The notes beneath the pieces are model-generated. The model did not search any database. It had not been told where the DNA came from and worked only from the letters and a program-made list of their open reading frames with translations. Below, piece by piece: positions 1-64,000 of a stretch of 64,000 bases of DNA. Positions within the stretch are counted from its first letter, which is position 1; every line of letters starts with the position of its first letter. The position numbers were made by a program, and so were the translations under genes. This DNA comes from an uncultured Methanosarcinales archaeon (lineage in GTDB: Archaea > Nanobdellota > Nanobdellia > Woesearchaeales > GCA-2686295): the NCBI GenBank assembly GCA_964402995.1, contig CAYOEA010000009.1, positions 4,974-68,973 on the forward strand. Direction: 5' to 3'.

Positions 1-129
1 ATGTTTCAAAAGCCAATTTTCACTTTACGGTTTTCTTAACTGGTATGTTTTAACAATCATGTATCTAAAAAACTTTTTTAATGGTCTTAACCATAAAACA
101 AGATTTGCTGAGGTATTTTATCGTATAAA

Positions 130-1257
130 ATGAAATTAGTTATAGCTACTGATAATTATTTACCAAGATGGGATGGTATTGCTAGATTCTTATCCGAAAT
201 TGTTCCTCGCCTTGCTAAAGAATATGAAGTCATAGTTATTGCACCTGATTTTGGTGACGCGCCTGAAATAAAGAATGTTACTGTTGTAAAAATTCCTCTT
301 TCAAAATTTAAGGGCGGCGATTTTAAAATTGCTAAATTCAAATATAAAATAATTAAAGATATCATTGCAAAATCTGATGCCGTATTCTCTCAAACTATTG
401 GTCCTATTGGTATTTGTGCAATTCTCGCTTCTAAAGCTAAATTTAAACCTTTAATCACATTTACTCATAGTATTGAATGGGAACTTTTTCCTAAAGCTAT
501 GGTCAGACCCATTCTTAAGAAGTTTGCTTATCCTTTAACTAAAAGAGTTGTTAGATTCTTATATAATAAAGCTAGATTATTAATTGTTCCGTCAGATAAT
601 ATCGCAGATATGTTATCTTGGGAAAAAATTACCACTAAAAAAAAGATTGTTCATCTTGGTGTTAATACTAAGAAATTCTCAAAAAGTAATAAACAGGATG
701 CTAAGAAAAAACTTGGATTAAAAGCTAAAGATTTTGTTATTGGTTATCATGGCCGTCTTGGTCGTGAAAAAGATTTAAAAACTCTTCTTAGAGCATTTAT
801 TAGAGTTAGATCAAAATATGATAATGTTAAATTATTGATTGTTGGCGATGGTGCGCCTGATGTTAAAAAGATTTTTCAGAATCAAACAGATGTTATTTAT
901 CATGAAGCAAAAAATAATGTTGTTCCTTACATTCATGCAATGGATATTTATGTTATTCCTTCTTTGACTGAAACAACTTCTCTTTCCACTCTTGAAGCTA
1001 TGTCTTGTGAAACTGCAGTTATCGCAACACGTGTAGGCCATATTAAAGACTACATCATCGATGGCGAGAATGGTTTATTTTTTCAAAAACAAGATACTTT
1101 TGATTTAGTTAGAAAGATTAGAATTCTATATGAAGATTCAGCTCTTAGAAATAAACTTGGTTCTAATGCTAGAAAAACTGTTCTTGAGCAATTTCTTTGG
1201 TCTACTGCTGCAGAAAAAATTATTCGTGGAATAAAATCAGCTATTGAAAAGAAATAA
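130..1257 (+). CDS. Glycosyltransferase family 4 (GT-B, RfaB-like)
   Basis: N-terminal DNYLPRWDGIARF; C-terminal YVIPSLTETTSLSTLEAMSC with the E-x7-E motif of GT4 enzymes. Confidence 0.9.
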   Translation: MKLVIATDNYLPRWDGIARFLSEIVPRLAKEYEVIVIAPDFGDAPEIKNVTVVKIPLSKFKGGDFKIAKFKYKIIKDIIAKSDAVFSQTIGPIGICAILASKAKFKPLITFTHSIEWELFPKAMVRPILKKFAYPLTKRVVRFLYNKARLLIVPSDNIADMLSWEKITTKKKIVHLGVNTKKFSKSNKQDAKKKLGLKAKDFVIGYHGRLGREKDLKTLLRAFIRVRSKYDNVKLLIVGDGAPDVKKIFQNQTDVIYHEAKNNVVPYIHAMDIYVIPSLTETTSLSTLEAMSCETAVIATRVGHIKDYIIDGENGLFFQKQDTFDLVRKIRILYEDSALRNKLGSNARKTVLEQFLWSTAAEKIIRGIKSAIEKK

Positions 1258-1276
1258 TTCTTAGTTAAAAAATAAA

Positions 1277-2491
1277 CTATCTCATATCCGCTATCGCAGT
1301 TGCTTTTGCCTTATTATATTGCGAACCTAATGAAGCATCTCCATATCCAGTCTGAACTCCATTCGGATAAAAAATCGCTTTTCCGTAACCAATTATATCG
1401 CCTGGTTTTACATGAGTTTTACTAAACCATTTTGGTTGCCTTGAAAATGGACCTTCATAACATGGATCAACCCAACCATCTATCATATGTGTTAAAGATA
1501 AATTATCAATTGATACTGAAGTTGAATTCTGTCTAACTTGATCTAAAAATTTATCTGCAGGATTATTATAAAATTGTATTCCTACATGCTGCGATAATTC
1601 AAATTGCTCCACTGTTTCTATATCTATATGTTCAAATGGTTTTATAGTGTAACTATTAGTTATATTTAGTGGTTTGTGAAGTTTATCAGCATATTCTTTT
1701 CGTTTTGAAAATATGATACCGCCATCTATTTTATTTATACTTGAAGCATTTTTACTTGCATGAACTAAAACATAACCATCTTTAAATTTGACATTCGGTG
1801 AAATTTTCATATATCCTTCTTTTTGTAACCATTCTAATTGTTCATTTGTTGTTATTTCTATTCCCATATCTAAACTTCTAGCTTTTTCAAATATTTCTTC
1901 TAAGTTTTTACTAGTTATTGCAGGAACTTTTACTTGAATTAAATCCATTATTGTAATATCCATTCCTCTTAATATTTGATCTTTAAAAGGATCTATCCTG
2001 AAAAATGACTGTACAACTCTTTCGCCTTTATCAAAATATATATCGTTTGCAGAATAATTGTTTAGTTCTACTGTTGTTCCATCATTATGAGCATAAAACA
2101 TTGTTCCATGATTTGGAACAAAACAACCTAATCTTCTTACACTGCTTCTTCCATCTATTACTGGAAAAATAAAATCTAGATTAAATTCAGGAATTTGCCT
2201 GTCATGTTTTATTTCTTCTGTTAATAATATTTCATTCTTACTTCTTGCAACTATTTTTGTTTTATTCTGATCAAAACTAAAATCCACAGGATAACTTCCT
2301 ACTAACTCAAAACTATCTTCTACTTGAGCTAATTTTAAATCAAGTGTTGATGGTTGTAATCTTTTTTTATCCTTTTCAAAATCAATACCTGGATTAATTT
2401 TAATTAAACCATAATCTACTGCTTGAGATATCCCTCTGTCATTTAGAAATCTTAAACCTTTTAAGTTTATATTTAGAGGATCTATCTTCAT
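1277..2491 (-). CDS. dcd: Two-domain dCTP deaminase-like protein (DCD type)
   Basis: LNDRGI, LQPSTLDLKL and GRSSVRRLG in the first half; GWVDPCYEG and YG..LGSQY in the second half; 404 aa is about twice a single domain. Confidence 0.72.
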   Translation of the reverse strand: MKIDPLNINLKGLRFLNDRGISQAVDYGLIKINPGIDFEKDKKRLQPSTLDLKLAQVEDSFELVGSYPVDFSFDQNKTKIVARSKNEILLTEEIKHDRQIPEFNLDFIFPVIDGRSSVRRLGCFVPNHGTMFYAHNDGTTVELNNYSANDIYFDKGERVVQSFFRIDPFKDQILRGMDITIMDLIQVKVPAITSKNLEEIFEKARSLDMGIEITTNEQLEWLQKEGYMKISPNVKFKDGYVLVHASKNASSINKIDGGIIFSKRKEYADKLHKPLNITNSYTIKPFEHIDIETVEQFELSQHVGIQFYNNPADKFLDQVRQNSTSVSIDNLSLTHMIDGWVDPCYEGPFSRQPKWFSKTHVKPGDIIGYGKAIFYPNGVQTGYGDASLGSQYNKAKATAIADMR

Positions 2492-2543
2492 ATATTAAGA
2501 AAATCTCACATATTTATAAATCTAAGCTGAATAAAAAAAATTA

Positions 2544-5500
2544 TTATATTTTCAAGCTTGTAACTTTACTAACACCATGTGCTTGATCCATACTTACTCC
2601 AAATAAACTATCTGCAGTTGTAATAACTCCATCATTATGGCTTATCATTATATACTGTGCTCTTTTTGAATATGCAAGAACTAATTCTGCTAATTTCTCA
2701 CTATTCTTTTTATCAAGTGCTGCGTCTACTTCGTCTAATACATAGAAACTTGCTGGTTCGTGTTCTTGTACTGCAAATAAGAATGCTAATGCAGTCATTG
2801 TTTTTTCTCCACCTGATAATGATCTTATATCCATAAATTTCTTAGTTGATAATTTTACTTTAATTTCTACTCCACCTTTAAATGGATCTTTTCTATCTTC
2901 TAAGTTAATGTATGCTTTTCCTTTTGTTGATAGTGTTGCAAATATTTTTTGAAAGTTCTTATCTATTACTTCATAAGTTTTCATAAATAGCTCTCGTTTC
3001 TTACTATCTATTTCATTTATCATAACTAGTATATCTTCTCTTTCTGTTGTTAAACTTTCTTTCTTAGTGTTTAATGCTTCAAATTCTGTTTGTGCTTTTT
3101 CATATAACTCTAATGCTTTCATATTTACTGCACCTAATTCTGAAACCATTCTTTCAAACTGTTTAATTTCCAATTTTATTTCATCTTCAGGTTTATTTCT
3201 AAATAATGCCACTTCTTTGAATTGTTTATATTCTTCTTCTAGTCCTTCTAGTTCTCCAACAATTCTTGCTCTTTCTATTGATACTATATTACTCTTATTT
3301 TCTGTTAGACGAAGTTCATCCATCTTATTATTCATCTTATTTTCATTATCACTTATTTCTTTTTCAAATTTTGAACGTTTTTCAAATAAGCCTTTATATT
3401 GTGAGTAGAATATCTTTTGTTTCTTTTCTTTATCTGCTAATTCTTTTGTTTGTTCTTTGATTGTACTTTCAAGCGTTTTCTTTTCACTATCAAAGTCTGC
3501 TTTTTCTTTTCCTAATTGTTGATCTAATATTTTATTTATGTTTTCCATTTCTGGAAGTAGTATCGTATTTAATTCTGAATTAGCATTTCGAAGTTCTCCT
3601 TTTAATTCTGCAATATCTTCTTTTAGTTCTTCTCTTTTTTGATCGAAAGTATTTATTTCTGCTAATAATCTTGGATTTCTTATTGCATTTATTTTTTCTC
3701 TGAAACTTTGCTTTTCCATTTTTAACTTTGCAAGTTCCACATTTTTTTGTTGAATTAATGCAGTTGTATCATCTGTTTTTACTTCTAATTCTTTTATTTC
3801 TGTTTTGATTTTTTTCTTTTCTTCTTTATCTGCGTCTAAATCGCCTGATTCAATATGTAATGTTTTTTCTGCTTTGATTATTTCTGCTTCTAACTCTGCT
3901 TTCTGAGTTCGAAGTTGCGCAGCTAACGTTTCATGTTCACGCTGTTTTGCATCTAGCCTATCAATAACACTTTGAAAGTCTGCAATTTCTGATTCTAATA
4001 TACTGATTTTTTCTGTTGCTTCTTTTTCTGCAAAGCCAAGACCTGGTACTTTTGATCTGTATCCTCCTTGCATTGCTCCGCTTGTTTCTACTAGGTCTCC
4101 GGCTTTTGTTACCATTCTAAATCCGCCGATTCCTAATTTTCTTGCAACTTCTAAATCTTCTACTACCACTGTGTTTCCAAATACATATTGGAATACTTTT
4201 TGATATTTAGCGTCATATTTTACTAAATCTAATGCAAGACCAATTACGCCTCTTCCTTTCATTGCTCTAAGGTCAGATCTTATCATTGGAGCATGTAATC
4301 TATTTAGTGGTAAGAATGTTGCTGTTCCAAGTCTTTTTTCTCTTAGTGTTCTAATACATTCACTTGCAACACCATCTGTTTCTACTACTATACTTCTAAT
4401 TCTGTTTCCTGCAGCAATTCCTAGTGCTAAAGAATAATCACTACTCACACTTCCAAGTTGACTTACTTGCCCGTGTACTCCTGTGATTGGTGATTTTAAT
4501 ATTGCATTTGCAGCTCTATCTCCTGCTGCTTGTTCTCTATGTCCTGCTGATTGAATATTAAATCTAGAAAGTTCTTCTTTTCTTGATAATAATTTTGATC
4601 TTGCAGTATCCAACTGAACTGAAATTGATGTGTCTTCTTCACATACAGAATTTAATTCTTCAGTTGTTTTTGTGAAAGCTTTTTTATCTTCTTTTAATTT
4701 TTGTATTCCAGATTTATTTTCTTGTTCAACTGATAAAACTTTGTCAATTTTTCCATCAATGTTTTGCAAAATTATTTCATACTTGTCTTTTTCTCTAAAT
4801 AAATTCTGTTGAGTTTCTCGCAAGTCATTTATTTCTACTTGTATTTCTTCTGCTCGAGTGTCTATCTCTTCAATTCGACCATCTAATTCTTGAGCATTTC
4901 CTATATCATGTTTTGTCTTAAATTCAGTAAGTTTTAATTCTAACTTTGCAAATTCGCTTTCTTTTGTTCCAGTCATACGTACTGCATCTTTTTTATTTTT
5001 CTCTACTGCAGTAATTTTTCTTTGAAGTTCTGTTTTTCCTTCTTCTAGTTCTGTTTTTCTAATACTTATTTTGTCTAATTCTTGTTTAATAGTTTCTAAA
5101 CGTTGTTTGTTTAATGCAAATTCTACTTTTATTTTCTCTATATCTCTATTTAGTTCAACTTGTTCTTTTTCGCCTTTTGATTCTACTTCTGCATTAATCT
5201 TAGAAATTTCTTCTCTATTCTTGATAACTTTTACTTTTAATTCATCGTAAGTTGTCTGCAACTTTTCTATTTTATCTTTGCTTGTAGAAATAATTTTATC
5301 ATAATCTGATTGTTTAGTTTTCTTAGTTACTATTTGAGTATTTAGTAATGTTGCCCTATTTCTTTTTATGTTAGTATCTAGTTCTTTAAATTTCTCAGCT
5401 TGAGTTTTTTCTTTTTTTAATTCTCTAATAAATCCTTTACGTTCAGCTAAGATTATTTCTGCTTCGTTTAATTTTTCTTCTACACGATTTAGTTCTCTTA

Positions 5501-6035
5501 GAGCTTTTTCTTTTTTATTTTCATATACACTTATTCCTGCAATCTCTTCAATTATTCCTCTTCGCTCAACAGTAGACATTTCAACTAATTGAGTAATGTC
5601 TCCTTGCAGAATTATATTATATCCATTTGGATCAACGTTTGCAGCACCTAATACTTCAAGTATTTGTTGTCTTGTTCGGACTTCATCATTGATTAAGTAT
5701 TTTGATTGACCTGAAGGTCTTATTCTTCTAGATAGTTTTAGTACAGGTTCTTTTACTGGAAATATTTTTTTAGAATTGTCAAATGTGATTGATACTTCTG
5801 CATCTTTTGCAGGATTTTTTGATTTTCCACCATTATAGATTAGATTAGCAGTTTTTTCTGCACGTAGTGATTTTGCTGATGATTTTCCTAATACAAAACA
5901 AATTGCATCTAGTACATTGCTTTTTCCAGAACCATTTGGACCAAGGATAACATTAAATTTATCACCGAGCGGAATTTCGGTTTTATTTGCGAAGGATTTA
6001 AACCCCTTCATCTCAAGCTTTAATATCTTGGTCAT
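2544..6035 (-). CDS. smc: Chromosome segregation protein SMC
   Basis: Walker A GPNGSGKS, long coiled coils, central hinge (GTATFLPL), LSGGE signature, Walker B VLDEVD. Confidence 0.98.
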   Translation of the reverse strand: MTKILKLEMKGFKSFANKTEIPLGDKFNVILGPNGSGKSNVLDAICFVLGKSSAKSLRAEKTANLIYNGGKSKNPAKDAEVSITFDNSKKIFPVKEPVLKLSRRIRPSGQSKYLINDEVRTRQQILEVLGAANVDPNGYNIILQGDITQLVEMSTVERRGIIEEIAGISVYENKKEKALRELNRVEEKLNEAEIILAERKGFIRELKKEKTQAEKFKELDTNIKRNRATLLNTQIVTKKTKQSDYDKIISTSKDKIEKLQTTYDELKVKVIKNREEISKINAEVESKGEKEQVELNRDIEKIKVEFALNKQRLETIKQELDKISIRKTELEEGKTELQRKITAVEKNKKDAVRMTGTKESEFAKLELKLTEFKTKHDIGNAQELDGRIEEIDTRAEEIQVEINDLRETQQNLFREKDKYEIILQNIDGKIDKVLSVEQENKSGIQKLKEDKKAFTKTTEELNSVCEEDTSISVQLDTARSKLLSRKEELSRFNIQSAGHREQAAGDRAANAILKSPITGVHGQVSQLGSVSSDYSLALGIAAGNRIRSIVVETDGVASECIRTLREKRLGTATFLPLNRLHAPMIRSDLRAMKGRGVIGLALDLVKYDAKYQKVFQYVFGNTVVVEDLEVARKLGIGGFRMVTKAGDLVETSGAMQGGYRSKVPGLGFAEKEATEKISILESEIADFQSVIDRLDAKQREHETLAAQLRTQKAELEAEIIKAEKTLHIESGDLDADKEEKKKIKTEIKELEVKTDDTTALIQQKNVELAKLKMEKQSFREKINAIRNPRLLAEINTFDQKREELKEDIAELKGELRNANSELNTILLPEMENINKILDQQLGKEKADFDSEKKTLESTIKEQTKELADKEKKQKIFYSQYKGLFEKRSKFEKEISDNENKMNNKMDELRLTENKSNIVSIERARIVGELEGLEEEYKQFKEVALFRNKPEDEIKLEIKQFERMVSELGAVNMKALELYEKAQTEFEALNTKKESLTTEREDILVMINEIDSKKRELFMKTYEVIDKNFQKIFATLSTKGKAYINLEDRKDPFKGGVEIKVKLSTKKFMDIRSLSGGEKTMTALAFLFAVQEHEPASFYVLDEVDAALDKKNSEKLAELVLAYSKRAQYIMISHNDGVITTADSLFGVSMDQAHGVSKVTSLKI

Positions 6036-6131
6036 GTTATCTCTAAACTATCCTCTTTTTTGTAATAAATGTTCAATACGTATTTATTATATAAATATTA
6101 CTAAAATGTGAAGCTAAATTCAACAAAAATC

Positions 6132-6980
6132 TTAGCTAAAAAAGCGTTCAACATTAGAAAATCTTATTTTTACGTAATCTTTTGCTAAAAGTCCGCTATT
6201 TTTTAGAGTCTCTAAAGCCCCCATTACATGCGTACTTCCTTTTGGTATTCTAAACCCTGCGCTTCGACTTAATTCATCTAATTGTTTTAATCCTTCTGCA
6301 CGTGCTATTATTGAGGCCGCTGCAACTTCAACATAACTACTCTCTGCTTTTGTTTCAGCTATATCTCCAACTCTACATCCTGGGTATAAGTCAACTACGT
6401 GAATTGAAATCTCAGTTTTCAACTTTACATTTACTTGTCTGTGAAGCTTATCCAATAGTCGAGTCACATTATCCACTTTTGTTAGCTCATTATACTCATA
6501 AGGCTTTAAGGAAACTACATAATAATTATTCGGGAAAGTTTTAACAAGACGCTGCGCAAGTATCATAATTGATGCATCTTCAAAAGTTTTTGAATCACCA
6601 ACGCCCATATTTTCGAGCTGCTCCCTTTCAGAACTGTTTGCTCTAAATCCTGCGACGACTATTCCTCCAAATGTATCTCCTTTTAGTGTTTCATCGCTTC
6701 CAACTATTTCTTCTGCAAGTGGTTCAAGTCTTGTTTGCTCATCTGCCGATTTAGTAAATTTAGAATTAGAAGTGGATTTTGAAACTTTTTGTTTTGCTTC
6801 TAATCCAAGAAATATCCTAACATCATTTGCAATCTCTGATTTCCCTTGAACCAATATTTTTCCTGTTTGATATAGAATTACGGTACATGGTCCTTGCATT
6901 CTTGCAATTTCATATTGTTTTGGACTTACAAAATTAAAGCCTTTAGCTTCTAATTTCTTTAGATTATCAATGTCTACCAA
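6132..6980 (-). CDS. rnhC: Ribonuclease HIII
   Basis: N-terminal TBP-like segment (TVILYQTGKILVQG), GSDE..KGD motif, VAAASIIAR; TTG start with AGGTGA Shine-Dalgarno inside the rnhB 3' end. Confidence 0.85.
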   Translation of the reverse strand: MVDIDNLKKLEAKGFNFVSPKQYEIARMQGPCTVILYQTGKILVQGKSEIANDVRIFLGLEAKQKVSKSTSNSKFTKSADEQTRLEPLAEEIVGSDETLKGDTFGGIVVAGFRANSSEREQLENMGVGDSKTFEDASIMILAQRLVKTFPNNYYVVSLKPYEYNELTKVDNVTRLLDKLHRQVNVKLKTEISIHVVDLYPGCRVGDIAETKAESSYVEVAAASIIARAEGLKQLDELSRSAGFRIPKGSTHVMGALETLKNSGLLAKDYVKIRFSNVERFFS

Positions 6981-6983
6981 TTT

Positions 6984-7640
6984 TTAAAACTCACCTAAAC
7001 GTTTCTGAGCAGCTTCTTTTTTCTTATTCTGCCAAGTCTCCCATGATTTTCTAAAATATTTTGAGAATTCAGTTTTATTCCAATATTTAGCTACAAATTT
7101 TTGAGTTATTGGATCTGATGCGTATCCTGAGCCAACTTCTTTTTTAATTGCTTTACGCATTTTCTCCATTTCTCTATCTCGAATAACTTTTGCAATTATA
7201 CTTGCAGCACCAACTATTAAATAATTTAAATCAGCTTTATGTTCTACTATTATTTCAGTCTTTTTTCGACCAAGTCTTTTCTTAATATAATCAGAATAAC
7301 TCTTCAAATTTCTACTTGGACAATCAAGTATTGCCTTATCAGGTTTTGCGGTCTTTACAAGCGCAGCTGTAGTTCTAGCTTCTATCCAATTCAAATTATC
7401 GGTCTTTGAATTTAATGCATCATCAACTTCACCAGGCGTCACAATTACATAATCAACTTTACATAATTCTTTAACTATAGGAAATAATTCTTCTCGCTTT
7501 TTCTTAGAAAGTAACTTAGAATCTTTTACACCTATTGCATGTAGTTTAAATTCATCTTCTTTTTTGATGCTTGCAATAGCCATTACTAATGGACCTAAAA
7601 CAGGTCCTCTGCCAGCTTCATCTACTCCTGCAATAATCAT
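6984..7640 (-). CDS. rnhB: Ribonuclease HII
   Basis: GVDEAGRGPVLGP, DSK, EHKAD, AASIIAKV.RD, GSGY.SDP. Confidence 0.97.
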   Translation of the reverse strand: MIIAGVDEAGRGPVLGPLVMAIASIKKEDEFKLHAIGVKDSKLLSKKKREELFPIVKELCKVDYVIVTPGEVDDALNSKTDNLNWIEARTTAALVKTAKPDKAILDCPSRNLKSYSDYIKKRLGRKKTEIIVEHKADLNYLIVGAASIIAKVIRDREMEKMRKAIKKEVGSGYASDPITQKFVAKYWNKTEFSKYFRKSWETWQNKKKEAAQKRLGEF

Positions 7641-7720
7641 ATACTATTATTATTAGAAATGACATTTAAAAATCTTGCCTAAAAATAAAGAAAAATAAAA
7701 GAAAAATAAAAAAATTACAA

Positions 7721-8743
7721 CTACTTCCCTATCATATCAATAAGTTCTTCTTCACGCATTTCTAAACCTTTCTGATATAAATCATTCACAGTTGTACTCA
7801 TAAAATTTAATGCTTTTCCTTGCATATCCGAGAAAAAAATCGAACCTGAATTAATAGCCACGTTTGAAGAGGGATTCTTACCTGAAATAGAAGTCCAATC
7901 AGAACTTTCAGTGTATAAATTTCCAATTTGAAACTCATCTTTATTTGAATCTCCAATAACTCCACTGAAATCAGCATCAGTTATTTTTATTTGACGATCA
8001 TCAGCAATATTAAAAACTATATTATTCTTTTCTTGATCTTGATATAAATCATTGCCTAAGAATAATTCATCAGAAATTTGCGCATTTAAATCATCATAAT
8101 AGTTATCAAAATGATCAGATATTTTATTCAAAACTTCTTGATATTCCGCATTTTTTGATTGTAATTTCTCTTCAACAGCTTGCCAAACTTTAGGACTTGC
8201 AGTTTCTTGGAAAATTTCCACATATTCTCCACCATAATATCCATCATATCCTGTTTTATTATAAGTAGCATTAGTTATAGTTTCTCCTGTATAACTACCT
8301 TCACCCATCCCTATCCCTTCTGAATAAGAATCCCCAAGATCAACGATTGTAGAATCAATTCCAAAATCCTCAAATCTTTTCCATAACTGATTATCTAAAG
8401 AATCATTAGGGTTAAAAATCAAAATACTCAATTTTTTTGTACCATCAGGATAATAAGTTTCAGATAATCTATATTTCAAACTACTTTCGCCAATAACTAA
8501 ATCAAGAGAAAAATTCTTTGGTTCTAGTGGTTCAATTACAGGTTCAACAACTTCAAATTCAACATCTTCTACAACATCTGCAATTGTATCAATTGTTTCT
8601 TCTACAACTTGTTCTTGTCGATGAACTTTATTTTCAAGATTTGAGTGTCTTGACCCGCTATTTGAGCATGATGAGAAAACTGCAGTTGCAAGCAATGTTG
8701 TTGCTAACAATCCAATATATAATCCTTTTTTCATTTGTTTCAC
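7721..8743 (-). CDS. Hypothetical acidic lipoprotein
   Basis: 340-aa ORF with basic N-terminus, hydrophobic stretch and lipobox-like VFSSC; no recognisable domain. Confidence 0.6.
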   Translation of the reverse strand: MKQMKKGLYIGLLATTLLATAVFSSCSNSGSRHSNLENKVHRQEQVVEETIDTIADVVEDVEFEVVEPVIEPLEPKNFSLDLVIGESSLKYRLSETYYPDGTKKLSILIFNPNDSLDNQLWKRFEDFGIDSTIVDLGDSYSEGIGMGEGSYTGETITNATYNKTGYDGYYGGEYVEIFQETASPKVWQAVEEKLQSKNAEYQEVLNKISDHFDNYYDDLNAQISDELFLGNDLYQDQEKNNIVFNIADDRQIKITDADFSGVIGDSNKDEFQIGNLYTESSDWTSISGKNPSSNVAINSGSIFFSDMQGKALNFMSTTVNDLYQKGLEMREEELIDMIGK

Positions 8744-8876
8744 CTATTTTTGTTAAATTTTATGTTTGTTACTAGTTAGTAACTAACGAATAGGCTTAAT
8801 ATCTTTTTACTATTAATGATATGAAAGATATGTTTTTTAGGAAATATTTAAATAAAACAAAACAATACAAAGTAAC

Positions 8877-9737
8877 ATGAGAAGAAAACTCATCAAACAA
8901 GGAAAAACTGGACTCACAATATATTTACCTAAAAAATGGGTTGATGAGAAAGAATTAAACTCTGAAGATGAAGTAGATATTGAAATTACGAATGAAGGAT
9001 TATTAATCAATCCAACCACTACAAAAAAAAGAAGTGAGATCACAATCCAAAATCCAGGAGATTCAGAAAGCATGATTAGAACAGTTCTTGTAAATGCATA
9101 CAGATCAGGGTTTGATAAAATAATTATCGAACATAAAAATGAAAAATTAATCCATTCAATTGTTCAAAAACACCTTTTAGGATTTGAAACATTCAAACAA
9201 AAAAACAATGAATTCTCAATTGAAAGTGTAGCAGAACCTAGCTTTGAAGAATTTGATCGCCTAGTAGAAAAAATATTATTCATTCTAATTGACATCATCA
9301 AAGAATTAGGGAATAACAATATTGTAGGCATTGAACAAATTCAAAAATACGATAATTTCCTAAAAAGAGCAATTAGCAAAAATATCCTTACAATCAAAAC
9401 ACCATTTCAATCTTGGAGTTTTTTAAGCAACCTTGTTCAAATAGGAAGGCAAGCACATCACCTACACAAATTCAAAGAAAAAGAATTTAGTTCAAAAGAA
9501 AAAGAGTTAATCAGCCTCATTGACAAAATGATCCATTTAGTTCAAAAAGCATATCTAAAAAAAAACACAGACTCACTTCAAGAACTTCACGAAGTCATGA
9601 ATAAAGAAATCTACAATATAGGTTTTAATGCAATGAAAACAGAAAATCCAGTTAATGTTCATTATTTAATAACCATTGCAAGAAATATATATCTTTCAAA
9701 TAGTGCGCTAATTGCAATTATTCAGTCGAACACATAA
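8877..9737 (+). CDS. AbrB/MazE-domain + PhoU-like phosphate uptake regulator
   Basis: N-terminal RRKLIKQGKTGLTIYLPKKWV (AbrB-type) followed by R...AYRSGFDKI and helical PhoU-like repeats, typical of the archaeal family. Confidence 0.75.
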   Translation: MRRKLIKQGKTGLTIYLPKKWVDEKELNSEDEVDIEITNEGLLINPTTTKKRSEITIQNPGDSESMIRTVLVNAYRSGFDKIIIEHKNEKLIHSIVQKHLLGFETFKQKNNEFSIESVAEPSFEEFDRLVEKILFILIDIIKELGNNNIVGIEQIQKYDNFLKRAISKNILTIKTPFQSWSFLSNLVQIGRQAHHLHKFKEKEFSSKEKELISLIDKMIHLVQKAYLKKNTDSLQELHEVMNKEIYNIGFNAMKTENPVNVHYLITIARNIYLSNSALIAIIQSNT

Positions 9738-11046
9738 CTTGATAATTCGCCTTTAAATTTTTATAATCTTTCCTAGCTAAAGAAAACAATTCAAAACTTT
9801 TTTGCATATCAGATTTTTCAGGAAGAATATCCTCAACCATTTTCTGCACTAAAGAACCCATAATTTCTTTATATTGACTAGAAATAGAAGATAATACTTC
9901 ATTATCTTCAGAAGATTTCAAAATATTATTCACCCCAACGTCTGCTTGATGATATCTTGAAAGAATTTTATTAACATATTCAAAACGTTTAACGTCTGCA
10001 ATCTGTTCAACAATACCTGAAGAAAACTTTTTAGAAGAAACTGCATCTTCAATTAAATTTTTCTTGGACATTGCATTTTCATAATCATTAAACATTTGCA
10101 TAATATTTCTAAGAACTCTACCTGATTGATAAGCTAAATTTAAAGATTGTTTTTCATCATCAGTTTTTGCAGTAGATAAATATAAATCCTTTTTCTTTAT
10201 TTCAATTTCTCTAAAAACTTTCAGGTTTTCAGGTTTATTTAATTGCATCCAAAAATCATCAGACCCAATCATATAAGGTGTGTCTAAAAGCATATAATCA
10301 TCAACAAAGCCAAGCTTTAAACTATTCAAATCAATTCTAGTATCACCTATAAAATTTTCAGCATAAGAATCCAAAGTCCATTTTGTTAAATGCGAACCAT
10401 GTTTTTTTGCAGTGGATTCAAACAGTCCAATTAAGTAAACAAAGTCGGAAGGAAGTTCAAATTCAATTCCGGATGAATTTGCTTTTGAAACTAGTTTTGA
10501 GGATAAAGGAAAATCATTTTCTAAAACAGAAGGAACACTCCCACTAAGATAAGAAGTTCCGCCATCAATTAAGAAATCTTCTTCTTGCGTAGTTAAAGCA
10601 GTTGCAATGATAGAAGGTAATTTTGCGCTTATTTTATTTGACATACTAAGTCCATGTTTAATTTTGTCAACTACACCATCAATAGTTTGATTAGATGAAT
10701 ACATTAATTCCTCACCCAAAGTTAAACCATCAACAAAACTTTGTTTATTTGAAGTTGGAGATGTTTCTTCAATATCTACAAACTCAACACCCAAATCAGA
10801 ATTCTCAGATAATTCTTTTAATGCTTTAGTTAATTTTACTTCAATCCCATTCACCATTTCTGATCGATTATCTTTAGAAAAACTTCCAGATTCTATTTCA
10901 TAATTATAAGACCCATCTAATCCATGCACTGAAAATAAAGTAGGATTCTTAGTCTTAACCATTCTATAAACTAGGTCAAGATGAGTATTCTTTGCCCCTT
11001 TAAATTCAGGCGTTACTCGCGTTTCATATCTTAAGTCGTTCCACAT
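9718..11046 (-). CDS. Hypothetical protein
   Basis: 442-aa open frame, convergent with and overlapping the PhoU-like gene by 20 bp; no motif recognised. Confidence 0.55.
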   Translation of the reverse strand: MWNDLRYETRVTPEFKGAKNTHLDLVYRMVKTKNPTLFSVHGLDGSYNYEIESGSFSKDNRSEMVNGIEVKLTKALKELSENSDLGVEFVDIEETSPTSNKQSFVDGLTLGEELMYSSNQTIDGVVDKIKHGLSMSNKISAKLPSIIATALTTQEEDFLIDGGTSYLSGSVPSVLENDFPLSSKLVSKANSSGIEFELPSDFVYLIGLFESTAKKHGSHLTKWTLDSYAENFIGDTRIDLNSLKLGFVDDYMLLDTPYMIGSDDFWMQLNKPENLKVFREIEIKKKDLYLSTAKTDDEKQSLNLAYQSGRVLRNIMQMFNDYENAMSKKNLIEDAVSSKKFSSGIVEQIADVKRFEYVNKILSRYHQADVGVNNILKSSEDNEVLSSISSQYKEIMGSLVQKMVEDILPEKSDMQKSFELFSLARKDYKNLKANYQVMCSTE

Positions 11047-11154
11047 CTAATAGAATATTGATTTTATAATATATAAATGTTTCGAAAAGTTACAACTTAT
11101 CAGTGATAACATTAAGAATTCAACTTAAAAAAACAAAAAAACAAAAAAAATAAT

Positions 11155-12567
11155 TTAGTAACGATAATGATCCGACTTAAATGGACCGTTTTTAGGAACA
11201 CCTAAATATTCAGACTGGTCGTCGGATAACTCAGTCAATCTCACACCAAGCTGAGCCAAATGTAATCTTGCAACTTCCTCATCAAGTTCTTTAGGAAGCA
11301 TATAAACACCAAGTTCATAATCTTTTTGCCAAAGTTCAATTTGAGCTAATACTTGATTTGTAAATGAATTACTCATTACAAAACTTGGATGTCCTGTTGC
11401 ATTTCCTAAATTAACTAATCGTCCTCGAGAAAGTAAGATTATTCCATGTCCATCAGGGAAAATAAACCTATCAACTTGAGGTTTAATATTTTCTTCCACG
11501 ATGCCTGGAAAATTCTCTAATTGTTCAACTTGAATCTCATTATCAAAATGTCCAATATTACATACAATTGCGCCATCTTTCATTTTTTCCATGTGATCAA
11601 TTTTAAGAATATCTTTATTACCAGTTGTAGTTACAAAAATATCAACATCAGATACAACATCTTCAGTTCTAAGCACCTCAAATCCTTCCATTGCAGCTTG
11701 TAAAGCGCAGATTGGGTCGATTTCAGTTACAATTACTCGCGCACCATAAGATTTCATACTACTTGCGCAACCTTTTCCAACATCACCATAACCACAAACT
11801 AAAACTTTTTTACCTGCAATCATAACATCAGTTCCACGTTTAATTCCATCTGCAAGACTCTCACGACACCCATACAAATTATCGAATTTTGATTTTGTTA
11901 CAGAATCATTCACATTAATTGCTGGAAATAATAATTCGCCTTTTTCCATCATTTGATATAATCTATGAACTCCAGTTGTTGTTTCTTCACTTACACCTTT
12001 CATATCTTTTGCAACATTTGTCCAACAATCATTTTTCTTTTCAAATACACGTTTTATTGCATTCATTAATTCCCTATAATCTTCAGCTTCAGAGCTATAA
12101 TCAACATCAAGTAAACTTGGATCTTTTTCTACTTCGACTCCCTTGTGAATCATCATAGTTGCATCTCCACCGTCATCAACAATTAAGTTCGGACCTTTCC
12201 AATCACCAAAATCAAGTGCTTTCATAGTACACCACCAGTACTCAGATAAAGTTTCCCCTTTCCAAGCAAAAACAGGAACACCACTTTCAGCAATTGCAGC
12301 TGCTGCGTGATCTTGTGTTGAGTAAATATTACAACTACACCATCGAACATCCGCACCAAGTTTCACTAACGTTTTAATTAATACTGCAGTTTGAATTGTC
12401 ATATGAAGCGAACCAGTAATTCTAACATCTTTCAAAGGTTTTGTTTCACCAAACTTTTTCTGAAGTGCCATTAAACCCGGCATCTCTTTTTCTGCTATTG
12501 CAATTTCTTTTCTACCATAATCAGCCAACTTGATGTCAGCAATTTTGTAATTTGAAGTTTCATCCAT
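11155..12567 (-). CDS. ahcY: Adenosylhomocysteinase (SAH hydrolase), long bacterial/eukaryote-like form
   Basis: [53 protein letters not shown]. Confidence 0.98.
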
Positions 12568-12650
12568 TTATTTCACCATGTGTAATTTTTATGTATACCA
12601 AAGAAATTATGTTTTTGAATATACACTTATAATCACCTTCAATAAGCAAA

Positions 12651-12722
12651 TTGTGGACTATTTATATATTTTTACCAGTAAAAACTATAATTTGTCCATA
12701 AAAATTATGAATAGTTGGACAA
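12651..12722. promoter_or_regulatory. Candidate operator repeats in the ahcY/Lrp divergent promoter
   Basis: TTTGTCCA (12691-12698) and TGGACAAA (12715-12722) form an inverted repeat; a third TGGAC half-site at 12654-12658. Confidence 0.35.
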
Positions 12723-12853
12723 AAAGCAAAAACTTTAAATAAAAATTAGACAATAATGATTATATCGTGATTATTGACTCTCTGTAACTATTTTTGAATC
12801 CCCAAAAATTCAAATGCGATTCTTGCGGGGAGTCAATCATCCAACAACAAAAA

Positions 12854-13270
12854 ATGGATCCAAAAGCAATCAAAATAATCGAGGCTCTTAAAAAAAACAG
12901 TAGAGCAAGTGTACGTGACATAGCAAAAGCTACAAACGTAAGACCAAGCACTGTTCATCAAAAAATTTCTAAATTAAAAGAAACTGGTGTTATTGAAAAA
13001 TTCACAGTGAAACTAGATAATAAACTTGCAGAACAAAACTTTATAGTTTTCATGTTTGTATCAACAGAACAAGACTTACCACAAAATACATTCAAAGATC
13101 CTAGAATAAAAGAAGTCTTTGGAATCACAGGAGAATACGATTTAGTTTTCAAATTAAAATTTAAAGATGTTGATGATTTTAACAATTTCATTCTGGATTT
13201 TAGAAAAAAAACAGGAATAAAAAAAACAATAACAATGGTTGCAACTACAACAATAAAAGAAGAAATCTAA
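12854..13270 (+). CDS. Lrp/AsnC family transcriptional regulator
   Basis: HTH (LKKNSRASVRDIAK...STVHQKISKLKETGVI) and RAM domain (ITGEYDL); ATG at 12854 preferred over the track's TTG at 12794. Confidence 0.92.
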   Translation: MDPKAIKIIEALKKNSRASVRDIAKATNVRPSTVHQKISKLKETGVIEKFTVKLDNKLAEQNFIVFMFVSTEQDLPQNTFKDPRIKEVFGITGEYDLVFKLKFKDVDDFNNFILDFRKKTGIKKTITMVATTTIKEEI

Positions 13271-13330
13271 AAGTAAAATTACAAATTTAATTCAAAAAAT
13301 TCTAAATATTAATTAAAAATTTGAAAGAAA

Positions 13331-13405
13331 TAGCGAGGAGTGGATTTGAACCACCGACCTCCGGGTTATGAGCCCGACGGGCACTCCTGACTGCCCTACC
13401 CCGCT
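13331..13405 (-). tRNA. tRNA-Met(CAT), initiator
   Basis: AGCGGGG/CCTCGCT acceptor stem with A1:U72; three consecutive G-C pairs in the anticodon stem; CT-CAT-AA loop; TTCAAAT T-loop. Confidence 0.97.
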
Positions 13406-13515
13406 GTATTTGAGTATTTTAAAGGAAGAATAGACCATTTATAAAACTATCTACTCTTGTAGTCTATAAAACATAAAATAAAATATAAGAAAAAAAGATA
13501 AAAAAAAGTAAATTA

Positions 13516-15384
13516 TTATTCAGAATGAATTGTTCTTTTTAATTCTATAAACTCTTTATACTTTACTGCTTCTAAAATTAATTTTCCAACTTTATTTTTC
13601 TTTGCAATTTTTATTATTGCTTTTCTTGAAGATCTTGCAGTCAAAGTATATTCACCTTCTACATACACATCAACATCATCTTCTGCGTATTCTGTTGGAA
13701 GCATAAATACCACATTAGTATTGTGTATTTTCGATGTAAAGTTTATAGATTCTGCAATTGTGGATTTATTACTTGGCTCCACACCAGTTGATTCTTCATA
13801 GTCTCTTATATCAATACTCATTCGAAGTTTCTTTTCGAGTTTCTCAATATTAGATCCGCCTTTTCCAATGATTGCAGCTCTATCTTTATCAAGTACATAA
13901 ACTATACACTTATTATTTGAAACAACATCAACTTTTACTTTATCCGTATGTTTTTTGAATTCTCGAACAATAGCATCTTCTGCTAAACTATGAGCAGGTG
14001 CTTTTGCCCCATCACCAGATACGGGTATTACAACTGTTTGTTCTCCGAAAGTGTAAATTTCATATTCAAGTTTTCCTGTTAAAAAATCATTTATGACAAC
14101 AACAGGTCTTGCTAAATCTTGTTCTATCATTCCTGAGGGAACTTTAACTTCCATTGATAATGAAAAAACATTTCCTATTCCACCATCTTTTATGAAGATT
14201 ACTGTATCAACAATATGAGGTATTACTCCAAGTTCAATTCGTCCAATAAATCTTTGTATTGCATCAATAGCTTTTGTTGCGTGCATTACTCCAATCATTC
14301 CAACTCCAGATAATCTCATATCAGAGAATAATCTAAAATCTTCTGTATTTCTCATCTCATCAAAAATTGTATAATCAGGTCTTGACAATAATAAGATATC
14401 ATGTATTTCTTGACTTGATCCATGACTTAAAGAATACTGAGTTACATCAGGCGGTAAAATTAAATCTCTTGGCGCTTCAACAGTTTTTACAACTTTATTT
14501 TGCTCTACATAAGATTCTGCAAGTGCTTGTGCAAATGTTGTTTTACCATTTCCTGGCGCGCCCGCAATTAAGATTCCTTCTGCTTGTCCTCCAACTCTAA
14601 GTTTTAATTTATCAGATAAAGAATATTCTTCTATTGTTAATCTTTTTACAGGTCTTACTGCAGTTATTTCATACCCATCTGCAAATGGTGGTCTAGTAAT
14701 TACAATTCTATAATTTACTAATTGAATTATTGTAGACCCTTTTCTGTCAATTTCAATAAATCCATCACTTCTTGAAGCACATTCTTCAGTTATTTTTTTT
14801 GCAATTTGAGATACGTCCATTCCGGTTAATGGTGCGTCTCCAATTTCTTCATAAGTCCAAGCTCCAGGTTTCCCTTTCTTTGCTTTTGCAACACATCCAT
14901 CTTTTAGATGTACACTCATCGTTGTTTCATCAAAATATTGTGCTAAAACTAATTCTTCGTCAGATTCAGTTTTTCTAAAATCGTAAAATATTACCTCGAC
15001 TCCTTTTGATTCTGCAACTAATGCTTGCACTCTATCTGCAGTAATTAATGTTCCTAATTCGTCAATTGCAAGTCTTCTGATTATAGAATCAATTTCTCCG
15101 GCTTTCGCACGTCTAATTTCAAAATCTCCAGGTCTATTGCCTTTAAACTCAACAGCAAACTTGTATTTCTTTGACATTTCTCGAAGTTTTTTTACTTCTT
15201 CTAATCCTAAAAGCCCTGTTTCTCGACCTCTATTAGCTTGCGCTTCTAATTCAGCCATTACAGCCTCGTGAAATATGATAATTTTTGGCTTTAGCTCCTT
15301 TGCTACTATCTGTTTTGAAATTATTCCTTCAATAACAACACTTGTGTCCGGTACTAACTTATCGACAGTTTTCATAGATTTCAA
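13516..15384 (-). CDS. PINc/VapC-family ATPase (PINA-type: PIN + P-loop ATPase + KH)
   Basis: PIN motif VPDTSVVIEG, Walker A GAPGNGKTT, Walker B IFDEMR, KH motif AIIGKGGSNI. Confidence 0.9.
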   Translation of the reverse strand: MKSMKTVDKLVPDTSVVIEGIISKQIVAKELKPKIIIFHEAVMAELEAQANRGRETGLLGLEEVKKLREMSKKYKFAVEFKGNRPGDFEIRRAKAGEIDSIIRRLAIDELGTLITADRVQALVAESKGVEVIFYDFRKTESDEELVLAQYFDETTMSVHLKDGCVAKAKKGKPGAWTYEEIGDAPLTGMDVSQIAKKITEECASRSDGFIEIDRKGSTIIQLVNYRIVITRPPFADGYEITAVRPVKRLTIEEYSLSDKLKLRVGGQAEGILIAGAPGNGKTTFAQALAESYVEQNKVVKTVEAPRDLILPPDVTQYSLSHGSSQEIHDILLLSRPDYTIFDEMRNTEDFRLFSDMRLSGVGMIGVMHATKAIDAIQRFIGRIELGVIPHIVDTVIFIKDGGIGNVFSLSMEVKVPSGMIEQDLARPVVVINDFLTGKLEYEIYTFGEQTVVIPVSGDGAKAPAHSLAEDAIVREFKKHTDKVKVDVVSNNKCIVYVLDKDRAAIIGKGGSNIEKLEKKLRMSIDIRDYEESTGVEPSNKSTIAESINFTSKIHNTNVVFMLPTEYAEDDVDVYVEGEYTLTARSSRKAIIKIAKKNKVGKLILEAVKYKEFIELKRTIHSE

Positions 15385-15508
15385 ATTAATTCATGCGTTT
15401 TTAAATATTGCTAATTAAACGATAAAATAGAATAAAAAACAAAACCATTAAAAACGCAGGATTTTTTCCAACGCTGTTACAAACCTATGCTTGTAATATA
15501 CTCAACAT

Positions 15509-15525
15509 CTATGCCGCGGTCGCAT
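15509..15525 (+). repeat. Upstream duplicate of the tRNA-Ser 5' end
   Basis: CTATGCCGCGGTCGCAT identical to 15579-15595. Confidence 0.85.
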
Positions 15526-15582
15526 TAGTCAAAAATTAACTAATAATTTTTGGAAATTCGACCGAGACAAAGAAAAAACTAT

Positions 15583-15705
15583 GCCGCGGTCGCATAGCCT
15601 GGTATTGCGCAGGATTGCTATGTACAATTGTACGTATGAAAACCTACAATATCTCGCAGAGATCCTGTTCCTTTGGAATCATGGGTTCAAATCCCATTCG
15701 CGGCG
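15583..15705 (+). tRNA. tRNA-Ser(GCT) with a 41-nt intron at 37/38 (15621-15661)
   Basis: GCCGCGG/TCGCGGC acceptor stem, G73, CAGGA/TCCTG anticodon stem, long variable arm; BHB central helix TTGC/GCAG with TA|T and AG|A bulges (outer helix relaxed). Confidence 0.94.
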
Positions 15706-15745
15706 CCTTTTTTATTTCTAAAAAAGTCTTCTTAAAGATTTGAAC

Positions 15746-15836
15746 GGGTTCAAACACTCAAAAACAAAGTTTTTGGTGTGACCAAAAATCCCAAATTTTT
15801 GTGCATCCCATTCGCGGCGCCTTTTTTATTTCTAAA
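15746..15836 (+). pseudogene. Duplicated tRNA-Ser 3' fragment interrupted in the T-loop by a 51-nt palindromic element
   Basis: GGGTTCAAA (15746-15754) + insert 15755-15805 + TCCCATTCGCGGCGCCTTTTTTATTTCTAAA; 15805-15836 is identical to 15691-15722. Confidence 0.75.
15755..15805. repeat. Double-hairpin palindromic element, copy A
   Basis: CACTC-AAAAAC/GTTTTT-GGTGTGACC-AAAAAT/ATTTTT-GTGCA. Confidence 0.75.
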
Positions 15837-15889
15837 CAAACAAACGACTAAAAGAAGTATTCGCAACCAACGAGCGAAATCGTTAATTA

Positions 15890-15913
15890 CATTCGCGACA
15901 CTTTTTTATTTCT
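15890..15913 (+). repeat. Third, degenerate copy of the tRNA-Ser 3' end
   Basis: CATTCGCGACACTTTTTTATTTCT versus CATTCGCGGCGCCTTTTTTATTTCT. Confidence 0.65.
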
Positions 15914-15951
15914 CCAAAACATTTTAAAACAATCCAACTATTTATTTTCTT

Positions 15952-16401
15952 ATGAATGTCAACATCAAACAAAGACCCGAATTCAAAGACTTAGGAATCC
16001 CTCAATACGAAACAGAAGGTTCTGCTGCTGTTGATTTAAGAGCTGCTATTGAAAACACTAAAACTCTTAATCCTGGCGAATCCATGCTTATTCCAACTGG
16101 TTTATTCATAGAAATTCCTAAAGGCTACATGCTTCACATCACTCCTAGAAGTGGTCTTGCATTAAAAAAATCAATTAGCATTGTTAATTCTCCCGGAATC
16201 ATTGATTCTGATTATCGAGGAGAAATTGGAATTATTCTAATCAATCATGGTGACGATGCATTTTCTATAAAAAGAGGAGACCGTATCGCACAAGCATCTT
16301 TTGTTGCTTTTGGAAAAGCAACTTTCAATAAAGTTGATGAACTATCTAACCTTAACACTCAAAGAGGAGAAGGTGGTTTTGGAAGTACAGGCACAAAATA
16401 A
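15952..16401 (+). CDS. dut: dUTP diphosphatase (trimeric)
   Basis: SAAVDL, PRSGLA, GIIDSDYRGE, RIAQ, RGEGGFGSTG. Confidence 0.98.
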   Translation: MNVNIKQRPEFKDLGIPQYETEGSAAVDLRAAIENTKTLNPGESMLIPTGLFIEIPKGYMLHITPRSGLALKKSISIVNSPGIIDSDYRGEIGIILINHGDDAFSIKRGDRIAQASFVAFGKATFNKVDELSNLNTQRGEGGFGSTGTK

Positions 16402-16455
16402 TTCTAAGCTAAATTATAGAAATTTATTTAAAAGCATTAAGTCATCATTATTGTT

Positions 16456-17184
16456 ATGGAGACTTCAAAGGCTATCAGAACCAGACGATCTGTTCGTAAA
16501 TTCACTCAACAACCTGTTGAGTTTGATAAACTTGCAAAGATCATAGAGGCTGGAACTTTTGCTCCTAGCGCAGGAAATATTCAAAACTGGCGTTTTATTC
16601 TTGTAACTGATAAACCTGTTCTTCGCGAACTTTATAATCACTGTATGAATCAAGAGGTCGTCTACAATGCTCAAGCAGCAATTATTGTTGTTGGAGTTAT
16701 AGATAAGGCTGAGCGTCTTTATGGTCTTAGAGGTAAAAGATTGTATACTGTTCAAAACTGCGCTTGCGCTGTTGAAAACATGCTTCTTACAGCCCATGAC
16801 CAAGGTCTTGGTGCTTGTTGGATTGGTGCATTTAATGAAGATAAACTTAGCGTAATTTTTAGTATTCCTGATAAAGCTCGCCCTCAAGCAATTATTGCTC
16901 TTGGTTATCCTGCTGAAAAACCAAATTTTGAAAGAAAGGATCTAGAATCAGTCACTTATTTTAACCAATATGGTATGAAAATTAAAAACTTCCATTTACT
17001 TATTCGTGATTATAGTGTCGAATGGGAGCGTCAAAGTGAGAAAATTGAAGTTGAAAGCGATAAAGGTGTCGGACTTCTCAGAAAGCATTTAATGAATCTT
17101 CATGAAAAATTAAAAAATCATCCTAAAACTAAATCTCTTTTCAAGCAAAGAGGAGCTAAAGAACTTAAAGTTGAAAAGAAATAA
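16456..17184 (+). CDS. Nitroreductase family protein
   Basis: RRSVRKF, APSAGNIQNW, AVENMLLTAHDQGLGACWIG. Confidence 0.93.
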   Translation: METSKAIRTRRSVRKFTQQPVEFDKLAKIIEAGTFAPSAGNIQNWRFILVTDKPVLRELYNHCMNQEVVYNAQAAIIVVGVIDKAERLYGLRGKRLYTVQNCACAVENMLLTAHDQGLGACWIGAFNEDKLSVIFSIPDKARPQAIIALGYPAEKPNFERKDLESVTYFNQYGMKIKNFHLLIRDYSVEWERQSEKIEVESDKGVGLLRKHLMNLHEKLKNHPKTKSLFKQRGAKELKVEKK

Positions 17185-17244
17185 TTCTTATTATTCGACT
17201 CCAGTCCAACAATCTTTTTAAAACAATTCAGTATCTTATTTAGA

Positions 17245-19119
17245 ATGGATTTTAATGAAATGCTTTTTCCTCATGATAAGGTTAGAGATGTTCAAGATAA
17301 ACTTATTATTCGAGTTAATGAAGCTGTGACTAGTGGAAAAAATTTAATTGTTCATGCACCAACTGGCCTTGGTAAAACAGCAGCATCTTTAGCACCTGTA
17401 TTAAAATACGCAATTGATAATGACAAAACTGTTTTCTTTTTAACTTCTCGGCACACTCAACACCAAATTGTCCTTGATACTTTAAGAGATATTAGAAATA
17501 AACACGATAAAGATATCCTTGGAGTTAGTATCATTGGTAAAAAAGGTCTTTGTCTGCAACCAGGAGTCTCAAAACTTTATACTTCAGAATTTAATGATTA
17601 TTGTAAAGCTATGAGAGAAGATAAAAAATGTGAGTACTTTGAAAAATTTAAGAAAGGAGAATCTTTGTCTGTTGAAAGTAAAGCAGCTCTTGAGCAATTA
17701 AAAAAAATAGGTCTTGTTGATACTAAAGAAACAATGTCTGTTAGTGAAATGTATGGTATTTGTCCTTATGAACTTGCTATGGCTACATCTAAAAAAGCAA
17801 AAGTTATTATTGGAGATTATTACTATGTTTTTCATCCTGATGTTTCAAAATTATTCTTTGCTAAGATTGATACTGCATTTGAAGATTCAATCATCATAGT
17901 TGATGAAGCACACAATCTGCCTTCTAGATTAAAAGATTTATTTACTGTCAGACTTACAAACATTATGCTTAAAAGAGCTCTTACTGAAGCTAAAAAATAC
18001 AAGTATGATTCTATTCAACCAATATTAAAAGACATGGTGGATATCATTTCTGAACTTGCAGATTTTAGAGATCAAGAGCAATATATTAAGAAAGAAACTT
18101 TCATGGATAGAATTAATCTTATCACTGATTATCATCAACTTATGAATGATTTATCTTTTATTGGCGATGCTGTCAGAGAGGAACAAAAACAATCTTACAT
18201 AGGTTCAGTTGCTAGTTTTCTTGAAGCTTGGCTTGGTAGAGATGCGGGCTTTACTAGAATTATTTCTAAACAAGATGGTTCTCAAGAAAGAATTATAATG
18301 CTTAGTTATCGTTGTCTTGATCCTAGTCTTTCAACAAAAGATGTTATTAGAAATGCTCACAGTACAATCTTAATGTCTGGAACGCTATCACCTACAAGCA
18401 TGTATCGTGAACTTTTAGGTTTTAATGAATCCAATACTATTGAAGATACTTTTCCAAGTCCATTCCCTGAAGAAAATAGATTAAATATTATTCTTCCTAA
18501 AACATCCACTAAATATGAACTTAGAAATGCAGCACAATATAAGGAAATTGGTAAAATTTTATCTCAAATAGCAAATAAAGTTCCTGGAAATACTGCGATT
18601 TTCTTCCCTAGTTATTATCTAAGAGATCTTATTGCAAATGAATTTAACGAGCTATGTACAAAAACAACATTCACAGAGCTTCCCAATATGACCAAAGATG
18701 ATAAAACAGAACTTATAACTAAATTTAAAGAATACAGTAAAACAGGTGCTGTTCTTTTAGGTGCAGTTTCTGGAAGTTTTGGAGAAGGTATTGATTTACC
18801 TGGCGATCTTCTTAAATGCGTTGTTATTGTTGGCCTTCCTTTGTCCAAACCAGATCTTGAACAAAAGGCACTTATTGATTATTACGATAAACTTTTCAAA
18901 AAAGGTTGGGATTATGGTTATTTATTTCCGGCTTTCAATAAAACTCTTCAATCTGCAGGTCGTTGCATTCGTAGCGAAAATGATAAAGGAGTAATTGTTT
19001 TTCTTGATGAACGTTATACATGGTCAAATTATCGTAAATGTTTCCCTAATACTTGGAACATGAGAACTACTATGTTATATGAACGTATGATTGATGAATT
19101 TTTTATTAAAAATAAATAA
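17245..19119 (+). CDS. xpd: XPD/Rad3-family Fe-S DNA helicase
   Basis: APTGLGKT, four Fe-S cysteines (CLQ...YCK...CEY...CPY), VDEAHN, SGTL, GSFGEGID, QSAGRCIR. Confidence 0.93.
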   Translation: MDFNEMLFPHDKVRDVQDKLIIRVNEAVTSGKNLIVHAPTGLGKTAASLAPVLKYAIDNDKTVFFLTSRHTQHQIVLDTLRDIRNKHDKDILGVSIIGKKGLCLQPGVSKLYTSEFNDYCKAMREDKKCEYFEKFKKGESLSVESKAALEQLKKIGLVDTKETMSVSEMYGICPYELAMATSKKAKVIIGDYYYVFHPDVSKLFFAKIDTAFEDSIIIVDEAHNLPSRLKDLFTVRLTNIMLKRALTEAKKYKYDSIQPILKDMVDIISELADFRDQEQYIKKETFMDRINLITDYHQLMNDLSFIGDAVREEQKQSYIGSVASFLEAWLGRDAGFTRIISKQDGSQERIIMLSYRCLDPSLSTKDVIRNAHSTILMSGTLSPTSMYRELLGFNESNTIEDTFPSPFPEENRLNIILPKTSTKYELRNAAQYKEIGKILSQIANKVPGNTAIFFPSYYLRDLIANEFNELCTKTTFTELPNMTKDDKTELITKFKEYSKTGAVLLGAVSGSFGEGIDLPGDLLKCVVIVGLPLSKPDLEQKALIDYYDKLFKKGWDYGYLFPAFNKTLQSAGRCIRSENDKGVIVFLDERYTWSNYRKCFPNTWNMRTTMLYERMIDEFFIKNK

Positions 19120-19208
19120 ACTTATTATTATTTGAATAAAAATACGATTACAAAATATTTTCTTTGTTATTAATTATTTTCTTAAAAAACTAAAAATAGA
19201 CTAAACTA

Positions 19209-19226
19209 GTATACTAATTAGTATAC
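19209..19226. promoter_or_regulatory. Perfect 18-bp palindrome, candidate operator
   Basis: GTATACTAATTAGTATAC upstream of ORF 19305. Confidence 0.45.
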
Positions 19227-19304
19227 GAAACGAAATATTTATATACTAGTACCCCCATTAAAGATATAAATTAGTTGAAAAACACTAAGCAAAGGTAAAA
19301 AAAA

Positions 19305-19724
19305 ATGGTCATACTATTCGATCAATTCAATCTTCCAGACAGCATTTACGAAATTATATTTGCTACATCACAACAAGTTATGGTTGCAAAGCTTCTTGTT
19401 GAACAGATGAAATTAAAAGAAGGTGAAATAGGAAAAACAGAAATGTCCATGTTTGCAACAGCACTTCATGATGGAACAATCTTAGAAGCTGAAAGTGAAA
19501 GCCAATTCGTAGGTAAAACTAAAGTCAAACTATCATATAACAAAAGACAATTTTACGATAGAATCCTAACTCCTATGAAAACAATGGGATTAATCGATTA
19601 CGATTTATACAAGAAAACTTACAAATTAAGCGAAAAATTCAACAAAAACATGATGAGAATCGGATTAACTTGGTTACAAGAACTTCGAAAACCACCAAGA
19701 CCATTCGTACTAAAAACAAAATGA
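19305..19724 (+). CDS. Hypothetical protein, possible winged-helix DNA-binding
   Basis: 139-aa ORF; C-terminal helix then GLIDYD...YKL resembles a wing. Confidence 0.6.
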   Translation: MVILFDQFNLPDSIYEIIFATSQQVMVAKLLVEQMKLKEGEIGKTEMSMFATALHDGTILEAESESQFVGKTKVKLSYNKRQFYDRILTPMKTMGLIDYDLYKKTYKLSEKFNKNMMRIGLTWLQELRKPPRPFVLKTK

Positions 19725-19742
19725 ACAAAAAATAACAATCAC

Positions 19743-19797
19743 GAGCTCCCTACAGCCTCTTCTCTAACCACCCTCCCCTCAATTCTGTTGGGAGCTC
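19743..19797. other. GC-rich stem-loop with a polypyrimidine loop
   Basis: GAGCTCCC-T-ACAG / CTGT-T-GGGAGCTC stem enclosing a 29-nt C/T-rich loop. Confidence 0.5.
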
Positions 19798-19929
19798 AAA
19801 ACCCCTTTTTTAACTGGCGATAAACAAACAACAAACACAACAAATTAATTCTCAAAATTAAATTAAAGAAAGTATTCTTAAAAAAATTAGAAAAGAATTA
19901 TAAATAGGTCAAATAATTTATTAATTAAA

Positions 19930-20373
19930 ATGGAAGAATATGTTAAACTAGCAAAAAAACTTAATCTGCCTTCTTTTGAAGAAATGAATTCTTATTTTCA
20001 AATAGCAGATATCGAGGATAAAAACATTCTACATGAAGTTGTTAAAAAAATTCATGACCAAACAACTCACTTCACTAATATGCTTGAAGAAATCATTAAC
20101 CCAGAACATCTTAGAAGTTTAAATGAAGCAGGAATGTTTTCTGAAGAAGATAAAAAAATTATTCTTAGACTATATAGAAAACTTCAACATACAAACAGAC
20201 AAAAAGATCTTTTAGAAGTTGAATTTGAAGAAGAAGCATATATAAATTTCATTAATAATTCTTTTAACGAATACAAACTAATTAAAGATGATCTTAAAGG
20301 AATCATAAAAAAACTAAGAGATTGTTGGAATAAAAATAAAAATACTAAATTAGAATTAGGATACTTTGGTTAA
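19930..20373 (+). CDS. Hypothetical protein
   Basis: 147-aa ORF ending LGYFG; no motif recognised. Confidence 0.65.
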   Translation: MEEYVKLAKKLNLPSFEEMNSYFQIADIEDKNILHEVVKKIHDQTTHFTNMLEEIINPEHLRSLNEAGMFSEEDKKIILRLYRKLQHTNRQKDLLEVEFEEEAYINFINNSFNEYKLIKDDLKGIIKKLRDCWNKNKNTKLELGYFG

Positions 20374-20438
20374 ATATAAACAAAACAAAAAAAACAATAA
20401 CAAAAAACAACTAACAAAAAACTTGGAGGAAAATAAAC

Positions 20439-21071
20439 ATGAATTTCATTATTTTCGGACCACAAGCATCTGGTAAAGGAACACAAGCAATTAGAATTGC
20501 AGAAAAGTTTGGACTTATACACATCTCAACTGGGAAAATTTTTAGAGCCAACATAGCTAACCAAACAGAAATTGGACTAAAAATAAAAGCAATCATTAAC
20601 AAAGGAGAATTAGTTCCTGACAGTTTAACAAATAAGATTGTTCAAAACAGATTAGAAGAAGAAGATTGTAAATCTGGATTTGTTCTTGATGGTTTTCCAA
20701 GAAATAGAAATCAAGCAGATTTTTTAGATACACTGCATCATAAATTCAAATCAGTTGTTGATTTAGAAGTTCCTAAGACTACCATTATTAATAGAATTTC
20801 AACTAGAAGAGTTTGTATTAATTGTAAACAAAACTATAACACAATCTCATTAAAACCAAAAGTTGAAGGTATCTGCGATAAATGTGACGGAGAACTTATT
20901 CAAAGAAATGATGATCAGCCAGAAGCAATTGAAAACAGACTTAAAATCTATGAAGAACAAACTAAGCCATTATTAGATTTTTACGAAAAAAAAGGAATTC
21001 TACTTCCAATCGATGGAGATCAAGGAATTGATGAAGTCTTTGAAGAAATTATTAAGAAATTAGAATCTTAA
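20439..21071 (+). CDS. adk: Adenylate kinase (bacterial type, Zn-binding LID)
   Basis: GPQASGKGTQ, HISTG, GELVPD, LDGFPR, CxxC...CxxC LID, RNDD. Confidence 0.97.
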   Translation: MNFIIFGPQASGKGTQAIRIAEKFGLIHISTGKIFRANIANQTEIGLKIKAIINKGELVPDSLTNKIVQNRLEEEDCKSGFVLDGFPRNRNQADFLDTLHHKFKSVVDLEVPKTTIINRISTRRVCINCKQNYNTISLKPKVEGICDKCDGELIQRNDDQPEAIENRLKIYEEQTKPLLDFYEKKGILLPIDGDQGIDEVFEEIIKKLES

Positions 21072-22005
21072 TAACATTAGTCGCATAAGATCCTTTTGGT
21101 AAATTAAAAGTGAATTTTATTTTTTTCTTTTCTTTATTTAAGTCATCGTCTTCAAGCAAACTAACAGATAAATCTTTAATATTTACATATAGTTTTCTCA
21201 TATCACCTTCACAACTTAAATCAGGTAAAGCTTGAATAATAAAATCTCTTTGAACAATTTTATCCTTACCTAAAATTTCATCAACAATTGATTCAATCTT
21301 CTCATCTTCAAATTCAGTTCCAAAACCAACTAAAGGAACATCATAATTCACTTCAGAATCAAGCAAGGCAATAGTTTCATTAAACACTTTACTTTGATAT
21401 GAATGAATAAACAATAAAAGTATTTTTCTTGGAACTTTTCTTAAAGCACCAACATAATCATTAATTTTATCTTTCAAATAAGTTTTAACTTTTTCTTCAT
21501 ACCAACCATCAGATTCCAGTATTAATTCAACTGCTTTCTTAAAGTCCTTTCGTAGCATTGCAAGACCAATCGCCACATTATTATTTGAGAATCTTTGTTT
21601 ATCATAAGAGTTCTTTACTCGTTTATTTAAATTTACAACAACTGACGAATCTAAATCACGAACCACTATTTCAAATGAATTCGAAGCTAAATCACCAAGA
21701 TTCATTGGCCGCCCACACATCCCAATAAATTCTAATTCAATGTCTTTTAATTTAAGAGATTTAACTCGTTCTTTTGAAACATCACTTATTGAAATATGCT
21801 GATAAGTAATAGCTACTTTATCTTTAATTCCCGCATAACCTATTTGTTTTCTATCAACATGAAGATGATCTGCAATAGCTTGAATAGCACGCTCAGTAGT
21901 ATAACTAGTTTTCTTCATTAAATAAATCGCATGTCTTCCGCCACCAATATTAACACCTATATTCTCTCGAACAATAAAATCTTCAGGTATTTGTTTTAGT
22001 TTCAT
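21052..22005 (-). CDS. truD: tRNA pseudouridine(13) synthase TruD
   Basis: PEDFIVRE, YAGIKDKVAITYQ, QRFS, FNLPKGSYAT. Confidence 0.93.
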   Translation of the reverse strand: MKLKQIPEDFIVRENIGVNIGGGRHAIYLMKKTSYTTERAIQAIADHLHVDRKQIGYAGIKDKVAITYQHISISDVSKERVKSLKLKDIELEFIGMCGRPMNLGDLASNSFEIVVRDLDSSVVVNLNKRVKNSYDKQRFSNNNVAIGLAMLRKDFKKAVELILESDGWYEEKVKTYLKDKINDYVGALRKVPRKILLLFIHSYQSKVFNETIALLDSEVNYDVPLVGFGTEFEDEKIESIVDEILGKDKIVQRDFIIQALPDLSCEGDMRKLYVNIKDLSVSLLEDDDLNKEKKKIKFTFNLPKGSYATNVIKILIS

Positions 22006-22052
22006 AAACTATTAGAAGAAGAAGCTGATTTTAATACTTTATTAAAAGAGAA

Positions 22053-22088
22053 AAACAAACAAACAAACAAACAAAGAAAGAAAGAAAG
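22053..22088. repeat. Compound microsatellite (AAAC)5(AAAG)4
   Basis: Read directly from the sequence, intergenic. Confidence 0.85.
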
Positions 22089-22130
22089 AAAAAAAGAAAG
22101 ATCAAAAAAAACTTTAATTAAATAACTAAT

Positions 22131-24617
22131 CTAACCATTAATTTTATATCTTCCATGTTTTTTTAAAATTTTATCAGGTACTGTAAAATTAAACATATTC
22201 CAACAATTCAATAATTCTTCAGGATTGCCTATTTCATGTAACTTTATACTAGGAATTAATCTATCATAAGCTTTGTAAAGATTTAGAGGTCTACCACCAT
22301 TTAAGCTCATATTATTCAATAACATTCCTAAAGCACGACTTGTTTCAGCAAGGGATATATTTCCGGGAATAATTCCTAAAAATGCTTCTTGATTATTATC
22401 AAGTCTTCTAAATCCTTTTTGCGAATTCATTATATGATATATTCTTTCTGAATCAAAATATGCGAGTGATTTTAAATATTTATTTTCAGTAAATTCATAA
22501 GTCAAAACTCTATTATTATTTCCCTTATCAATATAAATTCCTAACATTTCATTTACAGATTTATCATAAAATTCAGACAGAACAATGATAGATGAAACAA
22601 TTTTGTTAGCATGAATTATTCTTGGTTCCAATCCTCCAAATGAATTAGTATGATAAGCTCCTTTTTTAGATGGATTTGAAGTTATTGGTGAGACTTTCGG
22701 ATGAAGATGATTAACTATTGATTTATCTTCACTTATCATAGTTGACGAATTATCTTGATTAAGTTTTGCTTTCATTTCTTTTTTCGAGAAAACTTTCACC
22801 CCAAAAGACTCTAAATATTTGTCATTTGTTACTCTCGTAACTTTTGGTTTTAAACCTGCAAAATGATCATTTATTGTTGAAACTATATTAACAAATCTTG
22901 AATTAGAATATATAGATAAAGAATTAAGTCCTTTTGACAATTTTAGAACTTCAGCTGAGAAATTTATTGGTTCTAAAAGTAGAAAATTCTCATCATTAAA
23001 ATCAATTCGATTAAATTCTCCATTAACATTTTCTTCTATTGAGAAAATTTTTGTTTTTTCAAAATATTTTTTATGAGTTCCTTTATAATGTATTTTTAGT
23101 TTTCCAGCCTGATCTTTTTGTATAACTAATAAACCGTTTTGTAAATTTTTTGAGGTGGCAGAACTTTGAAAACTAACTACTACTTCATCACTAGTTGCTA
23201 AAGGATATTTTATCCAATCATATTCAAGCCCTGTTTCTTGAACTAATAATTCAATTGTATTATCAATTAATTCATGATCTATTTCAGTATTAAAAATAAA
23301 AGGTAAACAATTTATCTTCTGTAATTGTTTATTTACAAACGAATAATCTTTTAATCCGAAAAAACCTAAAGTTCTTTCCCTGGTTGAAGCTACAGCTTTA
23401 GAAATAGAAGTTTCATTTAAATAATCATAAATGATTTCATGCAGAGGAAACATTCTTGGAATATTATCTGCAAGCATTCTAATTGTAATGGGAATAGAGA
23501 TAGGTTTCTCAACAGACATATTTTCTATTGGACTAATACCATTGAATAAAATATCATTTTGATCAAATCTTACTAGAACATCATTTTTATATGTACTTGA
23601 TAAAATTACTTGTTCTACGCCTACTTTATCTTTATATTCACCTTTATAACTCTGTTCAATTCTTAATCCATTTGAATCTAAAGACTTGAAAGCTAAAACT
23701 CCAACTAATTTATTTTTTGGTCCTCTTTTAGAATTAATATTATCATTTCTAGATTTAAAAAATTTTGCAACACCAGATTGATACCCTGAAGAAAAATACT
23801 TAATAGTATCAAATGCTAATTCTGATTCAGTTATGAATTTTGTTATTACTTCTTTAACTTTATCAACATTTACAGTAATATCAGTTATCTCAAAATCTAA
23901 TGATTTATCTTTTAACATGATTTGATCCAGCTTACGACTTTGTTTATTAGCATATGAAAAATCTATGGTTTCTTTCTTTTGTTGTAATTCTGCAGCGCCT
24001 TTTTCATAAAGTTCTAAAAAATCAATTTTTTTTGTTGAGGTATTCTCCTTAGCTCCAACTATTTCATCTGAAATTGATGAACCTTCATTATCTGAAGCAA
24101 ATTCAAAATTCATTTTTGAAGGTATAATTCTTGAACGATTTCTCTTTGTATTCTTTACAGTTTGTGCAACATCTTTTACAGTTAAGTTTTCTGGTTCATC
24201 AGATTCTTCATTTTGTATAGACTTTAATGGTTTAAAATATGCTCCAAGACCTAAACTTTTTGATTCAGATTCATTTAATTTAACATATTTCGTATTTGAT
24301 TCATCCCACATAAAATTAAATAGTTTCTTTTCTGGTTGGTTTTCTTTTACTAATCCTCTGTAAGAAATAAATTCTAAGAAATCAAATTCATCAAACTTCA
24401 AAACAGAAGTTCCAATTACATTATTATTTGCAACGAAGGTTAAATAATATATTTGATCTTCAATTTCGGGAGAATATAATTTAGATTTAATATCTTCATT
24501 AAAGCCAATACTATTTTTTAATTCATTTATTACTAAGACCAATTCATCAATTTTTGGATGAAATGATGGTTCAAGATGACTATTATTCAATCTTGTTATA
24601 AGGTCTTTACTTTGCAT
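22131..24617 (-). CDS. Large hypothetical protein
   Basis: 828-aa open frame just downstream of tRNA-Arg; no motif recognised. Confidence 0.65.
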   Translation of the reverse strand: MQSKDLITRLNNSHLEPSFHPKIDELVLVINELKNSIGFNEDIKSKLYSPEIEDQIYYLTFVANNNVIGTSVLKFDEFDFLEFISYRGLVKENQPEKKLFNFMWDESNTKYVKLNESESKSLGLGAYFKPLKSIQNEESDEPENLTVKDVAQTVKNTKRNRSRIIPSKMNFEFASDNEGSSISDEIVGAKENTSTKKIDFLELYEKGAAELQQKKETIDFSYANKQSRKLDQIMLKDKSLDFEITDITVNVDKVKEVITKFITESELAFDTIKYFSSGYQSGVAKFFKSRNDNINSKRGPKNKLVGVLAFKSLDSNGLRIEQSYKGEYKDKVGVEQVILSSTYKNDVLVRFDQNDILFNGISPIENMSVEKPISIPITIRMLADNIPRMFPLHEIIYDYLNETSISKAVASTRERTLGFFGLKDYSFVNKQLQKINCLPFIFNTEIDHELIDNTIELLVQETGLEYDWIKYPLATSDEVVVSFQSSATSKNLQNGLLVIQKDQAGKLKIHYKGTHKKYFEKTKIFSIEENVNGEFNRIDFNDENFLLLEPINFSAEVLKLSKGLNSLSIYSNSRFVNIVSTINDHFAGLKPKVTRVTNDKYLESFGVKVFSKKEMKAKLNQDNSSTMISEDKSIVNHLHPKVSPITSNPSKKGAYHTNSFGGLEPRIIHANKIVSSIIVLSEFYDKSVNEMLGIYIDKGNNNRVLTYEFTENKYLKSLAYFDSERIYHIMNSQKGFRRLDNNQEAFLGIIPGNISLAETSRALGMLLNNMSLNGGRPLNLYKAYDRLIPSIKLHEIGNPEELLNCWNMFNFTVPDKILKKHGRYKING

Positions 24618-24685
24618 TTTAACTTTCTTAAACTAAAGAGGTATTTAAACCTTACCTAACAATTACTATTTGAGAGTAGAAAATA

Positions 24686-24918
24686 CGAACCCAGGGGGAC
24701 TTTCATAACGAATCCACATAGTTTTCCACTAAGTAAGATTTCGCAAAGCGAATATCTTACCGACGCTAGCCGTCAACGAGTATTCATTGTTTTGAACCCC
24801 CGATCTACAGCTTACTTCTAAAATAGCAAAATAAATGCTAAATTTATAGGAGGCTGTCGCCTTATTTGCCCAAAAAAACTGCTAAAACAGTTTTGTTACC
24901 AGACTAGGCTATAGGTTC
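24686..24918 (-). tRNA. tRNA-Arg(CCT) with three introns: 24866-24898 (19/20), 24813-24846 (37/38), 24700-24790 (59/60)
   Basis: Exons join to GAACCTA TA GCCT AGTCTGGATA AGGC G ACAGC CTCCTAA GCTGT AGATC GGGGG TTCAAAT CCCCC TGGGTTC G (75 nt), with A20 and G73; BHB-like motif at each junction. Confidence 0.9.
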
Positions 24919-24998
24919 GCACAAAGAAATAGATTAGCATCTTCTTTTTAAACTTTTTTTAAACAAAGATTTATATAGCTAAAATAAATATTTATCAC

Positions 24999-26003
24999 AT
25001 GAAGAAAAAGTGGATTGTCTTAGGATCAATCTTAGCAGGAATTGCTGCACTTTGGATTATTCTTAAACAAATTCCATTTAAAGAAATAATAAACTTATTC
25101 TCCAATTCTTCACCATTAATAATTTTAGGATACATTGGAATCTCAGTATTAATTATGTTATTCTTAGCTTTAAGATGGAAAATTATTCTTAAAAGTAAAG
25201 GTTACAACGTTTCATTATTCAAACTATTTTCTTATCGTATTGCAGGCTACGGTGTTAGTTATTTAACTCCAGCTGCAAAACTCGGAGGAGAACCTGTTAG
25301 AGCAGGATTATTATCTAGAGATGGAATATCATTCTCAGAAGGATTATCTACAATTATAATTGATAAAACTATCGAAATTGCAACTAATGCACTTTTCTTT
25401 TTCATCGGAGTAATGATTGTATTATTCTCATTTGCAGTTCCTGGTCAAGCGGAAATTATGATGTTATTATTCGCACTAATTTTCTTAGGATTAATGTTAT
25501 TTATTTATCATAGACTTGTTTCAGGAAAAGGTTTTATTAAGAGTCTTGCTAATAAATTCAAACTTTCAACAACCAAGGTTTATAAAAAAAATAAAGTGAA
25601 AATATTAGAGTTTGAGAGCGCAATAATCAAATTTTTTAAACATGATAAAAAAGATTTCTACTTAAGTTGTGTAGCATCATTCTTTTCATGGGTTTGTATG
25701 TTTGTAGAGTATAAATTCGCAGGTTTAATTCTCGGTTTTGATTTCACATTTGTTCAAATATTTTTAATTGTAAGTTTTATTGGTGTTGCAATGATGATCC
25801 CAATACCAATGGGTCTTGGGTCAATGGAATTATCTCAAGTAACAGTATTCGCACTTTTCAAAATGGGCCAAACAGGCGGAGTTGCACTTGCATTCCTTGT
25901 TAGAGCAAGAGATTTATTGTGGAGTGTTGTCGGACTTATAATTCTTAGCTTCTATGGATTAAATCCTAGAAAGTTTATTGAGAAAGAATACGAAAATAAC
26001 TAA
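24999..26003 (+). CDS. Flippase-like membrane protein (lysylphosphatidylglycerol synthase TM / UPF0104)
   Basis: RWKIIL, SYLTP.AKLGGEPVRA, IPIPMGLGSME; multiple TM helices. Confidence 0.88.
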   Translation: MKKKWIVLGSILAGIAALWIILKQIPFKEIINLFSNSSPLIILGYIGISVLIMLFLALRWKIILKSKGYNVSLFKLFSYRIAGYGVSYLTPAAKLGGEPVRAGLLSRDGISFSEGLSTIIIDKTIEIATNALFFFIGVMIVLFSFAVPGQAEIMMLLFALIFLGLMLFIYHRLVSGKGFIKSLANKFKLSTTKVYKKNKVKILEFESAIIKFFKHDKKDFYLSCVASFFSWVCMFVEYKFAGLILGFDFTFVQIFLIVSFIGVAMMIPIPMGLGSMELSQVTVFALFKMGQTGGVALAFLVRARDLLWSVVGLIILSFYGLNPRKFIEKEYENN

Positions 26004-26009
26004 ATACTA

Positions 26010-26552
26010 TCAAATTTTTTCTTTATTTATTTTTAAAAGATATCCTGTATAATGTGTTGCCAAGTGTAATATTGGAGTAAATAACAATAATGCTATAATG
26101 TATTTAAATTCTAAGAGATAAATTATTGAACTTAATAGTAATGCAACCACTGTAAAGTCCAATTGATCAAATGGAATCCATGGTTTTCCTGAAGGAATTC
26201 CTATTTGTCTTTTAAGAAATGATTCTATTAAATCTCCAAAGATTGCTCCAAAACCAAGTATAAATCCAAGCCAAATAGTCATCTGAGTATAATCAAATAA
26301 ACTTATCTTAGCAAACCAAGCAAATTGATATAACCATCTTTGTAATAGAAAACTTAAAACTCCAATTAAACTTGCAAAAAACAATCCACGAAAAGTTTTA
26401 TTCTTACCAAATATTCTTTTTCCACGAAAAGTCTTACCCATATCTACTGCTTGATTTAAGAAAGGAATTTTTTTAACTAAAGTTGGAGCTACATTTCCAA
26501 AATATGCAGGTACAAAAAAATACAATGCTTGAATTAATATATCAAATATCAT
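26010..26552 (-). CDS. carS: CDP-archaeol synthase (CarS/DUF46)
   Basis: PAYFGNVAP, DMGK...RIFGKNKTFRG, GDLIESFLKRQ.G...G.P..PFDQLDF. Confidence 0.92.
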   Translation of the reverse strand: MIFDILIQALYFFVPAYFGNVAPTLVKKIPFLNQAVDMGKTFRGKRIFGKNKTFRGLFFASLIGVLSFLLQRWLYQFAWFAKISLFDYTQMTIWLGFILGFGAIFGDLIESFLKRQIGIPSGKPWIPFDQLDFTVVALLLSSIIYLLEFKYIIALLLFTPILHLATHYTGYLLKINKEKI

Positions 26553-27041
26553 TTAGATCTTTTTAAATCTTAAAGTGCTTATCATCATGAAAGTAGACAC
26601 TAATAATACAGCATAATAAATGTTCAAAGTTGCACTTGCAAAGAAAAGTATTGGAAAAATAAATCCATTTATAGTTATTGGCATGCCAACAAATCCTTTT
26701 ATTTCTTTTCTTATTGAATTAAATCTTGCAAGTCTATAAGCTCCAGACATCACAAATAATATTCCTAAAATCATTATTAAAATTTGAGGAAATTGATTGT
26801 AAACTAATATTGCAGGCGCTACACCAAAAGAAACTAAGTCTGATAAAGAATCTAATTCCGCACCTATATCAGATTCAACAGACAACATACGTGCAACTCT
26901 TCCATCTATAAAATCAAAGAATACAGCTATTAAAATCATTATTGCAGATTCTACAAACATACCTAAAGTTGAAAGGTATATCGAAGTCATTCCGGATGCT
27001 AAATTTAACAAGGTAACAATATTTGCAATATGTTTCTTCAT
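26553..27041 (-). CDS. pssA: Archaetidylserine/phosphatidylserine synthase
   Basis: DFIDGRVAR...S..GAELDSLSDLVSFG, RLARFN, FVGMP. Confidence 0.93.
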   Translation of the reverse strand: MKKHIANIVTLLNLASGMTSIYLSTLGMFVESAIMILIAVFFDFIDGRVARMLSVESDIGAELDSLSDLVSFGVAPAILVYNQFPQILIMILGILFVMSGAYRLARFNSIRKEIKGFVGMPITINGFIFPILFFASATLNIYYAVLLVSTFMMISTLRFKKI

Positions 27042-27116
27042 ATAACTAAAACATGGTTAGTAATATAAAAATGTTTAGAAAAATAAAGACAAAAAGAATA
27101 AAAGAAAAGAAAATAT

Positions 27117-27629
27117 TTATTCAGTAGAACTTGATTGAAAAACTCGTTTTCCAAGTTCTCTATTATATAAGAATAAAGCACTTTTGTCCTCGTGAATCAT
27201 CTCTAAATTTTTAACAACTTCTTCAGATGATGCTTCTTCTTCTACTTGTTCATCAACAAACCATTTTAGAAAACTTTCAGTTGCATGGTCATTTTCTTCT
27301 CTTGATAAATTAACTAAATTATTTATTTTCTTAGTTATGAGTGTTTCATGTAAGAATGCTGCTTTAAATGCTGAAAGTGGTGTTTCCCAATTAGATTTTG
27401 GTTTTGCAATTTGTTCAAGTAAAACTTTCCCCCCTCTTTGAACTATGTAATCATAAAATTTCATTGCGTGAAATTGTTCTTCTTGAAACTGCACTCTCAT
27501 CCAACTTGCAAAGCCAGTATAATTTTTATCTTCAAAATCCGCTGCCATTGATAAATACAAATATGATGAAAATAATTCTTCATTTAATTGTTTGTTTAAT
27601 GCTTGTTCTAATTTTTCTGATATAGCCAT
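27117..27629 (-). CDS. ftnA: Non-heme ferritin
   Basis: QLNEELFSSYLYLSM, QEEQFHAMK, FLKWFVDEQVEEE. Confidence 0.95.
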   Translation of the reverse strand: MAISEKLEQALNKQLNEELFSSYLYLSMAADFEDKNYTGFASWMRVQFQEEQFHAMKFYDYIVQRGGKVLLEQIAKPKSNWETPLSAFKAAFLHETLITKKINNLVNLSREENDHATESFLKWFVDEQVEEEASSEEVVKNLEMIHEDKSALFLYNRELGKRVFQSSSTE

Positions 27630-27705
27630 TTTATTCTAATACCTCAAATATTCTTAAAATTAGTACAGAATTAATGTTTATAAATCATTTGGAGTATTGT
27701 AAGAA

Positions 27706-28323
27706 TTACTTAATTTTTGCAATAATACTTTTTCCTGCAAATACTTGTTCGCCTTCTTTAATTTGCAAAATAATATTTTTTGGTAAAATCATTGTTACTT
27801 GACTTCCAAATTTAATCATCCCCACTCTTTGCCCTTTCTCTATTTTTTGGTTCTCTGTAACAAATGGAACAATTCTTCGAGCAAATTTTCCTGCAATCTG
27901 AATAATTTTTACTTTCAAATTTCCTTTTTGAATTAAAATTTGTACATTTTCATTCTCATAAGTTGAACAAGTACTTCTTGCGTGAAAAAATTTTCCTTTA
28001 CTTGGTATAACAGATTTCACAATGCCTGCAATAGGAGCTCTATTCACATGCACATCATACATACTCATAAAAATAGATATCATATATCCTTCTTTTGCTA
28101 CATCCTTAGTAAAAGTCCTTACAATTCCAAATAAACCTTTTCTAACATCAAGCTTATTATCCTTATATTCTTTAATTGCAACAACCTCTCCATCAGCAGG
28201 AGAAACAATATTATTTCCTTTAGGTATTTCTCTCTCCGGATCTCTTAAAAACCATACTTGGTAATATAGCAAAAATCCAAGTACGAGTACTGCAATTAAA
28301 ATTAAGATAACAATTAGTATCAT
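27706..28323 (-). CDS. psd: Phosphatidylserine/archaetidylserine decarboxylase proenzyme
   Basis: FLRDPER, SPADG, IFMSMYDVHVNRAPI, NENV, QIAG..ARRI, self-cleavage motif KFGS. Confidence 0.95.
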   Translation of the reverse strand: MILIVILILIAVLVLGFLLYYQVWFLRDPEREIPKGNNIVSPADGEVVAIKEYKDNKLDVRKGLFGIVRTFTKDVAKEGYMISIFMSMYDVHVNRAPIAGIVKSVIPSKGKFFHARSTCSTYENENVQILIQKGNLKVKIIQIAGKFARRIVPFVTENQKIEKGQRVGMIKFGSQVTMILPKNIILQIKEGEQVFAGKSIIAKIK

Positions 28324-28458
28324 TTTTGTAAAAAAAACGTTAATTCTTATAAAAAGTTAATTGATTTACATGAGAAAAAGAATAAACTCACCTTAAAACT
28401 TAAAAAAAAGAGCAAAAAAATAATTAAAAAAATTAAAAGAAAAAAAAGATTAATTATA

Positions 28459-29802
28459 TTAAACTATTTTTCTTGCTTCAACGTAAAATCTTTTTTCATT
28501 TGCTTCACCCATAGAAAAAGTCTTTCTTGGTAAAGCTCCTTCAAGAATTACACTTTTAAAAAAACTATTTTTATCTATTGAATCTAAAAAGAATCCACAA
28601 TTACCAGTTTTTTGTCCAAGTTCACAAACTACATCAGTTCCATGCACATAATCAATTTCTTCCGCATTTCCTAAACTAACAAATTTATCTAAAAACTTTT
28701 GAAGCGTTCCATAAGTTAAATTTGAAGTTGGTTTATTGAAAGTAATTAATTTATAATTATTTAAATTAATAAAACCAAATATTTGCTTATCACCTGAATT
28801 CTCAACAGTTGTAATCATTTCTTCTTTTGAACACTCTTTAAACTCAAGAGTTTCACCAAATTCTTCTTTCAATGCGATTTCAAAATCTTTTTTCACATTA
28901 AATAATACTCTATGAATTGGTTCAAACTCCATTGCTTCAGAATGAATATTCATTAATTCAACTAAAGCAAATCTTGATGGATGATCCATACCTTTCTCAG
29001 ATTTTGTGCTTTCCCAAATTGTTTTTGCAGTTGCTAAAGAATGATTTCCATCTCCCATTGCAAATAATAATACATCTTCTTGACCATACTTATCTTTACA
29101 AACTACAGGATCAGCAAGTTTAGCAAGTTCAGTTAACATGTTATTTGAAGTTTCTAAATCAAGTCTATAACCTTTAACATGACCACCTTCCATCATTAAT
29201 TCAAAATCATATACTTTATCTAAATCTGATTTCAAACTCGTCAATGGTTCAATAACCTTCTTTTCTCTATCATCAATTAAAACCATTATATGAGGTAATT
29301 CAATTAAAGCATTTTTTCTAACTTCAACTCTAGGAGGTAACCTATCAACGATTGTTCCTTCAGTTGCTCTAATTAAACTTTTAGAATCAACACTAAAATC
29401 ATAATACTCTAAATCTAATGCTACAACTAATCCTTGTCTAGTTTTACCATTAATAGTTCTTTCAACATAAATTATTCCTTCTTCCTCACTCAAAAGTTTT
29501 TCTTTTGGTGCACTAGCAACTTCATTGCTCTGTGCTTCTAATAATTCTTGTTCTAAATACTCACTCATAGAATCATTTATGTTTTGTATTCTTTTTTCTT
29601 TATCCTCGTCTTTCAAATAAACTTCAGGATAAACTAATTTTAATGTTGAAGGTTCATCAGCTACTAATTCAGAAACACGTTTCCAATAGTCTGGTTCACT
29701 TGTATATTGATCACAAGCTACAACTGCCCATTTAGTCATGTCCACATTCTTGTTTGGTAAAAGAATTTTTGGTATTTTTACTCCTATGTTTTTAAAATCC
29801 AT
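28459..29802 (-). CDS. DUF1015 family protein carrying an in-frame palindromic insertion
   Basis: KWAVVACDQYTS, IRATEGT, ELPHIM.LIDD, MGDGNHSLATAK, EPIHRV, LPRKTFSMGEA. Confidence 0.88.
   Translation of the reverse strand: MDFKNIGVKIPKILLPNKNVDMTKWAVVACDQYTSEPDYWKRVSELVADEPSTLKLVYPEVYLKDEDKEKRIQNINDSMSEYLEQELLEAQSNEVASAPKEKLLSEEEGIIYVERTINGKTRQGLVVALDLEYYDFSVDSKSLIRATEGTIVDRLPPRVEVRKNALIELPHIMVLIDDREKKVIEPLTSLKSDLDKVYDFELMMEGGHVKGYRLDLETSNNMLTELAKLADPVVCKDKYGQEDVLLFAMGDGNHSLATAKTIWESTKSEKGMDHPSRFALVELMNIHSEAMEFEPIHRVLFNVKKDFEIALKEEFGETLEFKECSKEEMITTVENSGDKQIFGFINLNNYKLITFNKPTSNLTYGTLQKFLDKFVSLGNAEEIDYVHGTDVVCELGQKTGNCGFFLDSIDKNSFFKSVILEGALPRKTFSMGEANEKRFYVEARKIV
29487..29535. repeat. Double-hairpin palindromic element, copy C (inside DUF1015 CDS)
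   Basis: CACTC-AAAAG/CTTTT-GGTGCACT-AGCAA/TTGCT-CTGTGC; read on the minus strand as AQSNEVASAPKEKLLS. Confidence 0.75.
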
Positions 29803-29928
29803 AATATCACCTTTTAAGAAAATATTTTCTCAGAATTATTTATATGTTTATCGAATTAATTCAAAAAACTTGTTTATTTTAAAGAAAAAAAAGAAAAAGA
29901 AAAAAAATAATTTAAAGAGTTTATTGTT

Positions 29929-29977
29929 CACTCAAAAACTAAATGTTTTTGGTGCACCAACAATTAATTGTTGAGTG
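29929..29977. repeat. Double-hairpin palindromic element, copy B (overlaps ppdK stop)
   Basis: CACTC-AAAAAC/GTTTTT-GGTGCACC-AACAA/TTGTT-GAGTG. Confidence 0.75.
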
Positions 29978-32594
29978 TCTCTCTTACTGCTGCTTGTGCT
30001 GCTGCAAGTTTTGCAATTGGAACTCTAAATGGTGAGCAGCTTACATAGTTTAATCCTACTCTATGGCAAAATTCTACTGATGATGGCTCTCCGCCGTGTT
30101 CTCCACAGATTCCAAGTTTAATTCCAGGTCTTGCTTGCTGTCCTTTCTTTACAGCCATTTCTACTAATTGACCAACACCTGTTTGATCTAATACTTGGAA
30201 TGGATCTTTTTCTAAGATTCCTTTTTCTACGTATTCTGGAACGAATTTTCCTACATCGTCTCTTGAGAATCCCATAGTCATCTGTGTTAAATCATTTGTT
30301 CCAAAGCTAAAGAACTCTGCTTCTACTGCAACTGCATCTGCAACTAATGCTGCTCTTGGAACTTCAATCATAGTTCCAACCATGTATTTTACATCTGTTC
30401 CGTCTAGTATTCTATCAGCTGCTGCAACAATAATTGCTTTTTGATTTGTAAATTCTTCAACAGTACCAATTAAAGGAACCATAACTTCAGGTTTTACTGA
30501 AATTCCTTCTGCTGCAACTTCTTTTGCTGCTTCAAAGATTGCTTCTGCTTGCATTTCTGCAATTTCAGGATATGTAACTCCTAATCTACAACCTCTGTGA
30601 CCAAGCATTGGGTTTACTTCATGTAAGCTTTCGATTTTGTGTTTTAAATCTTCTATACTTACGCCAAGTTCACCTGCAATTTCTGCAATGTCTGTTTCAG
30701 CTGTTGGTAAGAATTCATGTAATGGAGGGTCTAACAATCTAATTGTGATTGGTTTTCCTTCCATGATTTTGAATAATGCTTTGAAGTCATCTTTTTGGAA
30801 AGGTTTAATTTTCAAAAGAGCTTTTTTTCGACCTTCTAAGTTTTCACTCATTATCATTTCTCTAACAGCTTTGATTCTATCACCTTCAAAGAACATATGC
30901 TCAGTTCTGCATAGACCAATTCCTTCTGCACCAAATTTGATTGCTTGCTGTGCGTCTCTTGGTGTTTCTGCATTTGTTCTAACTCCCATTCTTCGGAATT
31001 TATCAGCAATATCCATTAACTTTCCAAAGTTTCCTGTAAGTTCTGGATCAGTTGTTGGAATTTTTCCTGCGTAAACATCTCCGCTAGTTCCATCAAGTGT
31101 AATGTAATCTCCTTCAGTGAATTTTTCTCCACCTAGTTCTAATGATTTTGCTGCTTCTGAAATTCTTGCATCCCCTAAACCTGATACACAACATTTACCC
31201 ATTCCACGAGCTACAACTGCTGCATGTGAAGTCATTCCACCTTTTGCAGTTAGAATTCCTACTGCTGCGTCCATCCCAATTAAATCTTCTGGACTTGTAT
31301 CATTTCTTACCAAGATTACTTTTTCACCAGCTTGTTTTAATTCTACTGCTGATTCATTTGTAAATGCAATTTTTCCTACAGCTCCACCTGGTGATGCTGG
31401 AAGACCTTTTCCTAAAGATGTGTGTTTTTCTTTTGCAACATGATCAAGTTGTGGATGTAATAACTGATCAAGTTGATTTGGATCTACTCTCATTACAGCT
31501 TCTTTTTCTGTAATTAATCCTTCATCAACCATTTCTACAGCCATTCTTACTGCAGCTTCAGCTGTTCTTTTTCCATTTCTTGTTTGAAGCATATAAAGTG
31601 TTTTGTCTTGGATAGTAAATTCCATATCTTGCATATCTTTGTAGTGCAATTCTAATTTTTTATAGATTGCAACAAGCTCAGCATATGCTTGTGGCATAAC
31701 ACTTTCTAACTGTGAGATTGGTTGTGGAGTTCTAATTCCTGCAACAACGTCTTCTCCTTGTGCGTTCATTAAATATTCTCCATAGAAATAGTTTTCTCCT
31801 GTTGATGGATCTCTTGAGAAACATACTCCAGTTCCACTTGTTTCGCCCATATTTCCAAAGACCATTGCTTGAATATTTACAGCTGTTCCATCTAATCCTT
31901 TGATGTCATTCATTCTTCTGTAAACAATTGCACGATCATTGTTCCATGAACCAAATACTGCTTCTATTGACATAATTAATTGTTCTTTTACATCAATTGG
32001 AAACTCTCTTCCTGCATGTTCTTTGATAGTTTCTTTGTATTTTTCTACTACTTCTTTTAAGTCATCAGCTGATAAGTCAGTATCAAATTCAACGCCTTTT
32101 GTTTCTTTGATAGTTTCTAATACTTTTTCGAAATTAGCATGCTCTACACCCATCACTACATCTCCAAACATTTGAAGAAATCTTCTGTATGAGTCATAAG
32201 CAAATCTATCATTTCCTGATTTTGCTGCAAGACCTGCAACTACTTCATCATTTAATCCTAAATTTAGAATTGTATCCATCATTCCTGGCATAGATACTGC
32301 AGCTCCACTTCTTACTGATAATAATAACGGACTTTCACTATTTCCTAGCTTGCTTTCCATTTCTGATTCAAGCGTTACTAAGTGTTGATCGATTTCTGTT
32401 AATGCTGCTTCTGAAAGTTTTTTTCCTTCTGTATAAAATTCAGCACAAGTTGCAGTTGTTATTGTAAATCCTGGCGGTACTGGCACACCAATATTTGCCA
32501 TTTCTGCTAAGTTAGCTCCTTTGCCACCTAGAATGTTTTTCATACTCTTTTCGCCTTCAGTTCCTTTTTTACCGAAGTAATATACATGTTTCAT
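29964..32594 (-). CDS. ppdK: Pyruvate, phosphate dikinase
   Basis: GGKGANLAEM, SVRSGA..SMPGMMDT, GGMTSHAAVVARG, GLCRTEHMF, SFGTNDLTQ, GICGEHGG. Confidence 0.99.
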   Translation of the reverse strand: MKHVYYFGKKGTEGEKSMKNILGGKGANLAEMANIGVPVPPGFTITTATCAEFYTEGKKLSEAALTEIDQHLVTLESEMESKLGNSESPLLLSVRSGAAVSMPGMMDTILNLGLNDEVVAGLAAKSGNDRFAYDSYRRFLQMFGDVVMGVEHANFEKVLETIKETKGVEFDTDLSADDLKEVVEKYKETIKEHAGREFPIDVKEQLIMSIEAVFGSWNNDRAIVYRRMNDIKGLDGTAVNIQAMVFGNMGETSGTGVCFSRDPSTGENYFYGEYLMNAQGEDVVAGIRTPQPISQLESVMPQAYAELVAIYKKLELHYKDMQDMEFTIQDKTLYMLQTRNGKRTAEAAVRMAVEMVDEGLITEKEAVMRVDPNQLDQLLHPQLDHVAKEKHTSLGKGLPASPGGAVGKIAFTNESAVELKQAGEKVILVRNDTSPEDLIGMDAAVGILTAKGGMTSHAAVVARGMGKCCVSGLGDARISEAAKSLELGGEKFTEGDYITLDGTSGDVYAGKIPTTDPELTGNFGKLMDIADKFRRMGVRTNAETPRDAQQAIKFGAEGIGLCRTEHMFFEGDRIKAVREMIMSENLEGRKKALLKIKPFQKDDFKALFKIMEGKPITIRLLDPPLHEFLPTAETDIAEIAGELGVSIEDLKHKIESLHEVNPMLGHRGCRLGVTYPEIAEMQAEAIFEAAKEVAAEGISVKPEVMVPLIGTVEEFTNQKAIIVAAADRILDGTDVKYMVGTMIEVPRAALVADAVAVEAEFFSFGTNDLTQMTMGFSRDDVGKFVPEYVEKGILEKDPFQVLDQTGVGQLVEMAVKKGQQARPGIKLGICGEHGGEPSSVEFCHRVGLNYVSCSPFRVPIAKLAAAQAAVRETLNN

Positions 32595-32821
32595 TTTGTG
32601 TATTCCTCACTAGTTTTTTATTGAATATGATATAAGAATTAGTACTCTCTTACACCTATAAACTAACCTAAAATCAAGTTGTTTTTAAAGATATTTATTA
32701 TGTAGAATATATGTTAAAGAAAAAAATATTTTTTCAGCAGAATACAAGGAAAAACAAATAATCACTACTGGACGATGGTGAAAATATAAACATTTATAAA
32801 TAATTTCATATTAAAACTTGT

Positions 32822-33373
32822 ATGAAGAAAACTTTAGCAGGAATAATCTTAACCTGTCTAAGTGTCACGATGTTTTCACAGACTAATACAAGCATAAATA
32901 CCAACAAAATAGAATTAAAGGCATCTAACCATTTATACGACACTATAAGAGATGCCAATTCTTTTGAAGCTAAAACATTAGAAAATAACACTTATAAAAT
33001 AAAAGAAACAGAAAATGAATTCTTTATGAAATTGGATAGCACAGATAAACAATATTTAATGGACAAAATAGACGAAATAGACGAAGAAATACCTAAAACA
33101 GTGAATAACTATACAAGTATTTTATGTGATGTCTTAAACAAAAACAATAGAAGAAACCCAATCTCAATTAATGACTTAATAGATCAAAAAGATAATAATT
33201 ATGAACTAATATATGTATCCGTAAAAAAAGTTAAAAACATGAACATCTTTGTTTTTCAATATAGCATTAATGGAGAACAAAATAGAATTACTTACGCGGA
33301 ACGAGATGTAAAAATTGCAGATACATTAATTGAAGAGTTAAAAGAAATTAGAAATAAAAAAAAGAAATATTAA
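32822..33373 (+). CDS. Hypothetical secreted protein
   Basis: Signal-peptide-like N-terminus MKKTLAGIILTCLSVTMFSQ; very low GC. Confidence 0.6.
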   Translation: MKKTLAGIILTCLSVTMFSQTNTSINTNKIELKASNHLYDTIRDANSFEAKTLENNTYKIKETENEFFMKLDSTDKQYLMDKIDEIDEEIPKTVNNYTSILCDVLNKNNRRNPISINDLIDQKDNNYELIYVSVKKVKNMNIFVFQYSINGEQNRITYAERDVKIADTLIEELKEIRNKKKKY

Positions 33374-33384
33374 TTAAAAAAGTT

Positions 33385-33696
33385 TTAACCAGTATGATAA
33401 TAACCAGCCATACAAACACCGCCTCCAGTGCAAGTAGAAGAACAAGAACCTCCCGTCCAAGAACCACACGAACCAACTTTATATGCATAACCATCATCAT
33501 CAAATTCGAAACAACCACATGATAATGACTGAGTCGCAGGTGGTCTACTTGGTCTTTGACCAGCAATATTCTCATCATTTAAATCTATTGGCACTATTTT
33601 TGTCGCTGATTTACCACCAATTAATACAACTAGTGCAACAATTGCCACCATTGCTACAATTGCAATATAAACCATTGCATTATTATTTTCAGACAT
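33385..33696 (-). CDS. Small membrane-anchored/secreted 6-Cys protein, cassette 1
   Basis: Leader MSENNNAMVYIAIVAMVAIVALVV...NIAG, then a Gly/Ser-rich core with 6 Cys; AGGTGA SD. Confidence 0.8.
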   Translation of the reverse strand: MSENNNAMVYIAIVAMVAIVALVVLIGGKSATKIVPIDLNDENIAGQRPSRPPATQSLSCGCFEFDDDGYAYKVGSCGSWTGGSCSSTCTGGGVCMAGYYHTG

Positions 33697-33777
33697 TTTA
33701 TCACCTTTTAGTTTAATTATAAACTTAATAAGAAAAATAATCAGATTAATACTATTTAAATATTTCTACAACTCTAT
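33630..33777. repeat. Constant unit of the cassette array (leader + promoter), copy 1
   Basis: Near-identical to 34751-34899; more diverged copy at about 34166-34322. Confidence 0.85.
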
Positions 33778-33939
33778 ATCAACAAAATAATAATCAGAAT
33801 ACACCTATCACATAAATTTCTAACCCCAAAAAAAACTGTGTTTTAAAAATATTTATAGTATAGAATATATGTTAAAGAAAAATTATAAAATTAAAGAAAA
33901 AAAGAAAAAAATTCAAGATTTAAATTTGAGATTATATCT

Positions 33940-34239
33940 TTATTCCCAGTTAGCTGCTGCGCCAGCATTACATCTAGTTACACAACCTGAATCATATCCT
34001 GTACAACATCTTTCACATTCTGATGCTGGAGGAGCAGTACAACCAGAGCTATACATAGTATTACCGCCAGTAGATAATTTTCCTGAAGATGCAAAAGCTA
34101 ATCCTGCTTGATTTGCGTCATCCATGCTTAATACTTTTGTTGTTGAATTTCCACTAATAACAACTACTAGTGCTACTATTGCTACCATTGCTACAATTGC
34201 AATATAAACCATTGTATTATGATCATTATTTTCTACCAT
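33940..34239 (-). CDS. Small membrane-anchored/secreted 6-Cys protein, cassette 2
   Basis: Leader MVENNDHNTMVYIAIVAMVAIVALVV...NQAG; core with C-x7-C-x2-CC-x6-C-x3-C. Confidence 0.8.
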   Translation of the reverse strand: MVENNDHNTMVYIAIVAMVAIVALVVVISGNSTTKVLSMDDANQAGLAFASSGKLSTGGNTMYSSGCTAPPASECERCCTGYDSGCVTRCNAGAAANWE

Positions 34240-34389
34240 CTTATCACCTTTTAATTTAATTTTAACTTAATAATACCTCATATTTTAGATTAATACTATT
34301 TAAATATTTCTACAACTCTATCTTGACAAAAAAATAATCTTAATTTAAAAATCAAAGAAGAAATAAATAAAAAATTAAAAAAAAATTAA

Positions 34390-34818
34390 TTAGTAAATTG
34401 ATCCTGCTGCTGCCTTAGCCGAACACCCACTACCACCGGAATAACCAGAAGGAGGATTACATTCACACTGTCCACTACCTTCCTTTGAACAAGTACCAGT
34501 TACAGTTGAACCATCAGAATCTTTTGTAGCAGTACATGTTAACCAACACCAAGTACGAGCCGCATCAGCTTCATGCCAACCACTTGCACCAGGAAGACCA
34601 TATGATCCAAATGATTCTAAAGGATTAGATGCTTGAGTTGATCTTAAAAAAATTCTTGAACTTGCTAATCCTGCTGAATTTGCATCAACATCATTCACAA
34701 TAGGTTCTAAACTTACAACTTTTGTTGCTGAATTTCCATTAATAACTACTACTAGTGCAACAATTGCCACCATTGCTACAATTGCAATGTAAACCATTGC
34801 ATTATTATTTTCTACCAT
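34390..34818 (-). CDS. Small membrane-anchored/secreted 6-Cys protein, cassette 3
   Basis: Leader MVENNNAMVYIAIVAMVAIVALVV...NSAG; longer core with 6 Cys. Confidence 0.8.
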   Translation of the reverse strand: MVENNNAMVYIAIVAMVAIVALVVVINGNSATKVVSLEPIVNDVDANSAGLASSRIFLRSTQASNPLESFGSYGLPGASGWHEADAARTWCWLTCTATKDSDGSTVTGTCSKEGSGQCECNPPSGYSGGSGCSAKAAAGSIY

Positions 34819-34887
34819 TATATCACCTTTTAGTTTAATTATAAACTTAATAAGAAAAATAATCAGATTAAATCTATTTAAATATTT

Positions 34888-35658
34888 CTACAACTCTATC
34901 TCGACAGGACAATGATCAGAGCCTAATATTTCAGGCAATATTTTTGCAGATTTTAACTTTCCAATCATTTTCTGAGAGACTAAAAAATAATCTATTCGCC
35001 AGCCAACATTTCTGCTTCGAGCACCCATTCTATAACTCCACCATGAATATGCGTCTTCTTTGTCAGGGTAGAAATGTCTAAAACTATCAACAAGTCCAGC
35101 TTCTAAATGCTTAGTCATTCCTTCTCGTTCTCTATCTGAAAACCCAGGACTTCCAAGTTTAGTTGCAGTAGTCATATTTGGCTTTGAATTTTTCAAGTCA
35201 ATTTCTTTATGCGCAGCATTTAAGTCCCCGCATATTACAACTGGTTTTTTCTTATCTAAATCCATTATAAAGTTTCTAAACGCATTATCCCATTCGACTC
35301 TATAATCAATTCTTGCTAACATATCTTTTGAATTTGGAGTATAAACATTTACTAAAAAAAAGTCTTCATATTCTAAACTTATAACTCTACCTTCTTGATC
35401 GTGTTCTTCAATACCCATATCATAAATTACCGCGTAAGGTTCAACTTTTGAGAAAACTGCTGTGCCTGAATAACCCTTTTTTTCTGCACTATTCCAATAT
35501 TTATATGGATAGTCTAGCAGCATTAAATCTACTTGTTCAGGTCTGGCTTTTGTTTCTTGTAAACATAATACATCAGGTTTCTCTGAGTTTACAAATTCGT
35601 AGAAATTTTTCTTTATTATTGCTCTTATTCCATTTACATTCCAAGAAATTAGTTTCAT
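34888..35658 (-). CDS. xth: Exodeoxyribonuclease III / AP endonuclease
   Basis: SWNVNG, LCLQETK, GYSGTA, NVYTPN, CGDLN.AH, WRIDYF, SDHCPV. Confidence 0.97.
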   Translation of the reverse strand: MKLISWNVNGIRAIIKKNFYEFVNSEKPDVLCLQETKARPEQVDLMLLDYPYKYWNSAEKKGYSGTAVFSKVEPYAVIYDMGIEEHDQEGRVISLEYEDFFLVNVYTPNSKDMLARIDYRVEWDNAFRNFIMDLDKKKPVVICGDLNAAHKEIDLKNSKPNMTTATKLGSPGFSDREREGMTKHLEAGLVDSFRHFYPDKEDAYSWWSYRMGARSRNVGWRIDYFLVSQKMIGKLKSAKILPEILGSDHCPVEIEL

Positions 35659-35699
35659 AAATTCGCTCCTAAAAAATTATGTATGCCAAAAATATTCTT

Positions 35700-35745
35700 C
35701 ATTCAAAAGCAATACTTTTGATGCGCCAAAACGTTAGTTTTGTGC
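35700..35745. repeat. Double-hairpin palindromic element, copy D (intergenic, upstream of xth)
   Basis: CATTC-AAAAG/CTTTT-GATGCGCC-AAAAC/GTTTT-GTGC; CAT/ATG is a compensatory change of CAC/GTG. Confidence 0.7.
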
Positions 35746-35762
35746 GTTTGAGCATCATCTTA

Positions 35763-36401
35763 CTAATTAAGATTATACTTGATGTTTTTATATTCTTCCT
35801 CTAATTTAAAATATTCTTGCTCATTTAAGTTTATCAAGTCTAAATCTTTCACAATAAGTCTACTTACAACTCTAAGAAATTGTTGTAAATGAGGATAGGG
35901 GATTTTCACATCAAAAATATCTTTTTTATTATGATCAATTGCTTCTTCTAAATCTTTAACAAATATTTCTTTTGCAAAATCATAAAGCATCACGATATCT
36001 AAATCATTATTTTTTATTGCAGTCTCAATCAAAAAATTTTTCTGCAATTCTCTCATAGTCTCTTTACTTTGAGCAGTATTTTTTATTTTGTTAAAAACAT
36101 GAGTAAAATTAGTTTTTCCAAGTCGCGTATCAATAATTAAATCATTTGATATTTCAACTGCATTATCCATATATTTTTCTAATTGGAAATATAGTTCCAT
36201 TATTTCTTCTTTGTTTCTTCCACCAACATTATTAGTTAAGAAATGTAATTTTTGAACCATTAAATTTAAATTAGTTGAAATCTCTTTAGTGGTAGCATCT
36301 ATACTGCTCAAATATCTCCTCTCAGCAATTACCTGCTCATCAGAATTAGTAAGAACTTTTTCCACATTAATTTTAGATAGCCAGTTGTATATGCTTACCA
36401 T
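35763..36401 (-). CDS. Hypothetical protein
   Basis: 212-aa helical ORF downstream of gatE. Confidence 0.55.
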   Translation of the reverse strand: MVSIYNWLSKINVEKVLTNSDEQVIAERRYLSSIDATTKEISTNLNLMVQKLHFLTNNVGGRNKEEIMELYFQLEKYMDNAVEISNDLIIDTRLGKTNFTHVFNKIKNTAQSKETMRELQKNFLIETAIKNNDLDIVMLYDFAKEIFVKDLEEAIDHNKKDIFDVKIPYPHLQQFLRVVSRLIVKDLDLINLNEQEYFKLEEEYKNIKYNLN

Positions 36402-36424
36402 GTCTTACTTCACCATTATCTCTT

Positions 36425-37870
36425 TTATTTTTTTAAATTTCTCTGCAGAAACATCATCACTGTCTTTCCTTCTACTTGTCCTTTAAACTTTGCCATCACT
36501 TGACCCATGAGTGCGCCAACCGGTGCATTAGGACTTTTATCCACTATCCTTTTTATTTCTTTCTCTAATTCTTCATCTGAAACTGTTTCAAATTTGCTAA
36601 AATCTAATTTTCCAGATTTTGAATACTCAACAAGAACTTCAATAGTCATTGATTTTGAAACTTTATCTTGTAAAATCGCAGTTAGCATTTCATCAGCCAC
36701 AGTTTCAAATTCAAGCGTTACTTCATATCGTTTTTTTAGTTCTTTTGGAATCGCAGTAAAACAATCCAACACATATTTTGATTCTATTTGTTTATATTTC
36801 TTAAAGTAATCTTCAAGATTTGTGCCGGTTTTATCTATATAACTTACTGCTTGTTTTGCATAATCAGAATTTAACTTATATTCTTTTTCAAATCTTACTT
36901 GTTTTTCATCTAACATTTCAACTTGTTCAAATGTAAAGTCTCCAACTATTATTGTTGGCACATCAGTTTCAGGATACATTCTTGCGCCACCTGGCATAGG
37001 TCTTAAAAATTTAGTTGTAAAATCTGGTTCTGCTCGCCTTACTTCCATTGCAACTTTTTCTCCTTTTGCAATTACTTCTTGTTGTCTTTTAATTTCATAA
37101 GCTACAACTTTTGGTATACTCTTTAAATCTTGAAATCCTTTTATCTCAGTTCGCGCACTACCCTTTATTGAAAGGTTTACGTCTTGTCTTATACTTCCAA
37201 TTCCTCGTTTGCAAGCACCTGTACTTCGAAGTATCATCCCGATTCTTGCAGCTGCTTTTTGACATTCTTCTGCATCTCTTATATCTGGCGCGGTTGCGAT
37301 TTCAAGTAATGGAATTCCTAGTCTTGATATATTATAAGTGTCATGATCAGTTGTTCGACTAATTACTTGACATGCTTCTTCTTCTAAGAAAACTCCTAAA
37401 ATTCCAACTTTATGTCCTTCAACATCAATCCAACCATTTAGTCCAATAATTGCTGTTCTTTGAAATCCTGAAACATTTGATCCATCAACAACAGTTTTTC
37501 TCATGAATTGTATTTTATTTACAATTTCACAATTCATCATTTTAGCGACTTGTAATGCTGTTTTTAATGAATCTTGATTCACATTTCGTGGAGGTTCTTC
37601 ATCCATTTCCACTAAACAATTTATATCTTCATATCCTTGATAAGTAAAGAGTTTTGCTTTTTTCTGTTCATGTGTTGCTGCAATATCTACTTTTCCACTT
37701 TCTCCTGCAGCAGCTCTAAGTCTTCTATCAAAACTAAAGTCAGCTTTGTCTTTTCTAATTTCTGTTGGACAATTACAAAATAATTTTTTACCTTCTAACT
37801 GCTGATGTATTTCAATTCCGCATTTGAATCCGATTTTTTTATATTCTGATTTATCCATCTTGTTTATCAC
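36425..37870 (-). CDS. gatE: Glu-tRNA(Gln) amidotransferase subunit E (short form)
   Basis: GIEIHQQL..KKLFC.CP, CLVEMDEEPP, DGSNVSGFQRT, RGIGSIRQDVN.SI, RPMPGGARMYPETD. Confidence 0.95.
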   Translation of the reverse strand: MINKMDKSEYKKIGFKCGIEIHQQLEGKKLFCNCPTEIRKDKADFSFDRRLRAAAGESGKVDIAATHEQKKAKLFTYQGYEDINCLVEMDEEPPRNVNQDSLKTALQVAKMMNCEIVNKIQFMRKTVVDGSNVSGFQRTAIIGLNGWIDVEGHKVGILGVFLEEEACQVISRTTDHDTYNISRLGIPLLEIATAPDIRDAEECQKAAARIGMILRSTGACKRGIGSIRQDVNLSIKGSARTEIKGFQDLKSIPKVVAYEIKRQQEVIAKGEKVAMEVRRAEPDFTTKFLRPMPGGARMYPETDVPTIIVGDFTFEQVEMLDEKQVRFEKEYKLNSDYAKQAVSYIDKTGTNLEDYFKKYKQIESKYVLDCFTAIPKELKKRYEVTLEFETVADEMLTAILQDKVSKSMTIEVLVEYSKSGKLDFSKFETVSDEELEKEIKRIVDKSPNAPVGALMGQVMAKFKGQVEGKTVMMFLQRNLKK

Positions 37871-37876
37871 ATCAAT

Positions 37877-39160
37877 TTAATTTAGAAAAGTATTCTCTTC
37901 TGTTCTATCAGTTATTTCTCCACGTAAGTTTTCAGAAATATTTTCTTTAACATCAATTCCATTTGATAATAACCATGCTAACTTTACAAAAGTTGTTTCT
38001 GGCGTCATATCGTGAAGATTGCCAAGTATTCCTAATGCAATATTAGTTCTTCCTTCCGAATAAACATTCATATTTACTCGACCGCTTATACATTGCGATG
38101 CCATTACTACTGGAATTTTTGTGGTTAATTCTTTTATAACTTTCAAAATTTTTGCACTTTCTTTTGTATAATCATCAACCACGGAATTTGGTAATTGTCC
38201 AAGGCCAGTTCCTTCTACGACTAATCCATCAAATCCTTTGTAAACTGTGAATTCTTCCGCATACATATTTGTATGTGCTTTTAATAAACCAACTTTTAAA
38301 TCTTCTTTAAATAATTTTAATTTTAATTTTGCATCTGAAATTTTCCCTGAAAAATTACTTATCAAGTCAATTTTCTTTGTTTCAAAATTTACTCTTGCAT
38401 AAGCTGAAGTATTAATTGGCAAAAATGCATTTCTTCTTGAAGTGTGCATTTTTCTAATCTTTGTTGCAGGCATAATTACACAATTATTATCATCTGTTTT
38501 TTCATGCATACAAACTCCAACTCCTGCAAAGTCAGTATTTACTATGAATTCTGCAGCGCAAGTTAAATTCATTGCAGCATCACTACTTCCTCTATCGGAT
38601 GATCTTTGCGATCCTACAATTATTACTGGTAAATTTAATCCTTCTAAAATAAATGCAAGGGCAGCTGATGTATAATGAAGTGTGTCAGTTCCATGAGTTA
38701 TGATTATTCCATCAACTCCTTTCTTTACTTCTTTTTCTACAGCTTTTGCAATGATATTATAATGTGCAAATCGCATATTCTCTGACATCATTTGCGCAAC
38801 TAATTTTGAATCTATATTTGCAATTTCTTTTAATTCTGGAAATAAATTAATTAATTCACTTGGAGAAAATTTTGCAGTTACTCCTCCTGTTTCATAATCT
38901 ACCTTTGAAGCTACAGTTCCTCCGCAGTGTAATATAGAAATTGTTTTCTTTTTTGAATCGACTTTAACATCTTTAATAGATATTTTGTTTGACTTTGCTT
39001 TTTCTAAAACTTTAATTTCTTTTACTTTCTTTTTATCAATACCAATATTGTACCCACTTGAAAGCTTTAAATCCAAATATCCAACTTTATCTTCAGGCAT
39101 TAAAATACCTTCAAACTCACCAGTTTTTAGAATAATCTTTACTTTATCTCCAAAGTTCAT
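37877..39160 (-). CDS. gatD: Glu-tRNA(Gln) amidotransferase subunit D
   Basis: N-terminal domain with LKLSSGYNIG, GGTVASKVDYETG, HGTDTL, GSQRSSDRGSSD, KMHTSRR. Confidence 0.97.
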   Translation of the reverse strand: MNFGDKVKIILKTGEFEGILMPEDKVGYLDLKLSSGYNIGIDKKKVKEIKVLEKAKSNKISIKDVKVDSKKKTISILHCGGTVASKVDYETGGVTAKFSPSELINLFPELKEIANIDSKLVAQMMSENMRFAHYNIIAKAVEKEVKKGVDGIIITHGTDTLHYTSAALAFILEGLNLPVIIVGSQRSSDRGSSDAAMNLTCAAEFIVNTDFAGVGVCMHEKTDDNNCVIMPATKIRKMHTSRRNAFLPINTSAYARVNFETKKIDLISNFSGKISDAKLKLKLFKEDLKVGLLKAHTNMYAEEFTVYKGFDGLVVEGTGLGQLPNSVVDDYTKESAKILKVIKELTTKIPVVMASQCISGRVNMNVYSEGRTNIALGILGNLHDMTPETTFVKLAWLLSNGIDVKENISENLRGEITDRTEENTFLN

Positions 39161-39220
39161 TGTTTTGATAAAGAATACCTGTTTAAAAAATTTTTGTAAA
39201 GAATTGATTTATTTCAAAAA

Positions 39221-39730
39221 TTATACTGTTTGAATTTTAGTTCTTGATTTACATATTTTAGCCCATGATTCTTGAAATAATTGACCTGCAATATGAAATT
39301 CTTTAGAAGAAGTCTTAAATTTCTCAACTAAATCAGATTTATTATTTAAACTAAGTTTTAATTCACCTTGTGCAGAAAGTTCTTTTCCTGTATAATGCAT
39401 AAAAGAAGCCAAAGCATCATAAGATAAATTTCCAACATTATATGCTAATAATGATATATTATACTCAATAGTTAATATTTTACTTCCAGTTTTAAAAACA
39501 GATAAGCTTTCTGCTGCAGAATAAATATGTTCTGAAGCTTGATAAAGTATAGATGATAATTCAAATCGTTCGTTTAACTCATCATTTTTTGCTTGTTTTG
39601 ATATATCATCAGCTAAAAATAAACTAAATTCTGCAATTTGATAAGTCGGAGTTACAAGTTTTTTAGCTAAAATAGAAATGCCTTTATTATAACCCAAAAC
39701 CTGATTTGGGTGTTCTGAAAAAATCGCCAT
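39221..39730 (-). CDS. Hypothetical protein
   Basis: 169-aa ORF between cdc48 and gatD. Confidence 0.5.
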   Translation of the reverse strand: MAIFSEHPNQVLGYNKGISILAKKLVTPTYQIAEFSLFLADDISKQAKNDELNERFELSSILYQASEHIYSAAESLSVFKTGSKILTIEYNISLLAYNVGNLSYDALASFMHYTGKELSAQGELKLSLNNKSDLVEKFKTSSKEFHIAGQLFQESWAKICKSRTKIQTV

Positions 39731-39750
39731 TTTAAAAATAAAAAATTAAA

Positions 39751-42297
39751 TTAACCGTAGTAAGCAGGTTTATCATTTTGCATTTCTTTTGCTTTCGCAC
39801 TTGAAAACTTATCTTTAAGACTTGCATATTCTGCTTCAATTTCCTTTGTCACTGAGGGTCTTACTTTATCAATGGCTTCTTCAAAATATTTCATAGAAAT
39901 TGATTTTGATTTCATGTCATTTCTTAATGCTAAAATCCCTGCTTCTCTACATATTGATTGTATATCTGCTCCAACATAATTTTCTGTTTTTGCAACTAAT
40001 GAAGAAATATCTACATCTGCTTCTAAAGGCATCTTTTTTGTATGAACTTCAAAGATTTTCTTTCTTGATGGCGCATCAGGCGCTGGAGTAAGTACAATTC
40101 TATCAAATCTTCCAGGTCTAAGAAGTGCAGTATCTAAAATATCAGGTCTATTTGTTGCAGCAATTATTACTACATCATTTAGTTCTTGTAATCCATCCAT
40201 TTCAGTTAGTAATTGATTTACAACTCGCTCATTCACTTTTGAATCTGATCCAGCATTTCTTTTACTTGCCATCGCATCTATTTCATCAAAAAATATTATT
40301 GATGGTGAAGCTTGTCTTGCTTTTTCAAAAATCTTTCGAACAGCTTTTTCTGATTCTCCAACCCATTTACTTAATAATTCTGGACCTTTAACTAAAATAA
40401 AATTTGCTTCTGATTCATTTGCAATTGCTTTTGCCATCATAGTCTTTCCAGTTCCTGGAGCACCATAAATTAAAACTCCTCTTGGTGGTTTAATTCCAAG
40501 TTGCTTAAATGCAGATGGATTTTTTAATGGCCATTCTACTGCTTCAATTAATTCTTGTTTTACAGCTTCAAGTCCACCAATATCATCCCATTTTACATTT
40601 GGAACTTCGATTAACACTTCTCTCATAGCACTTGGTCTTACTGATTTTAACGCATGTTTGAAATCATCAGCTGTTATTTTTAATTTTTCAAGTACTTCTT
40701 GAGGAATTGACTCTTCTTCTAGATTTAAGTCAGGTAAAAGTCTTCTTAGAACTATCATTGCAGCTTCTTTTGCAAGAGCTGATAAATCTGCACCTACAAA
40801 TCCATGTGTAATATTTGCAATTTCAGATAATGAATCTTCTAATAATAAAGAGTCTAGTTTTGCTTTCTCAGCATTATCTAAATGGTTCTTTTCAACACCA
40901 GTCATAATTGGTTCAAATTTCTTTGGATCAATTTCATCTAATTTTTTCAAAGCACCATTAAGAACTTCTTCTTGTTTCCCAAGATTTTTTCTCTTTGGTT
41001 CTGAAGGATTAGTTTGTGCTTCTAACTCTTTGAGATCATATTTAATTCTGTTTAAGTCTTTTTTAACTAATAATTTTGTATTATTCAAATTATATTCAGG
41101 AGTAATTGGCATATTTCTTGTATGAATTTTCATAATTGATAATCTGCCTTCTTTTTGTGGAACTCCAATTTCTAATTCTCTATCAAATCTTCCTGGTCTT
41201 CTAAGAGCAGGATCTAGTGAGTTTGGAATATTTGTTGCTGCAATTACTACTACTTTTCCTCGACTTTTTAGTCCGTCCATTAAAGCAAGCATTTGTGCTA
41301 CAACTCTTCTTTCAACTTCTCCTTTACTCTCTTCTCTCTTTGAAGCAATTGCATCAATTTCATCAATGAAAATTATACTTGGCGCATTCTTTTCTGCTTC
41401 GTCAAATTTCTTTCGAAGATTTTCTTCACTCTGACCATAATATTTACTCATAATTTCAGGTCCATTAATTACTGAGAAGTTTGCATTTGTTTCATTTGCT
41501 ACTGCTTTTGCAAGTAATGTTTTTCCTGTTCCTGGAGGTCCATGTAATAAAACTCCTTTTGGAGGTTCAATTCCAAGTCTTTCAAAAACTTCAGGATGCT
41601 TCAAAGGAAGTTCTACCATTTCTCTAACTTTTTTAATCTCAGAATCTAATCCACCAACATCTTCATAAGAAATATCTAATAATGACTCATCATCACTTGA
41701 TTCTTGTGCTTCAGGATTATATTCTATAATTGTATGTTCTGTTATTAATACAGGTTGCTTTGGTTGTGCATCAACCACTAAGAATTTTATATCTCCAAGA
41801 CCAAATCCAGCCATAGTTTCTCCAAGCATTGAAAAAACATCGTCATACATTGGATTTCCAACCATGGTATTTCTTCGTCTTTTTGTTCCACCAAGTGAAA
41901 CAATATCGCCTTTCACTATTGCTCGACCTAATAATCCTTGTTTGAATACTTCTGCGCTTGCTTTTATTACAACACCTTTTCTTGCAGGTGCAATTATGAT
42001 CTTTTTAGCTTCTTTTACATCAGCTTTTCTTATTTCGACATGTTCTCCAATAGTTGTTTTTCCATTTCGTCTAACTAAGCCATCCATTCGAATTATATTT
42101 AATCCAATATCTCCTGGTAATGATCTGTCGGTTATGGCTACAGTTGTTCGTTCACCCTTAATCTCAACAATATTTCCAGGTCTAATATCTAAATCCCTCA
42201 TAAATGAAGTATCTATTCTAACGATTCCTTTGTTGACATCTTCTTGAATTGCTTCTGCGACTTTTAATTTAACAACCAGTTTGTTCACCTCGAACAA
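39751..42297 (-). CDS. cdc48: CDC48/VAT family AAA+ ATPase
   Basis: N-domain; D1 [22 protein letters not shown]; D2 [19 protein letters not shown]; true start may be GTG at 42288. Confidence 0.98.
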
Positions 42298-42363
42298 TAT
42301 TTATATCATAATTTTAGTAATTTAAAAAAAATAATTTAGAAGAAAAAAATTAAACTAAAAGTT

Positions 42364-42780
42364 TTACTTAACTTTTGGCATAGGTATTGGTGCAGGAAGA
42401 TTTACATCTCTTGAAAGCACAACAGATTGTACATTACATCTACTTAATATTTGATTCATTAAAGAAGTTGTAAATGTGCCTGTAAGCTTTTTATCCTTAT
42501 TCCAAGTATCTATAGTTTCAGTTACAACTTTTGCATCTGCTACAAATAGAATTTCACCATCAAGGTCAATTGTTCCTACTCCAGGTTCATACTTTACTGA
42601 ATAGGTAAATTCGAATTTCATTGCAGATCTTTTTGCATCAACTGCAAGCTTTGCTTCTGAAATGTTTTTGATTAAAACATTGTTCTTCACATCAACTTTG
42701 CCTTTCATTGGCTTGTTTTTCTGAACACACATTTTTATAAAATTGAAGTTTACTATAGTCATAATACCACCTGTCAACAA
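42364..42780 (-). CDS. Hypothetical beta-rich archaeal protein
   Basis: 138-aa ORF upstream of cdc48; alternating beta pattern plus C-terminal helix and LPAPIP. Confidence 0.7.
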   Translation of the reverse strand: MLTGGIMTIVNFNFIKMCVQKNKPMKGKVDVKNNVLIKNISEAKLAVDAKRSAMKFEFTYSVKYEPGVGTIDLDGEILFVADAKVVTETIDTWNKDKKLTGTFTTSLMNQILSRCNVQSVVLSRDVNLPAPIPMPKVK

Positions 42781-42882
42781 AGATAGAGATTTTATTTATA
42801 AAGTTTTGTGTACTCTTCCACCATAAAAATTTCAAAATATTTATATAAGAAATATGCTTTCTTTTGTCTATGAACATAAAAA

Positions 42883-42962
42883 GTGATTACGCGTGGCTTT
42901 AACTTTCTTTTCTTAATAGATTTCTCTATATTAAATTTAATTGGTGATTACGCGTGGCTTTA
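42883..42962 (+). promoter_or_regulatory. Two identical 19-bp direct repeats upstream of trpB
   Basis: GTGATTACGCGTGGCTTTA at 42883-42901 and 42944-42962; first copy lies in uORF MNIKSDYAWL* (42870-42902). Confidence 0.6.
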
Positions 42963-43118
42963 GCTATATAAAATTTAATCTCATCAACTTATGTCATCTT
43001 ATATTTAGAGTTTCTAATGGATTATGGCACCTGACTTCCAAAATTCTAGTTTGTAGTCTATTAACCAAAGACTATTGATCAAAATAATTCAAAAAACTAA
43101 ATTCGGAGGTGGATTACT

Positions 43119-44360
43119 ATGTCCATTGAAACTAAAAATAAAATAAATACAATTAATAAAATTAATCAAACACAACAAACATACAACTACCCAAATTCAG
43201 AAGGTTTTTTTGGAGAGTTTGGAGGGAGTTTTATTCCGCCACAGCTCTCGCCTTTATTAGATGAACTTGCACAAGAATTCGAAGATGCAAAGAATGATGA
43301 AGATTTCATAATTGAATATGTCAGTCTTCTAAAGGATTTTATTGGTCGACCATCACCACTTTATCTTGCAAGTAATTTAAGCAAAGAAGTTGGTTGTAAA
43401 GTTTATCTTAAACGTGAGGATTTAAACCATACTGGGGCTCATAAAATCAATAACACTATTGGTCAAGCTCTTCTTGCAAAACGTATGGGAAAAAAGAAAA
43501 TCATAGCAGAAACTGGAGCAGGTCAACATGGAGTTGCAACTGCTACAGCAGCTGCTCTTCTTGGCATGGAATGTGAAATTTTCATGGGCGAGATTGATGT
43601 AAAAAAACAAGCAGTTAATCTTGCTAGAATGCAAATTCTTGGTGCAAAAGTCAACATTGTAAGTTCTGGAGGAAGATGTCTTAAAGATGCAGTTGATCAA
43701 GCCTTAAGTTTTTACATTCAAAATCCTGACGTATTTTATTTGCTTGGATCAGTTGTTGGACCAAAACCTTATCCTGAAATGGTTCGTTTTTTCCAAAAAA
43801 TAATTGGAAAAGAAGCTAGAAAACAAATTTTAGAGAAAGAAGGAAAACTCCCAACTCATCTGATTGCTTGTGTTGGTGGTGGCAGTAATGCTATTGGTTT
43901 ATTCTTTGATTTCATAAAAGACTCAAGCACTAAATTAATAGCAGTTGAACCTAGCGGTAAAAATTTTAAGCCTGGAAATCATGCAGCAACATTAACTCTT
44001 GGATCGACAGGTACAATCCATGGTTTTAGATGCACTCTTCTCCAAGACAAAGAAGGAAATCCCCTTCCTGTTCATTCGATTGCTTCAGGTTTAGATTATC
44101 CTGGTGTTGGTCCAGAGCATTGCCTTCTAAAAGAACTTGGCAGACTTGATGTTTTAACTGTCAGCGACAAAGAAGCTTTAGATGCATTTTACAAACTTAG
44201 TCAAATTGAAGGAATAACTCCTGCTCTTGAAAGTAGCCATGCTATTGCAGGACTTTTCAAGCTTGAAAATTTAGATAAAGATTCAATTATCATTCTTAAT
44301 TTGTCGGGTCGAGGAGATAAAGATGTTGAATTTGTAGCTGCATTAAACAAAACACAATAA
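43119..44360 (+). CDS. trpB: Tryptophan synthase beta chain (TrpB1 type)
   Basis: LKREDLNHTGAHKINN, AETGAGQHG, CVGGGSNAIG, SGLDYPGVGPEH, NLSGRGDKD; GGAGGT SD. Confidence 0.98.
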   Translation: MSIETKNKINTINKINQTQQTYNYPNSEGFFGEFGGSFIPPQLSPLLDELAQEFEDAKNDEDFIIEYVSLLKDFIGRPSPLYLASNLSKEVGCKVYLKREDLNHTGAHKINNTIGQALLAKRMGKKKIIAETGAGQHGVATATAAALLGMECEIFMGEIDVKKQAVNLARMQILGAKVNIVSSGGRCLKDAVDQALSFYIQNPDVFYLLGSVVGPKPYPEMVRFFQKIIGKEARKQILEKEGKLPTHLIACVGGGSNAIGLFFDFIKDSSTKLIAVEPSGKNFKPGNHAATLTLGSTGTIHGFRCTLLQDKEGNPLPVHSIASGLDYPGVGPEHCLLKELGRLDVLTVSDKEALDAFYKLSQIEGITPALESSHAIAGLFKLENLDKDSIIILNLSGRGDKDVEFVAALNKTQ

Positions 44361-44366
44361 TTTATT

Positions 44367-44389
44367 TTTTTAGGGGTTTTCCCCAAAAA
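44367..44389. terminator. Hairpin between trpB and trpS
   Basis: TTTTT-A-GGGG-TTTT-CCCC-AAAAA. Confidence 0.4.
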
Positions 44390-44420
44390 GTTTAATAAGA
44401 ATAAATATTTAGGTGATAAA

Positions 44421-45509
44421 ATGGTAAAAATTATTGATCCTTACGGATCAGAACTAGTAGAAGATTATACTAAAGTAATCAAAGATTTTGGTTTAGATAC
44501 TTTTGATAAAACAAAGTTTCCAAATCCAAACAAAGCTATGCGAAGAGGAGTTGTTTTTGCAGGTAGAGGGTTAGATGTTATTTCAAAATGTATTAAAGAA
44601 AAAAAACCCTTTTATGCTCTTAGCGGTATTATGCCAACCAATGATACTATTCATCTTGGAACTAAATTAGTTGTTGAGAATCTTAGATACTTTCAAGAAC
44701 AAGGTGCAAAAGTTTACATCTTAGTTGCAGACTTAGAAGCACTTGCAGCACGTGGAGTCTCACTTGAAGAAGGAAAACGTAGAGCTATGGAATTTCACAT
44801 CCCTGCGTATATTGCTCTTGGTCTTGATCCTAAAAAAACAATATTCTATTTTCAATCTGAAAACAAGGATGTTATTCACTTTGCTTATCAAGCTTCAAGA
44901 AAAATTACTCTTAATGAATTCAAAGCAGTTTATGGAAATGCTGATCCAGGTAGAATTATGAGCGCTGTAACTCAAGTTGGAGATATTTTATTTCCTCAAA
45001 TGATTGAGCGTATGCCTGGAATTATCCCTGTTGGTATTGATCAAGAACCTCATATCCGTCTTTCGAGAGATGTTGTTAATCGTATGAAGAAACTTAAATT
45101 TTTCCCACCATGTTCATTATATCATAAATTCACACCCTCGCTTAATGGCAATGTTAAGATGTCAAAATCTAAACCTGAGTCTTGCATCAATATTCCTGAA
45201 GATATTGCAAAAGTCAAAAAGAAAATTATGCGTGCTCTTAGCGGTGGTCGTGAAACTCTTGAAGAACATAGAAAACTTGGAGCAATTGTTGAGAATGACA
45301 TGTCTTTTGAATTATTAAAACAACATTTTTTAGGAGATGATGCCGAACTTGACAAAATCTACGAGGAATATAGTAAAGGTAGAATGCTTTCTGGCGAAAT
45401 CAAAAAATTCACTGCAGAAAAAGCTGCAGAATTCATGGAAGACTTTGATAAAAAATTAAATGAAGCTAGAAAAATTGTTCATACACTTAATTTTGTGAAA
45501 TTTAAATAA
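44421..45509 (+). CDS. trpS: Tryptophanyl-tRNA synthetase (archaeal type)
   Basis: GIMPT..IHLG (HIGH-like), PVGIDQEPHIRL.RD, KMSKS, ALSGGRETLEEHR..G, LSGEIK. Confidence 0.95.
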   Translation: MVKIIDPYGSELVEDYTKVIKDFGLDTFDKTKFPNPNKAMRRGVVFAGRGLDVISKCIKEKKPFYALSGIMPTNDTIHLGTKLVVENLRYFQEQGAKVYILVADLEALAARGVSLEEGKRRAMEFHIPAYIALGLDPKKTIFYFQSENKDVIHFAYQASRKITLNEFKAVYGNADPGRIMSAVTQVGDILFPQMIERMPGIIPVGIDQEPHIRLSRDVVNRMKKLKFFPPCSLYHKFTPSLNGNVKMSKSKPESCINIPEDIAKVKKKIMRALSGGRETLEEHRKLGAIVENDMSFELLKQHFLGDDAELDKIYEEYSKGRMLSGEIKKFTAEKAAEFMEDFDKKLNEARKIVHTLNFVKFK

Positions 45510-45574
45510 TAGTAATAATTTCAAAAATTTTTTATACTACTAAACTAAATTATAATTTATCGAGGTGATTATAT

Positions 45575-45841
45575 ATGTTTAAAGTTGCACCATTACAAAG
45601 TAATTTCATGCTTGTAGCAATGTTTGGTTTCTTAATTACGGCTTATTACACTACACATCCTATTTTCAAATCTTGGGCGTGGTCTTTTATGATAATATTC
45701 ATAATTATGTTTATTGCGAGTATGATCAGCATGTCTAATGCTCCACTTACGCCAGAACACTTAGATAATTTGGCAATTCATGACAAAGATCATTTTAAGA
45801 AACGTAAAAAAGCTAAAACCAAAACTAAAGCTAAAAAATAA
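45575..45841 (+). CDS. Small two-TM hypothetical protein
   Basis: Two hydrophobic helices and a basic tail; GAGGTG SD. Confidence 0.7.
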   Translation: MFKVAPLQSNFMLVAMFGFLITAYYTTHPIFKSWAWSFMIIFIIMFIASMISMSNAPLTPEHLDNLAIHDKDHFKKRKKAKTKTKAKK

Positions 45842-45859
45842 ATTTAAAAATTTTTTTAT

Positions 45860-46165
45860 TTATTTATTTGAATACATTTCATCAAACTTATTTTTCGCTT
45901 TTGCTTCTTTCCAATAAACAGAATGACTTGCTCTTTTTTCAAATAATGAAATTGCTAGATTAATTATATCAGATTGATATTCTTTTAGATTCTTATCAGA
46001 AAAAAGTTTTTTTGCATCATCTATACATTCTTTCATTAAAATTAAATTCTCATTTCTACACTCACTTTCAGTCTTATTTTCTTCTTCATCTGAAAGATAA
46101 ATTTCTTCCCATCGAGGATAAGTGCTGTTCTCAAGTGTTCTTGGAAATGATTTTGAAAAAGCCAT
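45860..46165 (-). CDS. Hypothetical protein
   Basis: 101-aa ORF beginning MAFSKSFPR, ending SHSVYWKE motif. Confidence 0.7.
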   Translation of the reverse strand: MAFSKSFPRTLENSTYPRWEEIYLSDEEENKTESECRNENLILMKECIDDAKKLFSDKNLKEYQSDIINLAISLFEKRASHSVYWKEAKAKNKFDEMYSNK

Positions 46166-46247
46166 AATACATTCTTATTTCCCAGATTTATAAAGCTTTT
46201 TCAAAAATTTCAATAGAATTTCTGGAAAAGTCCCATGAATATTAGAT

Positions 46248-47426
46248 TTATGATATTTTCTGCGGATGCGCGTAAATCTTATGATCCAGATAGAAAGATG
46301 CAATTATTATTCCTATCGCTATAATGATTGCGTTAACTGCAAATATACTGCTAATACCCCATATTGAAACTATTAGACCGCTAAATATGAAACTTATGAA
46401 ACTTCCAATTTTTGCAATTGACATATATGAGCCAACTATTTCTCCTTCTTTTTTTGTCTTTTCTCCAATATCAGACATTAAACTCCATGCAGAAACATTC
46501 CAAATAGCACCACCAACTCCTTGGAACAATAATAATATCAATAAAACCCAATAAGTATTTGTTGTTGATACAAAAAACATAAAGAATGCATAGATCCCAC
46601 AACCTACAAGTATCAAAGTTCCTCGATTAAATTTATCACTTAATTGTCCAAAAAAGAATTGAAACAGGTTAGTCACACCTAAGAAAAACATTGCAAGACC
46701 TATTGAGCTGTAAGTCAAACCTAATTTCTCAATTATTAAAAGTGGCATAAATACTTGTATTGCAGGTGTTGTTGCATGCATAACCATTCCAAGTATTGCC
46801 ATAGCTTTGAGCGGTCTTTCTGCTAAAAAATTCTTAATTCCAGCGTACAAATTAAAACTTTTTTTGCTTGGTTTTACTTTTAGTTTTGGTGTTCTATAAA
46901 CAAGCATAAATGATAATGCAAGTAAAATAACTGCTGAAAGTATAAATGGTGCTTTAATGAATAATTTATCAACTAATAATCCTCCAATTATTGGTGCAAC
47001 TATTGCTCCAATATGACCTATTGAAAAACTCCAACCAGCATATTTTCCTCTTTCTTTATTTGTCAATGAATCTTCTATTTTTGCAATTGCAACTAATGTT
47101 ACTGCAACAAAAGCAACTGCGCCAAATAATCTTGCACCTGCAATGAATATCCAATGATTGCCAATTAAATAAAATATTATTGCAGTGATTTGAAGAATCA
47201 TTCCTATGATTATAACCCACATCCGACCAATTTCATCAGAAAGTTTTCCCATTATAGAAGATGAAAAAATTGTAAATAATGGTGATAAAGAAAATATTAA
47301 TCCTATTTGAAAAGCATCTAGTCCTAATGATTTAACATAAGGTGCCAGTATTGGCATAAATAAATAGACTGCAAATAAATACAATACATTTATTCCTGTT
47401 GCTTGTATATATTCTTTATAGTGCAT
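46248..47426 (-). CDS. MFS transporter
   Basis: About 12 TM helices; motif A GKLSDEIGR and GQLSDKFNR. Confidence 0.93.
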   Translation of the reverse strand: MHYKEYIQATGINVLYLFAVYLFMPILAPYVKSLGLDAFQIGLIFSLSPLFTIFSSSIMGKLSDEIGRMWVIIIGMILQITAIIFYLIGNHWIFIAGARLFGAVAFVAVTLVAIAKIEDSLTNKERGKYAGWSFSIGHIGAIVAPIIGGLLVDKLFIKAPFILSAVILLALSFMLVYRTPKLKVKPSKKSFNLYAGIKNFLAERPLKAMAILGMVMHATTPAIQVFMPLLIIEKLGLTYSSIGLAMFFLGVTNLFQFFFGQLSDKFNRGTLILVGCGIYAFFMFFVSTTNTYWVLLILLLFQGVGGAIWNVSAWSLMSDIGEKTKKEGEIVGSYMSIAKIGSFISFIFSGLIVSIWGISSIFAVNAIIIAIGIIIASFYLDHKIYAHPQKIS

Positions 47427-47474
47427 TCTCTAAAACTTTAATAAAAACTTAAAATAAAAAGTTTAATCCTCTTT

Positions 47475-48800
47475 TTAATCTTCTTTTTTCTTATGAATTG
47501 CAATTGGAGATTCTCCACCATGCCATGAGAACCTTGGTCTAACTCTCATTGGATACATTTTTTCATTTGTATCATCAAATATAATTGCAGTTCCTTTTTG
47601 TCTTGGTAAATTATCTAATTGAACATCCAATCCTTCTCTCATATAAGATTGCATAAGTAATCCAAGTGCTTCTGTATCCATTTTTGCAGTTATTCTATGA
47701 GATATTACTGTATCACTTTGAGTCATAACATCTGTATGAATTTTTCCTGGCTGCTGAGTTGCCATAATTAGACTAATTCCTGGTTGTCTTCCTTCTCTAA
47801 GAATTGTAACTAAAGGATCTGTCGCTAATGTTTTTCCTTTAACTGGTAAAAATTCATGTGCTTCGTCAATAACTAACCATACAAGTGGAAAGTCTTGCTT
47901 TGTAGTATCATCATCACCAAAATAATTCACAGATTTATGTACTTCTTTATACTCTTCATCTTTTCTTGCAAGCATTCTTTGAATGAATAATTTTTGAGCT
48001 ACTAATCCAATTACTAAGTTTTTTACTTTCCATGAACCTGGCATTGTTGCATAACAAGAAACATCAAGTACTGATACTTGTCCGCCTTTTGCTAATTCTT
48101 TTAATGGTGTTCCTTCTTTATCAAAAACACCCCAATTCTTCGAATTATTAAATAAATTTTTTGCAGCATTTATAACGTGTTTTTCTGAATCTAAGTTTTT
48201 CTCTAATTCTGTTATTATATCATCAATATCAAAATTTGCTTCATTATTTTCATCATCATTTTCTTTTAAAGCAAATATTGTTTGTTCTATTAATACTCCA
48301 ACTGGTTCTTGCGGACTTACATCAAAAGTCATATTCCAATCATCACCATTCATTTCTGATGGTTTTACTGAGAATGGATAATCTGTTGGTATTCCTTTAT
48401 CTTTATATTCTTGATAATATCCTTTTGGCGTGTAAATCTTAATATCTAATCCTTTTCCTTCAAGACCCCACTCATTTAATAATGCCTTATCTTTTTGGTT
48501 TGGATACTTCATGGTCCAATATACTCCCATTGTATCAAGCATAATTATAGAAATATTTTGTTTAATTTCTCGCGGCATATCAGCCATACCTTCAGCAATT
48601 ACGCCCATAGTATAACTTTTTCCGCCACCTCTTTTACCACAAATAAATACTACATGAGATCGAATCATGTCAAGATATACTTTATTTGCAAGTGAGCTTG
48701 TTCGCCCCATTTTTACAAAATGTTTTCCTAAAAGAATAGTACCTTCTGTACCAAATTTTTCTTTGTCTTTCTCACTTCGACCAATAATTATATCATACAT
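47475..48800 (-). CDS. HerA/FtsK-like (DUF87) ATPase
   Basis: HVVFICGKRGGGKSYT, IIMLDTMG, LVIDEAH, REGRQPGISLIMATQQP. Confidence 0.88.
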   Translation of the reverse strand: MYDIIIGRSEKDKEKFGTEGTILLGKHFVKMGRTSSLANKVYLDMIRSHVVFICGKRGGGKSYTMGVIAEGMADMPREIKQNISIIMLDTMGVYWTMKYPNQKDKALLNEWGLEGKGLDIKIYTPKGYYQEYKDKGIPTDYPFSVKPSEMNGDDWNMTFDVSPQEPVGVLIEQTIFALKENDDENNEANFDIDDIITELEKNLDSEKHVINAAKNLFNNSKNWGVFDKEGTPLKELAKGGQVSVLDVSCYATMPGSWKVKNLVIGLVAQKLFIQRMLARKDEEYKEVHKSVNYFGDDDTTKQDFPLVWLVIDEAHEFLPVKGKTLATDPLVTILREGRQPGISLIMATQQPGKIHTDVMTQSDTVISHRITAKMDTEALGLLMQSYMREGLDVQLDNLPRQKGTAIIFDDTNEKMYPMRVRPRFSWHGGESPIAIHKKKED

Positions 48801-49033
48801 ATAATTTATTTTAGTCTAACTCCTATTTATATTTATTCAAACAAAACAGATAAAATTCCTTCAAATCATATTAAAATAAACAAAATATTATTTCAAAGAA
48901 GGCAATAAGCTGATTAAAACAGCCTTTCAATCATAAAACAAACGAAATTAAAACAAACAAAAGGTTTATAATACACTAAACTTTTATCAGAGAAAAATAC
49001 TTAGAAAAAAATTGTCATTGGGGTGATGATTCA

Positions 49034-50452
49034 TTGGTAGAAAAAATAGAAAAGAAAATTAAAGTCGCTTCTAAAACAAAAAAAGTACATAAGAAGCCAA
49101 CACATAAATCAGAACATAAGACTCAAACTAAATCTGGTTCAAAAGCAAATAGTAGTAAAACTACTAAAGCAAAAAAATGCGATCCTAGACATAAAAAGTT
49201 CTTTATTGCAGCAGGTGTCTTAATTATAATTGTAGCAGTTATTTTAATTGTTAATTTTATAGGCAATTCAAACACGATAATTGAAGATGATCAAGTAATA
49301 GCTTATGTTGATGGAGCTCCAATTTATCAAAGTGAGTACGCACAACTTGAAACTCAACTTCCACCTGGCTTTGAAGAAACAATTTCAAAAACAGAATTAG
49401 TTTCTCAGCTTATTGATAAAAAACTTCTTTTAACAAAAGCAAATCAAGCAGGCATTAACCTTGACGATGAAGTTCAAGAAGTTCTTGATTCTAATGGAAT
49501 GACTTTAGCTCAACTTGAATCAGTTATTCTATCTCAAGGAATTGACATGCAAGAATTCAAAGATCAACTTTTAATCTTGGTTTACTTAAATGACAGTTTA
49601 TTTTCAAAGATTACTGCTTCAGAAGAGAAAATTAATAACTTCTACCAAGCTAGTCCTGAAATGTTCATTGTTCCTGCAAGTGCTCAAACAAAACATGTTC
49701 TTGTAACAATTACTACTGAAAGAACAGATAGTAAAGCTTTTGATTTAATTAATCAAATTAAAGCAAAATATGAAGCTGACAACTCAGTTTTTTGTGATTT
49801 AGTTACAGAATATTCAGAAGATCCTGGCAGTGTAGAAAACTGTGGAGAATATGGTTCTGATGTATTTCCTAACTTTGTTCCTGAATACAAAGAACTTGCA
49901 CTTTCATTAGAAAATGGAGCACATGGAGTTGCTAAAACAGACTTTGGTTATCATTTAATTATAACTATAGAAAAAACTCCTGAAACAATAGTTTCATTAG
50001 AAGAAGCAACACCACAAATTGAAAACTTTTTAACTTTAGAAAAACAAAAAGAAGTTTTTGATGCTTACATGATCGAGCTTAGAGTTAATTCAGATATTGT
50101 AAACTGTTATGAAACACCTGAAAATGAAATGTGTTCAAATTTTAATGCAGGCACAACTACAATTGTAGTCGAAGAAACAGATTTAGCAGCACTTGCTCAG
50201 TGTATAACTGATAGTGGGGCTAAAATGTATGGTGCTAACTGGTGCAGTCATTGTAATAATCAAAAAGCAATGTTTGAAGATGCTAAATCATTACTTCCTT
50301 ACGTTGAATGTGCAATTGAAAACGATCCTCGTGGACAAACTCCTGCTTGTCAAGAAGCAGGTATTGCTGGCTACCCAACATGGGTTATTAATGGTCAAGA
50401 ATATCCTGGTGAACAAGCAATCGAGACTCTCGCTCAATTAACAGCCTGTTAA
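49034..50452 (+). CDS. Membrane-anchored SurA/PrsA-type PPIase fused to a C-terminal thioredoxin-like domain
   Basis: TM anchor; SurA-N-like helices; parvulin motifs HVLV, YSEDPGS, KTDFGYHLI; C-terminal MYGANWCSHC...GYPTW. Confidence 0.85.
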   Translation: MVEKIEKKIKVASKTKKVHKKPTHKSEHKTQTKSGSKANSSKTTKAKKCDPRHKKFFIAAGVLIIIVAVILIVNFIGNSNTIIEDDQVIAYVDGAPIYQSEYAQLETQLPPGFEETISKTELVSQLIDKKLLLTKANQAGINLDDEVQEVLDSNGMTLAQLESVILSQGIDMQEFKDQLLILVYLNDSLFSKITASEEKINNFYQASPEMFIVPASAQTKHVLVTITTERTDSKAFDLINQIKAKYEADNSVFCDLVTEYSEDPGSVENCGEYGSDVFPNFVPEYKELALSLENGAHGVAKTDFGYHLIITIEKTPETIVSLEEATPQIENFLTLEKQKEVFDAYMIELRVNSDIVNCYETPENEMCSNFNAGTTTIVVEETDLAALAQCITDSGAKMYGANWCSHCNNQKAMFEDAKSLLPYVECAIENDPRGQTPACQEAGIAGYPTWVINGQEYPGEQAIETLAQLTAC

Positions 50453-50556
50453 GAAGCATTTTCAGAACAATAAAGCACACATTTGTGCTTAATAATTTAT
50501 TTTAACTTATTTTTACAAAACGTTTATAAATAAAAAGTTCCTTCCTAAAGGAACAA

Positions 50557-50704
50557 GTGTGAACGGGTCCTTTTTCGAACTGAACGTAAAGTTCTTTGTT
50601 ATGAGACTAAGACACCCTCACGCGTGTCAGCCCGACACAGAGAGTACCTATTCGAGCCACGACGATTGTCAATGCGATGAAACTGGGAGTTAGTGACTCG
50701 GGCA
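50557..50704 (+). ncRNA. Candidate structured ncRNA of unknown family
   Basis: GC-rich island; TTTATAAA box at 50523-50530; helices GTGTGA(AC)GGGT/ACCCTCACGC and GCCCGA/TCGGGC; T-run downstream. Confidence 0.45.
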
Positions 50705-50983
50705 TTATTAATTTTTAATCATAAAATCACAAATTCACAGAACAAGTTCATTACTATCATAATCATTCATAATCATTTACAGCAGTAAACAATAGTAAAC
50801 TTGTTCTTAGCATAAACTTCAAATCAAAAAAAGTATGATGTATTAGACCTAATTTATAGTGTCTTATCGAATTGTGATTCTTGATTAACTTAACTAAAAA
50901 ATAAACTAAATTACGATTATTAAGAGGAACGAGAAACAAACAAAATTTTTTGTACCTCAAAATGTAATTTTGGAGGAAATAAA

Positions 50984-52228
50984 ATGGCGAAAATTGCACA
51001 AGTTGCAGCAAAATATATTATTCACGCAAAAATTCAAATTGAAGGTGTCGTAGACAAGCCCGATGTTATAGGGGCTATTTTTGGTCAAACAGAAGGTCTT
51101 TTAGGCGCTGATTTAGAACTTAGAGAATTACAAAGATCCGGTAGAATCGGAAGAATTGAAGTTAATGTTGAAACCAAAGGTGGAAAGACAAGTGGAGAAA
51201 TTATTATTCCTTCATCATTAGACAAAGCAGAAACAGCTATTGTTGGTGCATCATTAGAAATCATTCAAAGAATTGGTCCTTGTAACGCAAAAACTAATGT
51301 AGGATCAATTGAAGATATTAGAATCTCAAAAAGACAACAAGTTGTTGACAGAGCTAAAGAACTTTTAAAAGCACTTATGGATGGAGTCTTACCTGATAGT
51401 CAAGAACTTGCTGATGAAGTTGCATACTCGGTTAGAGTTATGGAAATTCAAGAATATGGTAAAGAAAGACTTCCTGCAGGTCCTGCAGTTGAAGAAAGTG
51501 ATGAAATTATTCTTGTTGAAGGCAGAGCAGATGTTTTAACTCTATTAAAACATGGATTCAAAAACGCAATTGCAATTAATGGTACAAGTGTTCCTGAAAC
51601 AATTCACGAATTAACTAAAAGAAAAACAACTACTGTTTTTGTTGATGGTGACCGTGGTGGAGATTTAATCATTAAAGAATTACTAGCAGTTGCAGAAATT
51701 GACTTTATCTGTAAAGCACCTGATGGAAAAGAAGTTGAAGAATTAACTCAAAAAGAACTACACAAAGCTCTTAGAGGAAAAGTTGCAGCTGAACAAGCTA
51801 AACTAGATACTACAACATCAAAACCTTCAACATCAAATCACAGTAAACCTAGTTATGAAAGAAGAGATAACAGATCTTCAAATCATAACAATGATAGACG
51901 TGAAGAAAGAAAAGAAGCACCACAACCAAAAAAGAAAGTTTCTAATGAAGAAAAAGCAAAATTCTCAGAAATGTTAGAAGATCTTATTGGTACTAGAGGC
52001 GCTTATGTCCTTGATGAAAGTTTAAACATTCTAGGTAAAGTTCCTGTATCAGAACTTCAAAGCACAATTAAAAGCTTAAGAACTGGCATTTATGCAGTTG
52101 TTCTTGATGGTGTGATTGATAAGGACTTGGTACTTACTGCAGAAAGAGCTAATATTAAATTCCTAGTTGCTATGGAATCAAAAGCTAAATCTGTAAAGAT
52201 GGAAATCATAACTGGCGACAGTCTTTAA
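50984..52228 (+). CDS. dnaG: Archaeal DnaG-like primase
   Basis: [42 protein letters not shown] and DGDRGG. Confidence 0.97.
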
Positions 52229-52242
52229 GTCGCAATTTTTTT
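52215..52242 (+). terminator. Hairpin plus T-run at dnaG end
   Basis: GCGAC/GTCGC stem followed by T7. Confidence 0.4.
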
Positions 52243-52314
52243 ATATTAAATATTTTTATTTTATATGCCAGAAAAGAAAATTTTTTCTGAGCATTTTTAC
52301 ATTATTTTTCTAAA

Positions 52315-53028
52315 ATGGCTAAAAATACCCGAGAAGAATGGAAAGTTTACAAGAATGTTTTCTCAGAATTTTCTCTAAGAAATATTTTCAAATTATCTAC
52401 TGAAGGTCATTTCAAAGAACTTGTTAGCCCAATTCAAATGGGTAAAGAAGCAAATGTGTTCACTGCTATCACAAAAGATGATAGATATGTCATTGTAAAA
52501 ATTTACCGTCTTGAAAACTGTAATTTCAATAAAATGTTTGAATACATCGCTTCAGATCCTAGATATTCTCGTTTAAAGAAACAAAAAAGAGCAATTGTGT
52601 TTGCTTGGACTCAAAGAGAATTCAAAAATTTAATGATAGCAAGAGAAGGCATCAGAGTTCCCACTCCAATCACATTTAAAGATAATATTTTAGTTATGGA
52701 AATGATTGGAGATCCTGCTCCTATGCTTAAAGACGCAAGACCTAAAGATCCAGAAAAATTTCTTAAAAAAGTTTTTGAAAACATGTATAAATTAAAAAAA
52801 ACTGGTTTAGTTCATGGTGATCTTTCCGAGTTTAATATTCTAAATCAAGAGGAAGAGCCTGTATTTATTGATTTTTCTCAAACAACTTATGCAGCCAGTT
52901 TTAACTCTACTGCACTTTTTGATCGAGATATGGGAAATATTAAACGTTTCTTTAGAAAAATGCTTTCAGAAGAAACAATTGAAACAATCTTATCAGATAT
53001 TCAATCTAAATTTAAAAAACAAATTTAA
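52315..53028 (+). CDS. rio1: RIO1 family serine/threonine kinase
   Basis: GKEANVF, VKIYR, WTQREFKNL, VHGDLSEFNIL, IDFSQ. Confidence 0.95.
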   Translation: MAKNTREEWKVYKNVFSEFSLRNIFKLSTEGHFKELVSPIQMGKEANVFTAITKDDRYVIVKIYRLENCNFNKMFEYIASDPRYSRLKKQKRAIVFAWTQREFKNLMIAREGIRVPTPITFKDNILVMEMIGDPAPMLKDARPKDPEKFLKKVFENMYKLKKTGLVHGDLSEFNILNQEEEPVFIDFSQTTYAASFNSTALFDRDMGNIKRFFRKMLSEETIETILSDIQSKFKKQI

Positions 53029-53110
53029 TCTAAAACTATCTAAATCAAAGTAATTTCTTCTCTTTTCAGTCTTTTATTAGATAAACTTTTTATACTGTCT
53101 TTTTTTCCTA

Positions 53111-53662
53111 GTGCTAATGGACACTTATATGCATGAACTTAGGATTCCAAAAACACGTATCGCAGTGGTTATTGGAACAAATGGCTCTACTAAAAAAGAA
53201 TTAGAAGAAATATCAGGCACAGATATCGATGTTGATTCAAAAGAGGGTATTGTTACCATTGAAGGTTCAGATGCTATTAAACTTTATCAAACTAAAGAAA
53301 TGATTATTGCAATTGGACGTGGTTTTAGTCCTGAGATTGCTCGAATTCTCTTAAAACATGATTATATCATGGAAGTTATTACTCTTATTGAATTTGCTGA
53401 TAAAAAAAAACAATTAGACCGTATTAGAGGTAGAATTATTGGTACAAGAGGTAAATCAAGAGAAATCATGGAAGAATTAACTGAAACTAATATTTCTGTT
53501 TATGGAAAAACCATTGCAGTTATTGGTCTTCCCGAAAATGTTGTTATGGCTAGAAATGCGATTGATACTTTAATTGATGGCGCATCACATGCAACTGTTT
53601 ACAAAAGACTTGAAGCTTTTAGAAGAAAAATGAAAGAAGCACGTATGCTTGATCTTGCTTAA
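53111..53662 (+). CDS. dim2: KH-domain rRNA-processing protein (Dim2/Pno1)
   Basis: RIAVVIGTNG, AIGRGFSPE.A, RIRGRIIG..GK, HATVYKRLE. Confidence 0.93.
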   Translation: MLMDTYMHELRIPKTRIAVVIGTNGSTKKELEEISGTDIDVDSKEGIVTIEGSDAIKLYQTKEMIIAIGRGFSPEIARILLKHDYIMEVITLIEFADKKKQLDRIRGRIIGTRGKSREIMEELTETNISVYGKTIAVIGLPENVVMARNAIDTLIDGASHATVYKRLEAFRRKMKEARMLDLA

Positions 53663-53741
53663 ATCTTCTTTTTTTTGAATTCTTAAAAATAAACTATTAT
53701 TATTTACTTATTTAATTTAGAAATTTAAACTAAAAATGTTT

Positions 53742-54251
53742 TTATGCAGAATCTAATTCTAGAATATAATAATCATGCACTCTATAACAGTAATCTCTTT
53801 CAACTTCATTTTCAATTTTATAACAATTTATGTCTTCTTCTTCAATTAAAGCCAAGTAACAATCATATTTTTCATCAGCTTCTTTATTTTCACAACCGGT
53901 TTCAGGCTCATCTAAAACTTGTTCTGCTGGAGGATTATAAATTGGTTTTACTATATCTGGTTGATCAACATGAATATCAGGACCTGGTGCAATATTTTGA
54001 TATAATGAATATCCTGCAATAACCAATAATAAAACTAAGAATACTAAACCTGTAACTACAAATTTATGAATTGAAGCATTATGTGTTGGTACATCAGTTT
54101 TCCCAGTTCCACCAAATGCTATATCAAAAGCAGAATCAACTTCTATTGAATTAACTCCTTTCTTAATTAGAAAATCTCTTATTGTTCTTACATCTCTTCC
54201 AGATGCTAATTGTTCTTTAATAAAAGAAACTATTTCTAAGTCTGAAGCCAT
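53742..54251 (-). CDS. Hypothetical single-TM protein with C-terminal Cys repeats
   Basis: N-terminal helical domain, one TM, C..x..DCY / C..x..DYCY repeats. Confidence 0.65.
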   Translation of the reverse strand: MASDLEIVSFIKEQLASGRDVRTIRDFLIKKGVNSIEVDSAFDIAFGGTGKTDVPTHNASIHKFVVTGLVFLVLLLVIAGYSLYQNIAPGPDIHVDQPDIVKPIYNPPAEQVLDEPETGCENKEADEKYDCYLALIEEEDINCYKIENEVERDYCYRVHDYYILELDSA

Positions 54252-54416
54252 CAGTTTATTTTAGTCTATCTATTATTTAAATATTTCTAACTCTAATTTA
54301 GTTAGTAAATACTAAATCAAACATACTTTTTCACCAATTAATTCAAATTAAATTCCGATTAATATTCATATTTCTTTAGAAAGTTTTATTAAGCATAAGT
54401 AGAAAACCAATCTTAT

Positions 54417-56168
54417 ATGACAGAGGTCACACTTGATTTAGATACATTCAATTCTGCCCCAGTGGAAGCGCCAGTGCAGCCTCCAAAGGAACCAGAGCAA
54501 CCAAAAAAAGAGTTAAAAGCTCATGAGATGGCAAAGAAACAACGAGATATCTCTATTGCAGAATTCTTTGAAAAGAATAGACACTTACTTGGTTTTGACA
54601 ATAAAAGAAAAGCACTTCTTACTACAATTAAAGAAGCAGTTGATAATTCACTTGACGCATGTGATGAAGCAGGAATTCTCCCGGATTTAGAAATAGTAAT
54701 TACTGATATGGGAAATGATAGATATAGAATTTCTATTGAAGATAATGGTCCTGGTATTGTTAAAGCACAAGTTCCTAAAATTTTCGCTAAGCTTCTTTAT
54801 GGTTCAAAATTCCATAGTTTAAAACAATCCAGAGGACAACAAGGTATTGGAATCTCAGCATCTGTTATGTATGGTCAATTAACTACAGGTAGACCTGCAA
54901 AAATTATTAGTAAAATAGGTCCTGGTCACCAAGCTTATTTTTGTGAGTTAAAAATTGACACTCAAAAAAATAAACCAGATATTGTTTCAGAAGGTGAAAA
55001 AGAGTGGACTAAAGATCATGGAACTAGAGTTGAAATTGACTTAGAAGGTACATATCTTAAAGGACATCAATCAGTTGATGAATATCTTAAACAAACAGCA
55101 ATTGTTAATCCTCATTCAACTATCATCTATGTTAATCCTAAAGGAGAACAAATTATTTTTCCTAGAGCAACAGAAGTTCATCCAAAAATGCCTGCTGAAA
55201 TTAAACCTCATCCTTATGGTGTAGAATTAGGTATGCTTATCAAAATGCTTACTTGGACTGCAAGTAAAACTGTTAAACATTTTCTTCAAACAGAATTTTC
55301 AAGAGTTGGAAATAAACCTGCTGATGAAATTTTAGAAAAATCATTCATTCCAGCTAAAACTAAACCAGGAAAAATTACTCGAGAGATGGCAGAAAAAATC
55401 ATTGAAGCTATTAGAACTACTAAAATCATGGCTCCACCTTCCGATTGTATTAGCCCGATTGGTTCAGAACTTTTAGAAAAAGGTTTGAAAAAGGAAATAA
55501 ATGCAGAATTTTACACAAGCATTACAAGACCTCCATCTGTTTATAGAGGAAATCCTTTTATTATTGAAGCAGCTTTAGCTTATGGCGGAACTATAAAAGC
55601 AGAAGGCTCTATTGGAATTATGCGATTTGCAAACAAAGTACCTTTATTATATCAACAAGGCTCTTGTGCAACAACTGAATCTATTGCCAAAACTTCTTGG
55701 AGATCTTATGGTCTTCAACAGTCAGGCGGTAACCTTCCACAAGGCCCATGCATTGTTTTAATTCATATTGCATCTGTTTGGGTTCCTTTCACTAGTGAAG
55801 CTAAAGAAGCATTAGCACATTATCCTGAAATCATAAAAGAGGTAAAACTCGCAATTCAAGAATTAGGTCGAAGTCTTTACAAATATGTAGCTAAGAAAAA
55901 GAAAGTCTCTGATGAACTTAAAAAAAGAAGTTACATTGAGAAATACATTCCTTCTATTGCAGAAGCATTAAAAGATTTAATTGCTTATTCAGATGTTGAA
56001 GAAAAAGAAGTTATTAAACATCTTGAAATAATGCTTGAACAAGATAGAGGTCAAATTGAAGAACTTAAATTTGATCCTACAAAGAATAAAGAATTTGATG
56101 CAGAATTTGCAAGCATTGGTAAAGAAGAAAATAACGATGAAGATGTAGAAGGTGATGATAATGAGTAG
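54417..56168 (+). CDS. top6B: DNA topoisomerase VI subunit B
   Basis: EAVDNSLDAC, EDNGPG, LLYGSKF, RGQQGIGIS, IKPHP.G, RFANKVPLLY. Confidence 0.98.
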   Translation: MTEVTLDLDTFNSAPVEAPVQPPKEPEQPKKELKAHEMAKKQRDISIAEFFEKNRHLLGFDNKRKALLTTIKEAVDNSLDACDEAGILPDLEIVITDMGNDRYRISIEDNGPGIVKAQVPKIFAKLLYGSKFHSLKQSRGQQGIGISASVMYGQLTTGRPAKIISKIGPGHQAYFCELKIDTQKNKPDIVSEGEKEWTKDHGTRVEIDLEGTYLKGHQSVDEYLKQTAIVNPHSTIIYVNPKGEQIIFPRATEVHPKMPAEIKPHPYGVELGMLIKMLTWTASKTVKHFLQTEFSRVGNKPADEILEKSFIPAKTKPGKITREMAEKIIEAIRTTKIMAPPSDCISPIGSELLEKGLKKEINAEFYTSITRPPSVYRGNPFIIEAALAYGGTIKAEGSIGIMRFANKVPLLYQQGSCATTESIAKTSWRSYGLQQSGGNLPQGPCIVLIHIASVWVPFTSEAKEALAHYPEIIKEVKLAIQELGRSLYKYVAKKKKVSDELKKRSYIEKYIPSIAEALKDLIAYSDVEEKEVIKHLEIMLEQDRGQIEELKFDPTKNKEFDAEFASIGKEENNDEDVEGDDNE

Positions 56169-57246
56169 TGAAGTTATAGATAAAATTACCGCGCATGCTA
56201 AAAATATTTATCGTGATATTAAAGTAAGAACAAAACCAATTATGAGTTCACCTATCAGAGCTTTAAGCAATGTTAGATATGATTTAGAAGAAGGTTTCTT
56301 TGACTTAAAAGGTAATATGAAAAGCAGAACTCTTTCAGCTACAACGGTTAAGACTTTTGCTCAAACTTTAAAGATGATGTCTTTATCAAAAGAAATAATT
56401 GAGACTAAAGATATTGCAACTAAAAGAGAGGCTTATTATGTTTCTAAAAACTGGGGCGATGCACGCTTTAATGAACAACCTGAATCAGATACTGTCATGG
56501 ACGACATTGAAGCTATGCTTGGAATTAACCGTGAGAAATTAGGTTTTATTCCTGAAGAAAAAGGCGGAGATATTGCAGGTAAACTTATTGTTATTGATAA
56601 AAACCCTGACAATGGTAAAGAAATCAAAATTGACTGTACAAAATTTGGTAGTGGAGCTTACTCTATTCCTTCAAGTGTTGAAGAACTAAAATTCGAAACA
56701 GATGCAGAATTCATTCTTGCTATTGAAACTGCAGGTATGTTCCAGCGTTTAGTTAAACACAATTATTGGAAAAAAGCAAATTGTATTTTAATTAGTATGG
56801 GTGGAGTTCCTACTCGTGCTTGTCGTAGATTTATCCGACGACTCTCGGATGATAAAAATCTTCCAGTTTTAGTTTTCACAGATGGAGATTTCTATGGATA
56901 CTTTAACATCTACAGAACATTAAAAGTAGGTTCAGGAAACGCAGCTCATATCAATAAATATTTCTGTGTTCCAAATGCGAAATTCATCGGAATTACCCCG
57001 CAAGATATCATTGAATATAAGCTTCCAACACATCCGCTTAAAGATATTGATATTAAACGAGGTAAAGACGCTCTTAAGAACGATCCATTTGTTCACCACC
57101 ATAAGCCTTGGCAAAAAGCAATTAAGCAGCAAACTGAGCTTAAAGCCAGAGCAGAACAGCAAGCACTTGCTAAATGGGGTTTAAATTTCGTTGTAGATAC
57201 TTATCTTCCTGAAAAGTTAAAGAAAAGAGACACTTGGCTTCCTTAA
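56152..57246 (+). CDS. top6A: DNA topoisomerase VI subunit A
   Basis: TKREAYY, ILAIET.GMF.RL, GVPTR, FTDGDFYG..I, AEQQAL. Confidence 0.97.
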   Translation: MMIMSSEVIDKITAHAKNIYRDIKVRTKPIMSSPIRALSNVRYDLEEGFFDLKGNMKSRTLSATTVKTFAQTLKMMSLSKEIIETKDIATKREAYYVSKNWGDARFNEQPESDTVMDDIEAMLGINREKLGFIPEEKGGDIAGKLIVIDKNPDNGKEIKIDCTKFGSGAYSIPSSVEELKFETDAEFILAIETAGMFQRLVKHNYWKKANCILISMGGVPTRACRRFIRRLSDDKNLPVLVFTDGDFYGYFNIYRTLKVGSGNAAHINKYFCVPNAKFIGITPQDIIEYKLPTHPLKDIDIKRGKDALKNDPFVHHHKPWQKAIKQQTELKARAEQQALAKWGLNFVVDTYLPEKLKKRDTWLP

Positions 57247-57487
57247 AAACGCGTTTTAGTTTTTAAGGTACAAAAATAATTATTATTATTTTTGAATACC
57301 TAAAACTAGCTTGCTAGTTTTACAATATAAAAAGAAATAATTTAATTTTTTATCATACTTTTTCTTTAAATTCTTTTTTAAGAATTATTTGTAGAAAACT
57401 AAATCAACTTTAAAATAATTACTTCAAAGTTAGTTTCCATAAAAAATCTAACAATCTTTTTAAATCTGAACTTCAAATATTTATTCT

Positions 57488-58156
57488 ATGCTTAAATCAG
57501 ACCTTCATCTTCATGCTGGAGAAGATAAAACTCACATTTTAAATTATAGTGCTAAAGAATTAATTGATAAAACTAAATCTCTTGGTTTTGAAGTCTTAGC
57601 ATTTACTTTTCACCAGCAAGTTTTCTTCACTAAAGAAATTCAAGATTATGCAAAGAAAAAAAACATTCTTCTAATTAGTGGTTGCGAAGCTAAAATTGAA
57701 ACAAAAGAAGTTCTTCTCTACAATGTTACTCAAAAAGATGTTGATTCTATAAAGACTTTTAAGGACTTGACTAACTTAAAAAAAAAAAAAGATATTTTAG
57801 TTATAGCACCTCATCCTTTTTTTCCAGGAGGAAAATGTCTTGGTAAAATGTTAATCAAAAACATAAAATTATTTGATGCTATAGAATATTGTCACATGTA
57901 TCTTCCATTCATTAATTTTAACAAAAAAGCAGTGAAAATCGCAAAAAAATACAATTTGCCTTTAATTGGAACTTCCGATGCACATAATTTATGGCAACTA
58001 GATTTTACTTTCACTCTTGTTGATTCAAAAAAAGACACAAAAGCATTCTTTAAAGCAATTAAAGAAAATAAGCTTAAATTAGTCACTAGACCTTTTCTTT
58101 TAACAAGATTAATTCATAGATTTATACGCAGGATTCTTAGATCTGAAGAAAGATAA
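57488..58156 (+). CDS. PHP domain metal-dependent phosphoesterase
   Basis: DLHLH, GCE, APHPF, GTSDAH. Confidence 0.9.
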   Translation: MLKSDLHLHAGEDKTHILNYSAKELIDKTKSLGFEVLAFTFHQQVFFTKEIQDYAKKKNILLISGCEAKIETKEVLLYNVTQKDVDSIKTFKDLTNLKKKKDILVIAPHPFFPGGKCLGKMLIKNIKLFDAIEYCHMYLPFINFNKKAVKIAKKYNLPLIGTSDAHNLWQLDFTFTLVDSKKDTKAFFKAIKENKLKLVTRPFLLTRLIHRFIRRILRSEER

Positions 58157-58189
58157 ATTTTATATACTATAATCACATAATTTTATTCT

Positions 58190-58786
58190 ATGAAGAATGC
58201 TGAAAGAATTCGTGATGATAGAGATATACTTACTGCAAAGTGGGAGATAGAGTTTGAAGATGTACATCATTTTAAAAATATGTACAAAATGGCTCACGAA
58301 TTTCTAGATGAACAAGAGTGGGTTGATCCTCATGATGGATCTGATAAATGGGAAACTTATTATTATGAAAATATACTTCCTAATGGATTAAAAGAATTTA
58401 GAATTTGGTGGAGAGTTGTTCATATTCCTAGAGACAATCCTTTTATTAGATATTTTATGAAAGTTGACTATTTAGGTTTAGTATTTGAAAAAACTAGCAC
58501 AGTAAAAGACGGAGTAAAATTTAGCACTTGGAAAGGTAATCCTATAATTAAATGCGAATCATACTTACAATTAGATTATCAAGATTTATTTAAAAAAAAT
58601 AAACTTCTTTCACCATTCCAACATTTCTTTTTTAATAGACTTTACAAAAACATCTACGAACAACACAAAAAAGAACTTCATAGACGTACATATCAATTTA
58701 ACCGTGCATTAAAACAATATATGGGTTTAAAAACACCTGTTGATGAAATGAAACCTTACAGAAATATCAAAGGTACACCAGTATAA
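58190..58786 (+). CDS. Hypothetical protein
   Basis: 198-aa aromatic-rich ORF in apparent operon with PHP and nurA. Confidence 0.7.
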   Translation: MKNAERIRDDRDILTAKWEIEFEDVHHFKNMYKMAHEFLDEQEWVDPHDGSDKWETYYYENILPNGLKEFRIWWRVVHIPRDNPFIRYFMKVDYLGLVFEKTSTVKDGVKFSTWKGNPIIKCESYLQLDYQDLFKKNKLLSPFQHFFFNRLYKNIYEQHKKELHRRTYQFNRALKQYMGLKTPVDEMKPYRNIKGTPV

Positions 58787-58818
58787 ATTTATAAACCTAA
58801 TTTCTTTTTTAATTTATC

Positions 58819-59790
58819 ATGGATAATCTTATCAGTAAATTAAAAGCAACGATTAATGCTAATAGCGACAAGAAAAATATTCCTTTCTTTTCTAAAAAAG
58901 GCTTTAACGGTATCGAAATAAATGATGAATCATTCACTCAAATAAATTCTAAAAAATCAAATAAGACTTTTTGTTTCATTGATGGTGGCAATGCAGAACT
59001 AATCATCGCAAATAATCTATCTTTACAATTAATTCGTGTTGGGGCTTATGCAATTAAAGATTACAAAAAGGTATTCTCAGAAAAACATGATTATCATTTG
59101 CTTATTACTTTTGAAAATAATAAATTTATTGCCAAAACTTTTCCTGACAAAATATCAATTGAAATTGACGTTAATGATGAATCTTTAAAGGTGGGCAAAT
59201 CTATTGCAAAAATTTCAACTATCGGAGGGTTTATTAGACGAGTTCTAGAATTAGATTTAGCAAACTCCATTGCAGATAAATCAGATTACATAATTATTGA
59301 TGGTTCTCTTGAAGAAAAATTCTCTTTAGAAAATGAATATCTTCAAAGTCTTTTTTCAAAAAATAAAATTATTGTTGGTCTTTGTAAAACAAATAATTTA
59401 ATGACTGAAAATGGGAAATCTGTTTCAGCAATCTTACTAGACAAAAAAGACTCATGGATCTATAATCCTATTGCAAAAATCGACCAAACTATTTTCAACG
59501 CGAAAATTTTCATGGTCAAACTTAATTCAGCTTCAAAACATTGTTTTCGAGTTGATTTTCATGGAGCTAACCCTATAGAATTCTTTGAAACTTTAATGCC
59601 TAATTGTAATGATGTAATTTTTCCTGGTTATCCTTATGGTTTAGTTGCAGTTGATAGACTTGCAAGAATTTCTAATCAAGAAAAAGAAATGGAAAAGACG
59701 AAGTTAATGGTGAAACTTGGAGCGGATTGGAGTAAAATAACTAAGATGCAAAGCACTCAAGACGCACATTCTATTCTCGATAATGTTTAA
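58819..59790 (+). CDS. nurA: NurA-domain nuclease
   Basis: FIDGG, IIIDGSL, VGLCKT, GYPYGLVAVDRLARIS. Confidence 0.82.
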   Translation: MDNLISKLKATINANSDKKNIPFFSKKGFNGIEINDESFTQINSKKSNKTFCFIDGGNAELIIANNLSLQLIRVGAYAIKDYKKVFSEKHDYHLLITFENNKFIAKTFPDKISIEIDVNDESLKVGKSIAKISTIGGFIRRVLELDLANSIADKSDYIIIDGSLEEKFSLENEYLQSLFSKNKIIVGLCKTNNLMTENGKSVSAILLDKKDSWIYNPIAKIDQTIFNAKIFMVKLNSASKHCFRVDFHGANPIEFFETLMPNCNDVIFPGYPYGLVAVDRLARISNQEKEMEKTKLMVKLGADWSKITKMQSTQDAHSILDNV

Positions 59791-59844
59791 GTTTAATTTT
59801 AGGAATATTTTTATACCTTAAGGTAAATTATATCTTTCAAAGAG

Positions 59845-60837
59845 GTGTATTTATTGACGTTTGATGTTATTTGTGTAGGATCTAATACAGTTGATGTTTT
59901 TGCAAAAACAGATTCCGAACTTATTCAAATTAAAACTAAAAATTCAACTGAAGAACTTCTTGCTTATCCTCTTGGTTCAAAAATTCTTATTAATAATTTA
60001 AATTTCTTAATTGGTGGCGGTGGAACTAATACTGCTGTTGCATTTAGAAGATTAGGATTTGATACTGCGTATCTTGGAAAAATTGGTAAAGATGAAAATG
60101 GCCTTAAAGTTTTCAAATTATTAAAAGAAGAAAATATTTCGTTTATTGGTTCTCTTGGAGAGATGGGCGGGTATTCAATTATTCTTGATTCTATCGCTGA
60201 AGACAGAACTATCCTTACTTTCAAAGGTTGTAATAATGACCTTACATTTGAAGAATTAAATAAAAAAAGTCTCAAAACAAAATGGTTTTACTTTGCTTCA
60301 ATGGTTGGTAAATCTTTCAACACTCTAAAAAAACTTGCAAAATATGCTAAAGATAATAATATCAAAGTCGCATTTAATCCTTCATCTTATTTAACAAAGC
60401 AAGGATTTTCATTTACTAAATCAATTATTGAAAAAACAAATATTCTTATTCTTAACAAGGAAGAAGCAGAAAGTCTTGTTGGAAAAGGTAATTCTAAAGA
60501 TCTTCTTAAACGTCTTTTCCTTCCAAACATGGATTATCTTGTTATTACTGACGGTCCAAAAGGCGCTTATTGTACTAATGGAAAATTTATTTGGTTTGTA
60601 AAACCTAATCCTAAACGTAAGGTTAAAGAAACTACTGGTGCAGGTGATTCATTTGCAGCAAGTTTTGTAGCGGGCATTATGAAAAAAAAATCTGTTGAAG
60701 ACTCACTTCGAATGGCAATTACAAATGCAGAATCAGTTATTAGTAATTATGGAGCTAAGAATATTCTTCTTTCAAAAACTAAAATGAATCTACTTATCAA
60801 AAAAAGCAATAGAAAAATTACTAAAAATAAATTTTAA
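59845..60837 (+). CDS. PfkB/ribokinase family carbohydrate kinase
   Basis: GGGGTNTAV, GKIGKD.NG, NKEEA, ITDGPKGA, ETTGAGDSF. Confidence 0.93.
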   Translation: MYLLTFDVICVGSNTVDVFAKTDSELIQIKTKNSTEELLAYPLGSKILINNLNFLIGGGGTNTAVAFRRLGFDTAYLGKIGKDENGLKVFKLLKEENISFIGSLGEMGGYSIILDSIAEDRTILTFKGCNNDLTFEELNKKSLKTKWFYFASMVGKSFNTLKKLAKYAKDNNIKVAFNPSSYLTKQGFSFTKSIIEKTNILILNKEEAESLVGKGNSKDLLKRLFLPNMDYLVITDGPKGAYCTNGKFIWFVKPNPKRKVKETTGAGDSFAASFVAGIMKKKSVEDSLRMAITNAESVISNYGAKNILLSKTKMNLLIKKSNRKITKNKF

Positions 60838-61481
60838 TCTATTAACTTAATTTGTTTTTTTATCTCTTCTGAAGGTTCAAATAATAAACAATTAGTTAAT
60901 TTTTTCAATTCATGATAAAAATACGTAAAATGTGTACACGAAAGTAATACTATTTCAGATCCTGAAGCAGATAATATATCAAGCAATTCAACAAGTTTAT
61001 ATTTTGATATTATCTCGTTTGGATCATATCCTTTTTCAATGTCTTTTACTATATTCAAGTTCCCATAACCTAATACAATTGCTGAATTATTATGTGATAA
61101 AATTACTTTTTCAATATTTGATACACTTTGACAATTTGCAGCAATTACTCCAAAAGTTCCATGTTTAGATGAAATAACTGAATATGCCTCCATTGGAGTT
61201 ATTATTTGAATTTTATTTTTTTGACGTAAATATACTAAATCAATAGCGCCACTTAATGAATTACAATATATGATTATGAGATCAACTTTATTTTTAACTA
61301 AATAATCAATATTTGTTTGAACTTTATTTGTTAATTCAATTTTATTTAATGTTTGTAATAAAGTTTGTTCTTCAGGTGTATCTGAAACTGAACAAGAAAT
61401 TATTTTTCCTAAAGAACTAAAAGTTTCAATTCCAAATTTAGTATCTATTCTTGTTCCGGCAATCAAACCTATTCGTTTCAT
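60834..61481 (-). CDS. Aspartate/glutamate racemase family protein
   Basis: Two-cysteine motifs YCNSLS and LSCTHF. Confidence 0.75.
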   Translation of the reverse strand: MKRIGLIAGTRIDTKFGIETFSSLGKIISCSVSDTPEEQTLLQTLNKIELTNKVQTNIDYLVKNKVDLIIIYCNSLSGAIDLVYLRQKNKIQIITPMEAYSVISSKHGTFGVIAANCQSVSNIEKVILSHNNSAIVLGYGNLNIVKDIEKGYDPNEIISKYKLVELLDILSASGSEIVLLSCTHFTYFYHELKKLTNCLLFEPSEEIKKQIKLID

Positions 61482-61645
61482 AATTAATGTTTAACAATTT
61501 AATAATTTAAATGTTCTTGAAAGAAATATTCCTATGATAATAAATTGAGCGTAAAAAAATAAAAAATAATCTTAAATTTGAATCAATAAACTATAGTAAT
61601 ATTTATATACCCTTTTGACTTTTATTAGTCTATAAATTGAGGTGA

Positions 61646-62443
61646 GTGAGTTTTATGACTATTCAAATTAAAAAGCTTCTTTCTAATGATAAGGCTTTAT
61701 TCTTAGCTTATGATCAGGGAGTTGAACATGGACCTACAGATTTTAATGTGAAAAACTGCGATCCTAATTATATTTTAGATATTGCTCTTGAAGGACGATA
61801 CAACGCAATAATTTTAGAACATGGTACTGCAGAAAAATACTATCAAGATTATTACAAGGATATTCCTTTAATAGTTAAACTTAGTGCTGCAACTTCTATG
61901 ACTAGAAATGAACCTCGTTCAAGACAAATGTGTTCTGTTGAAAGAGCAATTAAACTTGGAGCGTCTGGCGTTGGTTATGTTATGTATAATGGAAGCGAGT
62001 TTGAACAGGATATGATGGTTGAATTTTCGAAGATTGTTGACACAGCACATGATTATGGTCTTCCTGTCGTTGCATGGGCATATCCTAGAGGAAAATTTGT
62101 TGAAGATCAAAATAACACTCAAACTGTTGCTTATGCAACTAGAATTGCAGCTGAACTTGGTGCTGATATAATTAAAATCCGTTATAATGGAGATATTGAT
62201 GGTTTAAAATGGACTATCAAGAATGCTGGTCGTGCAAAAGTCGTAATTGCAGGCGGTAATCATGATGCAGGTCATGAGGGTTTCTTAAAAATGGTTAAAG
62301 AAGTTACTGATGCAGGAGCGCATGGTATTGCTGTTGGTCGAAATGTTTGGCAAGATGATAAACCTTTTTCATTAACAAAATCATTGCAAAGTATAATCTT
62401 CCATAAACATTCAATCGAAGAGGCAAAGAAGTTTCTTAAATAA
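61646..62443 (+). CDS. fbaB: Class I (DhnA-type) fructose-bisphosphate aldolase
   Basis: LAYDQGVEHGP, AIKLGASGVG, VAWAYPRG, AAELGADIIK, VIAGG, VGRNVWQ. Confidence 0.93.
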   Translation: MSFMTIQIKKLLSNDKALFLAYDQGVEHGPTDFNVKNCDPNYILDIALEGRYNAIILEHGTAEKYYQDYYKDIPLIVKLSAATSMTRNEPRSRQMCSVERAIKLGASGVGYVMYNGSEFEQDMMVEFSKIVDTAHDYGLPVVAWAYPRGKFVEDQNNTQTVAYATRIAAELGADIIKIRYNGDIDGLKWTIKNAGRAKVVIAGGNHDAGHEGFLKMVKEVTDAGAHGIAVGRNVWQDDKPFSLTKSLQSIIFHKHSIEEAKKFLK

Positions 62444-62593
62444 ACTTCTTGATTTAAAAAAAACATTTTTTTAAAGCAAAGAAATACCTAAAGTAATTTT
62501 TTAGAATAATTTTATTTTTTATTAATTATTTTTAATCAACATATTTCTTAATTAAAATCAATAGAAAAAAAAGAAAATAATAAATCAACTAAT

Positions 62594-63031
62594 TTAACAA
62601 GAAACTCCTATCCAAGAATCAACTCGAGCGTAACATGCATCACAACCTGAATCATAAGTAACCCAATCTGATCCGCATACAGGACCTCTATCATCTACAC
62701 ATTCTTTATGTTGTTTTTCTGCTTGAGTACATACATGTTCAAATGGACAAGCCATATAATATTTTATACCCACACCTGCTTTTTCTACAGCACATTCACT
62801 TGGATAAGTTACTCCGTCATTTCCACAAACTTCAAACATGACTTTGCAAGGAACTTCTTCAGGTTTAGGATCTTCAATCCCTAAATTTATATTAGCATTA
62901 ACATCTTGTCCTGCATCAGAATCATCATCTACATCATCATTTTCATCTGGCATTTCTTCGGTTGTACTACATGCAGAAAGCATTAGTAAAGTCAATATTA
63001 GAATTATAAAAATAGTTAGTTTCATTTTCAT
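62594..63031 (-). CDS. Lipoprotein with two Kazal-type protease inhibitor domains
   Basis: Lipobox LSAC; VCGNDGVTYPSEC and PVCGSDWVTYDSGC. Confidence 0.85.
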   Translation of the reverse strand: MKMKLTIFIILILTLLMLSACSTTEEMPDENDDVDDDSDAGQDVNANINLGIEDPKPEEVPCKVMFEVCGNDGVTYPSECAVEKAGVGIKYYMACPFEHVCTQAEKQHKECVDDRGPVCGSDWVTYDSGCDACYARVDSWIGVSC

Positions 63032-63144
63032 ATTTTCACCTTTTTATTTAGTTATAGATTTAATCATATAAAAATTTAATCCTCTTGCAAAAAGCATAAG
63101 CTTTAAATAATCATATTTTTACTTTTTATTGTTGGTGAAGCGTA

Positions 63145-64000
63145 ATGGATTATATATTAACATTAAATAAGATTACAAGGTCAGATAGTGACACAGTAGG
63201 TTTCAGAGCTGTCGACTTAGCTGAAGCTCACAATAATAAGATTTCTGTACCTGTTTCTTTTGTTATAAAGAACTCCATGTTTGAAAATTTCATCGATTCT
63301 AATAACTTAAAGCCACACATTAAGCAAATATACTCAAATATTAGATTTGATGATGAAAATGCATTAAATGATGCCTATTCTAAAGTCAAAGAACTAATAC
63401 ACTCCGCTGATTTTCCAGAATCTATGCAAGAAGAACTTCTTGAAGCTTATGAAACTTTAGCCATTGACATGGACCATATTGATATTACAAAACTTGTAAC
63501 TACAATTGAAAAACCTTTCTTAACTCTTATTGGAAGTGTAAATTACATTGAACCTCACGAAAATTCAGAAAATATTATTCAAAATATAAAAGGAAGAGCT
63601 ATTCTATTCAAATGTATCAAAGATTGTTGGGCTTCACTTTATTCTCCAAGCGCAGTTATATATCGAAAAAAAGCAGATATTGATACTAAACCTAAAATTG
63701 GCATTGTTGCTCAAAGAATGGTTGAATCAGAAATTTCAATTCAAACTTATAGTCAAAATGATGAAATTCTAGTTAAAACATTTTTTGGTTATCAAGATTT
63801 AAACAATTTAGTTGGAAAAGATGAACATTTGTTTAACAAAGAAACTTTAGAATTAAAAGGTAATAGAGTGATTCTTCAAGAACATCAAATTGCAAGAGAT
63901 ATGCAAAGTGGTTCACTTGCTAAAAAACAAGTTTATGATGAAGGCAATAAACAAAAACTAAATGATAGAGATTGTGAAGAAGCTGCTCGTCAAAATAAAA
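63145..64000 (+). CDS. PEP synthase N-terminal-like protein (partial, runs off window)
   Basis: Manual translation MDYILTLNKITRSDSDTVGFRAVDLAE...IKDCWASLYSPSAVIYR...VAQRMVESE; absent from the ORF track because it has no stop in the window. Confidence 0.75.
   Translation, partial: MDYILTLNKITRSDSDTVGFRAVDLAEAHNNKISVPVSFVIKNSMFENFIDSNNLKPHIKQIYSNIRFDDENALNDAYSKVKELIHSADFPESMQEELLEAYETLAIDMDHIDITKLVTTIEKPFLTLIGSVNYIEPHENSENIIQNIKGRAILFKCIKDCWASLYSPSAVIYRKKADIDTKPKIGIVAQRMVESEISIQTYSQNDEILVKTFFGYQDLNNLVGKDEHLFNKETLELKGNRVILQEHQIARDMQSGSLAKKQVYDEGNKQKLNDRDCEEAARQNK

Follow-up and report, generated by a model that had tools for sequence, protein, structure and literature searches.

A dispersed hairpin-doublet repeat between two copies of the 3' end of an intact tRNA-Ser gene in a DPANN archaeon

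The window analysed here, by which we mean the whole 64-kb stretch of DNA, is a coding-dense segment of an archaeal chromosome with a GC content of approximately 30% belonging to the Woesearchaeota (DPANN), and the genomes nearest to it are metagenome-assembled genomes labelled Woesearchaeota, Nanoarchaeota or Nanoarchaeia (DPANN archaea). Its genes are housekeeping genes: SMC, RNase HII, XPD, TruD, GatD/E, Cdc48, Topo VI and CDP-archaeol synthase. A spacer of 567 nt separates the gene for a PIN-KH ATPase (positions 13516-15384, minus strand) from that for dUTPase (15952-16401), and contains the gene for tRNA-Ser(GCU). Among dUTPase homologues from other species the best is 70% identical, and for the PIN-KH ATPase the best locus reaches 73%, which is too distant to order the events on a fine tree. 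The tRNA-Ser(GCU) gene (15583-15707, plus strand) is intact, as indicated by Rfam model RF00005 (40.6 bits), by ARAGORN with introns allowed and by exon matches to the tRNA-Ser of relatives. It carries a 41-nt intron at the canonical position 37/38 (15621-15661; ARAGORN -i), its T-loop is uninterrupted, with A59 at 15691 and T60 at 15692, and a run of six T follows the discriminator base. A low-threshold ARAGORN prediction of a tRNA-Arg(CCG) on the minus strand (15762-15907) was discarded as spurious, its acceptor stem reading AAAAAAG.

Behind this gene lies a composite module whose outer parts are two direct copies of the tRNA 3' end. The first copy (15692-15722, plus strand) comprises tRNA nucleotides 60-73 (TCCCATTCGCGGCG) and 17 nt of 3' flank (CCTTTTTTATTTCTAAA), and is part of the functional tRNA-Ser gene and its terminator; the second (15806-15836, plus strand) is a displaced, non-functional version of the same nucleotides 60-73 and 17-nt flank. 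Both are identical over 31 of 31 positions, or over 33 of 34 if the alignment is extended to 15725. The insert between them begins with a left arm (15723-15754, plus strand) made of AT-rich filler and a small hairpin (inverted repeat I20), in which GATTTGAAC (15737-15745), the exact antisense of T-loop nucleotides 53-61, pairs with GGGTTCAAA (15746-15754). The latter sequence is the same as nucleotides 51-59 of the T-arm (15683-15691) and doubles as the 3' arm of the left hairpin that belongs to the element itself. No decayed tRNA body from the anticodon loop onward is recognizable in the left arm, whose alignment scores were no better than those of shuffled sequences or other tRNAs, and the clear target copy is limited to the segment from T60 onward. 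The arrangement was likewise rejected as a simple tandem duplication of a 114-nt unit, there being no similarity past the repeat of 31-34 nt. Nor does it represent a split or permuted tRNA gene, as an intact tRNA-Ser(GCU) stands directly upstream of the fragment.

The remainder of the insert is a 51-nt core (15755-15805, plus strand) that forms an inverted doublet of two imperfect hairpins. The first (15755-15778) pairs CACTCAAAAAC with GTTTTTGGTG around a bulged T, and the second (15779-15805) pairs TGACCAAAAAT with ATTTTTGTGCA, with bulges. The covariance model R1 of the repeat family described below recognizes this core with 58.5 bits (E=6e-14), and its opposite strand with 40 bits. The junction is ambiguous by one A (left extension of 1). 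No Rfam family matched the element region at E<=1, and inspection of the 51 nt by eye revealed no C/D-box motifs. The preliminary description of this DNA had reported a 51-nt double hairpin followed by a tRNA 3' fragment with 17 nt of identical flank, which holds in three assemblies, and had placed GGGTTCAAA before the element with a junction uncertain by one A, which the repeat alignment bears out.

That description had also named misassembly as a possible source of the arrangement. The 567-nt spacer is identical throughout in three sequences (L001, L004 and L005), which come from two ENA assemblies and one JGI assembly, and because these are three independent assemblies with an identical tRNA-Ser spacer we consider misassembly unlikely. 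Logan contigs (k=31) and two MEGAHIT contigs stop at the repeat, as is expected of a repeat. A search for an empty-site allele yielded no other junction in four assemblies, whose contigs end at the repeat. Chance does not explain the arrangement either, given an exact repeat of 31 nt and a repeated 9-mer in intergenic DNA of 30% GC, together with the E value of 6e-14 from the covariance model.

Several repeats that the preliminary description did not contain surround the same gene or lie elsewhere in the window, namely another, third 3'-end copy, a duplicated 17-nt stretch of the tRNA 5' end with a hairpin of its own, and other copies of the repeat family. The third 3'-end copy forms part of an older relic downstream of the module (15869-15913, plus strand; repeat family D1, 66% identical), in which the single hairpin AACGA-GCGAAA-TCGTT (15869-15884) precedes a decayed version of the tRNA 3' end with its flank (15887-15913; TTACATTCGCGACAC-TTTTTTATTTCT). 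At the other end of the gene lies a mirror-image 5' module (15509-15595, plus strand; repeat D2, inverted repeat I1), with a partial match to R1 of 10.3 bits. Here a 17-nt direct repeat, CTATGCCGCGGTCGCAT, covering tRNA positions -4 to +13, occurs at 15509-15525 and again at 15579-15595, and the two copies enclose a 53-nt insert that starts with a single A-run/T-run hairpin of the family type (15529-15552) and also contains antisense tRNA nucleotides 1-10 (CGACCGAGAC, 15559-15568, 8 of 10 matching). A hairpin equivalent to that of the 5' module comes after GCAT in the relative L011, and in L017 the copy of the 5' end is joined by a hairpin of another kind (CAGAAAC/GTTTCTG). The tRNA-Ser gene is thus bracketed by displaced copies of both of its own ends, each abutting a hairpin at position 13/14 or 59/60.

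Inverted hairpin doublets of approximately 52 nt form a dispersed family, of which the 51-nt element is a member. Homologous cores were obtained from relatives through synteny (L089, L092 and L096) and through a pattern scan of metagenomes (L097-L111), and the 12 cores have a constant length of 51-52 nt. The first hairpin of the family takes the form CRCTCARAAAY-loop-RTTTYTGGYG with a bulged T, and the second is approximately the reverse complement of the first, with a bulged A. In the family alignment (A2) 96% of the cells are paired (some 4% unpaired) and nine of 21 pairs covary; standard variant pairs are always altered on both sides, with neither one-sided changes nor G.U pairs (0 of each), and every control scored much lower. 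Within the 64-kb window R1 found seven family copies at E<0.05, mostly intergenic. The second full doublet (29929-29977, no strand assigned; 56.6 and 55.1 bits on the two strands, and also a pattern match) lies at the 3' end of the gene for pyruvate phosphate dikinase and has neither a tRNA nor a flanking duplication beside it. A third, intergenic copy (35700-35746, no strand assigned) scores 37 bits on both strands, and the others lie at 29487-29534 (30 bits), 52244-52293 (28 bits), 57241-57298 (21 bits) and 62424-62477 (16 bits). Strand scores are similar for most of the window copies, as opposed to the 58.5 and 40 bits of the copy at tRNA-Ser. Relatives hold many more intergenic copies, at least seven in the 13 kb of L106, and most family copies have no adjacent tRNA and no flanking target duplication.

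Two-fold symmetry and all-or-none compensation, together with a flip of a hairpin loop in one of the relatives described below, point to a family that is maintained as palindromes at the DNA level. The compensatory changes could instead mark selection on an RNA and not self-correction of palindromes.

Beside tRNA genes the element occurs in a stereotyped layout, which recurs in at least nine other genomes. An intact tRNA is followed by its flank (a few to 20 nt), a left arm of some 30 nt, the doublet core and a copy of the 3' end of that same tRNA from T60 onward. This order is found behind tRNA-Ser(GCU) in the window and in L089, L092, L096 and L099, behind Ser(GGA) in L098, behind Phe(GAA) in L107, behind Gly(GCC) in L104 and behind an Ala-like tRNA, read by eye, in L102; a further locus, L109, is cut at a contig edge and has the same right-hand junction as the other tRNA-associated loci. 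The preliminary description had proposed that the duplication of the 3' end leaves the tRNA gene intact, and this is what the window, L089, L092, L096, L098, L099, L102, L104 and L107 all display; in nine of the 10 complete tRNA-associated copies, L109 being incomplete, the tRNA itself is uninterrupted. The direct repeats begin at T60 in every locus except L024, where they begin at C61; they are 14-37 nt long as scored, and each matches the tRNA of its own locus. The two repeats stand 72-83 nt apart in five loci, four of which fall within 80-83 nt. Tandem arrays of two modules each were found in L098 and L102, and the two units of L102 differ by a loop flip (CTTTG in one, CAAAG in the other). 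The downstream copies have decayed in L089 (12 of 14 in the tRNA part, 24 of 37 when extended), L104 (14 of 17) and L024 (12 of 14), and these mismatches indicate that downstream copies are not constrained in the way that exons in use would be.

The left arm closes with a small hairpin that has TTCAAA as its 3' arm, for example TTTGAAC-GG-GTTCAAA in the window and TTTAGAA-GGGATTT-TTCAAA in L096 and L098, and pairing of TTTGA(A) with TTCAAA is present also in L089, L092, L096, L098, L102 and L104. The search pattern behind six of the supporting loci demanded TTCAA, so that the apparent constancy of this motif is inflated, and the three loci found by synteny (L089, L092 and L096) show the TTCAA motif too. 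The left boundary of the module is uncertain, because the left arm is weakly conserved. In its tRNA-associated form the element includes TTCAAA.

A census of the last 14 nt of tRNAs (at least 12 of 14 matching) counted 10 of 42 tRNAs with a copy of their own 3' end 16-260 nt downstream and none of 42 with such a copy upstream, in a sample that is partly biased by the way in which loci were fetched; L017, L019 and L043 (tRNA-Ala) come from the unbiased synteny set. These three loci have a variant form in which the 3' end is present first in antisense and then, after a hairpin, in the sense orientation.

The right end of the element falls where tRNA introns also occur. The tRNA-Arg(CCU) gene of the window (minus strand, 24918-24686) has three introns with lengths of 32, 34 and 91 nt. 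Intron 3 (24790-24700) lies at 59/60, as established by splicing in silico and by ARAGORN; the preliminary description was therefore right in equating the insertion position with that of tRNA-Arg intron 3. The orthologous tRNA-Ser(GCU) gene has a resolved 59/60 intron in 11 relatives, among them L011, the closest relative by GTDB, and a far longer insert seems to interrupt the tRNA-Ser of L085 at 59/60 too. A reading as a proto-intron would hold that the repeat lands in tRNA loops, that the 3' duplication rescues the gene, and that the insertion later becomes an intron with a bulge-helix-bulge (BHB) motif; a deletion from GGGTTCAAA to GGGTTCAAA would yield a tRNA-Ser with a 51-nt insert at 59/60. 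Consistent with it are the right junction, which is exactly at 59/60, the site of tRNA-Arg intron 3 and of the introns of 11-12 tRNA-Ser(GCU) orthologues, the 9-nt direct repeat that provides a one-step route of deletion, and the broad-specificity splicing endonucleases that passages of PMC3239211 and PMC5829648 report for DPANN archaea. In addition, the end TGAGCA|T, shared by most of the family, could pair with TTCA through one G.U, and one relative (L110) carries the element at 59/60 of a gene resembling tRNA-Gly(CCC), without the duplication, as the reading would have it. That tRNA-Gly has two acceptor-stem mismatches and an A1-U72 pair once the element is removed, however, and may be a pseudogene, and in nine of the 10 complete tRNA-associated copies the tRNA is uninterrupted, as noted above.

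The comparison with genuine introns speaks against this route. Genuine 59/60 introns end in TGAAAG|T or TGAAAA|T (GCAAG|T in L067), and in the four that were folded the T-stem, the TTCA/TGAA helix and a 3-nt bulge constitute the structure of minimum free energy or lie within 0.7 kcal/mol of it. The element, on the other hand, has no helix after the bulge and prefers its own two hairpins, the thermodynamic prediction being that a forced BHB fold costs +3.1 kcal/mol for the window copy and +6.0 kcal/mol for that of L110. The would-be 4-bp helix of the window copy sets TTCA against TGTG, with one mismatch as previously described, which is a U.U. At E<1e-3 R1 gave no match in any of the 11 genuine 59/60 introns of tRNA-Ser that are complete, nor did it match the four introns of tRNA-Arg and tRNA-Ser in the window, so that none of these genuine introns fits the family model. 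Moreover, a BHB intron interrupts a complete tRNA, and the element is flanked by just nucleotides 51-59 and 60-73. As modelled, the element is not intron-like in sequence, structure model or predicted fold.

Three short resemblances were recorded apart from this comparison. A 14-mer of the older relic's hairpin (15869-15884) recurs on the opposite strand in the first hairpin of the L011 intron, and the L044 intron shares the 11-mer TGACCAAAAAT with the element; such matches are weak once multiple comparisons are allowed for. A proposed relationship of the genuine intron of L016 to the modules of L017, L019 and L024 was unconvincing, as it consisted of just one common 10-mer.

The maturation into a BHB intron that had been proposed for this element finds no counterpart among the introns of the lineage, and the observation that had been named in advance as evidence against it was made: TTCAAA, with its upstream TTTGAA or TTTAGAA partner, travels with the element behind different tRNAs. 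What stands of the earlier proposal that the repeat lands in tRNA loops is that its right end abuts T60 time after time and that the rescuing duplication recurs with it; what does not is the history of a single duplication followed by a hit in the T-loop, since the arrangement is stereotyped. We regard the proto-intron reading as unsupported and unlikely. Chance does not account for a junction fixed exactly at the intron site 59/60, in which biology at the RNA level could have a part.

The distribution of introns in relatives can also be read in the opposite direction, with the ancestral tRNA-Ser possessing a 59/60 intron and an intron-less 3' end having been installed upstream of it, through partial duplication or through recombination with a spliced copy, so that the old intron and 3' exon are now a relic. 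The presence of a 59/60 intron in the orthologue of L011 and of many others is in agreement with this history, as are the 14-mer of the older relic in the L011 intron (opposite strand) and TGACCAAAAAT in that of L044. These short matches are weak, nevertheless, and R1 misses the genuine introns; the element is a dispersed repeat and not specific to the locus, the insert recurs behind other tRNAs with their own 3' ends, and the duplication takes in 17 nt of untranscribed flank past the T-run and hence is not derived from a cDNA. A former intron seems to us quite improbable.

Direct repeats that run from the T-loop past the 3' end of a tRNA gene are described in a passage of PMC3293823 as typical of elements that integrate into tRNA genes. 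The two copies might accordingly be attL and attR of a tRNA-targeting element that has lost its body through deletion, be it casposon-like or a plasmid or virus equipped with a tyrosine recombinase, with the hairpins as a remnant or a later hit; the preliminary description had offered an emptied att scar as its alternative. The serial copies at the tRNA-Ser locus would suit such an origin, and so would the target of the casposase, which includes the T-arm palindrome and undergoes a duplication overlapping the tRNA 3' end (PMC5137440). Yet no integrase gene or other gene of such an element was found in the window, only about 80 nt lie between the repeats, and an insert of the same family stands behind five tRNAs with repeats that match each target, where an attP carried by the element would be constant; the length of the duplication is not fixed either. 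In viral contigs a scan for attP with the 16-mer TCCCATTCGCGGCGCC returned 23 matches, all of them chance matches in phage contigs of 51-66% GC and outside a tRNA context. The scar is therefore a poor account of repeats that are specific to their targets, and we give it little credence.

There is also the question of whether the module does anything for the cell, its hairpins and second 3' end being co-transcribed with the tRNA and used as an alternative 3' exon, as a minihelix-like decoy, as a processing or terminator element, or as the promoter of the dUTPase gene. The widespread arrangement, the covarying stems and the conserved bulged T would fit a functional RNA; L019 and L043 fold as minihelix-like palindromes (3'-end antisense, hairpin, 3' end), and of the two copies in L017 and L019 only the second carries a T-run. 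In the window, though, T6 follows the first copy and read-through should be rare, mismatches in the acceptor strand accumulate in the downstream copies (L089 and L104), the absence of G.U variants and the two-fold symmetry fit DNA palindromes better than RNA, and Rfam provides no match. A functional module appears doubtful to us, and the module probably has no role in the maturation of tRNA-Ser.

Taking these results together, the explanation that we favour, with confidence a little above even, is a recurrent insertion of a hairpin-repeat DNA accompanied by a long target duplication of variable length that keeps the tRNA intact. The element with its left arm of about 30 nt would have been inserted just 3' of tRNA-Ser(GCU), inside a target duplication of 31-34 nt that extends from T60 to 17-20 nt beyond the end of the gene. 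The duplicated stretch reaches from the insertion point past the gene end, so that the upstream copy completes an intact tRNA with its T-run terminator, and the downstream copy (15806-15836) would be a by-product that is free to decay. We infer that the event took place at the DNA level and was driven by hairpins, starting from a nick or a stall of replication at the D-arm or T-arm hairpin of the tRNA gene and being resolved through template switching or through repair against the sister chromosome. Such template switching would produce one fixed junction at 59/60, a variable outer junction, antisense snippets in the filler and flips of loops. The outer junction of the duplication is indeed variable and always outside the gene, and the hairpins stand at the fixed junction in an arrangement mirrored at the two ends of the gene. 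The survivors would be only those outcomes that leave a whole tRNA gene, and the same process would have acted on tRNA-Ser at least twice at its 3' end and once at its 5' end (D-loop position 13/14). No integrase or transposase gene, RAYT and IS200/IS605 types included, was found among 50 open reading frames of the window, and to our knowledge a duplication of 14-37 nt is longer and more variable than that made by any transposase. A bolder version, in which D-loop position 13/14 and T-loop position 59/60 of tRNAs are specific landing sites of DPANN hairpin repeats, the duplication spares an essential single-copy gene, and deletion between short TTCAAA repeats occasionally leaves the hairpin in the gene and seeds the non-canonical introns frequent at these very positions, strikes us as improbable.

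Intron transposition and integration of mobile elements are among the routes proposed for the gain of non-canonical tRNA introns in archaea. The locus and its relatives present a family of hairpins that is tied to tRNA ends, with a junction at intron-prone positions and with the gene kept intact, which is apparently an undescribed behaviour of a REP-like repeat in DPANN archaea. Should modules of this kind convert into introns, intron gain would become directly testable and would have a concrete route at the DNA level. In practical terms tRNA annotation will be confused by the pseudo-tRNA fragments to which the module gives rise, and the repeat breaks assemblies made with short k at tRNA loci.

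Placing the module among known systems requires comparing its individual features with each of them. It resembles the footprints of integrating elements, as these are presented in part of PMC3293823, in the direct repeat of a tRNA end, the reconstituted gene, the intron-prone position and the serial events, and the same source outlines the model of Sugahara et al. 2012, in which introns are gained from an attP that bears one. It differs in having neither recombinase nor body, in repeats that derive from the target and in an insert that is a tiny conserved hairpin unit. With casposons and Cas1 it has in common a target defined beside the T-arm palindrome and a core with inverted termini, but casposons duplicate a constant 15 bp, of which only 5 bp lie within the tRNA (PMC5137440), and the duplication of the module spans 14-37 nt counted from the T-loop, around a non-coding insert of about 80 nt. 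Compared with archaeal 59/60 BHB introns as portrayed in portions of PMC4090602 and PMC4033280, the right end abuts T60, TTCAAA precedes it and a length of 51 nt is within range; nonetheless the element lies outside the complete tRNA gene, has neither a predicted BHB nor a TGAAAG|T end, is unrelated to the 59/60 introns of the lineage and has copies far from tRNAs.

The inverted termini of the core recall a MITE, which would have a fixed, short target site duplication, in contrast to the duplications of this family, which are 14-37 nt long, variable and absent at dispersed copies. In bacteria, RAYT HUH transposases mobilise repetitive extragenic palindromes (REPs) and their doublets (REPINs), which are short and imperfect, keep an extrahelical base conserved, are intergenic and of high copy number and often form inverted doublets, with a structure that is conserved while the sequence drifts. 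We know of no REP that makes long target duplications. The present family differs from REPs and REPINs in being archaeal (DPANN), in having a subset at tRNA ends with long target duplications, and in that no RAYT or IS200/IS605-type gene was seen among 50 open reading frames of the window. In all other respects compared the likeness to REPs and REPINs holds: the family is dispersed and mostly intergenic, and it is built of imperfect hairpins with an extrahelical base that are joined as an inverted doublet.

The 5' end of the tRNA-Ser(GCU) gene in the window is duplicated as well. A second copy of 17 nt of the gene (positions -4 to +13) lies 70 nt upstream of the first, the copies and the insert between them occupying positions 15509-15595. 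A single hairpin of the type found in the dispersed family of inverted hairpin doublets stands within this insert immediately 3' of GCAT (tRNA position 13/14), and the insert also holds an antisense copy of nucleotides 1-10 of tRNA-Ser. In the closest GTDB relative (L011), whose own 5' copy has diverged, an equivalent hairpin follows that copy. L011 and L096 each have one more 5' copy, in which a hairpin lies in the D-loop.

Examination of the relatives also identified a variant of the module in which hairpin and duplicated tRNA end are associated, in locus L043 (2620-2790, minus strand) and in the tRNA-Ser loci of L019, L017 and L024. In all four the tRNA is followed first by its 3' end in antisense, then by a hairpin, GCTG and the 3' end in sense orientation. 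The antisense copy is the equivalent of the 5' strands of the acceptor and the T-stem. An RNA from this variant would be predicted to fold like an acceptor/T-arm minihelix of the upstream tRNA.

In-silico splicing of the tRNA-Arg(CCU) gene (24686-24918, minus strand), missed by both ARAGORN and Rfam, confirmed three introns, of 32 nt in the D-loop, 34 nt at 37/38 and 91 nt at 59/60. The tRNA-Ser(GCU) of L048 has a genuine 59/60 intron of 32 nt, with an internal T-arm-like hairpin (GAAGG-TTCAAAT-CTTC).

One family copy of 48 nt (29487-29534; 30 bits with R1, the covariance model of the family) falls within a DUF1015 ORF (28459-29802, minus strand), spanning residues ~90-106 (AQSNEVASAPKEKLLSE). 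Its length is divisible by three, and the palindrome may therefore have been inserted in-frame into the protein gene.

Elsewhere in the window, three tandem paralogous units of ~540-580 nt (33385-34940), 70-89% identical in nucleotides to one another across the repeat blocks, each contain a small minus-strand ORF (99-142 aa) without Pfam match. Two neighbouring genes (6132-7640; 282 and 218 aa) belong to the RNase HII family, the match of the first being far weaker than that of the second. Ahead of the DnaG-like primase gene, a spacer of 531 nt includes an apparently structured, GC-rich segment of ~165 nt (50555-50720; GC up to 67%) without Rfam match even at E<=1. This segment might encode an SRP RNA or RNase P RNA of divergent sequence, or some other ncRNA.

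Hairpin elements also occur in tandem. Upstream of tRNA-Ser(GCU) in L090 (1400-1690) lie at least three double-hairpin units of 56 nt (TCAAAAAC..GTTTTTGG / TGGTTTTTC..GAAAAACA), in an array broken by an assembly gap (Ns). Two tandem modules of 127 nt each on the reverse strand of L102 (bases 1-560 of the reverse complement) differ solely in the loop of the first hairpin of the doublet, inverted from CTTTG to CAAAG or vice versa, a change of the kind typical of template switching in palindromes.

Follow-up and report, generated by a model that had tools for sequence, protein, structure and literature searches.

Do four short double hairpins that are scattered over an archaeal contig belong to one family, have they been inserted where they are found today, and what could have moved them? 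They lie in a window of 64,000 nt, i.e., the whole stretch of DNA that was analysed, from an archaeal, DPANN-like genome with a GC content of 30%. The genome was sampled by one contig of 74.7 kb, and its copy numbers refer to these ~75 kb. An earlier note on this DNA had read the four units as a non-autonomous mobile element that is recognised by its structure.

Structure of the double hairpins

All four double hairpins described before were recovered on the plus strand with refined ends, namely, copy A (15755-15805; 51 nt), copy B (29487-29534 or, with a boundary ambiguity of 1 nt, 29488-29535; 48 nt), copy C (29929-29977; 49 nt), and copy D (35700-35746; 47 nt). They conform to the frame CA(C/T)TC-stem1-G(G/A)TG-C(A/G)C-stem2-G(T/C)G, the last triplet of which had been given as GTG in the earlier note. 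Each element consists of two neighbouring hairpin modules in mirror-image arrangement, and a single module of 22-30 nt folds as an imperfect palindrome or stem-loop. Its 3-bp base helix, the clamp (usually C-N-C/G-N'-G), is followed by one bulged nucleotide of the outer strand and a C-G pair, above which an A-tract/T-tract stem leads into a short variable stem top and the loop. The length of the element ranges from 46 to 62 bp in the archaeal family; its ends coincide with the feet of the hairpins (clamps CAC, CCC or CGC), and the termini form an inverted repeat (CACTCAAAA..TTTTGAGTG). The mirrored bulge is present in hairpin 1 of 84 and in hairpin 2 of 83 of the 131 unique elements among the matches listed. 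The two strands of the element fold alike, and its reverse complement is also matched by the covariance model R1, which was trained on copies B, C and D with copy A excluded. The clamp of the second hairpin is degenerate in copy A, and copy D, for which a compensated change had been claimed, exhibits two of them in its base helices (CAT/ATG and CGC/GCG).

The claim that the stems differ but remain paired proved to be correct. In an alignment fitted to the model, 99.3% of the cells are paired, changes on both sides occur in 13 of the 18 pairs, and 102 cells are doubly changed compared with 18 in shuffles; pairing amounts to ~50% in controls with slid alignments. The paired changes maintain the hairpin potential. 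Their source could be template-directed correction inside the palindromes rather than selection; in quasi-palindrome mutagenesis, one arm can serve to correct the other, thereby mimicking covariation.

A+T-rich DNA yields many A-tract/T-tract hairpins, and given the GC content of the source genome four look-alikes might have been picked by chance. The core sequence pattern has four matches, exclusively on the plus strand, vs. 0.07 in shuffles, but it was taken from the four copies themselves, so that this comparison is post hoc. By a crude estimate, it is no great rarity for four copies to share ~15 A/T-rich positions, and the common strand of the four copies has a chance expectation of 1 in 8, no more. 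Folding of copies B, C and D surpasses all 200 shuffles (z of -3.5 to -4.6), and that of copy A is just marginally above them (z of about -2). Against a chance origin, the top new match of R1 is the excluded copy A (33.8 bits, E=2e-6), and a structure-only descriptor retrieved five loci in the window vs. one in 20 simulated windows, corresponding to 0.05 double hairpins per window. The matches of the covariance model far exceed chance, and no score above 14 bits was obtained in 16.7 kb of a related genome with a GC content of 32%.

The source contig harbors two to three weak copies in addition to the four strong ones. An array of three adjoining A-tract hairpins (57241-57324) spans the stop codon of the gene for topoisomerase VI subunit A (56152-57246, plus strand); it has two descriptor matches (57242-57299 and 57268-57322), a z of -7.2 for its DNA fold and an R1 score of just 15.7 bits, and it is a related, more divergent member of the family. 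The single hairpin ATGC-C-AGAAAA..TTTTCT-G-A-GCAT (52265-52294), located shortly past the stop of the ORF 50984-52228, has a weak R1 score (18.7 bits) and is a probable solo module. Family membership is doubtful for a minus-strand candidate (50932-50979; R1 25.9 bits, E=2e-4), in which CCTC-C-AAAAT..ATTTT-GAGG and a small second hairpin cover the ribosome-binding site of the gene 50984-52228. A solo C-AAAAATTA / TAATTTTT-G hairpin without clamp (15530-15552), which resides in the 53-nt spacer between duplicated tRNA-Ser 5' ends, is possibly a related remnant.

Insertion sites and their boundaries

Copy A splits a second tRNA-Ser 3' end with its trailer (GGGTTCAAA...TCCCATTCGCGGCGCC TTTTTTATTTCTAAA; 15746-15839, plus strand). 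The “empty” reference is the intact tRNA-Ser(GCU) at 15583-15705 on the same strand, which contains a 43-nt intron in the anticodon loop and was detected by Rfam (tRNA match, 40.6 bits) but missed by ARAGORN. The alignment of the duplicate with the 3' end of this tRNA shows a single gap of 51 nt exactly at the position of the element in the T-loop (position 59/60), GGGTTCAA[A]^TCCCATTCGCGGCGCC. Double-hairpin elements can mask tRNA-related features. They also break assemblies, as contig L002 begins immediately past copy A.

The location of copy A raises the alternative that the elements act at the level of RNA, as bulge-helix-bulge introns or otherwise spliced or processed RNA whose removal renders the insertion harmless. 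Position 59/60 is a known site of non-canonical tRNA introns in Thermoproteales, the tRNA-Ser of this archaeal genome has a canonical intron, and the two-fold symmetry of the element resembles that of the bulge-helix-bulge motif. However, inspection of the sequence reveals no possible 3-nt bulge/4-bp helix/3-nt bulge around the ends of copy A, and the tRNA fragment that hosts it is devoid of its 5' half. Rfam retrieved no element family at gathering score in the window, and nothing at E<=1 besides the tRNA around copy A. Copies within coding sequences all have lengths that are multiples of 3 nt, lack stop codons, share one common reading frame and specify similar peptides, as would be expected only of translated sequences. 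A bulge-helix-bulge intron was rejected based on the missing motif of copy A and this shared open frame, and the RNA-level explanation as a whole is highly improbable.

Copy B is one of these coding copies. It lies in frame within a DUF1015 gene (28459-29802, minus strand), where it was placed by mapping the translation, and encodes 16 amino acids (AQSNEVASAPKEKLLS) that are missing from all nine aligned homologues; its deletion in silico restores LLE-EEEG-IIYVER and a length equal to that of the homologues. Copy C covers the stop codon (29964-29966) of the gene for pyruvate phosphate dikinase (29964-32594, minus strand) and supplies its last codons (..TLNN*). Without the element the C-terminus reads ..AAVREKQ*, with a TAA two codons further. 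The equivalent gene of the relative L005 ends with ..AVLKEK* and is followed by a 42-nt spacer free of the element; in L005, which has the same gene pair, both B and C are absent. Copy D is situated 16 nt 3' of the stop of the ORF 35763-36401 (minus strand) and upstream of an ExoIII-like gene (34888-35658, minus strand). It is near-identical in its frame to an element of the Nanoarchaeota genome L007, and the two sites are non-orthologous.

Five further pairs of filled and empty sites have exact clamp-to-clamp boundaries without target duplication, and the presence/absence polymorphism sought at orthologous loci was found there as well as at paralogous sites. The boundaries of these five pairs and of copies A, B and C are ambiguous by at most 1 nt, and a target-site duplication of 2-10 bp, as left by MITEs of DDE transposases, was found at none of the eight defined sites. 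The element enters DNA as a whole unit from the first to the last base of the clamps; the filled/empty pairs by themselves are compatible with insertion or precise excision and do not give the direction of the event. Altogether, insertional mobility of the double hairpins is very probable.

Landing sites comprise intergenic DNA, the tRNA fragment and protein-coding genes, with a prevalence of gene 3' ends. A universal target motif was not found among the flanks compared: they are of the type AAA|..|TTT in most genomes and T-rich or pyrimidine in the source window, and the upstream flank reads TTCT, TTCCT, TTGTT or TTCTT in five oriented cases (B, C, D, L208 and L245). In-frame copies were detected in DUF1015, Lhr, FtsY, a metallo-beta-lactamase-fold protein and the ribosomal protein uS3, the last of which was hit independently at two sites in genomes related to each other. 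Universal archaeal proteins can hence acquire short insertions repeatedly and independently, which bears on phylogenetic arguments built on insertions and on gene annotation.

Many copies directly follow a stop codon; those of the window are C, D, 57241-57324 and 52265-52294. This is what would be expected if the hairpins were beneficial expression signals of the host, i.e., bidirectional terminators or stabilisers of mRNA 3' ends that are kept or spread by selection. According to the ORF table, seven elements are placed between convergent, 12 between tandem and three between divergent genes, and each strand of the element contains T4-T6 tracts, the archaeal termination signal. Bacterial REPs are placed likewise (PMC3733652). 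This explanation is nevertheless unlikely, because an efficient terminator would be intolerable in frame within the essential or conserved uS3, FtsY, Lhr and DUF1015, all of which contain complete elements. Moreover, purifying selection on random insertions would also leave copies at gene 3' ends, the precise unit-wise presence and absence is left unexplained, and a mobile element that was domesticated secondarily could also have a role in expression.

Alternatively, the palindromes may be made on site, when repair or replication involves template switching or fold-back synthesis, instead of being moved as a preformed unit, the shared frame then reflecting a mechanistic bias. The stems and loops of copies from one genome are indeed strongly divergent, mutual correction of palindrome arms would account for the covariation, and a transposase was not found (see below). 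In contrast, conservation across phyla extends to the clamp, the bulge, the C-G pair and the A-tract, none of which derives from the flanks, half-palindromes are missing from the empty sites, the unit has sharply defined ends, and copy D is nearly identical to the element of the unrelated genome L007 despite their non-orthologous sites. Formation in place is therefore quite improbable.

Distribution in Archaea and the search for the mover

Public GTDB genomes were scanned with a pattern that specifies hairpin 1 alone. Among the unique matches listed, a clamped second hairpin adjoins hairpin 1 in 26 of 43 archaeal and none of 74 bacterial cases (Fisher p=6e-15), and its frequency at random positions of the archaeal loci is 0.6%. 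The architecture recurs in unrelated genomes of several archaeal phyla, and its carriers are DPANN lineages, Methanobacteria and genomes labelled Methanosarcinales and Altiarchaeales; Methanococcales are absent from the matches listed. The element is also present in an Aenigmatarchaeota genome with a GC content of 52%, indicating that it is not merely a chance product of A+T-rich DNA. A chance origin is refuted by this archaeal/bacterial contrast, the cross-validation of R1, the filled/empty pairs and the exact coincidence of the elements with three datable insertions (the tRNA gap of copy A, copy B with its nine DUF1015 homologues, and copy C), and its probability is negligible. We regard it as practically certain that the four copies of the window are members of a real family of miniature elements that is widespread in Archaea. 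The archaeal nature of the genome, the datable insertions of A, B and C and the spread of the family over several phyla had escaped the earlier note.

The absence of a transposase from the window, as previously stated, holds true for the whole 74.7-kb contig. A RAYT gene flanked by the repeats was detected neither on the contig nor near copies elsewhere, no Y1 gene was seen near ~140 copies, TnpA/TnpB are missing near the copies, and no autonomous element was found among the loci examined. The only recurrent neighbours of copies elsewhere are nucleotidyltransferase/HEPN pairs, which look like one orthologous locus, and a transposase was not found near these copies.

Since no enzyme was identified, the mechanism is what we infer from structure and sites. 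The earlier reading holds in that the elements are non-autonomous, defined by their structure and, as documented by filled and empty sites, inserted into pre-existing sequence. We favour, with a probability of roughly 60%, that they are selfish miniature insertion elements that are recognised as folded single-stranded DNA and moved in trans. Their shape would be the recognition signal, and the chances that it is read as single-stranded hairpins are about even. Cutting and joining would be performed by an enzyme whose gene does not adjoin the copies. The leading candidate would be a RAYT-like or IS200-TnpA-like Y1/HUH enzyme, and a conserved archaeal host enzyme would be equally possible; that the mover is specifically an HUH enzyme, to which the earlier note had pointed, is doubtful. 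The strong divergence of copies within one genome is unusual for recent transposition of miniature elements and could mean that the copies are old or of different origin. A tentative extension of the favoured reading envisages domain-wide archaeal “dumbbell” elements of ~50 nt without dedicated transposase, which a conserved host enzyme recognising the bulged A-tract hairpin would move or copy, repeatedly writing similar short peptides (..GAPKxKLLSE, ..FSGHQKSxxxLSE) into universal proteins. If this were true, phylogenetic-marker proteins such as uS3 and FtsY would receive recurrent, homoplastic insertions from the elements. The covariance model provides a concrete search image for the enzyme that moves hairpin elements without target-site duplication, and the same question applies to bacterial CGTC repeats and organellar hairpin elements.

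Comparison with known systems

Two known classes were rejected. Classical DDE MITEs share the inverted-repeat termini and differ by the duplication that is missing at all eight defined sites; integron attC sites form a single hairpin with R/L boxes (RYYYAAC..GTTRRRY), in arrays beside an integrase, whereas the archaeal elements have two hairpins without the R-box consensus, the copies are dispersed, and no integrase is present. IS200/IS605 elements, a family present in Archaea, likewise insert without target duplication and possess hairpins with an extrahelical base. However, their terminal hairpins are in direct orientation on one strand and not mirror images, their cleavage sites are set off from the hairpin foot, at which the archaeal elements end, and their target is a fixed tetra- or pentanucleotide, on the 3' side of which they insert, whereas we found no fixed target motif in the flanks compared.

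The double-hairpin elements of chytrid or fungal mitochondrial DNA (Allomyces) and similar organellar hairpin repeats are dispersed two-hairpin units of tens of nucleotides, whose mobility has been inferred from presence and absence between relatives. No enzyme is known to mobilise them, and unlike the archaeal elements they occur in organelle genomes. Suyama, Lathe and Bork reportedly described in 2005 the palindromic repeats MJRE1-3 of Methanocaldococcus jannaschii, which are said to be ~100 nt long, described in one species and in a few cases located within coding regions without breaking them. Like the double hairpins, they are archaeal, palindromic and sometimes intragenic. In the literature searched, the term double-hairpin element is used in organelle papers only, and no published description of an archaeal one was found. 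A review of prokaryotic MITEs from 2024 includes only a handful from Archaea, none of the double-hairpin kind.

Among known systems, bacterial REP dimers (BIMEs/REPINs) and the coding palindromes of Rickettsia come closest. REPs form stem-loops of 20-40 nt and have tens to hundreds of copies per genome. REP dimers are inverted pairs of short imperfect palindromes, in some families only 1-5 bp apart, and their subfamilies have alternative complementary stem residues (PMC3733652). They share with the archaeal elements the preferred location between genes that are convergent or in tandem, the ability of their termini to supply stop codons and an intragenic occurrence, in which the dimers encode 20-30 amino acids; the CGTC superfamily also resembles them in having no dedicated transposase (PMC3733652). 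GTAG/CGTC families have been reported from Bacteria only, namely, Proteobacteria, Cyanobacteria, Chloroflexi and the PVC group, and the GTAG/CGTC terminal tag is absent from the archaeal copies examined (PMC3733652 for its definition). Instead, these A/T-rich elements have C-N-C clamps and one bulged outer nucleotide, after which C and the A-tract follow, whereas bacterial REPs are G/C-rich; furthermore, no RAYT was seen on the contig or near copies, and one frame is common to several archaeal phyla. REP-like miniature palindromes and coding palindromes have so far been treated as bacterial, and a family common to DPANN, Methanobacteria and the genomes labelled Methanosarcinales and Altiarchaeales would extend the archaeal mobilome by a new component. 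The Rickettsia palindromic elements (RPEs), some of which have the CGTC tag (PMC3733652), are equally non-destructive in-frame palindromes in unrelated housekeeping proteins with similar peptides from host to host, but they measure ~100-150 bp and are restricted to Rickettsia, whereas the archaeal elements comprise two hairpins within ~50 bp.

Four double hairpins with a mirrored, covarying design

The four copies listed in the earlier note are all present in the window (A, 15755-15805; B, 29487-29534 or 29488-29535; C, 29929-29977; D, 35700-35746), and the double-hairpin frame it described holds in each of them. For B, C and D the fold into two side-by-side hairpins is better than that of every one of 200 shuffles, which holds for RNA and DNA and for both strands. 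Copy A fares less well against its shuffles. The core pattern matches four times in the window, always on the + strand, versus 0.07 times in shuffled sequence, in what was a post hoc test. The covariance-model scan proposed in the earlier note was run, with filters off, with a model (R1) trained on B, C and D only; copy A, left out to avoid circularity, was its best non-training match (33.8 bits, E=2e-6). Applied to 16.7 kb from a related genome (32% GC), the same model gave no match above 14 bits. A structure-only descriptor (two adjacent clamped hairpins, the 5' arm A-rich) found B, C, D, 52243-52294 and 57242-57322 in the window, versus one match in 20 simulated windows. Unbiased repeat finding in the window failed to recover the family because stem and loop lengths vary between copies, and an additional strong copy is absent from the remaining 10.7 kb of the source contig.

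The shared features were compared across 131 unique elements, which are 46-62 nt long with a mode of 50-54. Hairpin 1 carries its bulged nucleotide on the 5' side and hairpin 2 on the 3' side, the 3-bp clamp at the hairpin base is most often CAC, followed by CCC, CGC and others, and the flanks are enriched in AAA on the 5' side and TTT on the 3' side. The frame is two-fold symmetric, and the termini therefore form an inverted repeat (CACTCAAAA..TTTTGAGTG). The compensatory stem changes claimed in the earlier note recur in the R1 alignment of 55 distinct sequences: 99.3% of the cells are paired, both partners have changed in 13 of 18 pairs, and 102 cells are doubly changed versus 18 in shuffles, with the caveats that the alignment was fitted to R1 and that palindrome arms can correct each other. 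Pairing falls to 37-60% when the partner is slid by one to three columns. At the middle clamp position A-U, C-G and G-C alternate, and single-sided changes are almost absent.

Insertion as a unit

Three of the four window copies (A, B and C) are datable insertions. Copy A lies downstream of a tRNA-Ser(GCU) gene with a 43-nt intron (15583-15705), which ARAGORN missed, and splits a repeat of the 3' end and trailer of this gene, so that GGGTTCAAA and TCCCATTCGCGGCGCC stand exactly 51 nt apart. Copy B is located in a DUF1015 gene, where it corresponds to a 16-residue insertion (AQSNEVASAPKEKLLS; 29488-29535) that is missing in all nine aligned homologues; with these 48 nt removed, the protein reads LLE-EEEG-IIYVER again and has the length of its homologues. 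A structure model places the insert within residues 88-108, an unstructured region of low confidence; the support is weak, as the whole model is poor (mean pLDDT of 64.5, 10-row alignment). Copy C overlaps the stop codon of a pyruvate phosphate dikinase gene, which upon removal of the element ends ..AAVREKQ* with a TAA two codons further on. The orthologous locus of a relative (L005) contains the same two genes 42 nt apart, a dikinase ending ..AVLKEK*, and neither B nor C.

The flanks of each element were joined and matched against the collected loci, and the presence/absence polymorphism that the earlier note had looked to was recovered in five filled/empty pairs in addition to L005. None of the five shows a target duplication, and the ambiguity of the ends is at most 1 nt. 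A 53-nt insert, clamp to clamp, distinguishes L204:1575-1627 from the empty locus L171 (junction GGAAA^TTGAC), and one of 52 nt distinguishes L174:1059-1109 from L204 (TTTTC^TACTT). Two 54-nt inserts occupy different sites in the same gene, namely L208/L216:2027-2080, empty in L245 (TTCTTCT^CTTC), and L245:5514-5567, empty in L208 (AAAGAAA^AGAAG). The fifth insert, a unit of 60 nt, concerns a set of five paralogous composite repeats in one Woesearchaeota genome; it fills the site in L055, L116, L118 and L121, and the site is empty in L041 (TCAA^TCCCAAAAA). This empty site resembles the target of copy A (TTCAAA^TCCCA), and in both cases a small GGG..CCC hairpin holds the site in its loop. The non-autonomous mobile element of the earlier note is borne out in that the five pairs, together with A, B and C, show unit-wise insertion.

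An Lhr helicase and, in Methanobacterium sp. ACI-7, a metallo-beta-lactamase-fold protein likewise contain complete in-frame elements. Others lie in the N-terminal part of FtsY and, at two independent sites, in the Lys/Glu-rich tail of ribosomal protein uS3. Relative to solved structures the Lhr and lactamase-fold proteins carry about 24 and 19 extra residues, respectively, at the element sites. Six insertion sites in host proteins were compared; in five of them the element has a common orientation and reading frame relative to the gene, which yields similar peptides (..GAPK(E/D)KLLSE or ..FSGHQKSxxxLSE). The length of every in-gene copy is divisible by three, and stop codons are absent, which argues that these copies are translated rather than spliced out and also that they are not strong terminators. 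The uS3 proteins of related DPANN genomes (L245:4811-5716; L208:2027-2080; L216:2813-2866) contain independent element-derived insertions of 18 amino acids at two tail sites, a caution for phylogenetics, where a short insertion in a universal protein should not be taken as a unique character.

Several other readings of individual copies were tried. Copy A was rejected as a bulge-helix-bulge intron, since the motif is missing and the host is a tRNA fragment; an operator of a uracil-repair regulon (dUTPase and ExoIII are nearby) was dropped after the insertions had been shown; and orthology of copy D with a near-identical element (L007) was rejected, as the neighbours are not shared. In the surroundings of copy A (15504-15920), the 5' end of tRNA-Ser(GCU) (CTATGCCGCGGTCGCAT) is duplicated 70 nt upstream of the gene, and its 3' end and trailer are repeated twice (15746-15839, intact but interrupted; 15886-15920, degenerate). 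Integration scars or local duplications may account for these ends; a split or permuted tRNA is unsupported, the second tRNA body being absent. The break in an independent assembly of the same organism (contig L002, Logan SRR8526173, starting at 15807) coincides exactly with the end of copy A and the repeated tRNA end; both repeats appear to fragment assemblies. In the Woesearchaeota genome JAZDHV01 (L041, L055, L116, L118, L121), at least five contigs carry a composite repeat (about 260 nt) with up to seven consecutive hairpins and sharp ends, which looks like a larger miniature element with a nested double-hairpin unit.

Source genome and spread across Archaea

The window has a GC content of 30% and is archaeal DNA, with genes for CDP-archaeol synthase, XPD, TruD, GatD/E, topoisomerase VI, Cdc48 and a PIN-ATPase-KH protein. 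It spans positions 4974-68973 of a metagenomic contig of 74,741 nt (ena:ERZ27316330:k141_364600). A protein scan of GTDB genomes revealed no close relatives: Micrarchaeota are the closest named ones for one window protein (about 55% identity), and the nearest relatives of DUF1015 are just 55-61% identical. L006 belongs to a 59% GC organism without synteny to the window, and all remaining contigs from the source organism (L001-L004, L148-L151) provide no strain-level polymorphism because they are 100% identical to the window.

Three further observations concern the window itself. The GC skew is steadily negative from 1 to 42000 and near zero or positive from 42000 to 64000, and at about 42 kb most genes flip from the minus to the plus strand; near 42-49 kb there may be an origin or terminus of replication, or else a switch in strand bias. 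A GC island of about 50% (50540-50710), flanked by two + strand genes in this 30% GC genome, folds well on the + strand (z=-2.5), lacks an Rfam match even at E<=1 and is a candidate for an uncharacterised structured RNA. Three tandem paralogous units (33385-34940; repeats of about 100-200 nt, 80-89% identical) each comprise a small gene with a hydrophobic N-terminus and its upstream region, and 34390-34818 has no Pfam match.

One genome of each prokaryotic species was searched with a pattern for hairpin 1 only, which yielded at least 120 loci, at least 46 of them archaeal by record title. The archaeal genomes among the matches listed are Nanoarchaeota/Nanoarchaeia, Woese-, Pace- and Aenigmatarchaeota, Methanobacterium, Methanobacteriaceae, Methanosarcinales-labelled genomes and Altiarchaeales. 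Among these listed matches a second clamped hairpin follows directly in 26 of 43 unique archaeal versus none of 74 unique bacterial ones (Fisher p=6e-15); its rate at random positions of the archaeal loci is 0.6%. In these loci R1 detects more copies, which are devoid of the seed pattern, and a metagenome scan added 100 loci. A viral origin was rejected, as none of 21 pattern matches in viral contigs is a double hairpin. The element is present in a 52% GC genome (L095) and is therefore no by-product of A+T richness. It has no Rfam family match, and an archaeal description of the double-hairpin family was not found in the literature searched; the MJRE1-3 repeats of M. jannaschii, reportedly described in 2005, may be a partial earlier account of it.

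Gene context and relation to known repeat families

Neighbour clustering and Pfam searches around the copies revealed housekeeping genes, ABC transporters, ribosomal proteins and nucleotidyltransferase/HEPN pairs; only the latter recur, and they appear to represent a single orthologous locus. According to the ORF table, seven copies lie between convergent, 12 between tandem and three between divergent genes; the same convergent/tandem placement is known for bacterial REPs (PMC3733652). The earlier note had found no cognate transposase in the window, and the source contig and the surroundings of the copies likewise yielded no transposase, integrase or HUH domain. A trans-acting enzyme would recognise the element as folded single-stranded DNA, and the HUH enzyme proposed in that note is a candidate mobiliser only.

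Our analyses show a structure-defined, non-autonomous family that is widespread in Archaea, inserts as a unit without target duplication and keeps its hairpins. Its closest known counterparts are the head-to-head dimers of bacterial REPs (REPINs) and the coding palindromes of Rickettsia (PMC3733652; PMC10969869), and the double-hairpin elements of fungal mitochondria are near by shape. The archaeal elements lack the defining tag of REPs, differ from IS200/IS605 in the geometry of their ends and, unlike classical MITEs, are devoid of a target duplication. They are therefore classed as a new REP-like variant, outside every named family.

Follow-up and report, generated by a model that had tools for sequence, protein, structure and literature searches.

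The 64,000-nucleotide stretch of archaeal DNA analysed here (the window) carries on its minus strand, at 24918-24686, a tRNA-Arg(CCU) gene in which four exons of 20, 19, 22 and 14 nt are separated by three introns of 33, 34 and 91 nt. The locus is very probably a functional gene of a Woesearchaeota-like DPANN archaeon, split by three bulge-helix-bulge (BHB) introns that would be removed by the splicing endonuclease EndA. A three-intron gene structure of this kind is already known, and is common yet barely described in this Woesearchaeota-like group; the finding is real, and useful for annotation and for the study of intron dynamics, and is not categorically new.

Exon-intron structure and the spliced tRNA

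Exon 1 (20 nt, 24899..24918; this and all other features of the gene are on the minus strand) supplies the 5' strand of the acceptor stem, U8 A9, the 5' strand of the D stem and the D-loop as far as G18 G19, where intron 1 (33 nt, 24866..24898), with its inner helix AACAAAACUG/CAGUUUUUUU, interrupts the D-loop at 19/20. Exon 2 (19 nt, 24847..24865) starts with A20 U20a A21 and runs through the 3' strand of the D stem, G26 and the 5' strand of the anticodon stem to C32 U33 C34 C35 U36 A37, which includes the anticodon CCU, and is followed by intron 2 (34 nt, 24813..24846) at the canonical 37/38 position. Exon 3 (22 nt, 24791..24812) consists of A38, the 3' strand of the anticodon stem, the variable loop AGAUC and the 5' strand of the T stem, and ends in U54 U55 C56 A57 A58 A59, after which intron 3 (91 nt, 24700..24790) occupies the T-loop at 59/60. 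Exon 4 (14 nt, 24686..24699) completes the molecule with U60, the 3' strands of the T and acceptor stems and the discriminator G73; CCA is absent from the encoded 3' end. The GC content of the exons is 55%, versus ~30% for the genome.

Joined in silico, the exons give the 75-mer GAACCTATAGCCTAGTCTGGATAAGGCGACAGCCTCCTAAGCTGTAGATCGGGGGTTCAAATCCCCCTGGGTTCG, which is called tRNA-Arg(cct) by ARAGORN and in which 21/21 stem pairs are formed (acceptor stem of 7 bp with one G.U, D stem of 4 bp, anticodon and T stems of 5 bp each), with the anticodon loop CUCCUAA, the T-loop UUCAAAU and a G discriminator. The identity of tRNA-Arg lies in C35 and U/G36 of the anticodon and in A20 of the D-loop, the latter being the main determinant for bacterial ArgRS. 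Correspondingly, the spliced product has the anticodon C34 C35 U36 and an A directly after G18 G19; this A opens exon 2 and is conserved without exception in the aligned orthologues (18/18). The original prediction, made by inspection of the DNA, had placed the three introns on the minus strand at these coordinates and lengths, exact to the base; its fully paired 75-nt cloverleaf is upheld by the ARAGORN call and the stem pairs, as well as by the covariation and synteny described below, and its proposal that D-loop splicing creates A20 agrees with the exon boundary and its conservation. Its warning that standard finders may miss the gene is borne out by ARAGORN and by the Rfam tRNA model: in unspliced form the locus gives no ARAGORN call, and no Rfam match at either the gathering or a permissive threshold. 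Several orthologues are also given a wrong identity by ARAGORN when unspliced, L011 being called Ser, L013 Gly, L024 Pro and L031 Trp.

In split or permuted tRNA genes, the pieces are dispersed over different loci or their order is permuted, and leader and trailer are complementary. Such an organization was considered for the present locus and rejected, the four exons being colinear, on one strand, within 233 nt and downstream of a single promoter box.

Splice motifs

The intron boundaries were assessed against a BHB rule requiring a 4-bp helix followed, on both strands, by a bulge of 3 nt in which the cut falls after the second nucleotide. Intron 3 conforms to a strict hBHBh' motif, with a central helix UUCA/UGAA of four Watson-Crick pairs, the bulges AA|A and AG|U, the T stem as outer helix, and an inner helix of 7 bp, AAUGAAU/AUUCGUU, around three hairpins. 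Intron 1 has the central helix GUCU/GGGC (four pairs, two of them G.U) and the bulges GG|U and AA|A; its outer helix is interrupted, consisting of A14-U20a, a bulged A21 and then the D stem. For intron 2, the central helix CUCC/GAAG forms three of four pairs, with a C34.A mismatch that is common to the orthologues L013, L029 and L031, the bulges are UA|U and UA|A, and the outer helix is the anticodon stem. The helices originally read from the DNA as GTCT/GGGC, CTCC/GAAG and TTCA/TGAA are thus as stated, with imperfections in introns 1 and 2. In each case the native stem serves as outer helix and the first loop nucleotides as part of the central helix, placing the three introns at equivalent positions of their hairpins. 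The C.A mismatch of intron 2, and the two G.U pairs and interrupted outer helix of intron 1, make the efficiency of cleavage there uncertain.

When all 19,375 start/end pairs in the precursor were ranked by BHB geometry, intron 3 came first, intron 1 23rd and intron 2 72nd. The MFE fold of intron 3 taken alone is closed by precisely the inner helix that was predicted (z=-2.4). The BHB motifs were not recovered by MFE folding, either of the full precursor or of the single arms including their introns; this is no argument against the BHB reading, explicit geometry having been tested instead. The central helix at 19/20 covaries across species (GUCU/GGAC, GUCU/GGAU, GCCU/GGGC), and UUCG/CGAA is also found among the cross-species variants of the central helix, the intronic strand covarying with the exon strand.

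The D-loop contains a 17a insertion, so the intron labelled 19/20 follows nucleotide 20 by linear count, corresponding to 20/21. The non-canonical intron positions listed in the literature include 20/21, 22/23 and others up to 59/60, followed by ‘etc.’ (PMC4090602); 19/20 is not in this explicitly non-exhaustive list, while 59/60 is a catalogued non-canonical position (PMC4090602).

Syntenic orthologues and selection on the spliced product

A survey of related tRNA-Arg loci, as the original prediction had proposed, identified a tRNA-Arg(CCU) gene in the same intergenic position in ~20 Woesearchaeota/Nanoarchaeota species, with 0, 1, 2 or 3 introns that recur at the same sites. Five loci contain no introns (L010, L012, L018, L032, L035). 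Single introns are present at 19/20 (L004, L005/L023, L011), 15/16 (L017) or 37/38 (L020, L029, L031), and pairs of introns at 19/20 and 37/38 (L013, L024), at 15/16 and 20a/21 (L015), or at 19/20 and 59/60 (L016, L019). The full set of 19/20, 37/38 and 59/60 is shared by the window gene and L021. Following in-silico splicing, 20/20 orthologues are called tRNA-Arg(cct) by ARAGORN. In an alignment of 18 spliced sequences, 99.7% of the cells are paired and 13/21 pairs show compensatory change, values reached in 0/500 shuffles, and sliding the pairing partners by 1-3 columns collapses the signal.

The spliced window gene is identical to the intronless, syntenic gene of L010 at 68/75 positions (91%). 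Five of the seven differences fall in acceptor-stem pairs that are still paired (two G-C to A-U, one U-A to U.G), the A-U pairs of the window gene at 2-71 and 7-66 being G-C in L010, indicating continued selection on the spliced product. A tree built on the flanking protein places the window in one group with L004, which has the 19/20 intron alone, and L013 (19/20 and 37/38), and the 59/60 intron has a patchy distribution, suggesting its repeated gain and/or loss; the tree is a single-gene, neighbour-joining one and is indicative only.

Putative expression signals flank the gene. A TTTAAAAA box (24945..24952, minus strand), located at -34..-27 from the mature 5' end, resembles a TATA-like promoter element and occurs at the same upstream distance in nearly all orthologues, and a T-rich tract UAUUUUCU (24678..24685, minus strand) lies directly 3' of the discriminator base. 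From their sequence and position, the box may act as the promoter and the tract is likely an archaeal oligo-T terminator.

These comparisons bear on whether the locus might instead be a decaying tRNA-Arg pseudogene with three insertions, in a genome where AGG is decoded by an intact tRNA-Arg(CCU) or tRNA-Arg(UCU) encoded elsewhere. The examined portion of the genome amounts to 74.7 kb, which leaves room for another such gene, and the central helix of intron 2 is imperfect. However, decay is difficult to reconcile with the 21/21 intact stem pairs, accompanied by U8, A14, G18 G19, A21, U33 and the T-loop UUCAAAU, or with lineage-specific acceptor-stem changes that are compensatory (2-71 and 7-66 relative to L010). 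The insertions are moreover exactly at BHB-competent sites common to many species, the promoter box is conserved, and the locus is syntenic with the intronless gene of relatives. A pseudogene is therefore considered quite unlikely, and the locus, read as a functional gene, is probably the sole tRNA-Arg(CCU) copy in the genome, as judged from the 74.7-kb contig.

Recurrence in metagenomes

Scanning of metagenomes with the exact exon 1 sequence gave no matches, while the junction between exon 3 and the T-loop intron retrieved 26 contigs. Curation yielded 17 metagenome genes with the anticodon CCU or UCU, all of which are called tRNA-Arg once spliced (17/17) and carry the 59/60 intron (17/17). 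Seven of these 17 genes contain three introns, in several arrangements: 19/20, 37/38 and 59/60 as in the window gene (L078, L081, L084, L087), a D-loop intron with 37/38 and 59/60 (L082), 19/20 with 29/30 and 59/60 (L067), and 29/30 with 37/38 and 59/60 (L077). With seven more three-intron tRNA-Arg genes, the architecture in the window is a recurrent theme in this group, and no singular oddity. The rarity implied by the original prediction was thus overstated, since public DPANN MAGs and metagenomes repeatedly contain three-intron tRNA-Arg genes with this layout. Rarity is also tempered by the link between DPANN EndAs and increased tRNA disruption made by Kaneta et al. 2018 (PMC5829648).

Relationships among introns and the core of intron 3

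Introns 2 and 3 show similarity to introns of other genes. The last 11 nt of intron 2, TTTTAGAAGTA, are also the end of the 37/38 intron of L013 (z=4.5, 1/500 shuffles). For intron 3, the 81-nt T-loop intron of a tRNA-Arg(UCU) gene on L071 is a homologue (Smith-Waterman z=12.4, 0/500 shuffles), and the homology comprises a 45-nt two-hairpin core (GUUGACGGCUAGCGUCGGUAAGAUAUUCGCUUUGCGAAAUCUUAC, 24733..24777, minus strand). Between the two cores 17/17 pairs are kept, 4 of them with compensatory changes, in a comparison that involves two sequences only and has a weak shuffle control (27/500). A covariance model of the core, R1, gives its two founding sequences, which match by construction, 69.8 and 68.3 bits, and finds one added weak match in the T-loop intron of L077 (E=0.27).

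In relatives, introns are also related across sites. Homology links the D-loop intron of L019 with the T-loop intron of L078 (z=13), and in both L016 and L019 the D-loop and T-loop introns of the same gene are similar to each other, shuffled introns giving no matches. The presence of one intron family at both D-loop and T-loop sites suggests mobility. The three introns of the window gene have no detectable similarity to one another, and an origin by intragenic duplication is therefore unsupported here, though it is supported for L016 and L019; comparison of intron 1 with other 19/20 introns revealed no similarity beyond the BHB nucleotides. Taken together, the introns are lineage-variable insertions, subject to gain, loss and, in relatives, copying between sites.

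A structured tRNA intron with a function of its own has a precedent in euryarchaeal pre-tRNA-Trp, where a C/D box guide RNA resides inside the intron. Intron-encoded C/D sRNAs have, close to the ends of the intron, a C box (RUGAUGA) and a D box (CUGA), together with a guide segment. C/D-box-like motifs are present in the 37/38 introns of this tRNA-Arg in some other species. By contrast, the three introns in the window have no C/D boxes and no Rfam C/D match on the tRNA strand, and a C/D box sRNA is rejected for them; specifically, the 91-nt intron lacks a D box, and its core consists of two plain hairpins. Group I and group II self-splicing introns contain a catalytic RNA core and are typically >200 nt, and were rejected as an identity for introns of 33, 34 and 91 nt with no Rfam match. 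Sub-threshold Rfam matches to SAM-II, snoRNA and miRNA families, at the locus and in the whole window, are on the wrong strand or attributable to chance.

The structured core of intron 3, conserved with compensatory changes in a distant homologue, and the C/D-box-like motifs in 37/38 introns of other species could be taken to mean that the tRNA is real and that at least one insert, especially that of 91 nt, is removed or used by a route other than EndA, for instance as a mobile or self-splicing element or as a small RNA gene embedded in the intron. This appears very improbable, because intron 3 surpasses the other two in its BHB (a fully paired 4-bp helix and two 3-nt bulges between the T stem and the 7-bp inner helix), has no match to Rfam group I/II, C/D or other families, and at 91 nt is far below the size of self-splicing introns. 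An embedded function would in any case supplement EndA splicing and not substitute for it.

A wider proposal is tentative and, taken as a whole, doubtful: that Woesearchaeota-type DPANN archaea harbour mobile BHB intron families, that the T-loop intron family of the window is kept for a role of its core as an excised RNA, and that genes of this kind are systematically mis-annotated. According to this proposal, mobile families would insert into tRNA hairpin loops, any of the three serving as target, at the structurally equivalent ‘stem + 6 nt’ position; one conceivable route is a reversed endonuclease/ligase reaction followed by reverse transcription or recombination. The two-hairpin core of the 91-nt family would act as an excised, possibly circular, RNA.

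Host, gene neighbourhood and assembly

The source of the window is a 74.7-kb metagenome contig in ENA (k141_364600). Pfam analysis of the window ORFs identified archaeal neighbour genes, including CDP-archaeol synthase, TruD, GatD/E and topoisomerase VI, and the gene order ADK-TruD-[tRNA]-LPG_synthase_TM-CarS is conserved in relatives. The flanking LPG_synthase_TM protein has <=62% identity to proteins from MAGs labelled Woesearchaeota, Nanoarchaeota or ‘Nanobdellati’; for this protein, no representative at species level comes closer than ~60%. The agreement of flanking proteins and synteny with Woesearchaeota/Nanoarchaeota MAGs points to a Woesearchaeota-like DPANN host, in line with the initial guess of a DPANN genome. 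Elsewhere in the window, a GC-rich island at 50555-50715 is not significantly structured.

The contig comes from a short-read metagenome assembly, as its k141 naming indicates, and insertions might in principle arise from misjoined reads in AT-rich metagenome data. An assembly artefact or chimera is nevertheless extremely unlikely, as assemblies of three different samples agree at 100% identity over the 381-nt intergenic region containing the gene, and independent MAGs and metagenome contigs from other studies have introns at the same three sites. A chance cloverleaf, obtained through the many degrees of freedom of three freely chosen deletions in 233 nt, has a vanishingly small probability and, on the comparative sequence data, can be regarded as already refuted, given a spliced aligner score of 132 at the window locus versus a background of 50-68 in 9-kb loci, the 91% identity to an intronless orthologue, boundaries that coincide with top-ranked BHB geometry, and exons that form GC-rich islands.

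Predicted processing and the splicing endonuclease

By analogy with established archaeal tRNA biology, the gene would be transcribed from its TATA-type promoter into a precursor of ~233 nt plus a short leader and trailer. Each hairpin arm would be extended by its intron into a BHB, with the native D, anticodon or T stem outside and the first four loop nucleotides pairing with the 3' end of the intron to give the 4-bp central helix. EndA would then cut all six sites, an RtcB-type ligase would join the four exons, RNase P and a 3' nuclease would trim the ends, and CCA would be added.

Searches for the endonuclease covered the window, related loci and the remainder of the contig. No EndA was found by Pfam analysis of ~50 window ORFs, by NCBIfam analysis of the ORFs without a Pfam match, or by phmmer searches, with the M. 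jannaschii EndA sequence (validated against PDB 1a79) as query, of six-frame ORFs from the window and ~750 kb of related loci, or at the two contig ends; neither EndA nor a ligase gene is present on the 74.7-kb contig. From the literature, an alpha4-type enzyme with the DPANN ‘L3’ loop may be expected here: alpha4 EndAs with a C-terminal ‘L3’ insertion are described for several DPANN lineages and are associated with more disrupted tRNA genes (PMC5829648). Both 3-nt bulges and the 4-position central helix are kept in all three motifs, and a strictly BHB-specific enzyme might therefore suffice. Departures from the strict motif are limited to imperfections (G.U pairs and one C.A mismatch), and the native-stem outer helix is continuous in two of the three motifs, that of the D stem being interrupted. 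A broad-specificity endonuclease is thus plausible but not compelled, the motifs not strictly requiring one.

Comparison with known disrupted tRNA genes

Three BHB introns are the maximum known for an archaeal tRNA, and are documented mainly in Thermoproteales (PMC4033280, PMC8450103), in keeping with the original prediction that three-intron tRNAs are best described in that order; N. equitans, M. kandleri, Korarchaeum and ARMAN likewise appear among the archaea with multi-intron tRNAs (PMC4033280, PMC8450103). Like the window gene, tRNA genes of Thermoproteales (Pyrobaculum, Thermofilum, Caldivirga) contain up to three BHB introns, at 37/38 and at non-canonical positions that include 59/60 and the D-loop (work of Sugahara et al. 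2007/2008, summarised in PMC4033280, PMC4090602 and PMC8450103). Their introns are removed by a protein splicing endonuclease, as would be assumed for the window gene, and related introns turn up at more than one site and in more than one tRNA, a pattern that has been interpreted as intron transposition and has a parallel in the relatives of the window (PMC4033280, PMC4090602). Unlike these hyperthermophilic crenarchaea, the host here is a low-GC (30%), marine-type DPANN archaeon, its EndA is not expected to be the crenarchaeal (alpha-beta)2 enzyme with the CSL/L1 loop, and the three intron sites are equivalent in each hairpin loop, with the native stem outside.

Within the DPANN superphylum itself, disrupted tRNA genes include the split tRNAs of N. 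equitans and the multi-intron tRNAs of ARMAN-1/2, the latter accompanied by an epsilon2 EndA (PMC5829648). Kaneta et al. 2018 (PMC5829648) describe more tRNA gene disruption where EndA has a specificity loop, apply tRNAscan-SE to one Woesearchaeota and one Pacearchaeota MAG, and predict that disrupted DPANN tRNA genes have gone undetected. In the text drawn on here no specific three-intron Woesearchaeota tRNA, 0-to-3-intron series or intron families are described (PMC5829648), and it is the L3-loop alpha4 enzyme discussed there that would apply to the window organism. A literature search found no description of three-intron tRNAs or intron families in Woesearchaeota.

The pre-tRNA-Glu(UUC) of M. 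kandleri similarly combines a D-loop intron next to 20/21 with a 37/38 intron, and its cleavage by EndA was shown biochemically (PMC5829648). It differs in that the M. kandleri D-loop motif is a relaxed HBh' that is poorly cut by its own EndA, whereas the D-loop motif of the window gene keeps both bulges, and the M. kandleri precursor has no T-loop intron, whereas the window gene has one.

Implications

A gene that is missed by ARAGORN and the Rfam tRNA model, and whose orthologues ARAGORN mistypes as Ser, Gly, Pro or Trp, can make DPANN genomes seem to have no tRNA-Arg(CCU) or to have spurious tRNAs, with effects on completeness estimates and decoding inferences. If the tentative proposal of mobile intron families were true, systematic missing and mistyping of such genes in the annotation of DPANN MAGs would distort the inferred tRNA sets.

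For one precursor to combine a D-loop site with a canonical site that is imperfect and a T-loop site that is strict also makes it a set of natural substrates for a DPANN L3-loop alpha4 EndA, such as the host may possess, and the conserved structured core of the T-loop intron makes it a candidate functional intron RNA. The 0-to-3-intron series in one syntenic gene of ~20 species, together with intron families that extend across sites and isoacceptors, constitutes an evolutionary ‘snapshot’, of the kind needed to resolve the gain and loss of archaeal tRNA introns (PMC4033280), and the series stems from a mesophilic-type, low-GC lineage distant from Thermoproteales.

Introns of the D-loop, T-loop and anticodon-loop sites

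A single BHB intron family, with the pattern CUUUUU..AAAAAG..GGGAAAA..GCGACAUGCG..CGCUUAGUCCC, occupies the D-loop site of tRNA-Arg in one species and the T-loop site in another. The 19/20 intron of L019, a locus from a relative, and the 59/60 intron of the metagenome contig L078 belong to this same family (Smith-Waterman z = 13, 0/500 shuffles), and in both L016 (a further relative's locus) and L019 the D-loop intron resembles the T-loop intron of the same gene. Because this one family is found at both sites, and in both tRNA-Arg isoacceptors, the sequence comparisons provide evidence that BHB introns move from site to site in DPANN archaea.

A different family, of 58-72 nt, is located at the canonical 37/38 position of tRNA-Arg(CCU) in L069, L077 (about 8700-8800), L082, L029 and L031, all loci of relatives or metagenome contigs. 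Motifs resembling the C box (UGAUGA) and the D box (CUGA) occur in these introns, which also share a conserved GGAAGAGAGUUAGCUGAG segment; this suggests that they encode a C/D box guide RNA, similar to that encoded by the intron of euryarchaeal pre-tRNA-Trp. The motifs are absent from the 34-nt intron 2 of the window's tRNA-Arg gene.

The contig L080 contains a tandem tRNA-Arg pair (about 570-1100), UCU first and CCU second; both genes have a T-loop intron of their own at 59/60, about 45-52 nt long. For the syntenic tRNA-Arg gene of L014 (about 2169-2335, minus strand), a 5' exon could not be located, so that the first intron may be very long or the gene may be split. An assembly gap, seen as a run of N, breaks the tRNA-Arg gene of L025 (3946-3987).

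Genomic surroundings in the window

An 828-aa ORF (window 22131-24617, minus strand) with no matches in Pfam or NCBIfam separates TruD from the 3' end of the window's tRNA-Arg gene, an arrangement confined to this lineage. Among relatives, TruD immediately adjoins the tRNA in L005 and L008, and L004 has a pair of ABC-transporter genes together with a tRNA in inverted orientation. Given these differing layouts, the 3' flank of the tRNA-Arg gene looks to be a rearrangement or insertion hotspot.

Rfam, but not ARAGORN, detects a tRNA-Ser(GCU) gene that carries an intron at the canonical 37/38 position (window 15583-15707, plus strand). The L008 gene in syntenic position (c63-145), its orthologue, is intronless. 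Partial copies of the ends of the window's tRNA-Ser(GCU) gene lie on both sides of it (window 15511-15526, 15747-15834 and 15890-15913). The 5' end is repeated as TATGCCGCGGTCGCAT about 70 nt upstream, and the 3' end with its terminator as ATCCCATTCGCGGCGCCTTTTTTATTTCTA about 115 nt downstream, preceded by a T-arm-like ACGGGTTCAAAC and followed by a degenerate third 3' copy. Integrated elements could have left these copies as att-site remnants, or they could be duplication debris.

Elsewhere in the window, the gap after the ORF at 19305-19724 contains an inverted repeat of high GC content (GAGCTCCC...GGGAGCTC) with a T run behind it (19743-19798, plus strand), which may be a terminator-like hairpin or small RNA. 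A 531-nt intergenic region of this 30% GC genome contains an island of about 50% GC (50555-50715). The island has no Rfam match, and neither strand shows significant structure (z = -1.7 and -1.5). Two RNase HII-family ORFs lie side by side (6132-6980 and 6984-7640, minus strand), the upstream one (282 aa) being more divergent, with an N-terminal extension.

Mistyping of unspliced genes

ARAGORN, run with intron detection on, mistyped the unspliced tRNA-Arg(CCU) orthologues L011, L013, L024 and L031 as tRNA-Ser(gga), Gly(tcc), Pro(tgg) and Trp(cca), respectively, because real exons were swallowed into a false 'intron'. Such mistyped genes constitute an annotation hazard in DPANN MAGs.

Follow-up and report, generated by a model that had tools for sequence, protein, structure and literature searches.

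The closest described case to the intron reported here is that of the transposed BHB introns of the Thermoproteales, in which large-scale intron transposition among tRNA genes was described by Fujishima et al. (2010, Mol Biol Evol), as relayed in a 2014 review (PMC4090602). That review gives the transposition mechanism as unknown and presumes that it operates at the DNA level. A 2026 preprint on Asgard archaea, in which several arrival routes were tested, states that 'how they arrive remains open'. The 91-nt T-loop intron of a tRNA-Arg(CCU) gene within the 64,000-nt stretch of DNA analysed here (the window) shares several features with the introns of the Thermoproteales: homologous introns (near-identical in Thermoproteales) occupy BHB sites, including non-canonical positions, in non-orthologous tRNA genes, and their gain is recent among close relatives. 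The family to which it belongs, from Nanoarchaeota (DPANN), differs in that it also occurs outside introns between duplicated targets and has a covarying core of three hairpins. Its intronic copies all lie at position 59/60, except for one distant member at 53/54, and carry a strand of their own for pairing with the universal T-loop.

Other systems resemble the family in part. According to the reports on IStrons and eukaryotic introner elements (PMC4227781, PMC11282704), these too are mobile DNA neutralised by RNA splicing; the element described here differs from them in measuring only 65–91 nt, in having neither ribozyme nor transposase gene, and in that a host protein endonuclease would splice it at a BHB. 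REP/REPIN and MITE-type repeats are likewise small, hairpin-rich, non-coding and dispersed, with patchy copy numbers. The element differs from them in lacking terminal inverted repeats, in the long and variable duplications of its targets, in strongly preferring tRNA gene ends, and in that no Y1/RAYT transposase is consistently present or placed beside copies. Casposons generate target duplications of 14–15 bp and insert at the 3' ends of tRNA genes; the element shares duplications of about 15 bp and tRNA 3'-end targets, but is roughly 100 times smaller and lacks terminal inverted repeats, and Cas1 is encoded in only one of the five carrier genomes tested. Finally, the tRNA-Trp intron of Euryarchaeota, which contains a box C/D sRNA, is another unusually long and structured tRNA intron. 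It lies in the anticodon loop, whereas the present intron lies in the T-loop and has neither C/D boxes nor guide complementarity. Literature searches found no description of this DPANN family or of BHB-intron relatives flanked by target-site duplications (TSDs). As set out below, the 91 nt constitute a BHB intron of tRNA-Arg(CCU) and at the same time belong to a family of small structured elements of Nanoarchaeota (DPANN) that are probably mobile, non-autonomous and selfish.

The tRNA-Arg(CCU) gene and the anatomy of its T-loop intron

The tRNA-Arg(CCU) gene occupies positions 24686–24918 of the window on the minus strand, as do all window features given below, and comprises 233 nt, of which about 75 nt form the mature tRNA. 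Its reverse complement, read by hand from 24918 to 24686, provides a 7-bp acceptor stem with one G-U pair, the discriminator G, a D stem of 4 bp, an anticodon stem of 5 bp and a T stem of 5 bp, all G-C. The unspliced gene was not called by ARAGORN and not matched by Rfam; for annotation, this means that standard tools overlooked this tRNA altogether. After in-silico deletion of the 91-nt T-loop piece together with 31–37 nt of the D-loop, ARAGORN recognised tRNA-Arg(cct), reporting the canonical 34-nt intron as i(38,34), and the spliced T-loop measures 7 nt. The gene thus contains three introns: one of 34 nt at 37/38 (24813–24846, coordinates assigned by hand), a D-loop intron (24863–24898) of about 33 nt whose boundaries slide by 3 nt, and the T-loop intron (24700–24790) between positions 59 and 60. 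For the last of these, the preliminary description had given exactly these coordinates.

The D-loop intron merits separate mention. Its 3' end (24863–24870 in the window; also L005 and L008–L016) is the same over about 9 nt in Arg tRNAs from many families of the order, with interiors ranging from about 13 to more than 90 nt; it appears to be an old intron site at which the 3' splice context is conserved. A CUGAUGAG motif, resembling a C box or a hammerhead core, was seen in the D-loop intron of a tRNA-Arg(TCT) in another genome (L027:100–140; G052 contig C26).

Together with its exons, the T-loop intron forms a strict h-B-H-B-h' motif. The T stem supplies the 5-bp outer helix h (24797–24801 with 24694–24698). 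In the central 4-bp helix H, the exon sequence UUCA, T-loop nucleotides 54–57 (24793–24796, contiguous with the T-stem strand in 24793–24801), pairs with UGAA near the 3' end of the intron (24702–24705). The two three-nucleotide bulges, AAA (24790–24792) and AGU (24699–24701, adjoining UGAA in 24699–24705), contain the predicted 5' and 3' splice sites, respectively. The inner helix h' consists of 24782–24788 and 24707–24713, with seven of seven pairs formed, and is kept in intronic relatives, partly with the register shifted by one.

Between these boundaries lie three hairpins. P1 (24775–24788) has 5 bp and the loop AUAC; it is 96–100% paired across copies, with three to four pairs double-changed. 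P2 (24762–24774) has 4 bp and the loop GCUAG, which is GCUAA in most copies. P3 (24733–24760), of 7 + 5 bp with one bulged A, is the most variable and best covarying helix (96% paired; 11 of 12 pairs double-changed). It is followed on its 3' side by the single-stranded sequence UAGUGG (24726–24731), conserved in alignments A2 and A3. P1 and h' share one 5' strand (24782–24788); in every intronic copy each partner covaries with it, and both occur in the fold ensemble. All three helices of the nested arrangement in the preliminary description are present (basal, 24782–24788/24707–24713; 4-bp, 24762–24774; long, 24733–24760), and the two inner ones covary across 28 homologues. Its basal helix holds as h', but the description overlooked P1, the local and likewise covarying alternative. 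The predicted folds are more stable than those of shuffled sequences: the folding energy is -23.1 kcal/mol for the intron by itself (z -2.39; equalled by 5 of 200 shuffles) and -33.8 kcal/mol when the T arm is included (z -3.68; equalled by none of 200).

Several further structural readings were considered. A candidate pseudoknot, in which the P2 loop would pair with the UAG that follows P3, was considered by eye; its three candidate pairs are invariant and speak neither for nor against it. A base of the P2 3' strand and a base of UAGUGG (columns 26 and 62 of A2; seen in A2 and A3) change together, C with G and U with A, in at least five copies and in both P3 subtypes; judged from the alignments, the pair could be a tertiary contact or a subfamily marker. 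Hammerhead, k-turn and tRNA-like readings of the core were judged by eye and dropped, the defining motifs being absent. The 3' part of the intron bears some resemblance to a relic of a duplicated T arm, but H tracks complementarity rather than duplication.

The unusual length and structure of the intron had also suggested a box C/D or other antisense guide RNA, comparable to the tRNA-Trp intron of some Euryarchaeota. These two properties are all that speaks for such a role, which we regard as extremely improbable. Among 29 family members, none combines a C box (RUGAUGA) close to the 5' end with a D box (CUGA) close to the 3' end, and the longest antisense match to the SSU, LSU and 32 tRNAs of this genome is 7–8 nt (criterion, at least 10 nt), equal to that of shuffled controls. 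No Rfam family, snoRNA-type families included, matched the intron at gathering or relaxed thresholds. The guide function put forward in the preliminary description is not supported, and the complementarity to rRNA or tRNA proposed there as a check does not exceed chance.

Family membership and distribution among tRNAs and congeners

BLAST of 60 relatives with the tRNA was the starting point for defining the family; the intron part matched in several congeners, often in more than one place per genome. A covariance model of the three hairpins (R1) was built from 11 aligned copies (A2), in which 97.3% of cells are paired and 12 pairs are double-changed, compared with 28–42% paired in slid controls. 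Among 28 model-aligned copies, 93.3% of cells are paired and 16 of 21 pairs are double-changed, with a covariation score reached by none of 500 shuffles. The order of the core is P1 (loop AUAC), P2 (loop GCUAA), long P3 and UAGUGG. The intron itself scores 97.7 bits against R1.

All genomes compared are draft MAGs. R1 found copies in six of nine genomes of the genus, this one included, and in neither of two genomes of the sister genus. Of 150 additional genomes sampled from the order, G051, which belongs to another family, contains 13 copies and nine more gave weak matches; no match at E <= 1e-4 came from another 150 genomes sampled from the phylum. The conserved 5' pattern of the element was unmatched in viral contigs. 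Within this genome (G000), plain BLAST of the intron returned chance matches only (a 15-nt sense match on contig C3 is ordinary A+T-rich sequence), and R1 detected two additional, degenerate, non-intronic copies of 47.6 bits each, at C3:22793–22868 (minus strand; L038:1501–1576) and C1:101365–101439 (L042:1501–1575). The inner hairpins, for which a search for further copies had been proposed, have no separate exact copies here; it is the whole element that recurs, twice in degenerate form in this genome and in many copies in relatives. That the short P3 core forms an abundant hairpin repeat of its own was rejected, with five matches in this genome against about 12 expected. Outside the archaeal genomes, a 5-kb contig binned as Candidatus Yanofskybacteria (MGIZ01000043.1; L070:4290–4530) carries a tRNA of archaeal appearance whose T-loop intron, about 170 nt long, consists of two element cores in tandem; this contig, assigned to a CPR bacterium, is probably misbinned.

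Within tRNA genes, the family is found at 59/60 in many different tRNAs. In-silico splicing followed by ARAGORN identified Ala(GGC), Val(TAC), Lys(CTT), Arg(TCT), His(GTG), Ser(GGA), an Ile-like tRNA and Ala(CGC) as hosts; once Arg(CCT) here is added, about nine tRNA species of congeneric Nanoarchaeota (DPANN) carry the family at this site. In G001, a second Arg(TCT) host was recognised by eye. The BHB motif is present in all 12 intronic members: h and the bulges are kept throughout, and H is fully paired (4/4) in 11. H covaries with the T-loop, UUCA occurring with UGAA and UUCG with CGAA. As H follows the T-loop sequence, the 3' end of the intron is tuned to exon pairing. Over its full 91 nt the tRNA-Arg(CCU) intron aligns with introns of other tRNAs; its closest relatives, with 83% identity, interrupt Ala and Val tRNAs in two other genomes. 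A length of exactly 91 nt recurs in five intronic copies and reflects their recent common origin. In a tree of 29 copies (64 columns, weak support), the introns are not clustered according to host tRNA, and at least four changes of state are needed to account for the interleaving of intronic with non-intronic copies. The distant member of the family that lies between T-arm positions 53 and 54 is at L047 (G057 contig C32).

At the orthologous tRNA-Arg(CCT) gene, presence of the intron varies within the genus. Four of seven genomes, this one counted, lack a T-loop intron there (G001, G003, G006 and G007), G007 being without any intron, and the other lengths are 91 nt here, 134 nt in G008 and 218 nt in G002. 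Intron length, which the preliminary description had proposed to compare among relatives, is therefore not fixed: it is 0, 91, 134 or 218 nt at one site in one genus. The tRNA gene in G003 adjoins a homologue of the gene neighbouring it here (53% amino-acid identity), and this common neighbour indicates that the two loci correspond. At 59/60, the order's other Arg tRNAs carry unrelated introns of about 22–170 nt. We propose that the 91-nt copy in tRNA-Arg(CCU) was gained within the genus.

The same comparison bears on the possibility that the palindromic double-hairpin repeat of the window expanded, at this site, a short T-loop intron of ancestral origin. This repeat family lengthens introns in congeners: the orthologous introns of G002 (L028, contig C163) and G008 (L098, contig C69) contain it, and a 22-nt intron at 59/60 in G023 resembles the basal helix alone. 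For the 91-nt intron, however, such an origin is very improbable. An HMM of the four window copies of the repeat found no match in 24600–25000 at E values up to 10, with L028, L096 and L005 as positive controls, and local lengthening would not account for an alignment with introns of other tRNAs over the full 91 nt. The earlier suggestion that the intron was built from a repeat is thus borne out to the extent that its whole core is a copy of a dispersed structured element; it is neither a one-off expansion nor derived from the double-hairpin repeat.

Selection on the RNA is suggested by the G-U and A-C pairs in the stems. Intronic copies have 10 G-U against 3 A-C pairs, and non-intronic copies 17 against 14 (small numbers); a G-U excess confined to intronic stems points to RNA-level selection on structure while the element is an intron. 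Most simply, this selection would arise from folding needed for splicing. Together with the conserved loops and junctions, the excess leaves room for an RNA function, and the core could be a functional small RNA, for example a stable circular or protein-binding one, whose gene rides in tRNA introns, leaders and trailers for release by EndA, RNase P and RNase Z, so that its conservation would reflect function and not mobility. Consistent with this are the conserved loop sequences AUAC, GCUAA and UAGUGG, the strongly covarying stems, the recurrence of exactly 91 nt and the location of most non-intronic copies next to tRNA genes. We nevertheless consider a functional RNA rather unlikely. Several copies are antisense to the adjacent tRNA or lie at the starts or ends of protein genes, the two extra copies in this genome are degenerate (47.6 bits), neither Rfam nor the rRNA and tRNA comparisons returned a match above chance, and the patchy presence among congeners, both at the orthologous tRNA and in whole genomes of the genus and sister genus, argues against an essential role of the excised RNA.

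Copies outside introns and their target duplications

Twenty-two copies lie outside T-loops, and 15 of these are flanked by a direct repeat of at least 14 nt, mostly within a few nucleotides of the element ends; at random sites of the same geometry the median was 9 and the 99th percentile 14.8. Among the 22 are the two degenerate copies of this genome. The duplications are 12–20 nt long, and once 44 nt, although some of the longest stem from tandem arrays of a 'duplication plus element' unit, which blur the lengths. The duplicated piece is nearly always the first or last 12–20 nt of a gene. The targets include the 5' end of a tRNA up to the D-loop, the part of a tRNA that begins in the T-loop and runs to the 3' end (in either orientation) and, in two protein genes, the start codon together with about 13 nt. 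On contig C3 of this genome, the final ~44 nt of a protein gene are present on both sides of the element, and the reading frame of the gene keeps nearly the same C-terminus. In the congener G001 the corresponding gene end is single, with neither element nor duplication, but the intergenic spacer also differs, so that this empty site is an imperfect one. The copy on contig C1 has no clear duplication.

Tandem units of target duplication plus element occur at L060 and L064 (both G051), and at L054 (G093) the repeated unit is the element with a whole tRNA gene; unequal recombination between duplicated pieces would explain such arrays. A separate locus, L094 (G007 contig C4:3880–4130), has a tRNA-Arg(TCT) followed by a different hairpin element of about 55 nt and then by a 12-nt re-copy of the tRNA 3' end. 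This is the same insertion signature in another element family.

No terminal inverted repeats were found in the element, the best terminal match being 4–6 nt and equal to that of shuffled tails, and no neighbouring ORF is common to the copies. Taken together with the duplications, these two results point to DNA-level insertion of a non-autonomous element. Missing terminal inverted repeats and variable duplication lengths fit no known transposase. The search for a mobilising enzyme was negative. Among five carrier genomes, a reverse transcriptase was found in two (G002 and G006; none in this genome, G001 or G051), Cas1 in one and a Y1 transposase in two (G051 and G002). None of the three was found in this genome or adjacent to any copy in carriers, and the flanks of the Y1 genes in G051 and G002 contain no convincing element copy within 1.5 kb.

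The ends of the non-intronic copies raise the question of direction. Within the genus, these copies start at the same nucleotide as the intron and are without its last ~20 nt, and many have an A-rich stretch directly before the downstream duplication; over the last 20 nt of 14 copies, A outnumbers T by 124 to 78. Such features, along with the variable duplication lengths, apparent microhomology at some 5' junctions and the reverse transcriptases of G002 and G006, would be compatible with the reverse course of events, in which an old T-loop intron was the source and the non-intronic copies are SINE-like retro-copies of the excised intron RNA made by target-primed reverse transcription. We judge this course unlikely. 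Reverse transcription from the 3' end should truncate 5' ends, not 3' ends; the enzyme was not found in this genome, in G001 or in G051 with its 13 copies; and the A-rich tail is not universal, two copies ending T-rich. Moreover, the genomes are about 70% A+T, and A-rich ends are for that reason weak evidence for retro-copying.

Predicted splicing, proposed spread and the origin of archaeal tRNA introns

The enzymes that splicing would call for are encoded in this genome. A single gene (L080:1126–1785; G000 contig C2) encodes a splicing endonuclease, EndA, of 220 aa and alpha type, with an N-terminal and a catalytic domain (PF02778 and PF01974 among its matches), and the RtcB ligase (PF01139) is also present. 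In DPANN lineages, alpha4-type EndAs have been linked to heavily disrupted tRNA genes (Kaneta et al., PMC5829648). Only one EndA gene was found, alongside tRNAs with introns in the D-loop, the anticodon loop and the T-loop. From this complement, we infer that EndA and RtcB could excise the 91-nt intron and rejoin the tRNA.

Given a spliceable mobile element, the following course of events may be envisaged. The element would spread at the DNA level. Its intronic form ends in YGAA, which is complementary to the near-universal T-loop start UUCR, and a second strand of the element pairs back to its own 5' end; combined with the T stem, the two strands complete an h-B-H-B-h' motif in almost any tRNA at 59/60. 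Host alpha-type splicing endonuclease and RtcB would then cut the element out and rejoin the tRNA. If the element is indeed spliced out, an insertion that would otherwise kill the tRNA becomes neutral. The insertions that survive may accordingly be only those that leave one intact gene copy or can be removed by splicing, and the conserved hairpins may serve propagation of the element or its recognition by an enzyme, not a cellular function. Its selfish character, like the direction and mechanism of its movement, is something we infer from this pattern of insertions.

A broader interpretation is offered more tentatively, as a possibility that we find attractive without holding it to be the probable one: the family may show archaeal tRNA introns being born. 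A DNA-level mobile element that brings its own half of the BHB motif, in the form of a strand complementary to the universal T-loop, would be spliceable at once when inserted at 59/60, and elsewhere would survive only where duplication restores the gene end. Such an element would be a prokaryotic, protein-spliced counterpart of introner elements, moved by an enzyme that makes long duplications.

The family bears on the question of how tRNA introns arrive in archaea. One and the same family is found in both states, as a BHB intron that occupies one position in about nine tRNAs and as a simple insertion with duplicated target DNA on either side; sites are filled in some congeners and empty in others. 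This makes the origin of these introns testable.
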